Source: an uncultured Candidatus Altimarinota bacterium (GTDB lineage Bacteria > Patescibacteriota > Gracilibacteria > BD1-5 > UBA6164). From it: a stretch of DNA of 39,075 bases. Both the position numbers and the translations under genes were made by a program. How positions within the stretch are numbered: position 1 is the stretch's first letter; every line of letters starts with the position of its first letter. The notes under the pieces were generated by a model. The model did not search any database. It had not been told where the DNA came from and saw only the letters and a list, made by a program, of their open reading frames with translations. Positions 1 to 39,075 of this stretch are shown here, piece by piece. The DNA lies in NCBI GenBank assembly GCA_937931775.1, contig CALHAQ010000010.1, forward strand, positions 1 to 39,075. The letters run 5' to 3'.

Positions 1-836
1 TCTATAGATAGTTCTGGCAAGAACCTTCTCTCACCTCTAAGTATAGTTGGAGAGTCGTTTCCATTTATATAGAATAGTGTTTTTTCAAACACCTCATTTT
101 CTAGAGATACATACGGTTGAAAGTTTGTTAAAACTTGATCCATTCCACCAATAAGGAGTAAGAAGGTTTCATACTGTCATTGTAAGTCAGTGAATTCTTG
201 ATGTGGGATTGTGATTTGTGAAAAAGGATTGTCTATATCTTGTAAACTCTCACAGGTATCAAATAATGTAGACATGATGTCTAGAATCCCTTTATTTATA
301 CATATTTGGTTATCAAGAGTCATCCAGTACCATCAAGCCTTTTCGCCTCTTTTATTTTGTCAGACATCTAAGTGTGTGATTTCGTCATACCCATCTCTCC
401 AATTACCTTCTGCATGTCAGTGTTGTTTCTGAAACATATCAACCTTTGTGAGCTGATGTCTTAGGTGATATAAGAAACCATATATATCTGAAGGACTTCA
501 TTTTTCTAAAGACGTAAGAGTAGCTTCTGGAATAGAGGGGTCAATTGTTATATTCTCAGGGTGTGTTATGTGGGGAGGTTTTCATAGTACACTTTTTCCT
601 TTTCTTTTTACTGTACTTATAAGTCATTCATTCACAAGCTGAGGCCATTTCTCTCCAGTAGTCAGAGATCTGTGACTTTCTATAAAGGGAACAGTTTTGT
701 GCGGTTGGTGAGCATCTGTCATGAGTACTGTTCCAGCAGCTCATCTTATAATGGCTACAGTTGGACTTACTACTTCATTATTAGTAAGATTCCCTGGAAT
801 ATGTGTTGTATTACTTGGTATTATTTTTGTGTTCAT
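1..836 (-). CDS. hypothetical protein, C-terminal end cut by the window edge
   Basis: ATG at 836. The frame has no TAA/TAG down to base 3 once in-frame TGAs are read as Gly. N-terminus is MNTKIIPSNTTHIPG. I do not recognise the family. Confidence 0.55.
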
Positions 837-1016
837 AATATGTAAATTAATATATAAAAAGTATTAAATAATACTTGTCAATATTATACTATCAACTTAG
901 GCATATGTCAATATATCAAAACATAAGTAAAAATATAGTATATTTTTGCTTTATATAAGTAATATGTTAGTATGTTGTAAGATTACGACAACATTTTTAA
1001 ATTATTATTAATACAT

Positions 1017-1745
1017 ATGAAAGCAATATTCTCATGACTTGGGATAGAAAAAGCAGATGGAGAAGTATATTTGAAACTCTTAGAGCTCTGAGCTCAGAGT
1101 ATTTCGGTGCTTGCAAAAAATTGTAATACACCCAGATCAAGTATGTATGTCATACTTGAGAGACTGAAACAGTCCTGAATTATAGAAGAGTTTCAAAGAT
1201 ATTCAAGAAAATATGTACGAGCTATAAACCCTGAAGAAATAGAAAATATCCTTTTAAAGAAAAAATTGGAAATTGATCATAGTGTAGAAATTCTTCACAA
1301 GAATATGAAAAGCCTCCAAGATCTTCAATCTGAGTATTCCTTTCGCCCAATTGTCCATTTTTTTGAAGGTGAGGATGAAGTCCGCGCTTTATATACAAAA
1401 GTACTATCTTATAAAGAATTTCAAGCAGTAGTGAATCCCTGACCACTTACAGACATTTTTTCTGATATTACTCAGGCAATAAAAACAAATAAAATACATG
1501 TAAGTGAGTTTATTACAAAATGAAAGAAATCAGATGAATATAATAGATTATATAGTTCTGATTTTCATAAAATAAAGAGCTTACCTGAGAGTTATATCTT
1601 TTCTTCGGATACTATTATCACACATGATTCTGTTTTCATGATTTCATACGATGGCACTCAGGTTTCAGGATTTCAAATCCAAAGTAGGTCTCTTGTAGAA
1701 ACCCAAAAAATCTTATTTGACTCTCTTTGGAATTCTATTTCTTAA
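1017..1745 (+). CDS. TrmB-like winged-helix transcriptional regulator
   Basis: 242-aa ORF with five in-frame TGA (Gly) and a TAA stop. The N-terminal LGIEKADGEVYLKLLELGAQSISVLAKNCNTPRSSMYVILERLKQSGIIEE resembles the TrmB HTH domain. Confidence 0.6.
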
Positions 1746-1755
1746 AATACACACT

Positions 1756-2043
1756 ATGTTTACACAGACGCAGAAAGTTTTAGAGTATCTCCAAACTATT
1801 CCGAGAGGGAAAGTGATGACGTATAGTTCTATAGCAAAGAGATTCGATACGCATCCTCGAGTTATAGCTACCATTATGAGGACGAATAAGCACCCTGAAA
1901 TATATCCCTGTTATAAAGTAGTAAATATAAAAGGAGAATTACTCTGATATAGTGCTGGAGGGCCAACTATCAAGAAAAGATTGTTACAAGCAGATGGTGT
2001 GAAGTTTATATCTGAGAGAGTAAGTTCAGAGTATATTATTTAG
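1756..2043 (+). CDS. MGMT-family protein (alkyltransferase DNA-binding/active-site domain only)
   Basis: 95 aa. IPRGKVMTYSSIAKR...HPRVIATIMRTN...YPCYKVV matches the HTH plus PCHRV-type loop, with Cys kept and His-Arg replaced by Tyr-Lys. Track fragment 1717..1947 continues through a TGA to TAG at 2041. Confidence 0.7.
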
Positions 2044-2142
2044 AAGATGCTTCTTAATAGTAAAATATTATATAATATAAAGATATTTGACATAATATAT
2101 ATATTACTTAAAGTAACTAAAAAATTAATTATATATTGATAT

Positions 2143-2805
2143 ATGAACTTCTTGATACCTCAAATATGTCATTCTCCTGAATGACCATCATGATGAACTA
2201 CTTTTACTATATCAACCACAGCAAAAGAAATTAATGAAGCATTGAGACATGGAGCTAAGTTTTTGAAACCTCTTCATAAAAATAGAAAATTTAGTATTTC
2301 TGGTGATAATATCTATGTACCTACACATGGAAATACATCAAGGAAAATTGATATAGCTACAGATGACGAGCGTTCTGGGGTTACAACAATAAAAAATAGC
2401 CTCACCCGAGAACTTGTCATCCTTATAAAATGAGAAAAAGATGAAATCGTCGCTCAAGACCAAAATGTTAAAAGATTAGCTCGTTTGCTCTTAAGGGTTG
2501 CGTGAAATAGTGATAATAGAAAATTTTTAAACGACTTTGCTCAATGGTTTAGTGATGATATTTCGGCTGTATCATGAATTTGAAAAGACTATGATATAAA
2601 GCGAGAAGGAACAATGAAAACACTTTATGAAAAACTTATTACAAGACTAGAATTTAGTACTGAAGATATAGATGTGATTTTAGCATTTTCTTGGGAATGG
2701 AAATCAACCTTTAGGCATGCAACATATGGTTGTAGAATGTGGATGATTATTACTTGTATTGTAAATATGATAGATTTAGACAAGGAGGATATAGCTTTCA
2801 AATAA
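2143..2805 (+). CDS. hypothetical protein (220 aa)
   Basis: Track fragments 2242..2433 and 2614..2805 share one frame with ATG 2143 and are joined by TGA codons. TAA stop, followed by a terminator. Confidence 0.5.
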
Positions 2806-2835
2806 AAAAGACTTACATATTGTAAGTCTTTTTTA
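2805..2835. terminator. bidirectional intrinsic terminator between convergent genes
   Basis: Perfect hairpin AAAAAAGACTTACA-tat-TGTAAGTCTTTTTT, with an A-run on one side and a T-run on the other. Confidence 0.7.
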
Positions 2836-2848
2836 TTCTGGGATATAT

Positions 2849-3268
2849 TTATATCCAAATAGAGATTATATATGAAGCTATTATGAGAGCTACGAGATTA
2901 AATCCTGAGAGGATCATAATTTTTGCAGCTTGCCACTCTTTTTTATCCGCACCCCATATTACTCCACTAATAATATTTGGAACCATGAATCCTATCCAAA
3001 TGAGAAGAGCAAGAGATAAAGCGCTATAATCAGGAATACTCACAATAAAAAAAGTAAGTACAGTAATCATAACGAGTGTACTGAGAGCTTCAAGAGCTAA
3101 CAGCTTGAAAATTCATTCTTCTTGTTTCTTCAGTTCTGCTTTACTGAGATTCTCCCAACCATGAATCTTCATCCAAAGGTTTCCAAAAATAGGACCAAAC
3201 CATAATGGAGCCAAAGCAAAAGTAATCACACTTACTACAACAATCATGAGCCAATTCATATCTATCAT
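2849..3268 (-). CDS. DUF1761-like small integral membrane protein
   Basis: 139 aa. Track ORF 2849..3070 extends upstream through one TGA to ATG 3268, and I checked the frame triplet by triplet. Hydrophobic throughout: MIDMNWLMIVVVSVITFALAPLWFGPIFGNLWMK. Confidence 0.6.
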
Positions 3269-3300
3269 AAGTAAAAAATTAGAATCTAAATAATATTTTA

Positions 3301-3579
3301 TTATATACTCTCTCCTTCAAAGAGCATTTCAGGCTTTCCATCTATAAGAGGGAATGCTTGAGATACAAGAGCCATTACTTCAGGGATTTGCATACTCGCT
3401 TTATGAGCCTCTGAGCTTTCCCATTCTTCGTATCCACAGATTGTATCCCCATCGATTGCCATATTATACTTAATACAACCTGGCATTTTCAGGTCTTCGA
3501 CTTGCGCGAGTAGTGCAGCAACTTTTGGACCATTTCCTTCTGTGAGCTTCATTTTAAATACTCCTACCCAATTTTTCAT
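3301..3579 (-). CDS. antibiotic-biosynthesis-monooxygenase (ABM) fold protein
   Basis: ...PGCIKYNMAIDGDTICGYEEWESSEAHKASMQ matches the ABM pattern (GC..Y....D......E.W.S..A...H). Start taken at the internal Met MKNWVG rather than the track start 3624. Confidence 0.55.
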   Translation of the reverse strand: MKNWVGVFKMKLTEGNGPKVAALLAQVEDLKMPGCIKYNMAIDGDTICGYEEWESSEAHKASMQIPEVMALVSQAFPLIDGKPEMLFEGESI

Positions 3580-3649
3580 AATAATTAAGTTATGTATATA
3601 AAAAACTAGAAGTATTATATACAAAATCTTATATTATAAAAATAATCAG

Positions 3650-4747
3650 TTGTATAAATATCTACTCACATCGTCTCTTGGACTTGAAGCGCTTGTAAAA
3701 AAAGAAGTTCAAAAACAAGACTATGAGATTAGTGAAGTGCAAGACAAGGCTATCTATTTCTTAGGATGAATCGAAGCTATAGCTCGAATGAACCTCTGGA
3801 GTCGATTTGGAAATGTCCTGTATCTTGTGCTATGAGAAGAAGAAAAAGTCAGAGATTTCGATGCGTATTTTGATATAGTGTATAAACAGGATTGGAAAAA
3901 ATATATCCCTGAGGGATATGAAGTAGTAGTAAATGCTACAGCTATTAAATCAGAACTTTGAGCTGTCTCTACTCTCCAGTGAGTAGCGAAAAAAGCTATT
4001 GTAAAGTCTCTTGTGGGAGAAGGGAAACTCAGAGAGAATACAGAAAAAGGAGTGGTGGAGATTAGAATTCTCATGGAAAACGATACTCTCAGAATACTCC
4101 TAAATACATCAGGAGTGGGACTTCATAGACGAGGATATAGGGAATTAACTGGACAGGCTCCTCTCAAAGAAAATGTTGCTGCAGCTCTCGTAATACTTTC
4201 TGGATGGAAGTTTAGAGAGCCACTATACGACCTGTTTTGTGGATCATGAACTATTGCAATAGAGGCTCTCATGATAGCAAAAAATGTAGCTCCGGGACTC
4301 AAAAGAAAATTCGCATTTCAAAACTGGAATTGGATCCCTAGGGAAGTAATGGAGGACGAAAAAAAGAGAGCTGTAGAGATGCAATTTGCATGAGAATACA
4401 AGATTTATGCAAGTGATATGAGAAAGGAAGTAGTAGAGTCTGCTAAGCGTAGTGCAAGCTTCGCTGGATTTTCATGAGAAATAGAATTTAGTTGTCAGGA
4501 CTACAAGGAAGCTATTCGTAAGGGTATTTCAGGATACATAGTATCTAATCCTCCTTATGGACTGAGACTTGACGAGGATGATTCAGAAGGGATTCATAAA
4601 GGATTAGCAGAGTATTTTACGCAGCCAAATATCCTCTGAGGAATTATCTCATCAGATCTCGAATTTGAGAAACGATCAAAAACGAAATACAAAAAAAGAA
4701 AGCTCTACAATTGATGAGAGCTTTGCTATTTTTATAAAAAGATTTAG
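3650..4747 (+). CDS. THUMP-domain class I SAM-dependent RNA methyltransferase (RlmL/COG0116-like)
   Basis: Motif I DLFCGSGTIAIEA and motif IV IVSNPPYGLRL. The N-terminus LLTSSLGLEALVKKEV is typical of the family. No in-frame ATG is available, so the start is inferred at TTG 3650. Several TGA=Gly. TAG stop at 4745. Confidence 0.75.
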
Positions 4748-4794
4748 GCTGCAAGTTGAGATTTATCAGAATTATCCCCACGATTTACTCAAAG

Positions 4795-5886
4795 TCATTT
4801 GTAAATCCCTGTAATGGTATTAGCAAGTATATTTTTTAGTCCAATTACTTCGATAAAGTCAGGAAGGTCTTGCTTATTAATTGAATCACTTATAAATATT
4901 TTCTTAATTATATCAGGATATTTATCTTTTATCCCTGATAGTCTTTCTATAGCTTTTCCATTTAACATACCATGAGTAATAGCTATTGTGATACTTTTAG
5001 GTTTAAGCAGTATAATTTCTTCGATGAGTTTTTCCATTGTTCCTCAAGTATCAAGCATATCATCATGAATTACTATATCTCTTCATTCTACATCTCCATA
5101 TACATCTATTTGATCAACAGAATTAGGTATAGAGTAGTCTCTATCTTTGATTACATTGATATGTTTTAACTCTAATGTTTTTGCTATAGCAGCTGTAGTT
5201 TTTGCTCATCACTGGTCAGCTCAAGATAGTGTTAAGTTATTCCTTGTAAGTCGTGATCTATTAATTGCTTCTTCAACAAACCATCCAGTGTATAAATTTA
5301 TAAAGTTTGTTCATTTAAATGCACTTTTGGATGCAGGATTATGAATATCTATATTTATACAATAACCGTCTCTTTGAGTCATATCTGCAATCCACTGTCC
5401 AATTATGTCTATTGATGCTGATTGTCGTTTCTCAGGAGTAGTTTTATCTTGCCTTGCATATGGAATACAAGACTGAACAAGATTTACAGTTCGAGCCCCA
5501 TTATCACGAATAGAACCCAAGAGAAGAAGATCGTGTAATAGTTTTTTATCAAGATCATTTTTACGAACAATTCCATCAGTTGATTCATAGTCACCACTTG
5601 GATCAGAAAAAAGATAAACATGTTTCCCTCTGACACTCTCATTGAGAGTTGATATTGATTCTCAACATTCGAAACTCTCATAATCAGGCATGACATCCAG
5701 AGTTACTGTTTCATTTCGAGCAATATCGGAACCATTCTTTCTTGCTAAGTCTAAGATTGCTTGGATTTGAGTCTGGACAGCTCTAGCTAACTTTTCAGTA
5801 TCAGGTGTTGCAACTAAATGAAGTCAAAATGTATTTGTAATTTTTCCTTGTACAAATCTATCGAGTGCAGATGCTCAATTTGACAT
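4795..5886 (-). CDS. prs: ribose-phosphate pyrophosphokinase
   Basis: IPYARQDK, DMLDTGGT (second Gly is TGA at complement 5044..5046) and the C-terminal AITHGML. Track fragments 4795..5037 and 5311..5520 share the frame. Confidence 0.85.
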
Positions 5887-5967
5887 AAATATAATAATTA
5901 TGAATTATATAACAGGTCTTTAATACTTATTTAATCAGAGAAAGCAATTATATGGTTATATTATATG

Positions 5968-6795
5968 TTAATAATATGTCAAATACTTCTTGAATTCTTC
6001 AGAAGAAATCACTATTCATGTATGAGTAATGATCAGCGCTTCTAAATCAGAAATATTCTCTAAGATATCTCTTCATGCGTGCTGACTTGCTGCAAAAAGC
6101 GTTGTAGCAAATGCATCAGCGTAGATTCATAGTGGATGAGAAACAAATACTCAGTTGTGCTCATCAATCGAATTTTTGATATGGTGTCCTGTCTTGAGCT
6201 GCCTCTTGTTTCCTGAGCTTGAGCAGAGAGCTCAAGAATTGAGTGTATATTTTCCGAGAGATTTTTCAGGATCTAGGGGATCTTCTAAGCCTATTTCAAA
6301 GCTTCATTTGCAACGAATATCTCAACCGAAGTTAAGAAGAAATCTATCAAAGTGAGGAGCAAGTATATCAAATACTCTATCGAGCATGTATCACTTTCAG
6401 AGTCCTCAGAATTCTATAGAGATATTATTATGAAGTATTAGCTGGGAATCTGTAATCTCGATGTACCGAGTTCAAATGTTTTCAGGAAGGATAGATTCTG
6501 ATATTCAGTAACCATCATTTTCGAGTAGAGGGAGAAGAGTAATATCGAATACTCATTTACTTATTTCATGAACCTCAAGAGATATTTTCAAAAGATATTT
6601 GAGTTCCTCATCGAGAACAGCCTTTTTAGTATGATTCAGCTCTGAGAGAAAATTACCTGAAATGAAACGAGAGTATTTCTGTTCAAACTTTTCTACTCGC
6701 AAAAAACACTCACGAATAATATCTTCATGAGCGCTTTTGCTATCTATATATATTTCTAGAAGTGTTCAAAGAGCTTCTAAGGAATACTTTTTCAT
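5968..6795 (-). CDS. apbE: FAD:protein FMN transferase (ApbE family)
   Basis: 275 aa with GGLGKGYMLDRV, NFGGDIR, SSSGNKRQ...GHHI and ADAFATTLF, which are typical ApbE motifs. ATG 6795 lies 3 nt after the upstream gene's stop. Confidence 0.8.
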
Positions 6796-6798
6796 GAT

Positions 6799-7425
6799 TT
6801 ACATATTTTTAAGGGCTGCTTTGAAAGCATTTGTAGTGAGACTTGCTCCTGATACAATCCCTATTTCACTTGCTTCTTCAATAGTGAGACCATTTGTAGC
6901 ATTATTGATACTATTTGCGAAACTACTAATATATTTTTGTCATACATTTCCTGCCTCTATGACAGATATATCTATATTTTGAATCTTCCCATCAGAAGTA
7001 TTTATACTAAGAGAAAAGCTTTCAGGACCACCTGGTGAGCTGTAGTTTTGAGTCAGATTGATAGTCTTTTCTTCAGGAATGTTAGCACTTTCTTCTTCTG
7101 GGGCAGGTGTTGTGGGAATAACTTCTTGCTTCACCTCTTCTACAGGTATTTCAAGAACCTCAGGAGTTGTCTCTGTTTTCTCCATAGCTTCAGGAGCATT
7201 CTCTTCTGTTTGAATTTCAACCTCTTCTGTATTCTTATCTTCTATTTTTTCGTTATCTTCATCTATTTCTTCTTCTACCTCTTGCTCTATTTGAGCATCT
7301 TTTGGAGTAATCACTTCAACTTTTGGAAGTTCATTAGTTTTGGTTTCCTCTATAGATGTAGTACTTCCACAACTTGTAAGAAATATGATCAGTGCAAGAA
7401 CGATAATAGTTTGAGTAGACTTCAT
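6799..7425 (-). CDS. lipoprotein with acidic linker and C-terminal FMN-binding (FMN_bind) domain
   Basis: Signal peptide with lipobox MKSTQTIIVLALIIFLTSC, then a Glu-rich linker. The C-terminal domain ends ...EIGIVSGASLTTNAFKAALKNM, an [ST]GA[ST] flavinylation-type motif. Track ORF 6940..7452 continues through TGA 6940..6942 to TAA 6799. Confidence 0.65.
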
Positions 7426-7497
7426 AATACATGGATTAAAAAACAATATCACCTAAATGATACTGTTTTCCTCATAAAATCAAGAATTTAAGATGAT

Positions 7498-8565
7498 TTA
7501 GAATTGCTCATTGAGCTTAAGTTTGTTTTGGTAAAACATTCTTGAGCTTGATACTCCAAATCTTTGTGCTGCAATTCTATCGATTCCCATTCAAAATGCA
7601 AAACCAGAATATTTCTTTGAATCTATTCCACATCACTCAAGTACTGTAGGGTGTACCATACCTGAACCAAGCAGTTCCACCCAACCAGTTCAGCTGCACA
7701 TACTGCATTTCTTTCCTTTTGCCTCTCCGGATCAATTACAAATTTGGCAACTTACATCTACTTCCGCGCTTGGCTCAGTAAATGGGAATATACTTGGCCG
7801 GAATCTTAGCTCAGTTTTTTCTCCTAAAAGTTGCTTCATAACGGTATCAAGAGTCCACTTAAGGTCCCCAAATGTTACTCCTTCTCCTACTACGAGTCCT
7901 TCAAGTTGATAGAAATTACAAGTATGCCGAGCATCCTCTTGTTCATAGCGAAATACTCTTCCTGGAACAATAATCTTTATAGGAAGTTCTTGACTCATCA
8001 TAGTTCTTATTTGCACAGGAGATGTATGAGTTCTCAGAAGAAGTCTTTCTCAAATATCTTTATTTTTATTAACATCATCACTAATCCAGAATGTATCCCA
8101 GACATCTCGGGCTGGATGGTTATGAGGAATATTGAGTTTATCAAAGTTATGGAGTTCATCTTCAACCTGAGGACCATCCTCTATTTTGAATCCAAGAGAA
8201 ATAAATATATCTTCGAGCAATTCTGTCGTATGAGATATAGGATGCTTATGACCGAGATTTTCTGATGGATATCCTATCGTTACATCAATTGCTTCATCTG
8301 ATTCTACTTGCGCAAAAGCAGCAAGTTCTATTTCTCATGCTTTATTAGCAAGCTTTATCATGAAATCCTTCTTCATTTCATTCGCTGCAACTCCCACAGT
8401 TTTCTTATCCTCTATAGAGAGGTCTTTTACACCCGCAAGAATAGCCTTGAGTTTTCCTTTTTTTCCTAGATAGTCTGATTCTAACTGCTTGAGCGAAGCC
8501 TCACTATCTATAGTAGCTAGACTTGCTATAAATTCTTCCTGTAATCTTTGTAGTTGTTGTTTCAT
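7498..8565 (-). CDS. pheS: phenylalanine--tRNA ligase alpha subunit
   Basis: FRYEQEDARHTCNFYQLEG, FPFTEPSAEVDV, a CQICNGSGEAKGKKCSMCSGTGW zinc knuckle, and GSGMVHPTVL...GFAFGMGIDRIA. Fragments joined by TGA=Gly. Confidence 0.9.
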
Positions 8566-8702
8566 GATAACGGTATTACTATTTTACTTATAATGGTATG
8601 GATGATAAGCAAGTAGGAGGGAATTGCAAGACTATAGAGTAAGGAAAAATCTTCTATGATATATATAATTAAAAAAACATATAAAAAACTCTAAAAAATG
8701 TT

Positions 8703-8730
8703 TTGACAATAGTTTATATTTTCATAGAAT
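8703..8730 (+). promoter_or_regulatory. candidate sigma70-type promoter of the ribosomal protein operon
   Basis: TTGACA (8703..8708), 16 nt, TAGAAT (8725..8730), about 120 nt upstream of rplC. Confidence 0.5.
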
Positions 8731-8770
8731 CTCCGGGCTTTAAGGAAATTTCCCCTCAAGACGTGGGAAT

Positions 8771-8835
8771 ATGAAGAGGTTATGTTAGACTACTTTCACA
8801 TGTGAAAATAAGTTTAACCTCTAGCTTTATTTTTA
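8771..8835 (+). promoter_or_regulatory. structured 5' leader of rplC (nested stem-loops followed by a T-rich tract)
   Basis: Outer stem AGAGGTTA (8775..8782) / TAACCTCT (8815..8822) encloses the 14-nt palindrome TTTCACATGTGAAA (8794..8807). Followed by AGCTTTATTTTTAT. Confidence 0.35.
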
Positions 8836-8850
8836 TAAAAAATACTATAA

Positions 8851-9453
8851 ATGGCTGGATTGCTTGCTCGAAAAATCGAGATGACAAGAGTTATTAAAGG
8901 GGACAAATTTGTTCCTGTAACTCTATTAGAACTCCCAAAAATGCAGGTTGTTGGTTATAAAACAGCTGAAAAAGATGGATATAGCGCTATCATAGTTGGT
9001 ATTGTTGGTAAGGAAGAATCAAAACTTGCGAAAGGAAAGTCAGCGCTTTGCGTGAAGAATTTCTCACAGGTAAGTGAATTCCGAATTGAACAATCTGATG
9101 AAGGAGCAAAAGAAGTTGGTAGTGAGCTTGGGTTTGCTGACCTAGAAGGAGTGAAAACAATTAGCTTCTCAAGTATCTCTAAAGGTAGAGGTTTTGCAGG
9201 AGCAATGAAAAGACATAACTTCCATGGTGGTCCTGGTGGACACGGTTCTAAGTTTCATAGAGCCCTAGGTTCTATCGGTAATAGAAAACCAACAAGAACA
9301 CATAAAGGAAAAAAGATGCACGGACATTACGGTGTTGATAAAAATACTCTCAGAGATGTGCCTCTAGAAATAGTAAATCAGGAAGCTGGTATTATCGGTG
9401 TGAGAGGTCCAGTTCCTGGAGCGAGAAATTCGCTTGTTCATATTTATCTTTAA
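8851..9453 (+). CDS. rplC: 50S ribosomal protein L3
   Basis: Intact ORF with clear L3 sequence: ...GRGFAGAMKRHNFHGGPGGHGS. Confidence 0.95.
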   Translation: MAGLLARKIEMTRVIKGDKFVPVTLLELPKMQVVGYKTAEKDGYSAIIVGIVGKEESKLAKGKSALCVKNFSQVSEFRIEQSDEGAKEVGSELGFADLEGVKTISFSSISKGRGFAGAMKRHNFHGGPGGHGSKFHRALGSIGNRKPTRTHKGKKMHGHYGVDKNTLRDVPLEIVNQEAGIIGVRGPVPGARNSLVHIYL

Positions 9454-9471
9454 TACATTAAAACAGTAACA

Positions 9472-10095
9472 ATGAATACGAAAGTATACGACATGAAATG
9501 AAAAGAGAGCGGAACAGCTACTCTTAACAAAGATGTTTTTGGTGTAGAGGTAAATGAAGGACTGATTCACAGAGCACTCATACTTCAACTAGCAAACGCA
9601 AGAGTTGCAATAGCTCACACAAAAACAAGAGGAGAAAGAAGAGGTTCTACAAGAAAGATCTACAGACAAAAAGGTACCGGTAGAGCAAGAATGGGATCAA
9701 ATAGATCTCCAATTAGAAAAAAAGGTTGAGTAGCCTTCGGTCCAAGGAATGACAGAAACTTTACGCTCACTATGAATAGAAAAGAGAGACAAAAAGCTTT
9801 ATTCTGTGCTCTTTCTTCGAAAGTAGCATCTAAATCTCTTGTAGTTGTAAAAAAACTTGAGATGAAAGAGGCTAAAACAAAAACAATGAATACTATAATG
9901 AATGCTCTGCCACTTGGAAAAACAGCACTTGTAGCGCTTCATGAAAAAAATGAAACAGTAGAGAACTCTATATCTAACCTGAAGAATGCAAAATATGTAC
10001 AAACTTCATACTTAAATATGGCTGACCTACTTAAATTTGAAACATTAGTTCTTACAGAGGACTCACTTAAACAACTAAATGCACTAACTGCATAA
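9472..10095 (+). CDS. rplD: 50S ribosomal protein L4
   Basis: MNTKVYDMKGKESG...[27 protein letters not shown]. ATG 9472 is in frame with track ORF 9772..10095 through two TGA=Gly. Confidence 0.92.
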
Positions 10096-10119
10096 TTACT
10101 TACTTTTTACTATAGGATC

Positions 10120-10416
10120 ATGAGACTGTATAAAATATTACAAAAACCGATTGTAACAGAGAAAACTGCAAATATGCAAATTGGACAACCTAGATATGGA
10201 TTTGTCGTTGCTCCAGATGCTACAAAGATAGATATCAAAGTTGCTATAAAAGAACTCTATGGAGTTGATGTTGTAAAAGTAAATATCTTAAATGCGCGTG
10301 CGAAACATAAGAACGGACGAAAAGTAAAAAAGCAATTAAAGAGAAGGTGTGAAAGAAAAGCATATGTAACACTCAAAAATGCTTCAGATACAATTGATGT
10401 AACAATCGTTAAATAA
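10120..10416 (+). CDS. rplW: 50S ribosomal protein L23
   Basis: Intact ORF. LQKPIVTEKT... is typical of L23. Confidence 0.92.
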   Translation: MRLYKILQKPIVTEKTANMQIGQPRYGFVVAPDATKIDIKVAIKELYGVDVVKVNILNARAKHKNGRKVKKQLKRRCERKAYVTLKNASDTIDVTIVK

Positions 10417-10447
10417 TACCAAAAGATTTATATCTAAAAATTAACCA

Positions 10448-11293
10448 ATGGGACTTAAAAAATTTAAACCAACTACACCCGGAAGAAGAGGAATGACAGG
10501 AATAGACTATAGTGATCTTACTGCAACTACTCCAAACAAAGCTCTTACGACTACTCTCAAGAAGAATGCCGGGAGAAATAATACTGGTAGAATTACTATT
10601 AGACATAAAGGATCAGGTCATGCAAAAAGATATAGACTTGTAGATTTCTTTATGACAGATAAAAAAGATATTCCTGCAAAAATTGAAACAGTAGAATATG
10701 ATCCATATAGATCAGCATTTATTGCTCTGGTATGCTATAGTGATGGTGAGAGAAGATATGTTCTTGCTCATGATGAGGTAAAGGTATGAGATACTATCAT
10801 TACTGCTGAGAAAGCAAAACTTGCTTCTGGAAATAGAATGGAGATTGGAAATATACCAGTTGGTCTCAAGGTTCATAATGTAGAACTTATCGTTGGGCAA
10901 GGTTCTTCATCGGTAAGATCAGCAGGATCGTCAGCACAAGTTTTCTCTCAAGAATGAGATTACACACAGCTGAAATTACCATCTGGAGAAATTAGACTCA
11001 TACATAAAAAATGTTACGCAACACTCGGAAGAGTATCAAATCCTGATCATAACATGGTTACCATTGGTAAAGCTGGTAGATCGAGATGGATGGGTAAAAG
11101 ACCTACTGTAAGAGGTAAGGCTATGAATCCAGTTGATCATCCACATGGTGGTTGAGAAGGAAGAAGTCCTATTGGTATGAAGGCACCGAAAACTCCTTGG
11201 GGTAAGGTTGCTCTCTGAAAGAAGACAAGAAGTAGAAAGAAGACAACTGGAAAATGGATTCTCAAAACGAGAAAAGGGAAACTCATGATGTAA
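10448..11293 (+). CDS. rplB: 50S ribosomal protein L2
   Basis: 281 aa. Conserved HPHGGGEG with the third Gly encoded by TGA at 11153..11155. TAA at 11291. Confidence 0.95.
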
Positions 11294-11323
11294 TTATAAC
11301 TTTTATTTTATAGAAATCGTCTT

Positions 11324-11590
11324 ATGACAAGAAGTTTAAAAAAATGACCATACGTTTACGACAGACTCGTAAAAAAAGTTGAAAAACTTAACGAGACAGG
11401 GAAAAAAACTGTAATAAAGACTTGGTCCCGAACATGTACAGTGATTCCAGAATTTGTAGGACATACATTTGGAGTACATAATGGAAAAACACATACACCA
11501 GTTTTCGTTACTGAAGATATGGTTGGTCATAAATTAGGAGAATTCTCAATGACTCGAACATTTAGAGGACACGGAGGAACAAGAAAATAA
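11324..11590 (+). CDS. rpsS: 30S ribosomal protein S19
   Basis: MTRSLKKGPYV (Gly is TGA) ...[24 protein letters not shown]. Confidence 0.93.
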
Positions 11591-11621
11591 TATTATTACT
11601 TACAATTTATAAACGATTGTC

Positions 11622-11948
11622 ATGAAAGCAAACGCAAAAAATATTCGAATCTCACCAAAGAAACTGAGAGTAATCGCAGAAGTAGTGAGAGGAATGAAGG
11701 CTAATGAAGCTCTTAAATTCCTAAAATTTGCTCCAAAAAAGGGAGCTGATCTTATGTATAAGATTGTTCACAGTGCTGTAAGTAATGCAGTTCATAATGA
11801 CTCTCAAAATGCAGCTGATTTATGTATTGATTCTCTTATTGTTACAAAAGGTATTGTGTATAAGAGAGGAAGGCCAGTATCAAGAGGGAGAATGCATCCG
11901 ATTCTAAAAAGAACTTCGAATGTAAAACTAGAACTCCAAGTCAAGTAA
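11622..11948 (+). CDS. rplV: 50S ribosomal protein L22
   Basis: Intact ORF. NIRISPKKLRVIAEVVRG is typical of L22. Confidence 0.93.
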   Translation: MKANAKNIRISPKKLRVIAEVVRGMKANEALKFLKFAPKKGADLMYKIVHSAVSNAVHNDSQNAADLCIDSLIVTKGIVYKRGRPVSRGRMHPILKRTSNVKLELQVK

Positions 11949-12097
11949 TGACGCAAAGCAAAGCTTTGTTGACATTAGTTATGTAGAGCTTGCTCTGCGA
12001 AGTAATAAAAACAAAAATTAAACTTATAGCAGAGAGTTACCCGGGAAAAAATCCTAGACCTCTATAAAGAATTTTAAACTATAATTATATTTCTCCT

Positions 12098-12748
12098 ATG
12101 TGACATAAAGTTAGTCCAATAGCATTTAGACTCCCATATATCGTAAACTGGAAATCATCTTGGTATGGTGACAGAAAAGCGTATAAAGCTTCTCTTGCTC
12201 ATGATATCAAAGCAAGAGAGATTCTTGATAACCTTCTTACAGGTATTCCAGTAGGTGATATTCTGATTTCAAAAAATGACGAAAGCGTTGTTGTGGATAT
12301 ATTTACTTCAAAAGCCTCTCTTATACTTGGAAAAACAGGTGAACAGGTAGAAGTGATGAAAACGAAACTTCAAAACAAACTTGGAGGAAAATTCATTATA
12401 AATGTTAAAGAAATTAAACAACCTGATACAAATGCTAAAATAGTAGCATTCTCTATCGCAAACCAAATAGAAAAAAGAATGCCATATAAAAGAGCTATTA
12501 AACAAGCACTTCAAAAAGCAATGGAAAAAGGAGCTCTTGGTATCAAGGTAAAAGTTGGTGGAAGACTCAATGGTGCAGAAATAGCAAGAAAAGAAACGTT
12601 TAAAGAAGGAAATATCCCAACACAAACTATTAGATCTAATATTGATTATACAACTATCAGAGCTGAGACAGTGTACGGTACAATAGGACTAAAAGTATGG
12701 ATCTATAAAGGAGATATATACAAAAAGAATAAAAAACTTGACTCTTAA
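12098..12748 (+). CDS. rpsC: 30S ribosomal protein S3
   Basis: Starts ATG TGA CAT AAA GTT = MGHKV (universal MGQK start, with Gly as TGA). In frame with track ORF 12293..12748. Confidence 0.93.
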
Positions 12749-12777
12749 AGAATATTTATATACTAACTTGGCTTACA

Positions 12778-13182
12778 ATGTTACAACCAAAGAAAACCAA
12801 ATATAGAAAGACCATGCGAGGTCGTCTCAAAGGTAGTGCTACCAGAGGGGCAGAGCTTGCGTTTGGTGACTATGCTCTCAAAGCTACGACAAGAGGTTAT
12901 ATAACTTCTCGTCAAATAGAATCAGCGAGAAGAGCTATGGTACGTTACGTGAATAGAGGTGGAAAAATTTGGATAAGAATTTTTCCAGACAAAGCTTTCA
13001 CAGCTAAACCTCTTGAAGTACCGATGGGTTGAGGTAAATGATCTGTGGAAATGTATAGGGCTCCTGTAAAACCTGGTAGAATACTCTTCGAAATGACGTG
13101 AGTAAAACCAGAAGTTGCAAGGGAAGCTTTCACGCTGGCTGCTTATAAGCTCCCAGTAAAGACAAAAATAATAGTTGATTAA
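12778..13182 (+). CDS. rplP: 50S ribosomal protein L16
   Basis: Conserved PMGGGKGS, with TGA at 13030..13032 and 13039..13041. TAA at 13180. Confidence 0.95.
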
Positions 13183-13194
13183 TTTTACAAGCAT

Positions 13195-13407
13195 ATGAAA
13201 GAAATAAAAGACCTAAAGATGAAATCTTCTGATGCTCTAAAAAAATTATCGGCTGATAAGGTAACAGAAGAAATTAAAGGAGCTGAAAAAATGCTCTACA
13301 CACTTAAGATGAAACTCAGTGTGGGTGAAGTAAAACAGACTCACTTAGTAAAAGCCTTGAGGAGATATATAGCATCACTCAAAACACTTGCAAACATTGC
13401 TAAATAA
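13195..13407 (+). CDS. rpmC: 50S ribosomal protein L29
   Basis: Intact 70-aa ORF in the conserved position, helical and Lys-rich. Confidence 0.88.
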
Positions 13408-13430
13408 TTTACCAGAAAATATCATACAAA

Positions 13431-13655
13431 ATGAGAACTATAACAGGAACAGTCGTAAGTAATAAAATGGATAAAACTATTGTAGTATCTGTAGATACAT
13501 ACAAAAGTCACGAAAAATACCATAAAAAGTTTAAGGTAACAAAAAAGTTTTATGCTCACGACGAAGGGAATACATGTAACATCGGAGATGTAGTTACAAT
13601 AAGTGAATCGAGACCTCTTTCAAAGAGTAAGAGATGGACTCTCCAAACAGCATAA
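13431..13655 (+). CDS. rpsQ: 30S ribosomal protein S17
   Basis: [16 protein letters not shown]...KYHKKFKV...YAHDE is typical of S17. Confidence 0.92.
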
Positions 13656-13693
13656 ATATAAATATTTTTAAAGACTAAAGTTATAATTTTATT

Positions 13694-14062
13694 ATGATAC
13701 AAACGGAAACAAGACTCGCAGTAACAGATAACTCTGGAGCAAAAGAAGTTCTTTGTATTAAGGTACTTGGAGGTTCACACCGAAGATATGCATCTATTGG
13801 AGATGTTATCGTATGTAGTGTTAAAAAAGCTTCACCAGACGGTGCTATTAAAAAGAAAAAGGTAGTAAAAGCTGTAGTAGTAAGAACAGCAAAAGAAGTA
13901 AGAAGAGAAGATGGGAGTTATGTACGATTTGATGATAACGCGTGTGTTATTATTGATGATGGAGGACAACCAAGAGGGACTCGTATATTCGGTCCAGTAG
14001 CAAGAGAGCTCAAGGCAAGAGGGCATAATAAAATTGTATCACTTGCTCCAGAAGTTCTATAA
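13694..14062 (+). CDS. rplN: 50S ribosomal protein L14
   Basis: [17 protein letters not shown]... is a canonical L14 start. Confidence 0.95.
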
Positions 14063-14088
14063 ATTATTTACACACTTAGATATAGATT

Positions 14089-14433
14089 ATGAAATTAAGA
14101 TCAGGAGACAGCGTTGTTGTAATAGCTGGTAAAGATAAAGGAAAAAATGGGAAAATTCTCAAAGTATTCCCAATTACTGGAAAAATCCTTATAGAAGGTG
14201 TAAATATTGTTACAAAACATATTAAAAAACAAGGAACAACACCAGGACAAATTATAAAGATGGAGAAAGCAATCGATGCTTCTAACGCTATGCTTGTTTG
14301 TCCGATAACAGAGAAACCAACAAGAATAGGTTATGTGATGGTAGAAGAAAAAGGAATATCTAAAAAGTTTAGATTTTCTAAAAAAGCAGTAAAAGAAAAT
14401 AAAAAAGCAGCTAAAGATTGTATTATTAAATAA
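14089..14433 (+). CDS. rplX: 50S ribosomal protein L24
   Basis: GDSVVVIAGKDKGKNGKILKV is a KOW motif. Confidence 0.92.
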   Translation: MKLRSGDSVVVIAGKDKGKNGKILKVFPITGKILIEGVNIVTKHIKKQGTTPGQIIKMEKAIDASNAMLVCPITEKPTRIGYVMVEEKGISKKFRFSKKAVKENKKAAKDCIIK

Positions 14434-14447
14434 TTATTTCATTTCAA

Positions 14448-14987
14448 ATGACATTAAAAGATACATATAAGAAAGAGATTGCTGGAAAACTCCAGAAAGA
14501 TCTCGGACTCAAAAATACTATGGAAGTTCCAAAACTTGAAAAAGTGGTACTCAATATGGGGATAGGAACATACATACGTAATGGGAACAAGGATTATAGT
14601 GTTCTTCAAGAACATATGGCTCTGATTTCAGGGCAAGCTCCAATAGTGAAGAATGCTAAGAAAGCAATTTCTAACTTCAAACTGAGAGCTGGTATGCCAG
14701 TTGGGCTTACTGTTACTCTTAGGGGTGATAATATGTACAATTTTCTTGAGAAACTCGTAAACATTGTTCTTCCTAGAGTACGTGACTTCCGAGGAATAAG
14801 TGCAAAATCATTTGATAGTGAAGGAAACTATAATTTTGGAATTAAAGAACATACTATCTTTCCAGAAGTTCCTCAAGATGATGTAGTGAAAAACCATGGT
14901 TTACAAATAACAGTAAAAACAACAGCAAAAACTCCAGAGGCTGGAAAAGCGCTTCTTACAGAAATGGGTTTCCCATTTGCAAAGTAA
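14448..14987 (+). CDS. rplE: 50S ribosomal protein L5
   Basis: Intact ORF. ...NFGIKEHTIFPE... is typical of L5. Confidence 0.94.
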   Translation: MTLKDTYKKEIAGKLQKDLGLKNTMEVPKLEKVVLNMGIGTYIRNGNKDYSVLQEHMALISGQAPIVKNAKKAISNFKLRAGMPVGLTVTLRGDNMYNFLEKLVNIVLPRVRDFRGISAKSFDSEGNYNFGIKEHTIFPEVPQDDVVKNHGLQITVKTTAKTPEAGKALLTEMGFPFAK

Positions 14988-15011
14988 TAATACTTCTTTA
15001 ATTAATTACAG

Positions 15012-15236
15012 GTGGCTAGAAAATCAAAGATTGCAAAATCTCAAAAACTGAAAAAGAAATTTCTTCAAGCATTAGCTGATGGAAGAAAACCTCATGAAGC
15101 AACAAAAGTTTTTAACTGTTGTGGTACATGTGGAAGAACCAGAGGATATCTTGGAAAATATGGAATTTGCAGAATCTGTTTCAGAGAAAAAGCAAATGCA
15201 GGTGAACTTCCAGGAGTAAGAAAATCAAGTTGGTAG
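15012..15236 (+). CDS. rpsN: 30S ribosomal protein S14 (zinc-ribbon type)
   Basis: GTG start. [24 protein letters not shown] gives a CxxC...CxxC pattern. Confidence 0.88.
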
Positions 15237-15302
15237 AATACTCTGACGTCAGGTCAGATACAAAAAATATATTAAAACATTTAGTTTCATAAATATCGTC
15301 AT

Positions 15303-15698
15303 ATGATAATGGATCCGATAGGAGATTTACTCACAAGAATACGAAATGCATACCTTGCTCGAAAGGAAGATATGAGCGTTCCTTATTCTAGAATAAAATC
15401 TGACATACTCAAAATACTCAAAAAAAATAAGTATATTTCTGATTATGAAGAAGTTGACTTAGGTGGAGGTAAAAAAGATCTAAGAGTTGTCCTTAACAAC
15501 GTTCGAAAGACTCTCAGTGTCCCAACATTTAAAAGAATTTCTCGTCCAGGACAAAGAATTTATCTTGGATCAAATGATATAAGAAAATCTAGAAACGGAC
15601 ACGGTATCTTTATAGTATCTACACCAAAGGGAGTAATTACTTGATATGAAGCTCGAAGTCTGAAAGTAGGTGGAGAACTTCTCTGTGAGGTATATTAA
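15303..15698 (+). CDS. rpsH: 30S ribosomal protein S8
   Basis: DPIGDLLTRIRNA. Continues past the TGA at 15642 to TAA at 15696. The start could instead be Met 15309. Confidence 0.92.
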
Positions 15699-15758
15699 TA
15701 TAAAGAATAATGCAGACGCAAAATTTGCGATCGTAATTTAATTAAAAAATTTTAAAAA

Positions 15759-16298
15759 ATGTCTAGAATAGGAAAACTCCCAGTAGCTGTACCTGAGAAG
15801 GTAGAAGTAAAAATTACTGGAAATACTGTAGATGTAAAAGGTGAAAAAGGAGCTCTTAGTTTTACTTTTGCCGATTGTGTTGCTGTAAAAATGGAAGAAA
15901 ATAACGTCATAGTATCTAAACTAGATGATTCTGGAAAAGCACTATGGGGAACTACAAGAGCTGTTATAGCAAATATGATAGAAGGTGTTAGTGCTGGATA
16001 TACTAAGTCTCTTGAAATTAACGGTGTTGGGTATAAGTTTGAAGTTCAAGGACAAAAACTTATTCTTTCAATTGGTTTTTCTCACAAAGTAGAAATGCTG
16101 GTTCCTACTGAACTAAAAGTTACTCAAGATGAAAAACTTAAAAATGTAATACATGTTTCTGGTATAGATAAACAGATGGTTGGTCAATTTGCATCAAAGG
16201 TGAAGGCAAAGAAAAAACCAGAACCATATAAAGGAAAAGGTATTAAATACGTATGAGAATATGTAAGAAGAAAAGCAGGTAAAACAGGTGCAAAATAA
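15759..16298 (+). CDS. rplF: 50S ribosomal protein L6
   Basis: MSRIGKLPV... Continues through the TGA at 16254 to TAA at 16296. Confidence 0.93.
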
Positions 16299-16327
16299 TC
16301 TACAATTTAAAATATAAGCATTAGGCT

Positions 16328-16669
16328 ATGTTACAAAAACAACTAAACAGACTCCGAAGAAAAGCAAGAGTGAGATCTCAAATCTCAGGAACTGCTGCAA
16401 GACCAAGACTGAGTATTTTTAGGAGTACTACTCATATTTCTGCTCAACTTATAGATGATCAGGCCGGAAAAACTCTTGGAGCTGTATCAGATTTAAAAAT
16501 GAAAAAATCATCGAAAACTGATCTTGCATCGCAAGTAGGAACTGAAATAGCAAAAATTGCAAAAACACTAAAAATAGAAGAAATTGTCTTTGATAGAGGA
16601 GGGTTCTCATATCATGGAAGAGTAAAAGCACTTGCAGATGCTGCAAGAGAGGGAGGTCTAAAATTTTAA
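16328..16669 (+). CDS. rplR: 50S ribosomal protein L18
   Basis: ...[27 protein letters not shown] is a canonical L18 C-terminus. Confidence 0.94.
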
Positions 16670-16690
16670 TTATTTTTTATAATAATACAT

Positions 16691-17173
16691 ATGGCATTCG
16701 AAGGAAAAAGAAATAATAGAAAAGGAGGGAGAGATAACTTTAAACCAAAAAAAGAGTTTAAAGAAGAACTTCTAGCTATTGATAGAGTAACCCGCGTAAC
16801 TGCTGGTGGTCGTCAGCTCAGATTTAGAGCTGTTATGGTTATCGGTGACGGGAAAGGAAGAGTAGGACTTGGAACTTGAAAGAGTTGGGAAGTTGTTGAT
16901 GCTATCGCAAAAGCTATTGCTGATGCTAAAAAGAATATGATTACTGTAAAAATGGAGGAAGGAACAGTTCCATATAATCTTACTGCAAAATATAAAGCAG
17001 CTACAGTTATGGTTCATCCTGCTTCAAAAGGTACTGGTATTATTGCTGGTGGTAGTGCGAGAAAGGTTCTTGCAGTTGCTGGTTATAAGGATATTCTTGC
17101 TAAAAGATATGGTAGTTCAAACCTCCTTAATAACGCGAAAGCTACCATGAAAGCTCTGACTTCATTTAAATAG
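16691..17173 (+). CDS. rpsE: 30S ribosomal protein S5
   Basis: Track fragments 16691..16879 and 16937..17173 share one frame and are joined by a TGA (GLGTGKS). Confidence 0.93.
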
Positions 17174-17202
17174 ACAAATTCTAAAACACTAAACTAGGTA
17201 TT

Positions 17203-17679
17203 ATGCTTACAACACAAACAATTACATCACCAGCTGTTACTCGTAAAAAGGGTAAAAGAGTAGGAAGAGGAAATGGTTCTGGAAAAGGAACTTTCTGTAC
17301 TCGTGGAATGAATGGTCAAAACTGTAGATCAGGAGGATGAGTTCCAGATTGGTTTGAAGGTGGTCAAACTCCACTCTTTAGAAGAATGCCAAAACTTAAA
17401 GGGTTTTCAAATGCAAAATTCAAAAAACATTACAATATTATAAATCTTTCTGATATTGATGTTGCTGCCTGAAAAGGAGCAAAAGAAATCACAAAACAAA
17501 CTCTTCTTGATGCTGGAGTGATTACAAGAAAATCTCTTGGAGTAAAGCTTCTTGGAAATGGTGAAACAAAGTCTAAACTAAAGGTTTCAGTTGATGTTGC
17601 ATCTAAATCTGCAATTGCTGCAGTTGAAAAAGCTGGTGGGACAATCAATATTCTTTCAAATACTAGTGAAGAAAAATAG
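17203..17679 (+). CDS. rplO: 50S ribosomal protein L15
   Basis: ...[47 protein letters not shown]. Two TGA=Gly. It directly follows rpsE, with no L30 gene between them. Confidence 0.9.
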
Positions 17680-17702
17680 TCCAAGCATAGCTTGGATTTT
17701 TT
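17680..17702 (+). terminator. intrinsic terminator-like hairpin between rplO and secY
   Basis: TCCAAGC-ata-GCTTGGA followed by TTTTTT. Confidence 0.55.
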
Positions 17703-17755
17703 CCTCTTTAGGCTATAATTAGGAAATCTCAAGAACTTATTTTTTATATAAAATT

Positions 17756-19024
17756 ATGATACTCGATACGCTTAAATCTATTGTTTCTATTAAGGATCTT
17801 AGAAGAAAAATTATTGCTACACTTCTTCTTGTTCTTGTATACAAATTCCTTTCAGTAATACCGATTCCAGGAGTAGATACAACAGGTCTTTCAGATATTA
17901 TTGCTGGTCAAAAAGGACTTTCTTTCTTTTCTGCTCTTATGGGTGGAGGACTTTCAAACTTCTCTATTATTCTTATGGGGCTTTCTCCATATATTAATGC
18001 AGTTATCATCATTCAACTTCTTGGTGTTATTGTTCCAAGAATTGGTGATATGCAAAAAGAGGGAGAACAAGGACAAAGAAAAATTACAAAATATACACGT
18101 TGGCTTACCCTCCCAATAGCCTTCTTACAAAGTTACGGTATGATTGTATTACTTAATTCGCTTGCAGGAGGAACTATAATTGATGTATCAAATATATCTA
18201 CAGTTCTTACAGCGATGACTATAGCTACAGCCGGTACTATATTCCTTATGTGGCTTGGTGAAGTAATGACAGAATATGGTATTTCTAATGGTATCTCTAT
18301 TATTATTATGGCTGGTGTTCTCTCTACGACTCCAGGAGTTATTATGGGATACATAGGAACAAAAGAGTTTGCTCTCTTTTCTGGTCTTATGCTTGCGACA
18401 CTCATTATCATATATATTATTATTAAATTCACAGAAGGACATAGAAGAATACCTATTATATACGCAAAGTCTGGTGGTGAAGAAAAAACATATTTTCCAA
18501 TCAAAGTGAACCAAGCAGGGATGATACCTATTATCTTCTCGATATCTATTATTACCTTTCCAGCGATTCTTGGACAAATCCTTTCAAATACAAGTGGAGG
18601 AAATGCTTCTGAAGTAGGAAGAATTTTAGTACAATACTTTAGTCTTGATAATCCATCATGGGTATTCATTGCTATCTATTTTGCGCTCGTACTCGCGTTT
18701 TCATTTTTCTATGTATCTATTACTTTTAATACTGATCAAGTAGCAGAAAATATACAGAAAAGATGAGGATATATCCCAGGGATACGTCCAGGAGAAGATA
18801 CAGCAAACTACTTACAAAAGGTTTCAAATCACCTCAACCTATTTGGTGGATGATTCCTAGCCCTCATTGCAGTACTTCCATATATACTTGGTAAATTCCT
18901 TGGTCAATCAGTAGACCTTATTGTTTCAGCAGCCTGACTGATCATTATCGTATCAGTTATACTTGATATTATCCGTAGAGTTGACGGAGAAATGAAAATG
19001 TTTGATTACTCTAAATATAAGTAA
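17756..19024 (+). CDS. secY: protein translocase subunit SecY
   Basis: 422 aa. Track ORF 17756..18766 continues through TGA (KRGGYIPGIRPG, TGA at 18764..18766) and two more TGAs to TAA at 19022. Confidence 0.95.
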
Positions 19025-19050
19025 TCTCAGAGACATAGTAATCATTTCTA

Positions 19051-19086
19051 AAAAGTCTTCTCTACATCATAGAGAGGACTTTTTTA
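19051..19086 (+). terminator. intrinsic terminator after secY
   Basis: AGTCTTCTCTA-catca-TAGAGAGGACT (one G-U pair) followed by TTTTT. Confidence 0.65.
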
Positions 19087-19108
19087 TAAATTATTTAATC
19101 AAATTATT

Positions 19109-20854
19109 ATGTTCAAAATTATCATAAGAGTACTAAAACTCTTACATGACAGAAAAAAAACAGTTTTTTCTCTCATACTTGCAAATTTTGTATTTGCGAT
19201 ACTTATACTTGTAGAACCTATTTTTTTTAAACAGGTTATTGATATACTTGTTGCTTTTGATGAAACAAAAGGAAGTAATATATCTACTCTATCTTCAACT
19301 CTTATATTCTGGCTTTGTATTGGACTTATTACTATTTTCTTGAAAGTATTTATTACAATTCTAACAGATCGATTTGCACATCATGAATTTAGGAGAAATG
19401 CCTTTTCATTTTATATGCAGATTCAAGCACTTGGTATGAGATTTCATATGGACTCAAGCTCATGACAACTCGTAAAAAAAATTACGAGATGAGTAGATGG
19501 TATGTTTAGACTTCACTTAGATGTGTTTCGGAGAATAATTACGAGTATATTTACTATTATTATATTAGTTCCTGTTGTTTTATATTTTAATATGAAACTA
19601 TGACTTTTCGTAATCATTGTATGATGTATATCTTCTGTTATTACGTTTTTTATAGCTTCAAAGACATTTAAAAAACAGTCAGCGATTGAGGATATATACT
19701 CTAATATGTCTTCACTTTATGGTGATACTTTTTCAAATATGTCCATTGTAAAGAGCTTCTCTCTTAATAGATTAAAAAATAAACAACTCACAGATATGAT
19801 GGATACTAGAACGGAAAAACAGTATCCAATACTAAACTGGTGGGGGGCAATAATTAGTTTTTCACAGATACTAAAAATCATAGTAACTATAGGAGTTATT
19901 TATTTTGGAAGTTATTTATATTTTCAGTGAGAAATTTCGATTTGAGAAATAGTAATGTTTCTGAGTTTTTCTGTAATATTCCTTTCTGCAATAGAAGATC
20001 TTACATGGACCTTTGAATCTATTTTTTGGAATGTGGCCCCTATTCAGCAATACTTTGAAATTCTCGATACGCATCTCGAAGTACAGGATAAGAAGTGAGT
20101 TAAAAAATTATCTGGAGTGAAAGGAAATATAGTATTTAAAAATCTTACTTTTTCTTATGACGGGAACAGAAAAGTGCTGAAAAATATTAATTTAGACATA
20201 AAAGCAGGTGAAAAGATAGCATTTGTCGGCCATACAGGCTCTGGAAAGACAACGATGACAAATATGATCCTGAGGTTCTTTGAACCTCAATCTGGGGATA
20301 TAAAGATAGATGGAACATCAATTTATGATGTTACTCAAGATTCTCTCAGGAAGAATATTGGGATCGTATTCCAGGATAACTCTCTTTTTAATACTACTAT
20401 TCTAGAAAACATTCGTCTCGACACGAAAGCTACGAGAAAAGATATAGAAAAAGTAGCAAAGAAATCTCATAGTGATGATTTTATTCAAAATTTAAGTGAT
20501 GGACTTGATACGATAGTATGAGAAAGATGAGTAAAACTCTCTGGGTGAGAAAAGCAGCGACTTGCAATAGCGAGAGCATTCCTCAAAGATGCCCCAATAC
20601 TTATTCTCGATGAAGCAACATCAGCGCTTGATGCGCAAACTGAGAAATATCTCCAAAAATCATTTGATGATCTCATGAAGGGACGAACAACTTTCATCAT
20701 AGCCCACAGACTCTCTACTATCATGAAGGCAGACAGAATATTCGTATTTGACGCTTGAAAAATCGTCGAACAAGGAAGCTATAAGCAGCTCATGAAACTC
20801 CAATGAAAATTCACAAGACTTGTAGAAGCACAGACGAAAGGGTTTATAGAATAG
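19109..20854 (+). CDS. ABC transporter, fused permease/ATPase (MsbA/MdlB-type exporter)
   Basis: 581 aa. N-terminal TM domain, Walker [10 protein letters not shown], signature LSGGEKQR (TGA at 20546..20548), Walker [13 protein letters not shown] and H-loop IAHRLST. Track fragments 19109, 19706 and 20117 are all in one frame. Confidence 0.88.
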
Positions 20855-20975
20855 ATTAATAATACATTCAAATATTAAATCTTTGTTAAATTTATCTCCT
20901 AAAAAATAAAAATCTCTTGATGTGTATATAAAGTATATATAATGTGTATACTTTAGCTTCGTAACATATTATGAG

Positions 20976-22511
20976 ATGATATCTTTAACACGCGCAATAA
21001 CAGTCAATGGACTTGATACAACAGTGGTTGATATAGAAGTAGATATTAACCAAGGCCTTCCAGCTTTTACAATAGTAGGGCTCCCAGACCAATGAGTACA
21101 AGAGAGTAAAGAGCGACTTCGCAGCGCTCTCAAATCAAGTGGAGCAAAAATACCCCCCAGTAGAATTACCGTAAACCTTGCTCCTGCAAATATTAAGAAA
21201 ACATGACCAAGTTTTGATCTGGGTATTGCGATAGGAATACTGCTCGATCAATGATATATAAAAAACGACACACTCATAAAAGACTCTGTATTCCTGTGAG
21301 AACTCTCTCTTGATGGATCCCTTCGTCATATACCTTCTGTACTTCCAGCGACTATCTGAGCCCGAGAAAAAGGCTTTAAGCGACTCTTTATTCCGAGTGC
21401 TAATACTAAAGAAGCTTCGGTGATACCAGATATAGAAGTTATAAAAATAGATAATCTCACGCAACTCATCGATATTCTCAATGCGGATGAGCTATACACT
21501 CCAGAACCTATACTCGATATATCATCTCTCAGGGAAGAGAAAATAGAATGATGATATGATTTTGCGCATGTAATAGGACAAGCTCATGCAAAACGAGCTC
21601 TTGAGATAGCAGCTGCTGGATGACACAATATCCTCATGGAAGGACCTCCTGGTTCTGGAAAGACGCTTCTTGCAAAGTCTTTTGCTACAATACTTCCTGA
21701 TCTCACGCTCGATGAGGCTGTAGAAATATCAAAAATATATTCTATATCTGGATTATTATCCAACGAAAGACCACTCATAGTAGAAAGACCATTTAGAGCT
21801 ATTCACCATACCGCAAGTAGCGCAAGTATAATAGGTTGAGGAACGCAAGCAAAGCCTGGAGAGATATCTCTTGCTCACAAAGGAGTACTCTTTCTTGATG
21901 AAATACTCGAATTTCAAAAAACTGTTCTTGAGGTACTCCGACAACCCCTCGAGGATGGGGAGATAACAGTGACCAGGGTAAACGCAAGTTATAACTACCC
22001 AGCCAAGTTTTCACTCGTAGGAGCGATGAATCCGTGTCCTTGTGGATATCTGACTGATCCGGATAGGCAATGTATTTGTAGTGTAAATCAGATTGCTAAC
22101 TATAGAGGAAGACTCTCAGGACCACTCATGGATCGAGTAGATATGTTTATAGAAGTACCAAAAGTAGCTACAGAGGAATTTCAAAAAGCAAAGTGAGTAT
22201 TAGCTGAGAATTCTCATGAAGTACAGCTTCGAGTACAAAAAGCAAGAGATATACAGCTCGAGAGATTTACTGACAGTACACTTTCGGCAAACTCTGAAAT
22301 GTCTTCGAAACAAGTGAAAGAGATATGTGTTCTCGATAGTGAGGGAGAATGAATCCTTTCCTCAGCTGTAAAATCTATGGACCTCTCAGCCCGTAGTTAT
22401 TATCGTATACTTAAATTATCCAGAACTATAGCGGATCTTCACGGAGACAAAGATATTCTCACTGAACATATACTTGAAGCTCTCAGTTTTAGAAAGAAGG
22501 ATGAGAATTAG
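20976..22511 (+). CDS. comM: YifB/ComM family Mg-chelatase-like AAA+ ATPase
   Basis: 511 aa. N-terminal Lon-protease-like region, Walker A GPPGSGKT, GVLFLDE, and CPCGY...C.C. TAG at 22509. Confidence 0.88.
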
Positions 22512-22551
22512 AAAAATATTGACTTTTTCTAAAAATATATATCATACAGTT

Positions 22552-22632
22552 ATGAATACACAAATATTTACATCTACGCATCATACGACGCAAGAATCGA
22601 AAACGATTTTTACGTGTATTTTTGGTATGTAA
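22552..22632 (+). CDS. leader mini-ORF 1a, MNTQIFTSTHHTTQESKTIFTCIFGM
   Basis: 26 codons. CAT CAT at 22579..22584 and seven Thr codons. It shares the first 13 nt (ATGAATACACAAA) with the lysA leader mini-ORF. Confidence 0.35.
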   Translation: MNTQIFTSTHHTTQESKTIFTCIFGM

Positions 22633-22650
22633 GTATTTCAATAATATATA

Positions 22651-22686
22651 AAAAAGCTGTTTTCGAAAAGAAAGCAGCTTTTTTAT
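22651..22686 (+). terminator. intrinsic terminator after mini-ORF 1a
   Basis: AAAGCTGTTTTC-gaaaa-GAAAGCAGCTTT (one G-U pair) followed by TTTT. Confidence 0.6.
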
Positions 22687-22703
22687 TTTCTCACTTTCAA
22701 GCT

Positions 22704-22751
22704 ATGAAAGCAATTTACGCAAGACATCACGAAGCCCATTGAATCTTTTAG
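22704..22751 (+). CDS. leader mini-ORF 1b, MKAIYARHHEAHGIF
   Basis: 15 codons, three of them His (CAT CAC at 22725..22730, CAT at 22737..22739). Read with TGA=Gly. Confidence 0.3.
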
Positions 22752-22771
22752 GAACAACAAGATTATTTTTA

Positions 22772-22806
22772 TGACTCCTAAAAGAAATTTTCAGGAGTTT
22801 TTTATT
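22772..22806 (+). terminator. second terminator-like hairpin of the tandem leader
   Basis: ACTCCT (22774..22779) / AGGAGT (22793..22798), extendable by A-U pairs, then TTTTTT. Confidence 0.45.
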
Positions 22807-22824
22807 TATTTTAAAATTATTATT

Positions 22825-23160
22825 ATGAACAAAAAATTATGAGAAACATGGAAAGAAAATGCTTTACTTCAGACTCAAGAAGTAGCTCCATATTATATGG
22901 AATATATGAAGGAAGCTGTAATTTGTACATTGGAATGAAAATATTCCCTGAGAGAACTAGCAAGTATGGGGCAACAAGTATATGAGAATATTGTAGTTGA
23001 AGAGTCAAATAAAAAGGATGCTATGTATTCTAGATGAGATCTAGGGAGGCCATGAATTATGGATGGATGACCGAATGAAAAGGAGTTGTTTTACCCCGAA
23101 GCCCAAAAATGTAGAAAGATACTTCAGGGTTACGGTTTTCCTAAAATAAGTGACTTATAA
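22825..23160 (+). CDS. hypothetical protein (111 aa)
   Basis: ATG 22825 to TAA 23158 with five TGA=Gly. An in-frame ATG at 22771 would add 18 codons but lies inside the terminator-like hairpin. Confidence 0.5.
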
Positions 23161-23182
23161 AACTTAGCACTAAATCCTTTTT

Positions 23183-23211
23183 GAGAAGTATAAAGTTTCT
23201 TTATACTTCTC
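23183..23211 (+). other. perfect 13-bp hairpin 26 nt upstream of the hisS start
   Basis: GAGAAGTATAAAG-ttt-CTTTATACTTCTC, with only a weak T tract after it. Confidence 0.5.
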
Positions 23212-23236
23212 ATTATATATTTAAATATTATATCTT

Positions 23237-24529
23237 ATGCAACTTTCAACAAATCCACCAAAATGAACCGCGGACTGGTTCCCAGAAGAATATAAAGTGA
23301 GAAAACATGTATTTGATACATGGAGAAGTGTATGCCAGAGCTATTGATTTGAGGAATATTTAGGTCCTCTTGTAGAATCTACGGATATCTGGAAAGCAAA
23401 GAGCTGAGAAGATGTTGGAGGATCCGAACTTACTCAGATTCTTAATCGTGAAGGAAAACAGTCAGGACTCGCAATTCGTCCAGAAATGACTCCCAGCGTA
23501 ACGCGTATGGTAGCAAGTAAGTGGAAGGAAATTGAGAAACCTGTGAAATGGTTTTCTATTGCAAATTTCTATCGTAATGAAAAACCCCAAAAATGAAGAA
23601 ATAGAGAATTTTGGCAACTCAATGCTGATGTATTTGGAGATGAGTCAGAAAACTCAGATATTGAAATACTTACACTCTCACTTGAACTCATGAGAGCATT
23701 TAATCCACCATGTGGAAGTTATAAGCTCAAGCTCAATCATAGAAAACTGATAGATGCATTTTTCTCTGAAGTACTTGGAATAAAGAAAGACAATCAAAAA
23801 AAGGACTTACTCAGGCTTCTCGATAAATATGAAAAACTTCCAAAAGAAGTATTTGAAAAAGATCTAAATAGCCTAGGGATTTCTACTCCTGAACCGATAC
23901 ACGCTTTTATGTCTGCTAAAAATATAGATGATATACAAAAAGAATTCCTTTCTTTAGCTGGAAATAAGAGTCTAGAAGAATTTACACATATTTCTCAGGT
24001 TCTCACAAGTCTCTGATATGATAATGAGATAGAATTTTCAGGAAGTCTGATTCGAGGATTTGATTATTATGATGGAATCATATTTGAAATGTTCGATACA
24101 AATCCAGAAAACCCAAGAGCTCTTTTTGGGGGTTGACGATACAATGGTCTTGCAGATATATTTTGAGTGAAGCAGGGTATTCCTGCAGTATGATTTGCAC
24201 CAGGGGATGAAACAATGAAACTCTTCCTCGAGTGACATGGTCTTATAGAAGATATTCAAAATACAAAACAAGAGACTATATTTGTTCCTCTACTAGAAGA
24301 GGGGCTATTTACAGATATCCAGACTATAGCAACGAAGCTCCGAGCAAAGTGAAAAAAAGTTACAGTAGGACTTGCTCCTCGTAAACTCGGGAAAGCTACC
24401 CAAACTGCAAAGAAAAAATGATATACTCAGATAGTTATCTACTGAGAAGATGAACAAACGTCAGGAAAGTATATTCTAGAAAATCTAAATACGGGAAAAC
24501 AAGAAAAAATCAATTTCCAAAACACATAA
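23237..24529 (+). CDS. hisS: histidine--tRNA ligase
   Basis: 430 aa. [42 protein letters not shown], and FGGGRYNGL (TGA at 24134..24136). Confidence 0.9.
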
Positions 24530-24547
24530 AATATATATACTTATTAT

Positions 24548-24613
24548 ATGAATACACAAACTATAAAACAAATAAAACCTTTTGGAGCTTCTCCTCTGGT
24601 TTTTGTTTTGTAA
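24548..24613 (+). CDS. leader mini-ORF 2, MNTQTIKQIKPFGASPLVFVL
   Basis: Two AAA Lys codons (24566..24568, 24575..24577). Same 13-nt 5' end as mini-ORF 1a. Confidence 0.3.
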   Translation: MNTQTIKQIKPFGASPLVFVL

Positions 24614-24635
24614 TTTGTATATGAATTAAAAGATA

Positions 24636-24666
24636 AAAATTTCAGGAGAAACCCTGAAATTTTTTA
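24636..24666 (+). terminator. intrinsic terminator between hisS/mini-ORF 2 and lysA
   Basis: AAATTTCAGG-agaaac-CCTGAAATTT followed by TTT. Confidence 0.65.
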
Positions 24667-24683
24667 ATAACTAAAATATAATT

Positions 24684-25934
24684 ATGCAAGAGCCAAATTT
24701 TATTACTCCAGAGCTTATTTCTAAAATTCAAGAGAACTATACTACTCCAGTATATGTATACTCAGAAAAAGAACTTAGAATAAGAGCTAGAGAGTTTATA
24801 GACTTCCCATCTGCATTTGGACATACAGTCAGATATGCAATGAAAGCTAATCCTCAAAAAAATATACTCAAGATATTTCATCAAGAATGACTTTTGATTG
24901 ACGCGAGTAGCGACTTTGAAGCAATCAGGGCCATAAGTGCTGGTATCCCTGCAAAAAATATACAGATATCGAGCCAAGAATTAGGAATTCATATGAAAGC
25001 TCTTGTAGAAAAAGGAGTATTTTTTGTAGCGACATCGCTCTACCAGTTAGAAACTTTTGGAAAAATATTTCCAGGATCATCATGTGGAGTGAGAGTAAAT
25101 CCAGGAGTAAACTCTGGAGGATTTGCTCAGATATCTACAGGAGGAAAAAACTCATCTTTTGGTATTTGGCATACAAAGATAGATGAAATAAAAGCTCTTG
25201 CAGAGAAATATGATATTACGATTTCAAAACTTCATTTTCATATTGGGAGTGAAAACACCCCAGAGAGTTGGGTAGATTCTGCTGGACTTGGGTTTGATAT
25301 ACTTAGAGAAATAGAGAGTATTAAGATTTTTGACATGTGAGGAGGACATAAAATGGCTATTATGCCTTATGAAAAAAGTGCTGATCTCAGAGCAATTTGA
25401 GAAGCCGTTTCTAAGAAATTTAAAGACTTTTACAAAGAAACAGGAAGAAAGATTCATCTGGAAATGGAACCATGAAAGTATCTAGTGATAAATAGTTGCT
25501 CTATGATTGTAGAAATCCAAGATATAGTGGATACCGGTCGCGTCTGATATACTTTTCTCAAGACAAATACAGGAATGAATGATATGCCACGAGTCGCTAT
25601 GTATGGAGTCCAAGAACCACTATTTGTAATGAATAACTCGAGTGAGTATGAGGACTACGTCGTTGTCGGACACTGCTGTGAAAGTGCTGATATACTCACT
25701 TCGAAACTTTATGATCAAGAGGTAATAGAACCAAGAAAGCTTAAAAAAGCATCTCACTGAGATATTCTCGTAGTTGACTGAGTCTGAGCCTATAATAGCG
25801 CAATGAGTGTTAAAAATTATAATAGTTTTCCTGAATCAGGAGAGCTGTTACTTAAAGAAGATGGAACTATCGTAGAAATTCGCTCAAGACAAGAAATAGA
25901 AGATATATGGAGAAATGAGAAAGAAGTAATATAA
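24684..25934 (+). CDS. lysA: PLP-dependent Orn/DAP/Arg decarboxylase family enzyme, most like diaminopimelate decarboxylase
   Basis: 416 aa. VRYAMKAN (PLP Lys), HFHIGS, DMGGGH, EPGKY, GHCCESADIL, GVGAYNSAMS. Four track fragments share one frame and are joined by TGA=Gly. Confidence 0.7.
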
Positions 25935-25976
25935 TAATTGACAATTTAATAAATATTTTTATTATTAACTTTTATA

Positions 25977-26519
25977 ATGAATATTATACATATGGCTGTA
26001 GAATATATTTCTCCAAATACCCCCAAAGGAATATCTTATGAACTACCTCCTGCTGATGAAGTTTTAATATGTAAAAGGCTAGAGTTTGAAGATATAAGTA
26101 TATCTCATAGTATAGCTAAAACTATCGCGCAATTTTTAGAATGACAACAACGTTCAGAGTGAATAGAACAAGGTTTTCGTTTGTCCTCTGATACAAATGA
26201 AGTATACCAAGGTGAGGATAGTTATGTAAAATTCACTTTCTCATCTATTCATGGTTTAAAATATAATTTTTTAGTAAATGGAAGGTATAAATATAAACCA
26301 GTTAATATTGAAGATATATGACCTAACGGGAAAATAATAGGAGATAAAATTGCATCCGATCCAATAATATACATTGGTTTTACAAATAAAGATGGTGTAC
26401 AAAATATATGGAGTCTTAACCAGCAGTTATGAAAAAATATGAGAGATCTTAGACTAAGTGTATGAGGAACAAAATCTCAAGTCTTAGAAGATACTAACGA
26501 TTTACTAGATGCAGCGTAA
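25977..26519 (+). CDS. hypothetical protein (180 aa)
   Basis: ATG 25977 (or 25992) to TAA 26517 with TGA=Gly. No family recognised. Confidence 0.5.
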
Positions 26520-26525
26520 TATGAG

Positions 26526-26552
26526 AATCGAGCAAATTTGCTCGATTTTTTT
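26526..26552 (+). terminator. intrinsic terminator
   Basis: AATCGAGCAA-at-TTGCTCGATT followed by TTTTT. Confidence 0.65.
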
Positions 26553-26601
26553 ATGTTTTTAACTATATTATATAAAGTTTAACTTTTTAAATTTGAGATC
26601 G

Positions 26602-27540
26602 ATGAAAAGCCTCCCTTATAAAGATATTCTTCACACAAAACAGTTTGCAAGAGCAGATCTAGAAATGATCTTCGAAACAGCGCGAGATATGGAAAAGATT
26701 ATCTCTTGGGAGTCTCCTGGAAAACTCCTTGATGGAAAGATAATGGCATCACTCTTTTATGAGCCATCGACTCGGACTCGTCTGAGTTTTGAGTCTGCGA
26801 TGAAACGTCTGGGAGGGGAAGTGATTACAGTTTCAGATGGGGAAATGAGTAGTCTCTCGAAGTGAGAATCACTCGAAGATAATGCAATTATCAATGCAAT
26901 GTACTCAGATATACTCGTAATGCGTCATCCTGAATCTGGGAGCGTAGAACAAACAGCAGGAGTAGTAAAAACTCCTGTTATAAATGCTGGAGATGGAGCA
27001 AACCAGCATCCAACGCAAGCGCTTCTAGATGTATATACTATTCTTAAAGAACGAAAGACATTAGATCATTTACATATTGCAATTGTATGAGATTTGAAAT
27101 ATGGTCGTACTACACATTCACTTGTGTTTTTGATGTGATTATTTGAGTGAGTAAGTTTCTCGTTTATTTCACCAGAGGAACTAAAAATGCCACAAAAGGT
27201 AATAGACTTTGTAGAAGAAAAAAAGATACCACATTTAGAGACAGCTGATTATTCAGAAGGAATCAAACAGGCTGATGTACTTTATGTGACGCGTATGCAG
27301 CGAGAAAGATTTACAGATATGAGTGAATACGATAGACTGAAAGATGACTACATCTTGAATCTAAGTATTTTAGAGTGAGCAGAAAAGAGTAATATTACTA
27401 TTATGCATCCACTTCCAAGAGTAAACGAAGTCGCAAAAGAAGTAGATGCTCTTCCAAATGCAGCGTTCTTCCGTCAGGCAGAGAATGGAGTTCCAATTCG
27501 TATGGCACTTCTCTATCTTCTACTTCATGAAAACCGATAA
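26602..27540 (+). CDS. pyrB: aspartate carbamoyltransferase catalytic subunit
   Basis: 312 aa. [33 protein letters not shown]. Start taken at ATG 26602 rather than the track's TTG 26593. Confidence 0.88.
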
Positions 27541-27541
27541 A

Positions 27542-28015
27542 ATGAGACAGAAAATATTTGAGATATTAAATTCTTTAGAAATACAATATACGAATTATCA
27601 GCATGACCCTGTTTTTACCTGTGACCAGGCTAAGGGAGTAGAGATTCCTGGTAAGAGAGTAAAAAGCCTCTTACTAAGAAATAAAAAAGCTACGAATTTT
27701 TATATGATTGTCCTTCCAGATAGTAAAAAACTTGATACAAATATTATCAGGACTATTTTTGCTGACACAAAAATGAGTTTTGCAAGTGAAGAGAGAATGA
27801 TGGAGAAAATCTGACTTAAACCGGGGAGCGTGAGTCCATTTGCGCTAATAAATAATATCGATAAAGATATTCGAGTTGTTTTTGATAAAGAACTCGAATC
27901 AGAGCTTGTAGGTTTTCATCCATTACAAAACGATAATACTATTGTTCTTGATATGAAATCAGTAGAACATTTTCTTGAAAACATAGGAAGTGAGTATATA
28001 TATCATGAATTATAA
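27542..28015 (+). CDS. YbaK/ProX-type aminoacyl-tRNA deacylase (free-standing editing domain)
   Basis: 157 aa. ...KSLLLRNKKATNFYMIVLPDSKKLD...GLKPGSVSPFALIN...VGFHPL is typical of the YbaK/EbsC fold. An alternative ATG at 27527 overlaps the pyrB end. Confidence 0.7.
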
Positions 28016-28039
28016 AAGCTCCTTCGTATAAGGAGCTTT
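28013..28039. terminator. bidirectional terminator between convergent genes
   Basis: Perfect hairpin AAAAGCTCCTT-cgtat-AAGGAGCTTTT. Confidence 0.6.
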
Positions 28040-28042
28040 TAC

Positions 28043-28234
28043 TTATCTAAATATTTTATAATCTCAGACTTTCACATAATTTTCTCCGTTAGGTTTTTTT
28101 GGTCAAATGCTAGATCCTAATAATATGCTTACACCAAAGAAAAGACTAGCTCCTCAGATAATATAGGCTATAAAATCTGGAAACATAATATTTGTGAGTC
28201 CAAATGCTATCAGTATGAGTCCTGTATATTTCAT
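28043..28234 (-). CDS. small membrane protein (63 aa)
   Basis: MKYTGLILIAFGLTNIMFPDFIAYIIGGASLFFGVSILLGSS... gives two hydrophobic helices. TGA=Gly. TAA at 28043. Confidence 0.4.
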
Positions 28235-28244
28235 ATATTTTTAA

Positions 28245-29504
28245 TTAATCATTTATTTCTTGTATATCTGCTCCAAGCTCTTGGAGTTTTCCAAGGAGAT
28301 TATCATATCCTCTATTAATCCAGTAAACATTTTCTACTTTTGTTGTTCCTTGAGCAATAAGTCCAGCTATAACCATAGCAGCTCATGATCTGAGATCCCA
28401 ACTGTTTACAGTATTTCAAATCAGGAGAGTAGGACCAGTTATTTTTGCCTCATGGAGGTTTATAATTCTTGATTTTCATCAGAGCCTTTCATATTCTACG
28501 AGCCAGTTGAGTCGTCATTCGTAGAGCACTTCATGTATTCTACTGGTTCAGTTGCACTGAGTCATCAGGACGCTAAACAGCGGCATAAGATCTGTTGGAA
28601 AGCCTGGAAATATATTTGTTTGTATATTTACTGCTGTGAGATTTTTTGCTCTATAAACCCTGAGAGTATCATTTCAGAGATTTTTTGTTTTGACTCAAGC
28701 CTCATGAAATTTGTAAAGAAATGCTCAAAGATCCTTAATTCTAGCCCTATGGATATCAATATATTTCTCACTTGCGAGTGCGGCTATGATAGCAAATGTT
28801 CCTGATTGAAGATAATCAGAAATAACTTCTTGCTGCAAATCTGTTTTTATATTACGAGTTCCATGGATAATAATAGTATGGTCATAGCGAATATCTATTT
28901 GTACTCCTGCTAATCTAAGGAAATCGATAAGGTTAAAAATATGTGGTTCGAATGCAGCAAGTTCTATAGTAGTATGAGCGTTTCTTGTAGCTGCTCACAT
29001 AATAAGATTTGCTGTTGCTGTAACTGCAAAGTAAGCTGTAACAGTAGTGTTTTCAGATGATCAGGCACCTGTAAACTTGAGCATATCTCAACTTTCCTCA
29101 AATCCATATCACATATCTATATACCCATTAATATGCTCATCTATAGGTCGCTTTCATATCTTATCTCCATGTGGAAATGGGAGATCAGCCCTCTCAAAAC
29201 GAGAAAGGAGACCAGCCATAAAATATATCCCCGCTCTAGTTCGTGCAATTTTACTGGTATCTATATTTTCCAGAGAAATATTACTGGTGTCTATACTTAG
29301 TATATCTCAAGAGAAGTCAGTAATGGCACCTAAGCTTTTATAAAAATGAAGAAAATCATGAACATCAAGTATGTCTGGAACATTTGAAAAAGAGACTCTT
29401 CCTGGAATCAGAAGGGCTGCTGACAATAGAGGGAGAGCAGCATTTTTACTTCATCCGATTATTACTTCTCAGCTAAGGGAAGTTGAATTATTAATATGAA
29501 ACAT
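28245..29504 (-). CDS. murA: UDP-N-acetylglucosamine 1-carboxyvinyltransferase
   Basis: 419 aa. GGSKNAALPLL, KIGKRPIDEH, FPGFPTDLMP, DLRSGAAMVIAGL, RGYDNL. Invisible in the standard-code track because of many TGA codons. Confidence 0.88.
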
Positions 29505-29659
29505 TTTACTGCATTAGATATTACTTATATATGAGTATTATAGTAAGCTCTAATAAATATCAAAACAAAAGCTCTTATTCTCTTTTTTCTTTGACATTAT
29601 CACTAGAGAGAATATTCTTGCAGTAAAGAATATGTCCTAATAATCAAATGATATAAAAT

Positions 29660-31570
29660 ATGTTTAAAACAGATGTGAGAAAATTAGATTTCCAGTGAAA
29701 AAATCTATTAAAAACTTACAGTGTTAATCTTGATGATGATCTAGATTGTATAATAGTTCTGAGTATAAAAGATGAAAAGTTAGGGGATCTACTATATCAT
29801 AAAATTATAGACTCCCTGATAGATAGAGTACACCCTAAAAATGTATATAAAGATTTTTCTAATGCTCTTGAAAATATAAATGCATTTTTGGCTTCTTGGA
29901 AACATGAATGAGAAAAGATTAAAGGTTTGCATGGTATCATAGGAGTATATCATAAAAAGACATTTTTATTTTCTACTGTATGAAGAGCTTCATGTTATTT
30001 ATATAATACTCATAGAGATGTTATAGAAATTACAGATAAAGAAGACACAACCCATGACTTTAGTTTTATTTCTTCAGGAGAAGTAGCTTCGGGAGAATCT
30101 CTTATTCTTTCTACGCTAAGGCTTTTAGATATCCTTTCAAAGGATGATATAAAAGATGGATTATTGTGAGGAGATATAGAAAGATCTTGAGATAATATAG
30201 AGAAGATATTATTCTCAGAACATAGCTGAAAAAATATAGCCCTTGTTTCCTGTAAAAAAGAAATACAAGCGCAAGATCAATGAAGCTGGAATTACCAGAA
30301 AGTATCTCATTACTTTCTTAGAGCCTGTGATAATAGTATTGTAAAAAGTACTCTCTCTCATATATATATACTGAGGGATAAATTATTAGATCAAAGCCTA
30401 CAGGTAAAAAGATTTTTATTGGCTATAGGAGTTCTTATGAGTGCTTTCTTCTTATATACTATTATTTCTGGGTTTCTTTGAGTGGCAAGTAATACAGTGG
30501 GTTCAGAAAAAATGAAAGAATCTTTAATTCTCGCGCAGAATAATATTGTGAATGCGAGTAAAAGTATGAATAATGAAGATATGTTTACTCTGAATATTGG
30601 GGCAGCTGAAGAAATTATTTCCAAACTAGAGTCAGAAGAAATCTTCTTGAATGACGTGGCAAAACTCAAAGATGAAATTGGGATACTACAAAAACAATTC
30701 AATGGTATAGAACCTTTTATTAGTACGAGTGAAAATACTATTTATACATATGAATGATCAAAACAGGTGGTAAAGATTCTTAGTAGGGATAATCAAATAT
30801 TTGTAGTACACAAAGATTCTATTACAGGACCAATACTTAAATGAGAAGACGCAGAAAATGCTATATTTCAAGACCTTCCATCAGGAGAATACTTTATAGA
30901 TGCTACTGTTTTTTGAACGGATATTGTACTTATTACTAATACAGGAAAAGTAGTAAACTTTGCTAAAAATAGTTACTTTAGTTATTCAGATGTACTTGAT
31001 CAAGTAACATGGGAGCTCTCTCCAATTATAAACTCTTTTAATACAAGTTTATATATGCTCTCAGATAGTGGGAATCAAATCTTGCGTCATAAAAGAAAAT
31101 GATCAGACTATGATTCTGGTGTTGCATATCTTAAAGATCAAGATGCAATTGATACAGGTCGTATTCTTTCTCTCGCAATAGATGGGGGGATTTATATACT
31201 CAAACTCGACGGAAGTATAGTAAAACTTTTCCGTTCTCCAGAATATAGACTCGAGTCTCTTGTACTCAATAAACTTCCAAAAAATTATAGTTTCAAAAAT
31301 CTAGATGGAGAAAATCTACCATCTCTGAGAGCCAGAAGAGAACTCAGCTATGTATATATGCTTTTAGACAATAGGATACTTATCTTCAGGCCAAACACGA
31401 CCAATATTAATGATGTAAAATCTCTGCAATATCTTGGTCAGATAGAAGGAAAGGATATTATCATAGAAGATTTTTACGTAGATAATGACGGAGAAATATT
31501 TATTGCAGCGACTCGTTGAGTCTACAGGCTTGAATTTGATGTAAATGATGAAGATATCATATTGAAATAG
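29660..31570 (+). CDS. single-pass membrane protein (636 aa), lineage-specific
   Basis: ATG 29660 to TAG 31568, in frame with track ORF 30482..30757. About 250 N-terminal residues, one TM helix (FLLAIGVLMSAFFLYTIISGFLG), then about 360 C-terminal residues. Confidence 0.6.
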
Positions 31571-31625
31571 TATTTCTACTAGTAAACTTCAGATGGGTAA
31601 ATATAGAATTTCGATAAAACAAAGA

Positions 31626-31656
31626 AAATCTCTCGAGTTATAACTCGAGAGATTTT
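31626..31656. terminator. bidirectional terminator between convergent genes
   Basis: Perfect palindrome AAATCTCTCGAGTT-at-AACTCGAGAGATTT. Confidence 0.65.
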
Positions 31657-32425
31657 ATGTTCTAAAAGTATTTTTTTCTATGAATTCATTTACCTCTTTT
31701 TGTAATTCAGGGGAGATAATCTCATTAGATGAGACAATATTTACATCTTCATCAGCGTCAAAGGCCTCGAGCATTTTTGTAAATTTGAGAGCTTTGTCAA
31801 AATCATCAATTTCCATCTCATTATCTGGAATATAATCAAGCTTTGATTCAAAGATTTCTATATTTTTATCTGAAAAAAATGTTTCTACACTGTGTAAATC
31901 CTCAGGAGCAGTAATAATTTTCGTATATCAAGCTTCTGAGATTATATCCTGCGCATCTGTATCAAACACAAGTTCTTCTATAGAATCATAGCTATGTATG
32001 TTGGGGTCTATAAAAATAACTCACTTATTATGAAACATCCATGATACGGCACCTGCCTCTCCCATATTTCCTCCATATTTTGAAAATATACTTCTGATAT
32101 TTGAAACAGTCCTATTTTTATTGTCAGTGAGAGTAGAGATAAGGAAAGCTACTCCTCCAGGAGCATATCCTTCGTATACTATTTCTGATATTTGAGCAGC
32201 ATCCTTGTCCTCTCATGTCCCTTTTTTGATAGCTCTATCAATCGTATCGCTTGGAACTCCATCTTTTTTTGCTTTTACAATAAGTCCTGCGAGAGCAGGG
32301 TTATCATCTGGATTTCATCATTTTTGAGCAGCTATGGCAATAAGCTTTGCATGCATAGAAAATATCTTTCACTTTACTGCATTTACTGCATTTTTTCTCG
32401 CTTGTACTACCGGACCTCTTCACAT
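31655..32425 (-). CDS. yebC: YebC/PmpR family DNA-binding transcriptional regulator
   Basis: 256 aa. [13 protein letters not shown] (ATG TGA start)...[31 protein letters not shown]...[16 protein letters not shown]. Confidence 0.85.
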
Positions 32426-32527
32426 ATATGAGATACTTAAAAACTAAATAATTATTTGTATCCTAAGGCTTTTACTGTTCTTGTAAAGCTCCCTTTTAGA
32501 TAACTATCAAAAAATAGTAAAAAACTT

Positions 32528-32555
32528 TTGCAAGAAGCCCCTTTTTATATACAAT
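32528..32555 (+). promoter_or_regulatory. candidate promoter of rplY
   Basis: TTGCAA (32528..32533), 16 nt, TACAAT (32550..32555), 50 nt upstream of ATG 32606. Confidence 0.4.
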
Positions 32556-32605
32556 CTGTGAGCTTTCTTTGAAAAAAAAGAAATTTATTCGTTTTATAAG
32601 AAATT

Positions 32606-33256
32606 ATGGCATCATTTGCAATTACAGCTGACGTTCGTGACGTAAATCAAAAAACATCAGAAATTAGACAGACAAGAAGAGTTCCAGGTATTGTATACGG
32701 GAAGACTCAAGAGCCTATTTCTCTTACATGTGATAGCTCTGAATTTCTCAGACTTCACAGAAAAGCTGGTGAAAGTAATATCATCAACCTCAAAGTTGGA
32801 AAAGTAGATTTAGAAGTACTGGTTCATCAAACTCAAAAGCACCCAGTTTCATGAGAATTTACTCATGTAGATTTCTATGCAATTACTAGAGGTGAAAAAC
32901 TTCAAACAAAGATTCACTTTAATTTTATTGGTGAAGCTGCTGCAGTAAAAGAAGGAGCTATTATAGAAGAATCTCTCAGAGAGATTGAAGTAAAATGTCT
33001 TCCAAGAGATCTTGTAGATCACTTTGATGTGGACATATCTGTTCTTAATGCTGCTGGAGATGCTATTAGAGTATCTGACCTTGGTATTGATACGGAAAAG
33101 TACGAACTTATAACTGGTGAGGATACACTTATAGCTGCTGCTACTCTTCCGAGAGCTGAAGTTGCTGCTGATGATGAAGTGGAAGGAGAAGAAGCAGTTG
33201 AAGGAGAGGAAACAAAAGAAGGAGAAGAAGGTGAAGTGTCATCAGAGGAATCGTAA
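32606..33256 (+). CDS. rplY: 50S ribosomal protein L25 / general stress protein Ctc, with acidic tail
   Basis: 216 aa. ...RRVPGIVYGK...NLKVG...VLVHQTQKHPVSGEFTHVDF. Two track fragments joined by a TGA. Confidence 0.88.
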
Positions 33257-33276
33257 TAACAACTATTGATATTTAA

Positions 33277-33309
33277 GACTTCCTCAATACACTTTGAGGG
33301 AGTTTTTTA
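33277..33309 (+). terminator. intrinsic terminator after rplY
   Basis: ACTTCCTCAA-tacact-TTGAGGGAGT (one G-U pair) followed by TTTTT. Confidence 0.6.
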
Positions 33310-33327
33310 TTTACTTAAAAATAAATC

Positions 33328-33657
33328 ATGAAGGTATATATTTGGGGAGAGTGAGATCAAGCTACACAACTACAATCAAAAATAGCTGGAGTATTGGAAG
33401 AGCTTTGACTTACGGACTTTGTAAATGTAGATTCTACGACAGATGTAGCAATCAAGAAAGAACTTGGTATATCTGAGGAATCTGCTCTTATTATAGAAGA
33501 GGAAACTATAGATTTTAAAGATATGATCTTTGAGTGAATGGTTCCTGAGGATGAAGAGTTGAAATCAATGTTTATATCTATCATAGGATGATGATCAGGT
33601 GGATGATGTGGATCAAAAGATGAATCTGGATCGTGTGGAACAGGATGTAGTTGCTAA
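33328..33657 (+). CDS. thioredoxin-fold (MTH895/ArsE-like) protein lacking CXXC, with Gly/Cys-rich C-terminal tail
   Basis: 109 aa. MKVYIWGEGDQATQL...EELG...VPEDEELKSMF aligns by eye to the MKI.ILG.GC..C family. The tail is GGGSGGGCGSKDESGSCGTGCSC. Confidence 0.5.
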
Positions 33658-33663
33658 ATAAAC

Positions 33664-33696
33664 AAAAAAGACTCGAGCTATACTCGAGTCTTTTTT
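33664..33696. terminator. bidirectional terminator between convergent genes
   Basis: Perfect hairpin AAAAAAGACTCGAG-ctata-CTCGAGTCTTTTTT. Confidence 0.65.
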
Positions 33697-33708
33697 GTTT
33701 ATTTATTT

Positions 33709-35175
33709 TTATTGATCCTGTGTTGTATTTGTTTCTACTTCATCTGATATAACTTCTTCTTCAACTTCTGCAGGAGTGGTAGTAACTGAACTTGCTGCTT
33801 TCTTCACTATCGTATAGTAATCAGTATATACGAGTTTACCATCTTCTCAGAAGTAATTTACCTTGTATTGGTTTGTCCCTTCTTCGAGTGTTTCAAACCT
33901 TTCAAATGCATGGTACCTCCAGGTACTTCCGTTGAATGAAGCAAGTTTAAATCCATTTACTTCTACTTTAGAAATCCCTTCAGCAGTAGTAACTCATCTG
34001 ATGGTGATTTCAGATCCTGTTGTTGCAAATTTTCCAGTAACAGATGGAGAAGTAAATCCAAAATCTGTACCATCTACTCAGAATGTTGTAATTCCTTGTG
34101 AGTTAGTAGAACTTGTTGTCTGAACTACATTTGAGCTTATATTAGATGAACTTCAACCTGAATTATATACAGTTATAACTTTTTTTTCTAAAATATTTTT
34201 ATCAGTATCATATATTTTTATAACTACATCATTCACACTATTTCATAGGGGGAGAGCAGAGAATGAAAAAATCTTTTTATCCCCAGATATACTCGCTTGT
34301 CTGTTGTTAATAGATATAGTTCATACATTTTCAGAAAGAATTTTTCATGAAATATCTAGCGTATTTGAACTTACACTCATTTCATCACGTAGGTTATCAA
34401 AGCTGAGATATATCCCACTACTTCATATTGATTCTGCTGTATTACCAGTTCCACTTTCTACTTGATCTTGTTTATTCAGTATTTCAAATCATTTATTGTC
34501 TATAAACCAATCACTTCCTTTGAAATAGCTTCCTATATTTCATTTTTCACTAGCAAGATCTATATCACTGTTTGATGCATTTTGTTTGAGTATACTAATT
34601 TTTTGTCATTTTGTGAGAGATGTTGAAACTCATACACTATTTGATACTTTAGCACTTCATGAAAGAAGGTAAATAGTACTACTTGCTTCGTTTTGAGCTA
34701 AAGACATCACTGTTCCCGCTGGTGCAGAAACGTTAGCATATTTCATAGTAATATTGGTGTTTTCTCAGAGTGATACCCATGCATCAGAAGAATAAAGTCA
34801 AAAACTTCCATCTTCATTGTATTTTAATTCGGCTGTTTTATTGAGTGATATTTGTGTTCCACTATCGAAGCTCAAATCAAGAGCTCCCTCTTTTACTATA
34901 ATTCTTTCTCATTTATATAAACTCGCACTATCTGTAATCTTTTCTTTTACTTCTCATGGGTATACGATATGAGCCTCAGTATCAATATCAATAAAGCTAA
35001 TATCTACAGGAATCCTATTTTCATTTGAACTGTTGGTAGTGCTAGTATCGCTTTCATCTCCATTGAAGAGACTAAAGAGTAATAAAAGCAAAAGGGCTCA
35101 TCATACTATTGGAACCAGGTAATCTTTAAAAGTATTTTGAAAGGTATTTCTATTTCTATTTCTATATCGAGTCAT
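33709..35175 (-). CDS. N-terminally anchored secreted/surface protein (488 aa)
   Basis: ATG 35175 to TAA 33709 with many TGA=Gly. Basic N-terminus, then a TM/signal helix (LVPIVGGALLLLLLFSLF), then a Ser/Thr/Asn-rich beta-type sequence. Family not recognised with confidence. Confidence 0.55.
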
Positions 35176-35361
35176 AAGAGAGTGATTATTTAGGCAGTAT
35201 ACTCCTATATTTATATAAAAAAAAGACAAAAAAACAAGAAAAAATACTCTATATAAATATTATAAAATAAAAAATTAAAAAGTATATATTCGTTCATTTG
35301 GACCATATATATTTATCACTATAATCACGCGTGCTAGTTTATTTTGCTTAAAAAATATAAT

Positions 35362-35757
35362 ATGAAAAAAATACTAGGAATAGCTCTTATCGTTTCACTT
35401 GCAGCTCTTGCTTCATGTGGAGTAAAAGATGCTGCTAACTCAGTTGTTGAAACAGCTGGAGACGCAGTAGAAGCTACAGTAGATGTTGCTGGAGACGCGG
35501 CTGAAGGTGTTGTTGATACTGCTACTGATGCAGTAGAGGCTACAGTAGATGTTGCTGGAAATGCAGCTGAAGGTGTTGTTGATACTGCTACTGATGCAGT
35601 AGAAATTGCAGAAGATGCAGTAGCTGAAACTGGAGAAGCTATGATGGATAAATGAGAAGAAGTTATGGAAAAAGCAGACGATACTGCTGAAGCTATGATG
35701 GATAAAGGGGAAGAGAAAATGATGGATGATAGCGCTACTGGTGCGATGCAAAAATAA
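35362..35757 (+). CDS. acidic repeat lipoprotein (131 aa)
   Basis: MKKILGIALIVSLAALASC lipobox. Ala/Asp/Val/Glu repeats. Continues past TGA 35653..35655 to TAA 35755. Confidence 0.7.
35461..35604 (+). repeat. 66-bp in-frame tandem repeat, two full copies plus a partial third
   Basis: 35461..35526 and 35527..35592 are near-identical (D-AVEATVDVAG-AAEGVVDTAT). The third copy begins GATGCAGTAGAA. Confidence 0.85.
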
Positions 35758-35771
35758 TTTTTTCTAACATA

Positions 35772-35807
35772 AAAATGCTTTCTTAGTAATAAGAAAGCAT
35801 TTTTTTT
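35772..35807 (+). terminator. intrinsic terminator after the lipoprotein gene
   Basis: AAATGCTTTCTTA-gtaa-TAAGAAAGCATTT followed by a T-run that overlaps the next -35 box. Confidence 0.7.
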
Positions 35808-35839
35808 GACAAAATCATCTTTCAAAATATCATAACGCT

Positions 35840-35890
35840 ATGAATACAAAACAGAACTGGCACCTGCAACCCCTAGACCCTTCTTTATAG
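35840..35890 (+). CDS. leader mini-ORF 3, MNTKQNWHLQPLDPSL
   Basis: 16 codons. Pro codons at CCC 35870..35872 and CCT 35879..35881. TAG at 35888. Confidence 0.35.
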   Translation: MNTKQNWHLQPLDPSL

Positions 35891-35924
35891 TAGGGGTAGT
35901 TGTTTTGACGATATAATTTCAAAA

Positions 35925-35957
35925 ATCTCTCCTGACTATATAGGAGGGATTTTTTTT
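35925..35957 (+). terminator. intrinsic terminator of the proS leader
   Basis: ATCTCTCCT-gactatat-AGGAGGGAT (one G-U pair) followed by TTTTTTT. Confidence 0.65.
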
Positions 35958-36043
35958 AATCTTTATATTCTAAACATAACAAATAACATGGGACCACAAA
36001 TAACAAACATACTCAGATACTAAATGACACCTGAAAAGAATTC

Positions 36044-36235
36044 TTGCTTGATCTTACGCGTGATACGCTCGGAGTAGATATCACTTTAGATCAGATACAT
36101 GATATACTTTCTCTCCAATCTCGTCTACAAAAAGATAGTGATACGGGGAGATGGAAAATCCAAAATAAAAAGAAGCATTGATGATATCTGAATATAGATA
36201 CATTTCGAGAAAAAATTTTACAAAAAATAACTTAA
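36044..36235 (+). CDS. possible small protein (63 aa if it starts at TTG)
   Basis: The frame is open from 35987 to TAA 36233 with two TGA=Gly. The translation LLDLTRDTLGVDITLDQIHDILSLQSRLQKDSDTGRWKIQNKKKHGGYLNIDTFREKILQKIT looks protein-like, but there is no in-frame ATG. Confidence 0.25.
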
Positions 36236-36241
36236 ATAATT

Positions 36242-37462
36242 ATGCTACAACTCTCAAATTTTCCTATAAATACACTCAAATCAACTCCTAATGGGAGTGA
36301 TAATACTTCAACATGATTACTCCTTCAGTGATGATATATCCGTCAAGAAATGGCAGGAGTATATAGTTTCCTTCCTATTGGGCTCAGAGTACTGAGAAAT
36401 ATAGAAAACATTGTGCGTGAAGAAATGGATAATGCCTGATATCATGAAGTGCTTATGAGCGTGATAACAGATAAATCATCCTGGGATATTACAGGGAGAT
36501 GGAATATGGATGTTATGTTTCATGTACCAGCTCACGATGATAAGCAGTACTCTATCAATCCTACCAATGAAGAAACAGTTGTTCCTATGATGAAAGAGTT
36601 TCTCCAGTCATATAAAGACTATCCTACATGCGTATATCATATTCAGAAAAAATTTCGTAATGAGAAGAGAGCAAAATCAGGATTATTGCGAGGAAGAGAA
36701 TTTCTCATGAAAGATGCTTATAGTTTTCATATAGACGATGAGGAGTTTTCAGATTTTTATGAAAGTGTAAAGCAGGTATATGTAAAAATATTCGAAAGAT
36801 TATGAGTAGGATCAGATACTTATGAAACAGTAGCTGATGGTGGGGACTTCACTGATAAGTATTCTCATGAGTTTCAAACAGTCCTCCCTATTGGAGAAGA
36901 TGATATATACATCTGCAGCTGATGCAGGCTTGGACATAATAAAGAGGTAGTACAGGGAGATTTTGTCTGTACTCGCTGTGACTCAAAAGAGTTTGATCTC
37001 AAGCAAGCTTCTGAAGTAGGAAATATATTTCCACTAGAAACAAAATTCTCAAAACCATTTGAAGTAGAATACACAGATAAAGACAACAAAATGGTGGATC
37101 GAGTCCTTATGGGTTGTTATGGTATAGGAATATCTCGTCTCATGTGAGTCATCGCAGAATACTCTGCCACTGAGAAATGAATTCTCTGGCCAGAGAGTAT
37201 TGCTCCAGCAAGTCACTATATCATCGTCATAGGAGAAGATAATATAGAAAATGCTTTCGAACTTGCAGGAAAGTTAGAGTCTGAATGAAAGACAGTAATC
37301 CTCGATGATAGGATGGGACGTAAAGATTGATTTGGACAAAAAGCAGCTGATTGTGAGCTCTGGGGGATACCAAATCGTATCGTCATATCTCCAAAGACGC
37401 TCGAGCAAGGAGGATACGAACTCCTTCAGAGAGGACAAGAACCAACTATAGAAAAACTATAA
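36242..37462 (+). CDS. proS: proline--tRNA ligase, short bacterial-type form without the INS editing domain
   Basis: 406 aa. [59 protein letters not shown]...CTRC element (36914..36979) sits where INS would be. Confidence 0.88.
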
Positions 37463-37487
37463 ATTGACAATTAGCAATTTATAAACA

Positions 37488-37521
37488 AAATAAAGGCATA
37501 AATTTATTCCTTTATTTTTTT
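37488..37521 (+). terminator. terminator-like hairpin after proS
   Basis: AAATAAAGG-12 nt-CCTTTATTT followed by TTTT. The stem is AU-rich, so it is weaker. Confidence 0.4.
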
Positions 37522-37524
37522 GTG

Positions 37525-39036
37525 ATGACTTTAGGTACATTCAATATTGATGAAATTAAGGAGGCTAGTAGGACGCTTCTTTGAAAATGAAAAACGAAAC
37601 TCATTCATGCTCTTGATTGATTTCCTGATTATGTAGTAATGGAAAATAAAGACGATATTACAGCAGGAGATGGGAAAAAACATGATAAACTTACATGAAA
37701 AGCAGCAGCTTCAACGTCTATTACATCAAGTACATTTCAATATTTAGAAAATCAGTGAATAGCCACTCACTTTATAGAACAACTCAGTGATACTGAAATC
37801 CTTGCTCAGAAATGTGATATGATACCACTTGAATGTATATTTCGTCATGTATCAACAGGCTCACACTATAAAAGAGAAAAATTTCAAAAATGAGATGAAG
37901 CTCTAGCGGATGGAACAATGTTAGAAGAACCTCTTATGGAATTTTTCTATAAAAATGATGTAGTATTAGAGTCAGGAGAAATTATTTCTGACCCGATGAT
38001 GCAGTGTGACTCAAATGGGATTCCTCAAATTGAAGATGGTAAATTTATCCTTCTTCACCCAAATACTTGAGAGATCTTACATTATATAGATGTAGAAAAT
38101 CCAAGTACTTGAGAATTTTTGTCTAATGATGAGTTACAACAAGAACAAAAGCAAATTCTTACTCATGCAAGAGAAATTAAAAAGCAGACTACAAATGTAT
38201 GAAACAAACTCAAAGAATTGTATAAAAAAGCAGATCTTGAATTATTCGATGGAAAAATAGAGTTTGGTATAAATAGTAAATGAGAACTTGTAGTTGCAGA
38301 TGTAATTGATGGAGATAGTTGCAGACTGAGAAAACCACTGATAGTAGAATCAGAGAAATGAACGTACCATACATGAAAATCAATAAATAGAGACATAGTG
38401 TTAGATTATTTAGCAGAAAAATATACATGACCTGTAATTAATTTTTTTAATTATGTTGGACTTATACTTAGTAAGGATGAGTCAGATACAGATGAATTGA
38501 TATCATATATTGAATGAGAGTTTAAAAGAAATCCTAGAGCTTACTATGAGGTATCTCCAAAATTCTTTGAGAAAACCCCTCTTTGAGATTTTTCAGATTT
38601 TCAGGAATTTACCAAAGCTGAGATAAATACTTTTAGTAAAATGAAAAGTATTACACGATGACTCTTGCAAGATATTGCAAGAAAAACATCCCAAGAATTT
38701 GAAGATAAGTATTATAAAGGAGAACAACTATTTGAAAGAAATGATAATGATAGAATTGTTTTTAAGAGAGCTAGAGATTTACTTCATACTTTAAACTCTG
38801 CTATTGAAACAAAAGTACAGATATTACAGAGTAGTAATCTGAAAGACGTAAAAAGAGTAGTAGAATGAGAATGACTTGATAAACAGTGATATAGAGATTG
38901 AGAAAATCCAGAAGAAACAGTGGATAAATATAATAAGTTAGCAAATATACTAAAAGAACTACTGAGTAATGCATGAATCATAAGTCAGGTAGATCAAGGA
39001 GCGAAAAGGACGCGAGATATACTAAATGACAAATAA
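37525..39036 (+). CDS. purC: SAICAR synthetase (PurC)-like protein with an internal insertion and a C-terminal extension of about 200 aa
   Basis: 503 aa. GKGKTKLIH, NKDDITAGDGKKHD, GIATHFI, KCDMIPLECIFRHVSTGS, PLMEFFYKND, LELFDGKIEFG, VVADVIDGDSCRL. Track ORF 38665..38868 is in the same frame. Confidence 0.75.
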
Positions 39037-39037
39037 A

Positions 39038-39068
39038 AAAAACTCTCCCAGCCTGGGAGAGTTTTTTA
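39038..39068 (+). terminator. intrinsic terminator
   Basis: AACTCTCCCA-gcc-TGGGAGAGTT followed by TTTT. Confidence 0.7.
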
Positions 39069-39075
39069 ACTCATG

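Follow-up and report, generated by a model that had tools for sequence, protein, structure and literature searches.

Reading of UGA as glycine is known from Gracilibacteria and Absconditabacteria, has been listed as NCBI translation table 25 since 2013 and is covered by Codetta and gTranslate. Under translation table 4 UGA is read as tryptophan, a code used by Mycoplasmatales, Entomoplasmatales, Hodgkinia, Zinderia, Nasuia, Stammera and others. In Gracilibacteria and Absconditabacteria the reassignment to Gly goes along with a tRNA-Gly(UCA) and the loss of release factor 2 (RF2) (PMC8629427; preprint 10.64898/2026.05.24.727570), the UCA-anticodon tRNA carries the Gly identity elements G1:C72, C2:G71, G3:C70 and U73 (PMC8629427), and for a BD1-5 bacterium UGA -> Gly is supported by proteomics (PMC4032931). 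For Absconditabacteria (SR1) an extended code has been predicted by Codetta, in which UGA encodes Gly and, additionally, CGA and CGG encode Trp (PMC8629427).

The stretch of DNA analysed here (the window, 39,075 nt) is a cellular contig with a GC content of 33.8% and TGA as sense codon. Based on its sequence we regard the window, with a probability of roughly 96%, as part of the chromosome of an uncultured bacterium that belongs to the Gracilibacteria (BD1-5) lineage of the CPR and uses translation table 25. With the systems using this table (the SR1/Gracilibacteria code; GTDB class JAEDAM01, orders BD1-5 and Absconditabacterales) the window shares UGA = Gly and the restriction of stops to UAA and UAG as well as UGG = Trp, a low GC content, a CPR-type gene content and recoded relatives labelled Gracilibacteria, and it differs from them in no tested feature. 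UGA = Gly is an already known phenomenon (translation table 25) and the window is an ordinary example of it. An earlier note on this DNA had read the whole window in code 25, i.e. with UGA as Gly, UAA and UAG as stops and UGG as Trp, and this reading fits every test that was run. As in other members of the clade, a dedicated tRNA-Gly with anticodon UCA would read UGA, RF2 would have been lost so that no competitor for UGA is left, and RF1 would then terminate at both UAA and UAG. ARAGORN found no tRNA genes in the 39-kb window or in the loci of seven relatives, and no Rfam families were found in the window.

We curated a set of 50 genes, 39 of which contain in-frame TGA codons. These 246 codons lie between positions 177 and 38974, occupy every 4-kb bin and correspond to 205 per 10,000 codons. 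The 11 TGA-free genes are all short, with lengths of 70-200 aa, and all but one encode ribosomal proteins. The ribosomal cluster L3-L4-L23-L2-S19-L22-S3-L16-L29-S17-L14-L24-L5-S14-S8-L6-L18-S5-L15 (8851..17679, plus strand) is followed on the same strand by secY (17756..19024, 3 TGA). A phage origin of the window was ruled out, as it encodes 20 ribosomal proteins (19 clustered and L25), SecY and three aminoacyl-tRNA synthetases.

When all three stop codons are applied, open reading frames (ORFs) of at least 100 aa cover 27.7% and those of at least 200 aa 4.1% of the window, and with TGA as sense codon these values rise to 90.1% and 68.6%, respectively. Reading through TAA or TAG instead yields 11.4% and 4.6% coverage by ORFs of at least 200 aa, i.e. 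little ORF coverage is restored, and the fragmentation is thus specific to TGA; the increase from 4.1% to 68.6% confirms the claim of the earlier note that the ORF track supplied with the sequence was fragmented by TGA. In a Pfam search with TGA translated as X, EPSP_synthase spans positions 3-417 of 417 in murA (28245..29504, minus strand, 419 aa), across 17 in-frame TGA codons, and ApbE spans 12-266 of 266 in the flavin transferase gene apbE (5968..6795, minus strand, 275 aa), across 14 in-frame TGA codons. The families Mg_chelatase, tRNA-synt_2d, OTCace and ABC_tran are also matched unbroken and at full length across in-frame TGA codons, and MurA aligns to its E. coli counterpart over residues 2-417 (E = 1.5e-48). 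Further TGA-containing genes on the plus strand encode an MsbA-like ABC exporter (19109..20854, 12 TGA), a comM/yifB Mg-chelatase-like ATPase (20976..22511, 11 TGA), HisS (23237..24529, 12 TGA), a lysA-like PLP-dependent decarboxylase (24684..25934, 8 TGA), a pyrB-like carbamoyltransferase (26593..27540, 5 TGA), ProS (36242..37462, 406 aa, 10 TGA) and PurC (37525..39036, 503 aa from the likely start at 37525, 21 TGA), whereas those on the minus strand comprise a prs-like ribose-phosphate pyrophosphokinase gene (4744..5886, 11 TGA), pheS (7498..8565, 6 TGA) and a yebC family gene (31655..32425, 7 TGA), the second codon of which is TGA.

The earlier note had proposed a codon-to-column inference as a check of its reading, and this was run on 3012 columns of the ribosomal cluster and SecY against ~73 standard-code genomes that lack in-frame TGA. 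It assigns TGA to Gly (log-likelihood +20.9; next best residue Ala, -34.8), and the mean Gly fraction of TGA columns (0.62, n=19) compares with 0.64 for GGA, 0.74 for GGG and 0.78 for GGT. Gly dominates the column at 11 of the 16 ribosomal-cluster TGA sites that have reference columns, and 7 of the 19 ribosomal and SecY sites lack a Gly-dominant column. Alignment of non-ribosomal genes to 12 E. coli orthologues places 55 of 109 TGA sites opposite Gly (Gly background 7.9%, binomial P = 1.2e-31). A first comparison of TGA with GGN codons against E. coli (50% vs ~62%) was biased because masking had been applied to TGA alone; upon equal masking of Gly codons and TGA, 53 of 97 TGA (55%) and 104 of 192 GGN codons (54%) face Gly (Fisher p = 1.0). 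Non-Gly partners are thus found at ~45% of the TGA sites in the E. coli alignments, and GGN codons behave the same. Tryptophan, whose occurrence opposite TGA the earlier note had named as one of the findings that would overturn code 25, is absent from the partners in the 19 ribosomal and SecY columns and from the 109 E. coli-aligned sites (0/109), and Cys occurs at one of the latter.

All ten positions given in the earlier note are correct, nine being TGA and one (35707-35709) being GGG, each in the peptide context described there. The column is invariantly Gly (G 1.00) at the TGA at 11153 in L2 (HPHGG-G-EG), at 12101 in S3, where TGA is the second codon, and at 13039-13041 in L16, and Gly reaches 0.86 at 18764 in SecY. 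The TGA at 20546 in the ABC exporter encodes the second Gly of the LSGGQ signature, 5044-5046 in the prs-like gene is located opposite the first Gly of E. coli DDMIDTGGT, and 24134 in hisS is opposite a Gly of E. coli AGGRYDGL. Of the two L16 codons that had been listed among the universally conserved glycines only the one at 13039-13041 deserves this description, whereas the column of the other (13030-13032) contains Ser/Lys/Ala (S 0.53, K 0.40). Moreover, an internal duplication in a lipoprotein gene (35635..35719, plus strand), put forward earlier as an internal control, is a real repeat at the DNA level: with identical 18-nt flanks, one copy reads GAAGCTATGATGGATAAA-TGA-GAAGA (35635-35660, TGA at 35653-35655) and the other GAAGCTATGATGGATAAA-GGG-GAAGA (35689-35714, GGG at 35707-35709).

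The seven closest genomes in an L14-anchored scan are labelled Candidatus Gracilibacteria (4), Candidatus Peribacteria (2) and 'bacterium' (1), and their ribosomal proteins are on average 57-70% identical to those of the window; the nearest are Candidatus Gracilibacteria MAGs. TGA decodes as Gly in all seven (log-likelihoods up to +200), and all their in-frame stops are TGA, apart from a single TAA or TAG in each locus, located at an alignment end. TGA codons of the window pair with TGA or GGN in these relatives, and, conversely, ~80% of the relatives' in-frame TGA codons are located opposite GGN codons of the window. L2 proteins with ~89% identity carry a real Gly at three of the four window TGA sites, and an L2 match with ~90% identity belongs to a Candidatus Gracilibacteria bacterium (NCBI MCD5375066.1). 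The recoding common to the seven closest genomes, together with this ~90% match, supports the earlier suggestion that the organism belongs to the Gracilibacteria/Absconditabacteria part of the CPR. A contig search with the TGA-free L5 protein retrieved, besides its own contig, only one 1.3-kb Logan contig (ERR9287618).

The rest of the code is canonical, i.e. every codon with adequate counts decodes canonically in the column inference. As claimed before, all genes end with TAA (42 of 50) or TAG (8 of 50); no TGA stop occurs among the 50 genes (P(0/50) = 1.4e-5 for an assumed TGA share of 20% among stops), which gives indirect support to a loss of RF2, and neither TAA nor TAG is found internally in any of the genes. 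TGG still encodes Trp, as had also been stated, since Trp prevails in TGG columns (W 0.59, n=16, log-likelihood +47.6) and is the commonest partner of TGG in E. coli (10/32). In summary, TGA is translated, occupies the positions of Gly, can be exchanged for GGN among relatives and never ends a gene.

Like systems with the extended SR1 code, the window combines UGA = Gly with low GC, AGA as dominant Arg codon (273 per 10,000) and very rare CGG (4.2 per 10,000, five codons in all). In contrast to these systems, however, CGA is common (49 per 10,000) and corresponds to Arg (R 0.64 over 15 columns; Arg at 17 of 28 E. coli sites), and two of the five CGG codons, a small sample, are located on invariant Arg residues, namely that of the PheS motif RFRPSxFPFT (7798-7800) and the first Arg of the STRTR motif in the carbamoyltransferase (26773-26775). 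As CGA and CGG thus decode as Arg, the second SR1 reassignment is absent from the window, which argues against membership in the Absconditabacteria (SR1) clade, for which Trp is the predicted meaning of both codons.

TGA is unevenly used, accounting for 6% of Gly codons in the ribosomal protein genes of the window and for 34% in its other genes (odds ratio 0.13, p = 2.6e-21), with the same direction in six of the seven relatives. This avoidance is what one would expect if decoding on top of code 25 were ambiguous, i.e. if TGA were mostly read as Gly and partly as stop or Trp, or if the tRNA-Gly(UCA) wobbled onto UGG, as dual decoding would make TGA costly, and it has been pointed out that wobbling of U34 could give UGA/UGG ambiguity in the clade (PMC8629427). 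Nevertheless, invariant and functionally essential Gly residues are encoded by TGA as often as by GGN, TGA is the second codon of both S3 and YebC, and even the ribosomal proteins of the low-GC relatives have TGA as 42-47% of their Gly codons; moreover, plain selection for codons read by abundant tRNAs accounts for the bias without any ambiguity, so that we consider dual decoding very improbable.

Translation table 4, with which Mycoplasmatales and several insect endosymbionts read TGA as tryptophan, would also agree with TGA being plainly a sense codon and with the GC content of 33.8%; in the systems using it the identical stop codon has been captured, GC is low and genomes are reduced, and gene calling under table 4 keeps the ORF boundaries. 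A large public protein collection even stores Trp versions of MurA, L2 and SecY of this contig. In the window, however, TGA stands for Gly: no Trp faces TGA in any of the alignments described above, whereas TGG columns do correspond to Trp, table 4 would turn invariant Gly residues into Trp (L2 HPHGG-G-EG, ABC LSG-G, Prs DT-G-GT), and the relatives exchange TGA with GGN, not with TGG. Judged by these alignments we reject code 4, to which hardly any likelihood is left. Least probable of all is a standard code with damaged genes, be it by pseudogene lesions, assembly or sequencing errors or selenocysteine sites, for although the window appears as many short ORFs under table 11, the interruptions are due to TGA alone, frame and homology run on across every TGA, the 246 sites reside in essential genes, the pattern recurs in the independent assemblies of seven relatives, and TGA codons with Gly as partner, with Cys at only one of 109 sites and with a frequency far above the rarity expected of selenocysteine are not selenocysteine codons.

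Reading the window in table 25 reveals little new biology, and its main consequence is that the genes are mistranslated or cut short without the right code. With table 11 ~70% of the coding sequence of the contig is lost or fragmented, the longest TGA-free pieces being 89 of 419 aa for murA, 121 of 406 aa for proS, 68 of 569 aa for purC and 70 of 275 aa for apbE. Heuristics that rely on coding density (CheckM/GTDB-Tk type) consider no tables other than 11 and 4 (preprint 10.64898/2026.05.24.727570). With table 4 as fallback, the ORFs are kept, but ~2% of the residues (246 Gly, many of them catalytic) are turned into Trp. Both outcomes are encountered in databases: JGI/IMG entries for close relatives of L2 end at TGA (113 and 235 aa), whereas MurA, L2 and SecY of this contig are present at full length in the public protein collection with Trp at every TGA, having been called under table 4. 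Thus, the expectation of the earlier note that standard pipelines yield fragments is correct for the short table 11 pieces and for the truncated L2 entries in JGI/IMG, but not for the public collection with its full-length, Trp-containing proteins. Any homology search, structure prediction or family profile built on such entries carries the error forward.

Across the relatives the use of TGA climbs steeply and non-linearly with falling GC content. In ribosomal protein genes TGA makes up 2-5% of Gly codons at 40-44% GC and 42-47% in the closest relatives (25-26% GC). In the other genes of these closest relatives its share is 64-82%; here TGA is the dominant Gly codon, and CGA and CGG are gone. 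The rise at low GC together with the avoidance in ribosomal genes fits a scheme in which AT-biased mutation would spread the captured codon, GGA -> TGA being a single step, with codon selection holding it back in highly expressed genes. We tentatively speculate, while considering it rather unlikely, that the organism may represent an intermediate stage of UGA codon capture within a natural series in which, beyond mutation bias, the supply or fidelity of tRNA-Gly(UCA) sets the limits. If this were true, the clade would lend itself well to studies on the spread of a captured stop codon through a proteome.

The earlier note proposed that the whole window is written in genetic code 25 (UGA as Gly), and the triplets it cited are all in place, each in its peptide context (TGA on the plus strand at 11153, 12101, 13030, 13039, 18764, 20546, 24134 and 35653 and on the minus strand at 5044-5046; GGG at 35707). 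With all three stops in force, the longest ORF in the window (GC content 33.8%) is 336 aa, and ORFs of at least 100 aa and at least 200 aa make up 27.7% and 4.1% of it, respectively. When TGA is read as sense these values become 90.1% and 68.6%, and 15 ORFs have at least 300 aa. This gain is specific to TGA, since reading TAA or TAG as sense yields only 11.4% or 4.6% for ORFs of at least 200 aa. We curated 51 ORFs, 50 of which are credible genes, and translated TGA as X for the Pfam search. The EPSP_synthase match in MurA (3-417 of 417) spans 17 TGAs and the ApbE match (12-266 of 266) spans 14; full-length matches over TGAs were also obtained for Mg_chelatase, PheS, OTCace, ABC_tran, YebC, HisS, ProS and SAICAR synthetase. 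In-frame TGA occurs in 39 of the 50 genes (246 codons) and, as these codons occur in every 4-kb bin (177 to 38974), the whole window is recoded. TGA terminates none of the genes, in line with the earlier claim, i.e. all end in TAA (42) or TAG (8). Long ORFs that lack a Pfam match lie at 29660-31570 (636 aa, 13 TGAs) and 33709-35229 (506 aa, 19 TGAs), and further ones at 3-836 (278 aa, 8 TGAs) and 2047-2805 (252 aa, 8 TGAs); these four are lineage-specific proteins that exist as ORFs only under the recoded reading.

In an L14-anchored scan of GTDB species genomes, seven relatives carry in-frame TGA; about 73 further genomes lack it and served as the reference set (Actinomycetota, Bacteroidota, Bacillota, Proteobacteria, Saccharibacteria and E. 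coli). Window codons of the L3-to-SecY cluster were compared with a weighted residue profile of these standard-code genomes over 3012 columns. The mean Gly value is 0.62 for TGA (n = 19), 0.64 for GGA, 0.74 for GGG and 0.78 for GGT, and the log-likelihood of TGA is +20.9 for Gly and -34.8 for the runner-up, Ala. In the same profile TGG is Trp, and all codons with adequate counts are canonical. For non-ribosomal genes 13 E. coli K-12 regions were taken and 12 orthologue pairs compared, in which 109 aligned TGA sites are partnered by Gly 55 times, by Cys once and by Trp never (P = 1.2e-31 for 55/109 at a Gly background of 7.9%). In this comparison only TGA had been masked, which favours GGN, and therefore all Gly codons, TGA and TGG were next masked alike; Gly is then the partner of 53/97 TGA (55%) and 104/192 GGN codons (54%; Fisher p = 1.0). 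In every respect that can be measured, TGA acts as a glycine codon. The conserved glycines put forward earlier are borne out by E. coli (MsbA LSGGQRQR, Prs DDMIDTGGT, HisS AGGRYDGL) or by the column profile (L2 HPHGG-G, S3 M-G, L16 at 13039, SecY at 18764). Only the L16 TGA at 13030-13032 (PMG-X-GK) is not a conserved Gly, its column being Ser/Lys/Ala in the standard-code references and Lys in E. coli.

TGA and GGN also interchange at the DNA level. In the seven relatives all in-frame stops are TGA, bar one TAA/TAG per locus at the alignment end; about 80% of their in-frame stops oppose a window GGN codon, and opposite window TGAs they carry TGA or GGN. Taken independently, all seven relatives decode TGA to Gly (log-likelihoods reach +200), and L2 proteins of about 89% identity have a true Gly at three of the four window L2 TGA sites. 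Between identical flanks, one copy of the duplicated lipoprotein segment, invoked before as an internal control, reads TGA and its counterpart GGG.

The TGA share of Gly codons tracks GC content and expression. It is 2-5% in ribosomal and 0-19% in other genes of relatives L003, L004 and L005 (GC 40-44%), 6% (17/266) and 34% (229/669; p = 2.6e-21 for the difference) in the window (GC 34%), and 42-47% and 64-82% in relatives L012, L023, L024 and L027 (GC 25-26%), the relatives' ribosomal counts including SecY. In these closest relatives of GC 25-26%, TGA is the dominant Gly codon. The gradient, itself an observation, fits a putative mechanism in which AT pressure would spread the captured codon and selection in highly expressed genes would moderate its spread.

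According to Codetta predictions, CGA and CGG are Trp in Absconditabacteria, and CGG is Trp in some Gracilibacteria (PMC8629427). In the window CGA occurs 49 times per 10,000 codons and is Arg (R 0.64 over 15 columns; Arg partner at 17/28 sites versus E. coli), and two of only five CGG codons lie on invariant arginines (PheS RFRPS, 7798; carbamoyltransferase STRTR, 26773). Hence, in contrast to the extended SR1 code, CGA and conserved-site CGG stay Arg, and the absence of that code favours a place on the BD1-5 (Gracilibacteria) side within the recoded clade. L012, L023, L024 and L027 have no CGA/CGG in the ribosomal cluster, their flanking ORFs are nearly free of both (one CGG among about 7,400 codons), and their Arg codons are almost always AGA. 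Such disappearance of the codons is the state considered in discussions of CGA/CGG reassignment for this clade; the window retains CGA as Arg. Two relatives, L004 (CAYSEP010000006.1) and L012 (CAZCCA010000022.1), are MAGs labelled 'uncultured Candidatus Peribacteria bacterium'. With 7 and 86 in-frame TGA = Gly sites in the ribosomal cluster, respectively, both fall among the Gracilibacteria relatives that share the recoding, and this label therefore looks unreliable.

In the region 8566-19024, the ribosomal cluster begins with L3, with opposite-strand pheS instead of S10 upstream, lacks L30 between S5 and L15, and closes with SecY, followed by an ABC exporter, without the L36, S13, S11, S4, rpoA, L17 block. 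The loci of the seven relatives (within about 10 kb of L14) likewise yielded none of these eight genes. ProS (36242-37462), at only 406 aa, is shorter than its E. coli counterpart (572 aa) and aligns with it in two blocks, consistent with a missing editing-domain insertion. About 8 kb upstream lies a gene for a stand-alone YbaK/tRNA_edit domain protein (27446-28015). The longest purC ORF (37327-39036) would overlap proS by 136 nt, and translation probably does not begin at 37327. Counted from 37525, the likely start, the product is unusually long (503 aa; E. coli PurC, about 237 aa), and its SAICAR_synt match is broken into two stretches, which points to a sizeable insertion or extension.

The comparisons made here show a TGA that is translated and equivalent to Gly, and termination exclusively by TAA/TAG. 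From the clade literature (PMC8629427; preprint 10.64898/2026.05.24.727570), UGA would be decoded by tRNA-Gly(UCA) and release factor RF2 would be lost. Neither the window nor the loci of the seven relatives yielded a tRNA gene, no Rfam family (tRNA, rRNA, riboswitch or other) matched anywhere in the 39-kb window, and no ribosomal protein leader was detected 5' of the L3 cluster. UGA as Gly has been confirmed by peptides in a BD1-5 bacterium (PMC4032931). The proposal of code 25 is correct, and the reassignment is already known, the code having been catalogued for more than 10 years and the lineage labelled as its user.

The earlier note also expected standard pipelines to fragment such genes. 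This holds under table 11, but coding-density heuristics recover the ORFs and mistranslate them (preprint 10.64898/2026.05.24.727570). By exact look-up, a public protein collection holds this contig's MurA (28245-29504), L2 (10448-11293) and SecY (17756-19024) at full length with Trp at every TGA (table 4), i.e. with 17, 4 and 3 false Trp residues, and neither their Gly versions nor their table-11 fragments. In the L2 cluster, near-identical genes have received three treatments: Gly (NCBI MCD5375066.1, Gracilibacteria), Trp (table-4 calls), and truncation exactly at a TGA (113 and 235 aa; mostly JGI/IMG). The value of the finding is chiefly that of an annotation warning.

Follow-up and report, generated by a model that had tools for sequence, protein, structure and literature searches.

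What do two short open reading frames with histidine codons, each followed by a transcription terminator, do upstream of hisS, the gene for histidyl-tRNA synthetase? The question is raised by a 39,075-nt stretch of Gracilibacteria DNA, which was analysed as a whole and which we call the window. There, the 313-nt spacer between comM and a gene that we call p111 holds a promoter, a first mini-ORF (1a), a first terminator, a second mini-ORF (1b) and a second terminator, in that order. We consider it likely, with a probability of about three in four, that these are two ribosome-mediated transcription attenuators in series, both sensing the supply of charged tRNA-His. An earlier note on this DNA had suggested His-tRNA-dependent attenuation ahead of hisS. 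The conservation of the mini-ORFs and their His codons and the predicted folding of the leader RNA support this idea, with one qualification of the target, which would be the cassette that begins with p111.

The window is read with genetic code 25 of Gracilibacteria, in which TGA encodes Gly. This reading is justified because table 11 breaks up all genes of the window and table 25 restores comM, hisS, lysA and proS. The promoter, mini-ORFs, terminators and hairpins that the earlier note had listed are all present in the sequence where it had placed them, and their arrangement exceeds chance. Folding of the 286-nt region gave a z-score of -5.8, and unit 1a alone gave -8.4. The His codons are likewise enriched: an HH dipeptide is present in just 1.3% of the mini-ORFs of 10-40 codons in the window, and the probability of HH plus a third His within 14 random residues is about 6e-4. 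The features of the first unit, which we consider first, are as follows.

22519 to 22545, forward strand: leader promoter, with -35 TTGACT (22519-22524), a 15-nt spacer and -10 TATCAT (22540-22545)
22552 to 22632, forward strand: leader ORF 1a, 26 codons plus stop (22630-32), MNTQIFTSTHHTTQESKTIFTCIFGM
22587 to 22616, forward strand: hairpin of segments 1 and 2, 12 bp, RNAalifold consensus of 10 sequences
22598 to 22665, forward strand: antiterminator 1, segment 2 (22598-22619) paired with segment 3 (22644-22665)
22648 to 22686, forward strand: intrinsic terminator 1, a 17-bp stem with an A tract upstream and a U tract downstream

Of about 21 related comM..hisS loci, 11 carry this element, with its mini-ORFs and His codons conserved. 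In each of them it has the orientation of hisS and precedes that gene, and its nucleotide identity was about 71-81% across these 11 Gracilibacteria loci, whose HisRS proteins are 67-78% identical. About half of the related loci do not carry it, which counts against attenuation. A metagenome pattern scan returned 35 loci, 4 of them with the element (3 new) and the others chance matches.

The promoter has the geometry that had been described for it, TTGACT-15 nt-TATCAT-6 nt-ATG directly after comM. Because the ATG of 1a (22552) is 6 nt downstream of TATCAT, the transcript would be leaderless or nearly so. TTGAC or TTGAT together with TATNNT was kept in nine of the ten compared copies, at a spacing of 15-16 nt and then 6-7 nt to the ATG; the copy in locus L003 has no clear -35. 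ORF 1a is 26 codons long in every one of the 11 copies, with a fixed stop position. Its regulatory His codons 10 and 11 (CAT CAT, 22579-22584), a tandem pair already pointed out in the sequence, are invariant and show CAT/CAC third-position swaps only. Variation in codons 3-9 and 12-14 affects all positions, and in this variable N-terminal half (codons 3-14) identity is conserved for the His codons only. The 3' half is highly conserved at the nucleotide level and shows no synonymous variation. Over the whole ORF, pN/pS was 0.48 in frame compared with 0.84 and 0.78 out of frame, and this difference (0.48 vs about 0.8) gives modest support to a predicted translation of 1a. An ACG replaces the ATG in L063, which counts against attenuation, as does the number of His codons, only two or three per leader.

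The Thr richness of 1a had been noted as either dual sensing or coincidence. Thr3, Thr7 and Thr18 are the only ones that recur; the further Thr codons are seen in just two sequences, the window and L057, its closest relative. Because the richness is specific to these two, we regard it as coincidence and reject dual sensing.

The hairpin of segments 1 and 2 lies directly 3' of the His codons, which end 2 nt before segment 1. Among the 10 sequences, RNAalifold found one C-G to U-A pair change in 4 and several G-U to A-U changes, and the stability of the hairpin ranged from -9 to -18 kcal/mol; in the model, we propose that it would act as a pause and anti-antiterminator hairpin. The strong terminator reported after 1a is indeed present, at about -20 kcal/mol in the window and -14 to -20 kcal/mol across genomes. 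Compensatory pairs were recorded for both terminators, that of terminator 1 being a G-C to A-U change in two genomes. Segment 3 includes the 5' arm of terminator 1, and the stop codon of 1a separates this segment from segment 2. We folded co-transcriptional snapshots with a ribosome at the His codons and the terminator 3' arm not yet made. For all 10 genomes, the minimum free energy (MFE) structure of this nascent RNA was antiterminator 1, with energies between -16 and -19 kcal/mol. As an example of an alternative fold, the earlier note had offered a pairing between GAAAAC (22598-22603) and the GUUUUC of the terminator 5' arm; this pairing proved to be the core of the 19-bp structure. Across its 19 pairs, 98.9% of cells were paired, compared with 36-69% in slid controls. 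There were no double-sided changes and 14 of the 19 pairs never vary, so that we see conservation without covariation; this lack of double-sided covariation counts against attenuation. When the full-length RNA was folded with the ribosome masked, terminator 1 stayed the MFE structure, a further point against attenuation. The terminator of the classical trp leader likewise exceeds its antiterminator in stability.

The second unit repeats this design:

22704 to 22751, forward strand: leader ORF 1b, 15 codons plus stop, MKAIYARHHEAHGIF, with TGA at 22740 read as Gly
22742 to 22764: hairpin AAUCUU/AAGAUU
22744 to 22785, forward strand: antiterminator 2, segment X2 (22744-22753) paired with the terminator 2 5' arm (22776-22785)
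22773 to 22803, forward strand: intrinsic terminator 2, a 7+4-bp stem with a bulge, then U6

ORF 1b has three His in 15 codons, as had been noted (HH at 22725-22730 and the third at 22737-22739), provided that TGA is read as Gly. We conclude that 1b is translated because its pN/pS was 0.088 in frame compared with 2.1 and 1.1 out of frame; 9 of its 15 variable sites are at third positions. It has 12-15 codons in nine copies and is degenerate in L062, and in L009 an 8-nt insertion gives it a new in-frame ATG. Both HH and the third His are kept, yet the whole peptide (KAIYARHHEAH) is conserved far beyond them. A pure codon counter would not need this, and the observation counts against attenuation. 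We found no conserved -10 box for 1b, its A2 and T6 positions not being kept, so that translation of 1b implies read-through of terminator 1.

Antiterminator 2 is the MFE structure of the 1b region. The 1b stop codon UAG (22749-51) lies inside X2, with HH 15-20 nt upstream. RNAalifold gave no consensus for 1b (indels, competing structures), and its pairings were assessed by duplex analysis genome by genome. In 8 genomes, duplexes of X2 with the terminator 5' arm had energies between -9.7 and -13 kcal/mol. L063 and L009 are divergent, and good pairing of their X2 segments is limited to the cognate terminator arm, which amounts to covariation of antiterminator 2. The second terminator-like hairpin described after 1b was recovered as terminator 2, whose stem sequence turns over between genomes with hairpin and U tract kept; where it is missing, in L062 and L046, the HH of 1b is lost too. 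The AAUCUU/AAGAUU hairpin exists as described and is shared with L003 only, so that it lacks conservation. Pairing of the 5' arm with upstream RNA brought a stabilisation of -8.9 in the case of terminator 1 and of -9.6 in that of terminator 2, compared with 0 to -1 for most gene-end terminators of the window.

The geometry of 1a and 1b is the same in one respect: the antiterminator strand would be free when the ribosome stalls at the His codons and masked when the ribosome reaches the stop codon. We propose the following sequence of events. Transcription would start at the 1a AUG or 1 nt before it, giving a leaderless message. With His-tRNA plentiful, a ribosome at the 1a stop would cover segment 2, terminator 1 would form and transcription would end at about 22690. 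With His-tRNA scarce, the ribosome would stall at codons 10-12 of 1a and cover segment 1 (22587-99); the freed segment 2 would pair with the emerging 5' arm of terminator 1 (22644-65), and RNA polymerase would read through. Transcripts past terminator 1 would carry ORF 1b into a second stage. A ribosome at the 1b stop would sit on X2 (22744-53) and allow terminator 2, and one stalled at His8-His9 of 1b would leave X2 free for the terminator 2 5' arm, so that p111 could be transcribed. From there, transcription may also reach hisS beyond the weak hairpin (23182-23212); hisS has, in addition, its own promoter. Most likely, low charged His-tRNA would turn on the genes just upstream of hisS.

Units of parallel design, with Lys and Pro codons, stand before lysA/lysC and proS. 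From their sequences, they look like Lys and Pro attenuators built as the His unit is. The earlier note had also drawn attention to a 13-mer at the start of 1a, ATGAATACACAAA. Its identity with the start of the lysA leader holds, with exactly two occurrences (22552 and 24548), and the first 9 nt occur again in the proS leader at 35840. Its significance as a motif does not hold. With two mismatches allowed there were 6 matches against 3.3 expected, and the three units are unrelated beyond promoter and 13 nt, and we reject the idea that it is an RNA motif or sRNA seed. For the most part, the 13-mer reflects an MNT(Q/K) start that the units have in common and that is also found in ordinary genes (window 836; lysA of L004). 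We found no described lysine leader-peptide attenuator, and Lys genes are normally under the L-box riboswitch.

Which genes such attenuators would control depends on what follows them:

22825 to 23160, forward strand: p111, a 111-aa code-25 ORF with five TGA (Gly) codons, the first gene after the attenuators
23181 to 23212, forward strand: hisS promoter, with -35 TTGAGA (23181-86), a 15-nt spacer and -10 TATACT (23202-07)
23182 to 23212, forward strand: inverted repeat of 13-14 bp, overlapping the hisS promoter
23237 to 24529, forward strand: hisS, histidyl-tRNA synthetase (Pfam tRNA-synt_His, E = 3.5e-39)

Profile searches of Pfam, NCBIfam and PDB with p111 gave no match, and the large protein search yielded just two entries, the window's own protein and one relative, each of them recorded with Trp at TGA. 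Homologues of p111 follow the element in L057, L004, L035 and L064. The cassette between element and hisS differs from genome to genome: besides p111 homologues, we saw two proteins of about 320 and 119 aa that form a pair, a PRT-like and SLOG pair, and a 252-aa protein. The protein of about 320 aa had no match. We found no demonstrable histidine link for the cassette genes, the sole hint being a sub-threshold HisG-like match of the 252-aa protein of L009 and L035 (1VE4, E = 0.14). Since the intervening genes vary, the cassette that follows the element (p111 in the window) would be the direct target, with hisS reached by read-through at most. A promoter-like TTTTCA-18-TAAAAT (22788-22817), 7 nt before the p111 ATG, could drive p111 independently; this possible promoter counts against attenuation.

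A variant of the attenuator explanation, differing in target, makes hisS the physiological target and the intervening genes passengers in a long hisS leader, with read-through boosting HisRS when tRNA-His charging is low. We consider it possible and unlikely on balance. It draws on the fact that hisS is the sole gene found downstream of the element in all 11 element-bearing genomes, on the proS unit of like design that in L001 lies about 25 nt before proS itself, and on the standing of aminoacyl-tRNA synthetase genes as classical targets of attenuation and T-boxes (PMC2965389). Set against this, hisS has a promoter of its own: TATACT lies 31-40 nt upstream of its ATG in all 16 loci, whether they carry the element or not, an observation that also counts against attenuation. 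A stable hairpin separates cassette and hisS in four genomes. This is the perfect 13-bp hairpin that the earlier note had seen just before hisS. The hairpin is there, with 13-14 bp and a poor U tract. L057, L009 and L064 have it too, with a loop that varies and a G-C-extended stem. It overlaps the hisS promoter and does not count as a leader structure of hisS. Finally, element and cassette are gained and lost together and hisS is retained (L001, L056, L059, L061, L065-L067).

It is improbable that 1a and 1b are instead stand-alone small genes, encoding micropeptides and/or sRNAs, with constitutive terminators and His residues that serve the peptide, for example in metal binding. Such genes would account for the conserved promoter and very strong terminator of 1a, the strong purifying selection on KAIYARHHEAH beyond its His codons, the variable downstream genes and the separate hisS promoter, and attenuator RNAs and leader peptides of other bacteria are reported to be able to act in trans (PMC6614838, PMC7298713). 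They do not account for 1b, which has no conserved -10 box and needs read-through of terminator 1, or for the N-terminal half of 1a, where conservation of HH only is the signature of a leader peptide. Also, both terminators have conserved upstream competitors at positions where the ribosome would decide the pairing, and a like architecture with matching codons precedes Lys-pathway genes and proS; both points argue for attenuators.

An RNA sensor, T-box-like or a ligand-binding riboswitch, with incidental ORFs is very improbable. The highly conserved 3' half of 1a without synonymous variation would suit it, and T-boxes are common before hisS in Firmicutes. However, no Rfam family matched at threshold. 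At gathering thresholds, nothing in the whole window matched His_leader (RF00514), nor did anything in 22400-23350 at E ≤ 10, and the only hit at E ≤ 10 was the terminator against Thr_leader (29 bits vs a gathering score of 55). For the T-box (RF00230), cmscan gave no match even at E ≤ 10, and the T-box motif is absent from the sequence; an ARAGORN tRNA scan returned nothing useful. An RNA-only model also leaves the coding signature of 1b and the HH pattern of 1a unexplained. The reading of terminator 1 as the comM terminator and of the mini-ORFs as chance ORFs in an AT-rich spacer, to which the position of the element directly after comM in the window and L009 lends itself, is effectively refuted by the comparative data, because conservation and coding signatures rule out chance ORFs and because the element keeps its own promoter where a gene other than comM precedes it (acetate kinase or a Cu-oxidase_4 protein, in L003, L021, L062 and L064).

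We return to the two serial attenuators and to what they would mean. Tentatively, and at somewhat less than even odds, we join the observations into a wider picture: lineage-wide leaderless 'MNT...' attenuators (two-stage for His, Lys before lysA/lysC and Pro before proS), together with a swappable His-starvation cassette and with 1b as an arrest peptide or functional micropeptide. Were this true, the cassette would be a histidine-starvation response in a host-dependent bacterium with a reduced genome. If the attenuators work, Gracilibacteria would combine leaderless initiation with tight coupling of transcription and translation and would sense, even with reduced genomes, how well individual tRNAs are charged. 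For p111 and the other orphan families beside hisS, the phrase "induced when histidine is short" would be a functional handle. The Lys and Pro units suggest general amino-acid gene regulation in this lineage, possibly with the first case of lysine-codon attenuation.

We found no cis-regulatory attenuator from Gracilibacteria or other candidate-phyla-radiation bacteria in the searchable literature, and the element would be textbook leader-peptide attenuation in a group from which it had not been described. In hisL of E. coli and Salmonella, consecutive His codons precede alternative hairpins and an intrinsic terminator, and stalling at His favours the antiterminator. The window element shares with hisL (RF00514) the short His-codon ORF, the alternative hairpins and the intrinsic terminator, but has no sequence or covariance-model similarity to it, 2-3 His codons per ORF instead of 7, a leaderless ORF, two attenuators in series and downstream genes that are not those of His biosynthesis. 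The E. coli pheST operon, through pheM, is an aminoacyl-tRNA synthetase operon under a leader peptide rich in the cognate codon followed by a terminator; unlike the element, pheM is a single attenuator that immediately precedes the synthetase genes, and its ORF is Shine-Dalgarno-led.

In bacilli, His leader peptides have been predicted upstream of a hisS paralogue and of hisZ (Naville & Gautheret 2010, PMC2965389). These share with the element a His-codon leader peptide and a premature terminator near the hisS family, outside Proteobacteria. The element differs in its Gracilibacteria setting with code 25 and in the variable genes before a hisS with its own promoter, and no sequence relationship is expected. 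For leaderless ORFs, two reports offer precedents: polycysteine sORFs of mycobacteria are described as attenuators of operonic gene expression (bioRxiv 10.1101/834739), and the Corynebacterium ilvBNC leader as a leaderless short-ORF attenuator (PMC11857589). As these sources present them, such actinobacterial ORFs, like 1a, lie at the 5' end of the transcript and sense one amino acid; amino acid and lineage differ, and the mycobacterial Cys sORFs do not necessarily act via an intrinsic terminator. Finally, two stages in series recall tandem T-box and riboswitch leaders such as Bacillus subtilis thrZ, in which switches of the same specificity sharpen the response. There, uncharged tRNA or ligand is sensed directly by RNA, whereas here a ribosome would read each stage.

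Under the standard bacterial code all genes of the window were fragmented, and reading TGA as Gly (code 25) gave long ORFs, among them those for secY, a cluster of ribosomal proteins, an ABC transporter, comM, a 111-aa ORF (p111), hisS, lysA and proS. The window has a G+C content of 34%, and its nearest public relatives are all Candidatus Gracilibacteria MAGs. We focused on the spacer between comM and p111, referred to here as the element.

Features of the comM to hisS region of the window (forward-strand coordinates)
20976-22511, comM, code-25 ORF
22519-22545, element promoter: TTGACT at 22519, 15 nt, TATCAT at 22540, then 6 nt to the ATG at 22552
From 22552, ORF 1a, 26 codons, with CAT CAT at 22579-84
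22648-86, terminator 1, 17 bp
22704-22751, ORF 1b, three His codons, a reading that needs TGA = Gly
22773-22803, terminator 2
22825-23160, p111, 111-aa code-25 ORF
23182-23212, 13-14-bp hairpin before hisS
23237-24529, hisS (Pfam tRNA-synt_His, E = 3.5e-39)

Every feature that an earlier note had listed here was found in place. ORF 1b with its three His codons depends on TGA being read as Gly, and this is the code that the organism uses. Folding gave the region much more structure than shuffled sequence has (z = -5.8 for the whole, z = -8.4 for unit 1a), and only about 1% of window mini-ORFs of like size contain tandem His codons. An Rfam scan of the region found no family match, and a tRNA scan found no match.

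Related loci came from a HisRS-anchored scan with one genome per species, a metagenome DNA-pattern scan and twelve exact-protein look-ups, and copies of the element in them were then located with an nhmmer profile. We identified 11 distinct copies (window, L057, L003, L063, L021, L035, L002, L009, L062/L046, L004 and L064; L numbers denote loci from related genomes), invariably on the same strand as hisS and 0.4-1.6 kb upstream of it. Mean column identity of the element was 71-81%; HisRS from these genomes reached only 67-78% identity at the protein level. The element was absent from about ten other loci with comM..hisS synteny (L001, L005, L056, L059, L061, L065-L067), and the upstream sequence of L020 was too short to score. 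The promoter geometry (-10 box, 6-7 nt, ATG) is conserved among the copies. In this lineage several ORFs begin 6-7 nt past a -10 box, a position that suggests leaderless mRNAs. Promoter-like sites in the lineage consistently have -35/-10 spacers of 15-16 nt rather than 17 nt (window 22519-22545 and 23181-23207, and relatives), and its genes lack a Shine-Dalgarno sequence.

Comparative alignment showed that both mini-ORFs and their His codons are kept in relatives. ORF 1a has 26 codons and the same stop position in 11/11 copies; codons 10 and 11 are His in all 11, with only CAT/CAC changes, and six copies also have His at codon 12. Variation reaches all three positions of codons 3-9 and 12-14, a pattern that would be expected of a leader peptide whose only important codons are the regulatory ones. 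The window copy's seven Thr codons, which had been raised as a possible sign of dual sensing, are not conserved. In-frame pN/pS was 0.48, and the two other frames gave 0.84 and 0.78. Near-invariance of the 3' half (SKTIFxCIF) extends to its nucleotides, which points to constraint at the RNA level. ACG replaces ATG in the L063 copy.

An RNAalifold consensus of ten copies of unit 1a contained two conserved elements: a 12-bp hairpin (22587-22616) starting directly after the His codons, with C-G replaced by U-A at one pair in four sequences, and terminator 1, with one G-C to A-U switch. The minimum free energy (MFE) structure of the full-length RNA was always terminator 1, even with a ribosome mask. 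We also folded a co-transcriptional snapshot, running from the downstream edge of a ribosome stalled at the His codons as far as the terminator loop, and the MFE structure was a long helix, the predicted antiterminator 1, in 10/10 genomes. In this helix CGAAAACGAUUUUU..GUGUAU (22598-22619) pairs with AUAUAU..AAAAAGCUGUUUUCG (22644-22665), a duplex that contains the GAAAAC/GUUUUC pairing proposed earlier. The helix has -16 to -19 kcal/mol, and terminator 1 has -14 to -20. Standard pairs fill 98.9% of the alignment cells for its 19 pairs, and 36-69% in controls with a slid partner; 14 of the pairs are invariant and none has changed on both sides. The predicted antiterminator 1 is conserved, but covariation does not prove it. 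The 1a stop codon (22630-32) sits between the two strands, so that a ribosome finishing 1a would mask the upstream strand.

The ORF 1b peptide M-K-A-[IV]-Y-A-R-H-H-E-[AGD]-H is retained in eight copies. Its in-frame pN/pS of 0.088 (2.1 and 1.1 out of frame), the concentration of variable sites at third codon positions (9/15), and an 8-nt insertion in L009 that supplies a new in-frame ATG where the original was lost all argue that ORF 1b is translated. No conserved -10 box for it was found among the copies, so its expression would require read-through of terminator 1. L004 lacks ORF 1b entirely; L062/L046 lack terminator 2 and have HF in place of HH.

In the MFE structure of the 1b region, AUCUUUUAGGA (22743-53), a segment that includes the UAG stop of ORF 1b, pairs with the 5' arm of terminator 2, UCCUAAAAGA (22776-85). 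Equivalent duplexes form in 8/8 genomes (-9.7 to -13 kcal/mol). Both strands have changed in L063 and L009, where good pairing of the upstream strand is limited to the terminator arm of the same locus (-11.9 and -10.2, compared with -2.6 to -8.2 for foreign partners); antiterminator 2 thus covaries in these loci. A ribosome at the stop codon would cover the upstream strand, and one stalled at His8-His9 (22725-30) would leave it free.

As a control, we calculated how much energy is gained when a terminator's 5' arm is free to pair with the preceding 58 nt. The gain was -8.9 kcal/mol for terminator 1, -9.6 for terminator 2 and -10.3 for the terminator of the lysA unit, and 0 to -1 for most of the window's ordinary gene-end terminators. 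The only other window terminator with a strong upstream partner (-7.9 kcal/mol), at 33277-33310 after the gene at 32606-33256, may reflect chance or another switch.

We conclude that the anatomy is that of a two-stage attenuator of the classical ribosome-mediated kind, a reading well supported computationally. Leaderless ORF 1a would decide at terminator 1 and ORF 1b at terminator 2. The anatomy, the His-codon conservation and the alternative pairings agree computationally with the His-tRNA-dependent attenuation that the earlier note had suggested; from them we infer the transcription start site, ribosome stalling and conditional read-through.

The first gene past terminator 2 begins 18-25 nt downstream in all genomes, and its identity differs. 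The cassette between element and hisS holds the p111 family (window, L057, L004, L035, L064), a ~320-aa plus a ~119-aa protein (L021, L002, L062), a PRT-like plus a SLOG protein (L003, L063), and/or a 252-aa protein (L009 1304-2062; L035 about 2120-2880). The best PDB profile match of the 252-aa protein, ATP phosphoribosyltransferase HisG (1VE4), is not significant (E = 0.14) and spans the GxCRL and VQTGxSL motifs. Profile and protein database searches detected no family for p111. Public translations of p111 and a relative (P0121, P0122) have Trp at five TGA codons, following code 4 instead of 25, and such entries probably hamper homology searches for TGA-rich genes.

The sole downstream gene common to all element loci is hisS. 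TATACT lies 31-40 nt before its ATG, with a TTGAGA-like -35 box and a 15-16-nt spacer, in 16/16 loci including those lacking the element, and hisS therefore has its own promoter. For this reason we conclude that the direct target would be the cassette (p111 in the window), with hisS a possible secondary target of read-through. The hairpin noted before hisS is present, but it spans this promoter exactly. The palindrome GAGAAGTATA..TATACTTCTC (window 23181-23212) does so in four genomes (window, L057, L009, L064), with conserved arms, a variable loop and a poor U tract; in L064 the stem is lengthened by G-C pairs. Its possible roles are those of a weak cassette terminator, an operator, or both.

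Units of similar layout precede lysA and proS. The Lys unit (window 24514-24672) comprises a leaderless mini-ORF, MNTQTIKQIKPFGASPLVFVL, and a terminator, and is conserved in nine other loci, always ahead of lysA or an aspartokinase gene (among them L058 3440, L003 12407, L061 5976, L062 5340, L002 3442, L064 6457, L065 5297, L067 5684). A Lys codon, either the tenth or the eleventh, is kept shortly before a small hairpin. When a ribosome stalls at it, a predicted antiterminator in which UUCUCCU..GGUUUUUGUUUUG pairs with the terminator 5' arm reaches -18 to -22 kcal/mol, compared with -12 to -16 for the terminator, and both helices covary in L002. This unit is a candidate lysine leader-peptide attenuator. 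The Pro unit (window 35806-35958; L001 19942-20092), MNTKQNWHLQPLDPSL plus a terminator, keeps Pro11. In folds with a ribosome stalled there, the region around the stop codon pairs with the 5' arm of the terminator in the window and in L001, through different sequences. It lies ~25 nt ahead of proS in L001, and ~280 nt are inserted between them in the window. This interval holds a 70-codon open frame without an ATG start (NDTGKEFLLDLTRDTLGVDITLDQ..., 36023-36235), which has no Pfam match, is absent in L001, and could be the remains of a gene or inserted DNA. The His, Lys and Pro units share a common design and no common RNA motif.

Among the papers that text searches listed, we found nothing relevant on attenuation or leader peptides in Gracilibacteria/Patescibacteria and no described example of lysine-codon leader peptides. 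An earlier study predicted His leader peptides ahead of hisS paralogues in bacilli (PMC2965389), and leaderless regulatory sORFs are known in Actinobacteria (bioRxiv 10.1101/834739; PMC11857589). By Rfam scan, the element belongs to neither the His_leader nor the T-box family. Its mechanism would resemble that of the his, trp and pheST leader-peptide attenuators; attenuation itself is known, and this case has a two-stage leaderless layout and uncharacterised putative target genes.

Follow-up and report, generated by a model that had tools for sequence, protein, structure and literature searches.

Leader-peptide attenuators are known from enterobacteria, where trpL, hisL, pheL and the pheST leader are the familiar examples, the last of these controlling an aminoacyl-tRNA synthetase (aaRS) operon. 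Such classical attenuators usually contain runs of regulatory codons. aaRS genes are also frequently subject to control by protein- or tRNA-binding leader RNAs, as in the case of the E. coli thrS operator and the T-box riboswitches, which represent the usual form of aaRS control in Firmicutes. Further afield, classical attenuators were predicted by comparative genomics upstream of trpS and leuS of Streptomyces (PMC1262725). Two Salmonella leader ORFs, mgtP in the mgtCBR leader and mgtL in the mgtA leader, harbor proline codons (PMC3641672). Leader peptides can also be leaderless, i.e. encoded at the very 5' end of the transcript: the ilvBNC attenuator of C. glutamicum is named as such a case in PMC11857589 (citing Morbach 2000), and polycysteine leaderless sORFs are described in mycobacteria (10.1101/834739).

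The locus presented here lies in a window (the whole stretch of DNA analysed, 39,075 nt) from an uncultured member of the Gracilibacteria. Bacteria of this group lack Shine-Dalgarno (SD) sequences and read TGA as glycine. The CPR/Patescibacteria in general are uncultured, host-dependent organisms with reduced genomes, and to our knowledge next to nothing is known of how they regulate their genes. Judged from sequence and RNA folding models, the window's prolyl-tRNA synthetase gene proS and a small gene in front of it, denoted orfX, are probably subject to ribosome-mediated transcription attenuation as known from the trp, his and pheST leaders. The leader is kept in at least 11 related genomes, and its most likely effect is to boost synthesis of the synthetase whenever charged proline tRNA is in short supply. 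The kind of control is known; what is new is its putative link to proS and to CPR bacteria, as no leader-peptide attenuator of proS or in CPR bacteria was found in the literature searched. A first-pass annotation of this DNA had remarked that the leaderless form seemed undescribed in CPR bacteria, which agrees with that search, but leaderless leader peptides as such are known in Actinobacteria.

All features of the unit are located on the plus strand. The leader mini-ORF (35840..35890) comprises 16 codons followed by TAG (35888..35890) and would encode MNTKQNWHLQPLDPSL, with the two Pro codons already noticed in the first pass, CCC for Pro11 (35870..35872) and CCT for Pro14 (35879..35881). An open frame of 16 codons is by itself not rare. 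Comparison with relatives yielded 12 leaders, the window's included, and the frame is intact in each of them, with 16 codons in seven (among them the window's) and 20 in five, so that the suggested conservation of the mini-ORF was indeed found. Indels are absent from the mini-ORFs across the leaders and occur in the sequence just 3' of them. The exchanges observed are third-position or conservative ones (CCT/CCC, GTG/GTT/GTA, TAG/TAA, CTG/CTT), length and stop position are conserved, and the stop codon abuts or falls inside the RNA segment denoted segment 2 below in every leader. The mini-ORF thereby appears to behave like a translated frame. Conservation of the Pro codons was found too: all leaders (12/12) contain CCC, the candidate sensor codon, two Pro codons exist in 9/12, and the leaders of L025, L140 and L002 possess a single one, so only one proline is invariant. 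In the window's genes, CCC is the second-rarest Pro codon (6% of Pro codons, 0.17% of all codons). Around it, the leaders retain a peptide motif, (hydrophobic)-L-x-P-[VL], in spite of differing Leu codons (CTG or CTT), a hint at a possible role of the nascent peptide as such.

The mini-ORF is preceded by a sigma-70-type promoter (35806..35833) consisting of TTGACA (35806..35811), a 16-nt spacer and TATCAT (35828..35833), the latter ending 6 nt 5' of ATG 35840, exactly as the earlier annotation had read it. With a score of 11/12 it is the top site within 3 kb, and the transcription start is predicted at or next to A35840. At a threshold of 9/12, promoter-like hexamers amount to 9 sites versus 12.6 expected in this AT-rich DNA. 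A promoter of at least 10/12 in leaderless geometry precedes only three of all ATGs in the 39 kb (both strands), one of them ATG 35840. The same geometry recurs in 7/12 leaders, the window's included; the identical spacing of -35 box, 16 nt, -10 box, 6 nt and ATG is found in L033, L001, L026, L028, L029 and L030. Since an SD-like motif is present in 0/40 long ORFs of the window, its absence in front of the mini-ORF is no argument against translation. The lipoprotein-like gene upstream possesses, as proposed, its own intrinsic terminator (35771..35807), built from a 15-bp hairpin (35771..35804; -16.8 kcal/mol, z -5.3) and a T-run; this terminator extends into the -35 box of the promoter just described.

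Downstream of the start, the leader RNA can be divided into segments with mutually exclusive pairings. Segment 1 (35847..35882), the 5' side of the putative anti-antiterminator, contains C-rich tracts; its assignment is based solely on prediction and position, with covariation being absent. Segment 2 (35886..35907) spans the ORF end, the stop codon, UAGGGG and a downstream U-rich arm, and has two alternative partners, segment 1 or segment 3. Segment 3 (35929..35940, CUCCUGACUAUA), the target of the antiterminator, encompasses the top of the 5' terminator arm and the loop. Segments 3 and 4 constitute the intrinsic terminator (35921..35957), for which the arms 35925..35933 and 35942..35950 followed by seven Ts had been reported; these are present and can be extended to 35921..35934 and 35941..35954, with the T-run at 35950..35957. 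The hairpin has 14 pairs in the consensus scan and a stability of -16.1 kcal/mol. Terminator-like sites in the region number 5 against 1.0 expected, and the fold of 35840..35960 as a whole has a z of -3.5.

The exact helices differ in part from those first drawn. CCCCUA (35870..35875) and UAGGGG (35891..35896), put forward as the 1:2 pair, both exist, but their helix (-8.6 kcal/mol) is unused in the minimum-energy fold, where 35847..35867 pairs with 35890..35907 (-16.6 kcal/mol). Segment 1 thus offers three alternative registers for the 1:2 hairpin, namely 35847..35867 (minimum-energy), 35870..35875 (the one first proposed) and 35878..35882 (family-conserved), and the best-conserved hairpin uses the tract at codon 14, not that at codon 11. 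In a similar manner, the helix originally suggested between segment 2 and the 5' terminator arm is weak (-4.1 kcal/mol), but a longer one is available: 35886..35896 pairs with 35929..35940 over 11 bp with one bulge (-8.6 kcal/mol alone, -12.8 kcal/mol including nested helices). A terminator and an antiterminator exclusive of it are present in all 12 leaders, and a hairpin is located at the ORF end in each leader subgroup.

Folding with masked ribosome footprints had been proposed as a check of the 2:3 pairing. At equilibrium, the full-length leader favors the terminator despite the mask, in the window and in most homologs; the switch must therefore be a kinetic one, and for this reason the transcript was cut before the 3' terminator arm prior to folding with the ribosome footprint masked. 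Under these conditions, the probability that the 5' terminator arm is sequestered in the window's leader is 0.10 without ribosome and 0.04 with a ribosome at the stop codon, versus 0.85 with a ribosome on Pro11 and 0.90 on Pro14, i.e. in the model the antiterminator forms only with a ribosome on one of the Pro codons. The 2:3 helix thus sequesters the arm as long as the 3' arm does not exist and loses to the terminator at equilibrium. The contrast between stalled ribosome and ribosome at the stop codon is seen in all 12 homologs, and in nine of the 12 the 5' arm is already largely paired without ribosome (P 0.4-0.97). For the window taken by itself, the strength of the antiterminator barely exceeds that of composition-matched shuffles (p about 0.05-0.10), and the case for an attenuator rests on the comparative evidence because this single-sequence control is marginal.

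Homologous leaders exist on 11 other Gracilibacteria contigs, where the next gene is either proS or a small gene that precedes it, always co-oriented with and immediately 5' of proS or orfX-proS. The leader DNA 35804..35956 shares 74-80% identity with its counterparts in L033 and L001, which likewise lie directly in front of proS; in L025, a core of 68 nt is 79% identical. This conservation is seen although the ProRS proteins are only 64-82% identical. The remaining homologs belong to L140, L010, L043, L002, L026, L028, L029 and L030. A metagenome scan with the pattern AACTNNNACCTGCAACCC, run irrespective of gene context, was too loose and returned 120 stretches; the only true matches, L132 (identical to L001) and L140, both lie upstream of proS.

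Covariation was assessed from duplex-energy matrices and from an alignment of the five closest sequences, in place of a seven-leader MAFFT alignment in which the terminators of L010 and L043 were out of register. Cognate 2:3 duplexes have a mean of -12.4 kcal/mol versus -7.1 kcal/mol for non-cognate ones (12 sequences, p<5e-5), and for the five closest sequences alone, the true partners score best among the 120 permutations (p=0.008), as do the cognate terminator arms (p=0.008). RNAalifold chooses the 2:3 helix unprompted. This helix set is 91.8% paired, versus 52-65% after sliding the partner columns, and includes 6 compensatory pairs versus 1-2 in the slid controls; 0/500 shuffles reached its covariation score. 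The cognate test gave no covariation signal for the 1:2 helix (p 0.09 with every sequence included, 0.48 with the close set). The stem covariation that had been recommended as a test was hence detected for 2:3 and 3:4, but not for 1:2. Taken with the conserved ORF, CCC codon and terminator, the co-varying antiterminator supports the trp/his-type topology recognized in the first pass.

A parallel arrangement exists in the same window upstream of hisS (22519..22684). It consists of a promoter, 6 nt, an ATG, a leaderless His-His mini-ORF encoding MNTQIFTSTHHTTQESKTIFTCIFGM and a terminator, and its three-state folding matches that of the proS leader. The His codons are kept in two relatives (HH or HHH in L170 and L171). 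By analogy, this leader supports independently that the proS leader acts as an attenuator. A Phe leader considered in front of pheS consists of just ATG TTT TTT TAA, does not show the terminator logic and is probably due to chance.

The events at the proS leader would proceed as follows. The transcript would begin with the A of AUG 35840 or an adjacent nucleotide, and initiation by a ribosome would take place there independently of an SD sequence. With plentiful Pro-tRNA(Pro), the ribosome would advance to UAG 35888 and cover segment 2 (35886..35900), the terminator (35921..35954) would form, and transcription would end at about 35957. If Pro-tRNA(Pro) is in short supply, the ribosome would pause with the rare CCC (35870) or with CCU (35879) in the A site. 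Its footprint would melt the 1:2 hairpin and leave 35886..35896 free to pair with 35929..35940 while the 3' terminator arm is still to be transcribed, leading to read-through into orfX and proS. If no ribosome is present, the 1:2 hairpin would sequester segment 2, again resulting in termination.

The 285-nt gap between terminator and proS is not mere spacer. It holds orfX (35987..36235, code 25), a small conserved ORF with homologs directly upstream of proS in L002, L026, L028, L029, L030 and L032 (26-43% identity); TTG 36044 is the sole canonical start codon in its frame, and a Pfam search gave no family match. The long distance from terminator to proS and the lack of any other canonical start in orfX count against the proposed attenuator. 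proS itself (36242..37462) encodes a prolyl-tRNA synthetase of 406 aa when TGA is read as Gly, with the Pfam domains tRNA-synt_2b (6e-29) and HGTP_anticodon, and 48 relatives were found, mostly Gracilibacteria. proS had been named as the target of the attenuator; it remains so, though not alone, as the putative target in the window comprises orfX plus proS.

Other explanations of the unit differ in what the mini-ORF is supposed to do. It may control the terminator as an arrest or pause peptide, with stalling at proline set by another factor, for instance the status of EF-P, the overall capacity for translation, a small molecule or an antibiotic, so that the signal would not simply be the supply of Pro-tRNA(Pro). 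Proline is known as a poor substrate in arrest peptides, which speaks for this explanation, as do the presence of just 1-2 Pro codons and the retention of the hydrophobic-L-x-P-[VL] motif though its codons differ (Leu CTG or CTT, preceded by CAC, TAC or TTC). Yet the regulated gene is always proS, the rare CCC codon is invariant, and the His-His(-His) codons of the hisS leader point to a logic based on the cognate amino acid; we regard an arrest peptide as unlikely. The ORF would be incidental if the interval from promoter to terminator were a gene for a trans-acting sRNA of about 118 nt, or the terminated leader might fulfil a second role in trans, like rnTrpL in Sinorhizobium. The unit is self-contained and well folded (z -3.5), and attenuator-derived sRNAs are a precedent (PMC6614838). 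Against such an sRNA stand the conserved frame, stop position and Pro codon, the invariable position of the unit 5' of proS or orfX-proS in the same orientation, the lack of an Rfam family match, and the covariation of the antiterminator with the terminator loop, a feature for which a plain sRNA has no use; the probability of this explanation is somewhat lower still.

A leader that is bound by protein or tRNA, either for autoregulation by ProRS via a tRNA-like operator or as a T-box-like sensor, with the ORF untranslated, would fit the frequent control of aaRS genes in this manner, and the block ACCTGCAACCC is nucleotide-invariant in 5 sequences. This block diverges in other subgroups, however, where frame and Pro codon persist, and the hisS leader obeys codon logic. 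At gathering thresholds, Rfam gave no match anywhere in the window, so a T-box (RF00230), a known leader family and a known sRNA were rejected. Even a permissive scan of 35700..36300 (E up to 10) returned no T-box and chance-level matches only, with Phe_leader on the minus strand as the sole leader-family match (22.3 bits versus a gathering score of 55, chance-level). ARAGORN detected no tRNA or tmRNA in the whole window, hence no tRNA-like operator is present, and we consider control by a bound protein or tRNA quite improbable. That chance has brought the promoter-like site, the short ORF and the second terminator together, with no regulatory role for the whole, could draw on the abundance of promoter-like hexamers in this AT-rich DNA and the ease with which 16 open codons arise, but the recurrence of the whole unit with co-varying helices in 11 other contigs effectively refutes it.

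As an attenuator, the proS leader shares with trpL, hisL, pheL and the pheST leader a short ORF containing codons that correspond to the function under control and segments 1-4 that would form mutually exclusive helices according to ribosome position; as for pheST, the target is an aaRS gene. Unlike these leaders, it matches no Rfam leader family in sequence or structure, has 1-2 regulatory codons instead of a run, is leaderless and SD-less, belongs to a code-25 CPR bacterium and would sense proline. The Streptomyces trpS and leuS leaders likewise represent leader-peptide control of aaRS genes outside enterobacteria, but in another phylum, for other amino acids, with GC-rich terminators and no homology (PMC1262725). 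The signal is shared with mgtP (17 codons) and mgtL, where Pro codons of a short ORF sense Pro-tRNA(Pro) and switch alternative leader structures controlling downstream transcription. In contrast to the proS leader, mgtP possesses an SD and a run of three Pro codons, acts on Mg2+ transport and virulence genes instead of proS, does not work via a simple intrinsic terminator and shows no homology (PMC3641672). With the leaderless leaders of Actinobacteria it has in common a sensory ORF at or 1 nt from the 5' end, lacking a ribosome-binding site (RBS), and a proposed remodeling of downstream RNA by ribosomes stalled at cognate codons; those leaders differ in amino acid, in their biosynthetic-operon targets and in their unrelated phylum. 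The mycobacterial Cys sORFs involve a sequestered RBS and translational control, with no intrinsic terminator (10.1101/834739). The proS leader is not of this type ('ribulon'), as it would control an intrinsic terminator in an organism that lacks an SD or RBS open to sequestration. The outcome resembles that of a T-box, where shortage of charged tRNA leads to read-through of a terminator before an aaRS gene, but specifier loop, T-box motif and Rfam match are missing, and the proposed sensor is a translating ribosome instead of an RNA that binds tRNA directly.

With proS and hisS, one 39-kb window contains two candidate members of a set of aaRS attenuators. It is conceivable, though at present speculative, that Gracilibacteria tune their aaRS genes generally by leaderless mini-ORF attenuators that take the role of T-boxes, the single-CCC sensor being sensitised by its peptide context (hydrophobic-L-x-P-[V/L]). 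The succession of mini-ORF, terminator and aaRS gene is a feature that annotators can recognise, and the leader is small enough for heterologous or cell-free tests and therefore provides an experimental handle. It also offers a natural case of sensing with one or two codons. The mechanism would extend the textbook paradigm and overturns nothing. If the proS and hisS leaders act as proposed, transcription would be coupled to translation in these organisms, translation would initiate on leaderless transcripts, and amino-acid supply would be sensed by the pausing of ribosomes at rare codons.

In the window, the gene for prolyl-tRNA synthetase (ProRS), proS, is preceded on the plus strand by a compact leader, and all coordinates assigned to its parts by the first-pass annotation proved correct on re-checking. 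The promoter (11/12, the top promoter-like site in 3 kb) consists of TTGACA (35806..35811), 16 nt, and TATCAT (35828..35833). A mini-ORF (35840..35890) encoding MNTKQNWHLQPLDPSL begins with an ATG at 35840, 6 nt past the -10 box, an arrangement that suggests a transcription start at or close to this codon. Such leaderless geometry with a good promoter was found at only three sites in a scan of every ATG in the window (ATG 35840, ATG 22552, and one within a gene). The mini-ORF harbors the Pro codons CCC (35870) and CCT (35879), and its stop codon is directly followed by UAGGGG, the core of segment 2. A 14-pair terminator hairpin with a subsequent T-run, detected by hairpin scan and folding, occupies 35921..35954. 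The upstream lipoprotein-like gene (35362..35757, plus strand), showing a signal peptide with Cys, tandem acidic repeats (DAVEATVDVAGDAAEGVVDTAT), and weak sub-threshold Pfam matches only, has a strong separate terminator, as the first reading had stated.

Both comparative and computational evidence support the proposal that these parts form a proline-sensing attenuator, and we consider it likely that the proS leader acts by this mechanism. It would be ribosome-mediated transcription attenuation of the classical type with Pro-tRNA(Pro) as the sensed molecule. A ribosome translating the mini-ORF would pause at CCC, a rare codon, and also at CCU in the leaders that have it; the antiterminator (segments 2:3) would then replace the terminator (3:4) and permit read-through. 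In the window's genes, CCC makes up 6% of the Pro codons and Pro 2.9% of all codons. Each proS leader carries one or two sensor codons only.

Two of the helices first proposed had to be redrawn. The anti-antiterminator (1:2) CCCCUA:UAGGGG is available (-8.6 kcal/mol) but absent from the minimum-energy fold, which contains a larger hairpin pairing 35847..35867 with 35890..35907 (-16.6 kcal/mol). The pairing of segments 2 and 3 originally drawn is weak (-4.1 kcal/mol); a longer helix can join 35886..35896 to 35929..35940 (11 bp, one bulge; -8.6 kcal/mol alone, -12.8 kcal/mol with nested pairs). In the full-length leader at equilibrium the terminator is favoured in most sequences, even with the stalled-ribosome mask. 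The classical trp leader has the same energy ordering, and its choice is kinetic. Folding was therefore restricted to transcripts ending immediately before the terminator 3' arm, with the ribosome footprint masked from the 5' end to P-site +15. The predicted probability that the terminator 5' arm of the window is sequestered rises to 0.85 and 0.90 with Pro11 and Pro14 in the A site, respectively, and falls to 0.04 with the stop codon there; without a ribosome it is 0.10 in the window, and in most of the other homologs the arm is then already mostly paired. The same contrast between stalled and stop-codon ribosome is predicted in 12/12 leaders. Folding with ribosome masks, a check named in the first-pass annotation, yields a predicted switch in the shortened transcript, but the full-length RNA mostly keeps the terminator.

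The leader is conserved among relatives, mostly Gracilibacteria, whose proS loci were collected by a ProRS-based scan with one genome per species (48 loci). BLASTN of the intergenic region located it directly upstream of proS in L033 (80% identity, 155 nt), L001 (74%), and L025; L140 was added by a DNA-pattern scan of metagenomes, and more diverged leaders were recovered by reading all proS upstream regions, immediately before proS in L010 and L043 and before a small ORF preceding proS in L002, L026, L028, L029, and L030. It is thus linked to proS directly in six relatives and through this small ORF (orfX) in the window and five relatives. The encoded peptides are MNKQMNLHLQPLNPSQ (L033), MNTQNNWYLQPVNPSI (L001), MKQRLNWHLQPLNLFT (L025), MKQLLNWHLQPLNLSS (L140), MLKLYKTFLHPVNPKY (L010), MIKQYKIFLHPVDPKN (L043), MQIIYQKTSTGILVPVCSLG (L002), MNFQARLAYLVQPPLSTLGR (L026), MIFQARLAYLLPVPLSTLER (L028), MFNKDLLAFLLPVPLSTLGR (L029), and MFTKQSFTFLVPVPLSTLGR (L030). 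Both the mini-ORF and its Pro codons, whose conservation the first reading had proposed to examine, are retained: the frame is uninterrupted and indel-free in 12/12 leaders, with indels immediately 3' of it, CCC is present in 12/12, and a second Pro codon in 9/12. The stop codon adjoins or falls within the G-rich segment 2 in all 12. The -35/16 nt/-10/6 nt/ATG geometry recurs in the window, L033, L001, L026, L028, L029, and L030; the remaining five leaders appear to have short 5' UTRs lacking a Shine-Dalgarno motif, so leaderless initiation is frequent, not obligatory. Upstream of the long ORFs of the window, Shine-Dalgarno-like motifs occur in 0/40 cases. All 12 leaders retain the peptide motif (hydrophobic or aromatic)-L-x-P-[V/L] with codons differing between subgroups (CTG or CTT; CAC, TAC or TTC), and this conserved peptide context hints at a possible role of the nascent peptide in pausing.

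For the segment 2 region of the window alone, the signal against composition-preserving shuffles is marginal (p about 0.05-0.10), and the weight of the argument therefore lies on co-evolution. Cognate 2:3 duplexes average -12.4 kcal/mol vs -7.1 kcal/mol for non-cognate ones (permutation p<5e-5), and for the five closest sequences the true pairing ranks first among the 120 possible assignments. Variable terminator loops match variable ORF ends (UAUAGU/ACUAUA in the window, ACAUAG/CUGUGU in L025, GUAG/CUGC in L140). Given the five closest sequences, RNAalifold arrived at the 2:3 helix without guidance; of the 26 pairs it predicted, 7 are compensatory. Counted by pairs, 91.8% are paired and 6 compensatory, as opposed to 52-65% and 1-2 with slid partners, and 0/500 shuffles attain the observed covariation. 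Covariation, another check named at the outset, is likewise present in the terminator arms but not in the 1:2 helix, where no signal was detected. Each subgroup possesses a hairpin between ORF end and segment 2, with differing sequences (CCCUAA/UUAGGG, CCUUUCGA/UCGGAAGG, UGCUCUCUA/UAGAGCA).

The 285 nt from terminator to proS are not spacer. The frame 35987..36235 (plus strand), orfX, encodes a small protein of about 63-82 aa with no Pfam family, and homologs lie directly upstream of proS in L002, L026, L028, L029, L030, and L032; the attenuator of the window therefore precedes orfX-proS. The only canonical start of the window's orfX is TTG 36044, and comparison of L002 (GGGACCATGAAT) with the window (GGGACCACAAAT) suggests that the usual ATG is mutated. 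The following proS (36242..37462) is an open frame under code 25 only. In the AT-rich window (34% GC), TGA is a sense codon; it represents 28% of Gly codons across the whole window, and the TGA codons of proS fall at Gly positions in the ProRS alignment. Pfam identifies the class II core and anticodon-binding domain, and the nearest relatives are Gracilibacteria MAGs.

Many other Gracilibacteria proS genes have no mini-ORF. In nine loci (L004, L006, L008, L009, L011, L015, L019, L031, L036), the last ~80 nt before proS contain a promoter-like TTTACA or TTGACA, followed or overlapped by an AT-rich hairpin with a T-run immediately before the proS ATG (e.g. AAAACTTATAAAATA...TATTTTATAAGTTTTTTT); the arrangement may represent either a regulatory leader of another type or a shared terminator plus promoter. 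L034 (2830..2960) shows a non-homologous mini-ORF, MLKEIKKFPPQSFLFLKS (CCC CCT), then a 20-bp terminator before proS, with the ORF end CUCAAGU complementary to ACUUGAG at the terminator top. From its sequence, this unit may be a Pro attenuator of separate origin or one that has diverged strongly. Short ORFs possibly related to the attenuator, with a CCC codon in a small CCC...GGG hairpin, lie roughly 100 nt before proS in L041, L045, L038, and L044, and no obvious intrinsic terminator accompanies them.

A candidate second leaderless mini-ORF attenuator (22519..22684, plus strand) precedes hisS. TTGACT (22519), 15 nt, and TATCAT (22540..22545) are followed after 6 nt by ATG 22552, opening a 26-codon ORF (MNTQIFTSTHHTTQESKTIFTCIFGM) with His-His at codons 10-11, and by a strong terminator (22650..22684); a 130-aa unknown ORF and hisS (23237..24529) lie downstream. 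Folding predicts three states as in the proS leader, the antiterminator reaching -17.5 kcal/mol with the ribosome on His10 or His11. Searching with HisRS homologs revealed the same leader on two contigs, L170 (…THHIT…) and L171 (…THHHA…), both with leaderless geometry and without retention of the flanking Thr codons; it is missing at two other hisS loci. As an independent cognate-codon case in the same genome, the hisS leader lends strong indirect support to the proS interpretation. TATCAT is a repeated -10 hexamer in the window: it precedes the mini-ORFs of both leaders and also pheS (7498..8565, minus strand), which has its own promoter (TTGCAA-17-TATCAT). Upstream of pheS lies a tiny ORF, ATG TTT TTT TAA (8669..8680, minus strand), near which no terminator or alternative-structure logic was found, and which is probably due to chance.

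Rfam scans gave no match at gathering thresholds, chance-level matches only at permissive settings (E up to 10), and no T-box; the window contains no tRNA-like gene. Control of aminoacyl-tRNA synthetase genes by a leader-peptide attenuator is exemplified by E. coli pheST. Further leader-peptide attenuators are predicted for Streptomyces trpS and leuS (PMC1262725). In Salmonella, Pro-codon mini-ORFs of mgtP and mgtL sense Pro-tRNA(Pro), whereas their targets are Mg2+ and virulence genes instead of proS (PMC3641672). The leader peptide of C. glutamicum ilvBNC begins at the transcript 5' end (PMC11857589), as do mycobacterial Cys sORFs, whose effect is on translation (10.1101/834739). Full-text literature searches yielded no such attenuator for CPR, Gracilibacteria or proS. 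Taken with these precedents, the kind of element is well known, and the present instance appears to be new for the gene, for the combination of amino acid and target, and for the phylum.
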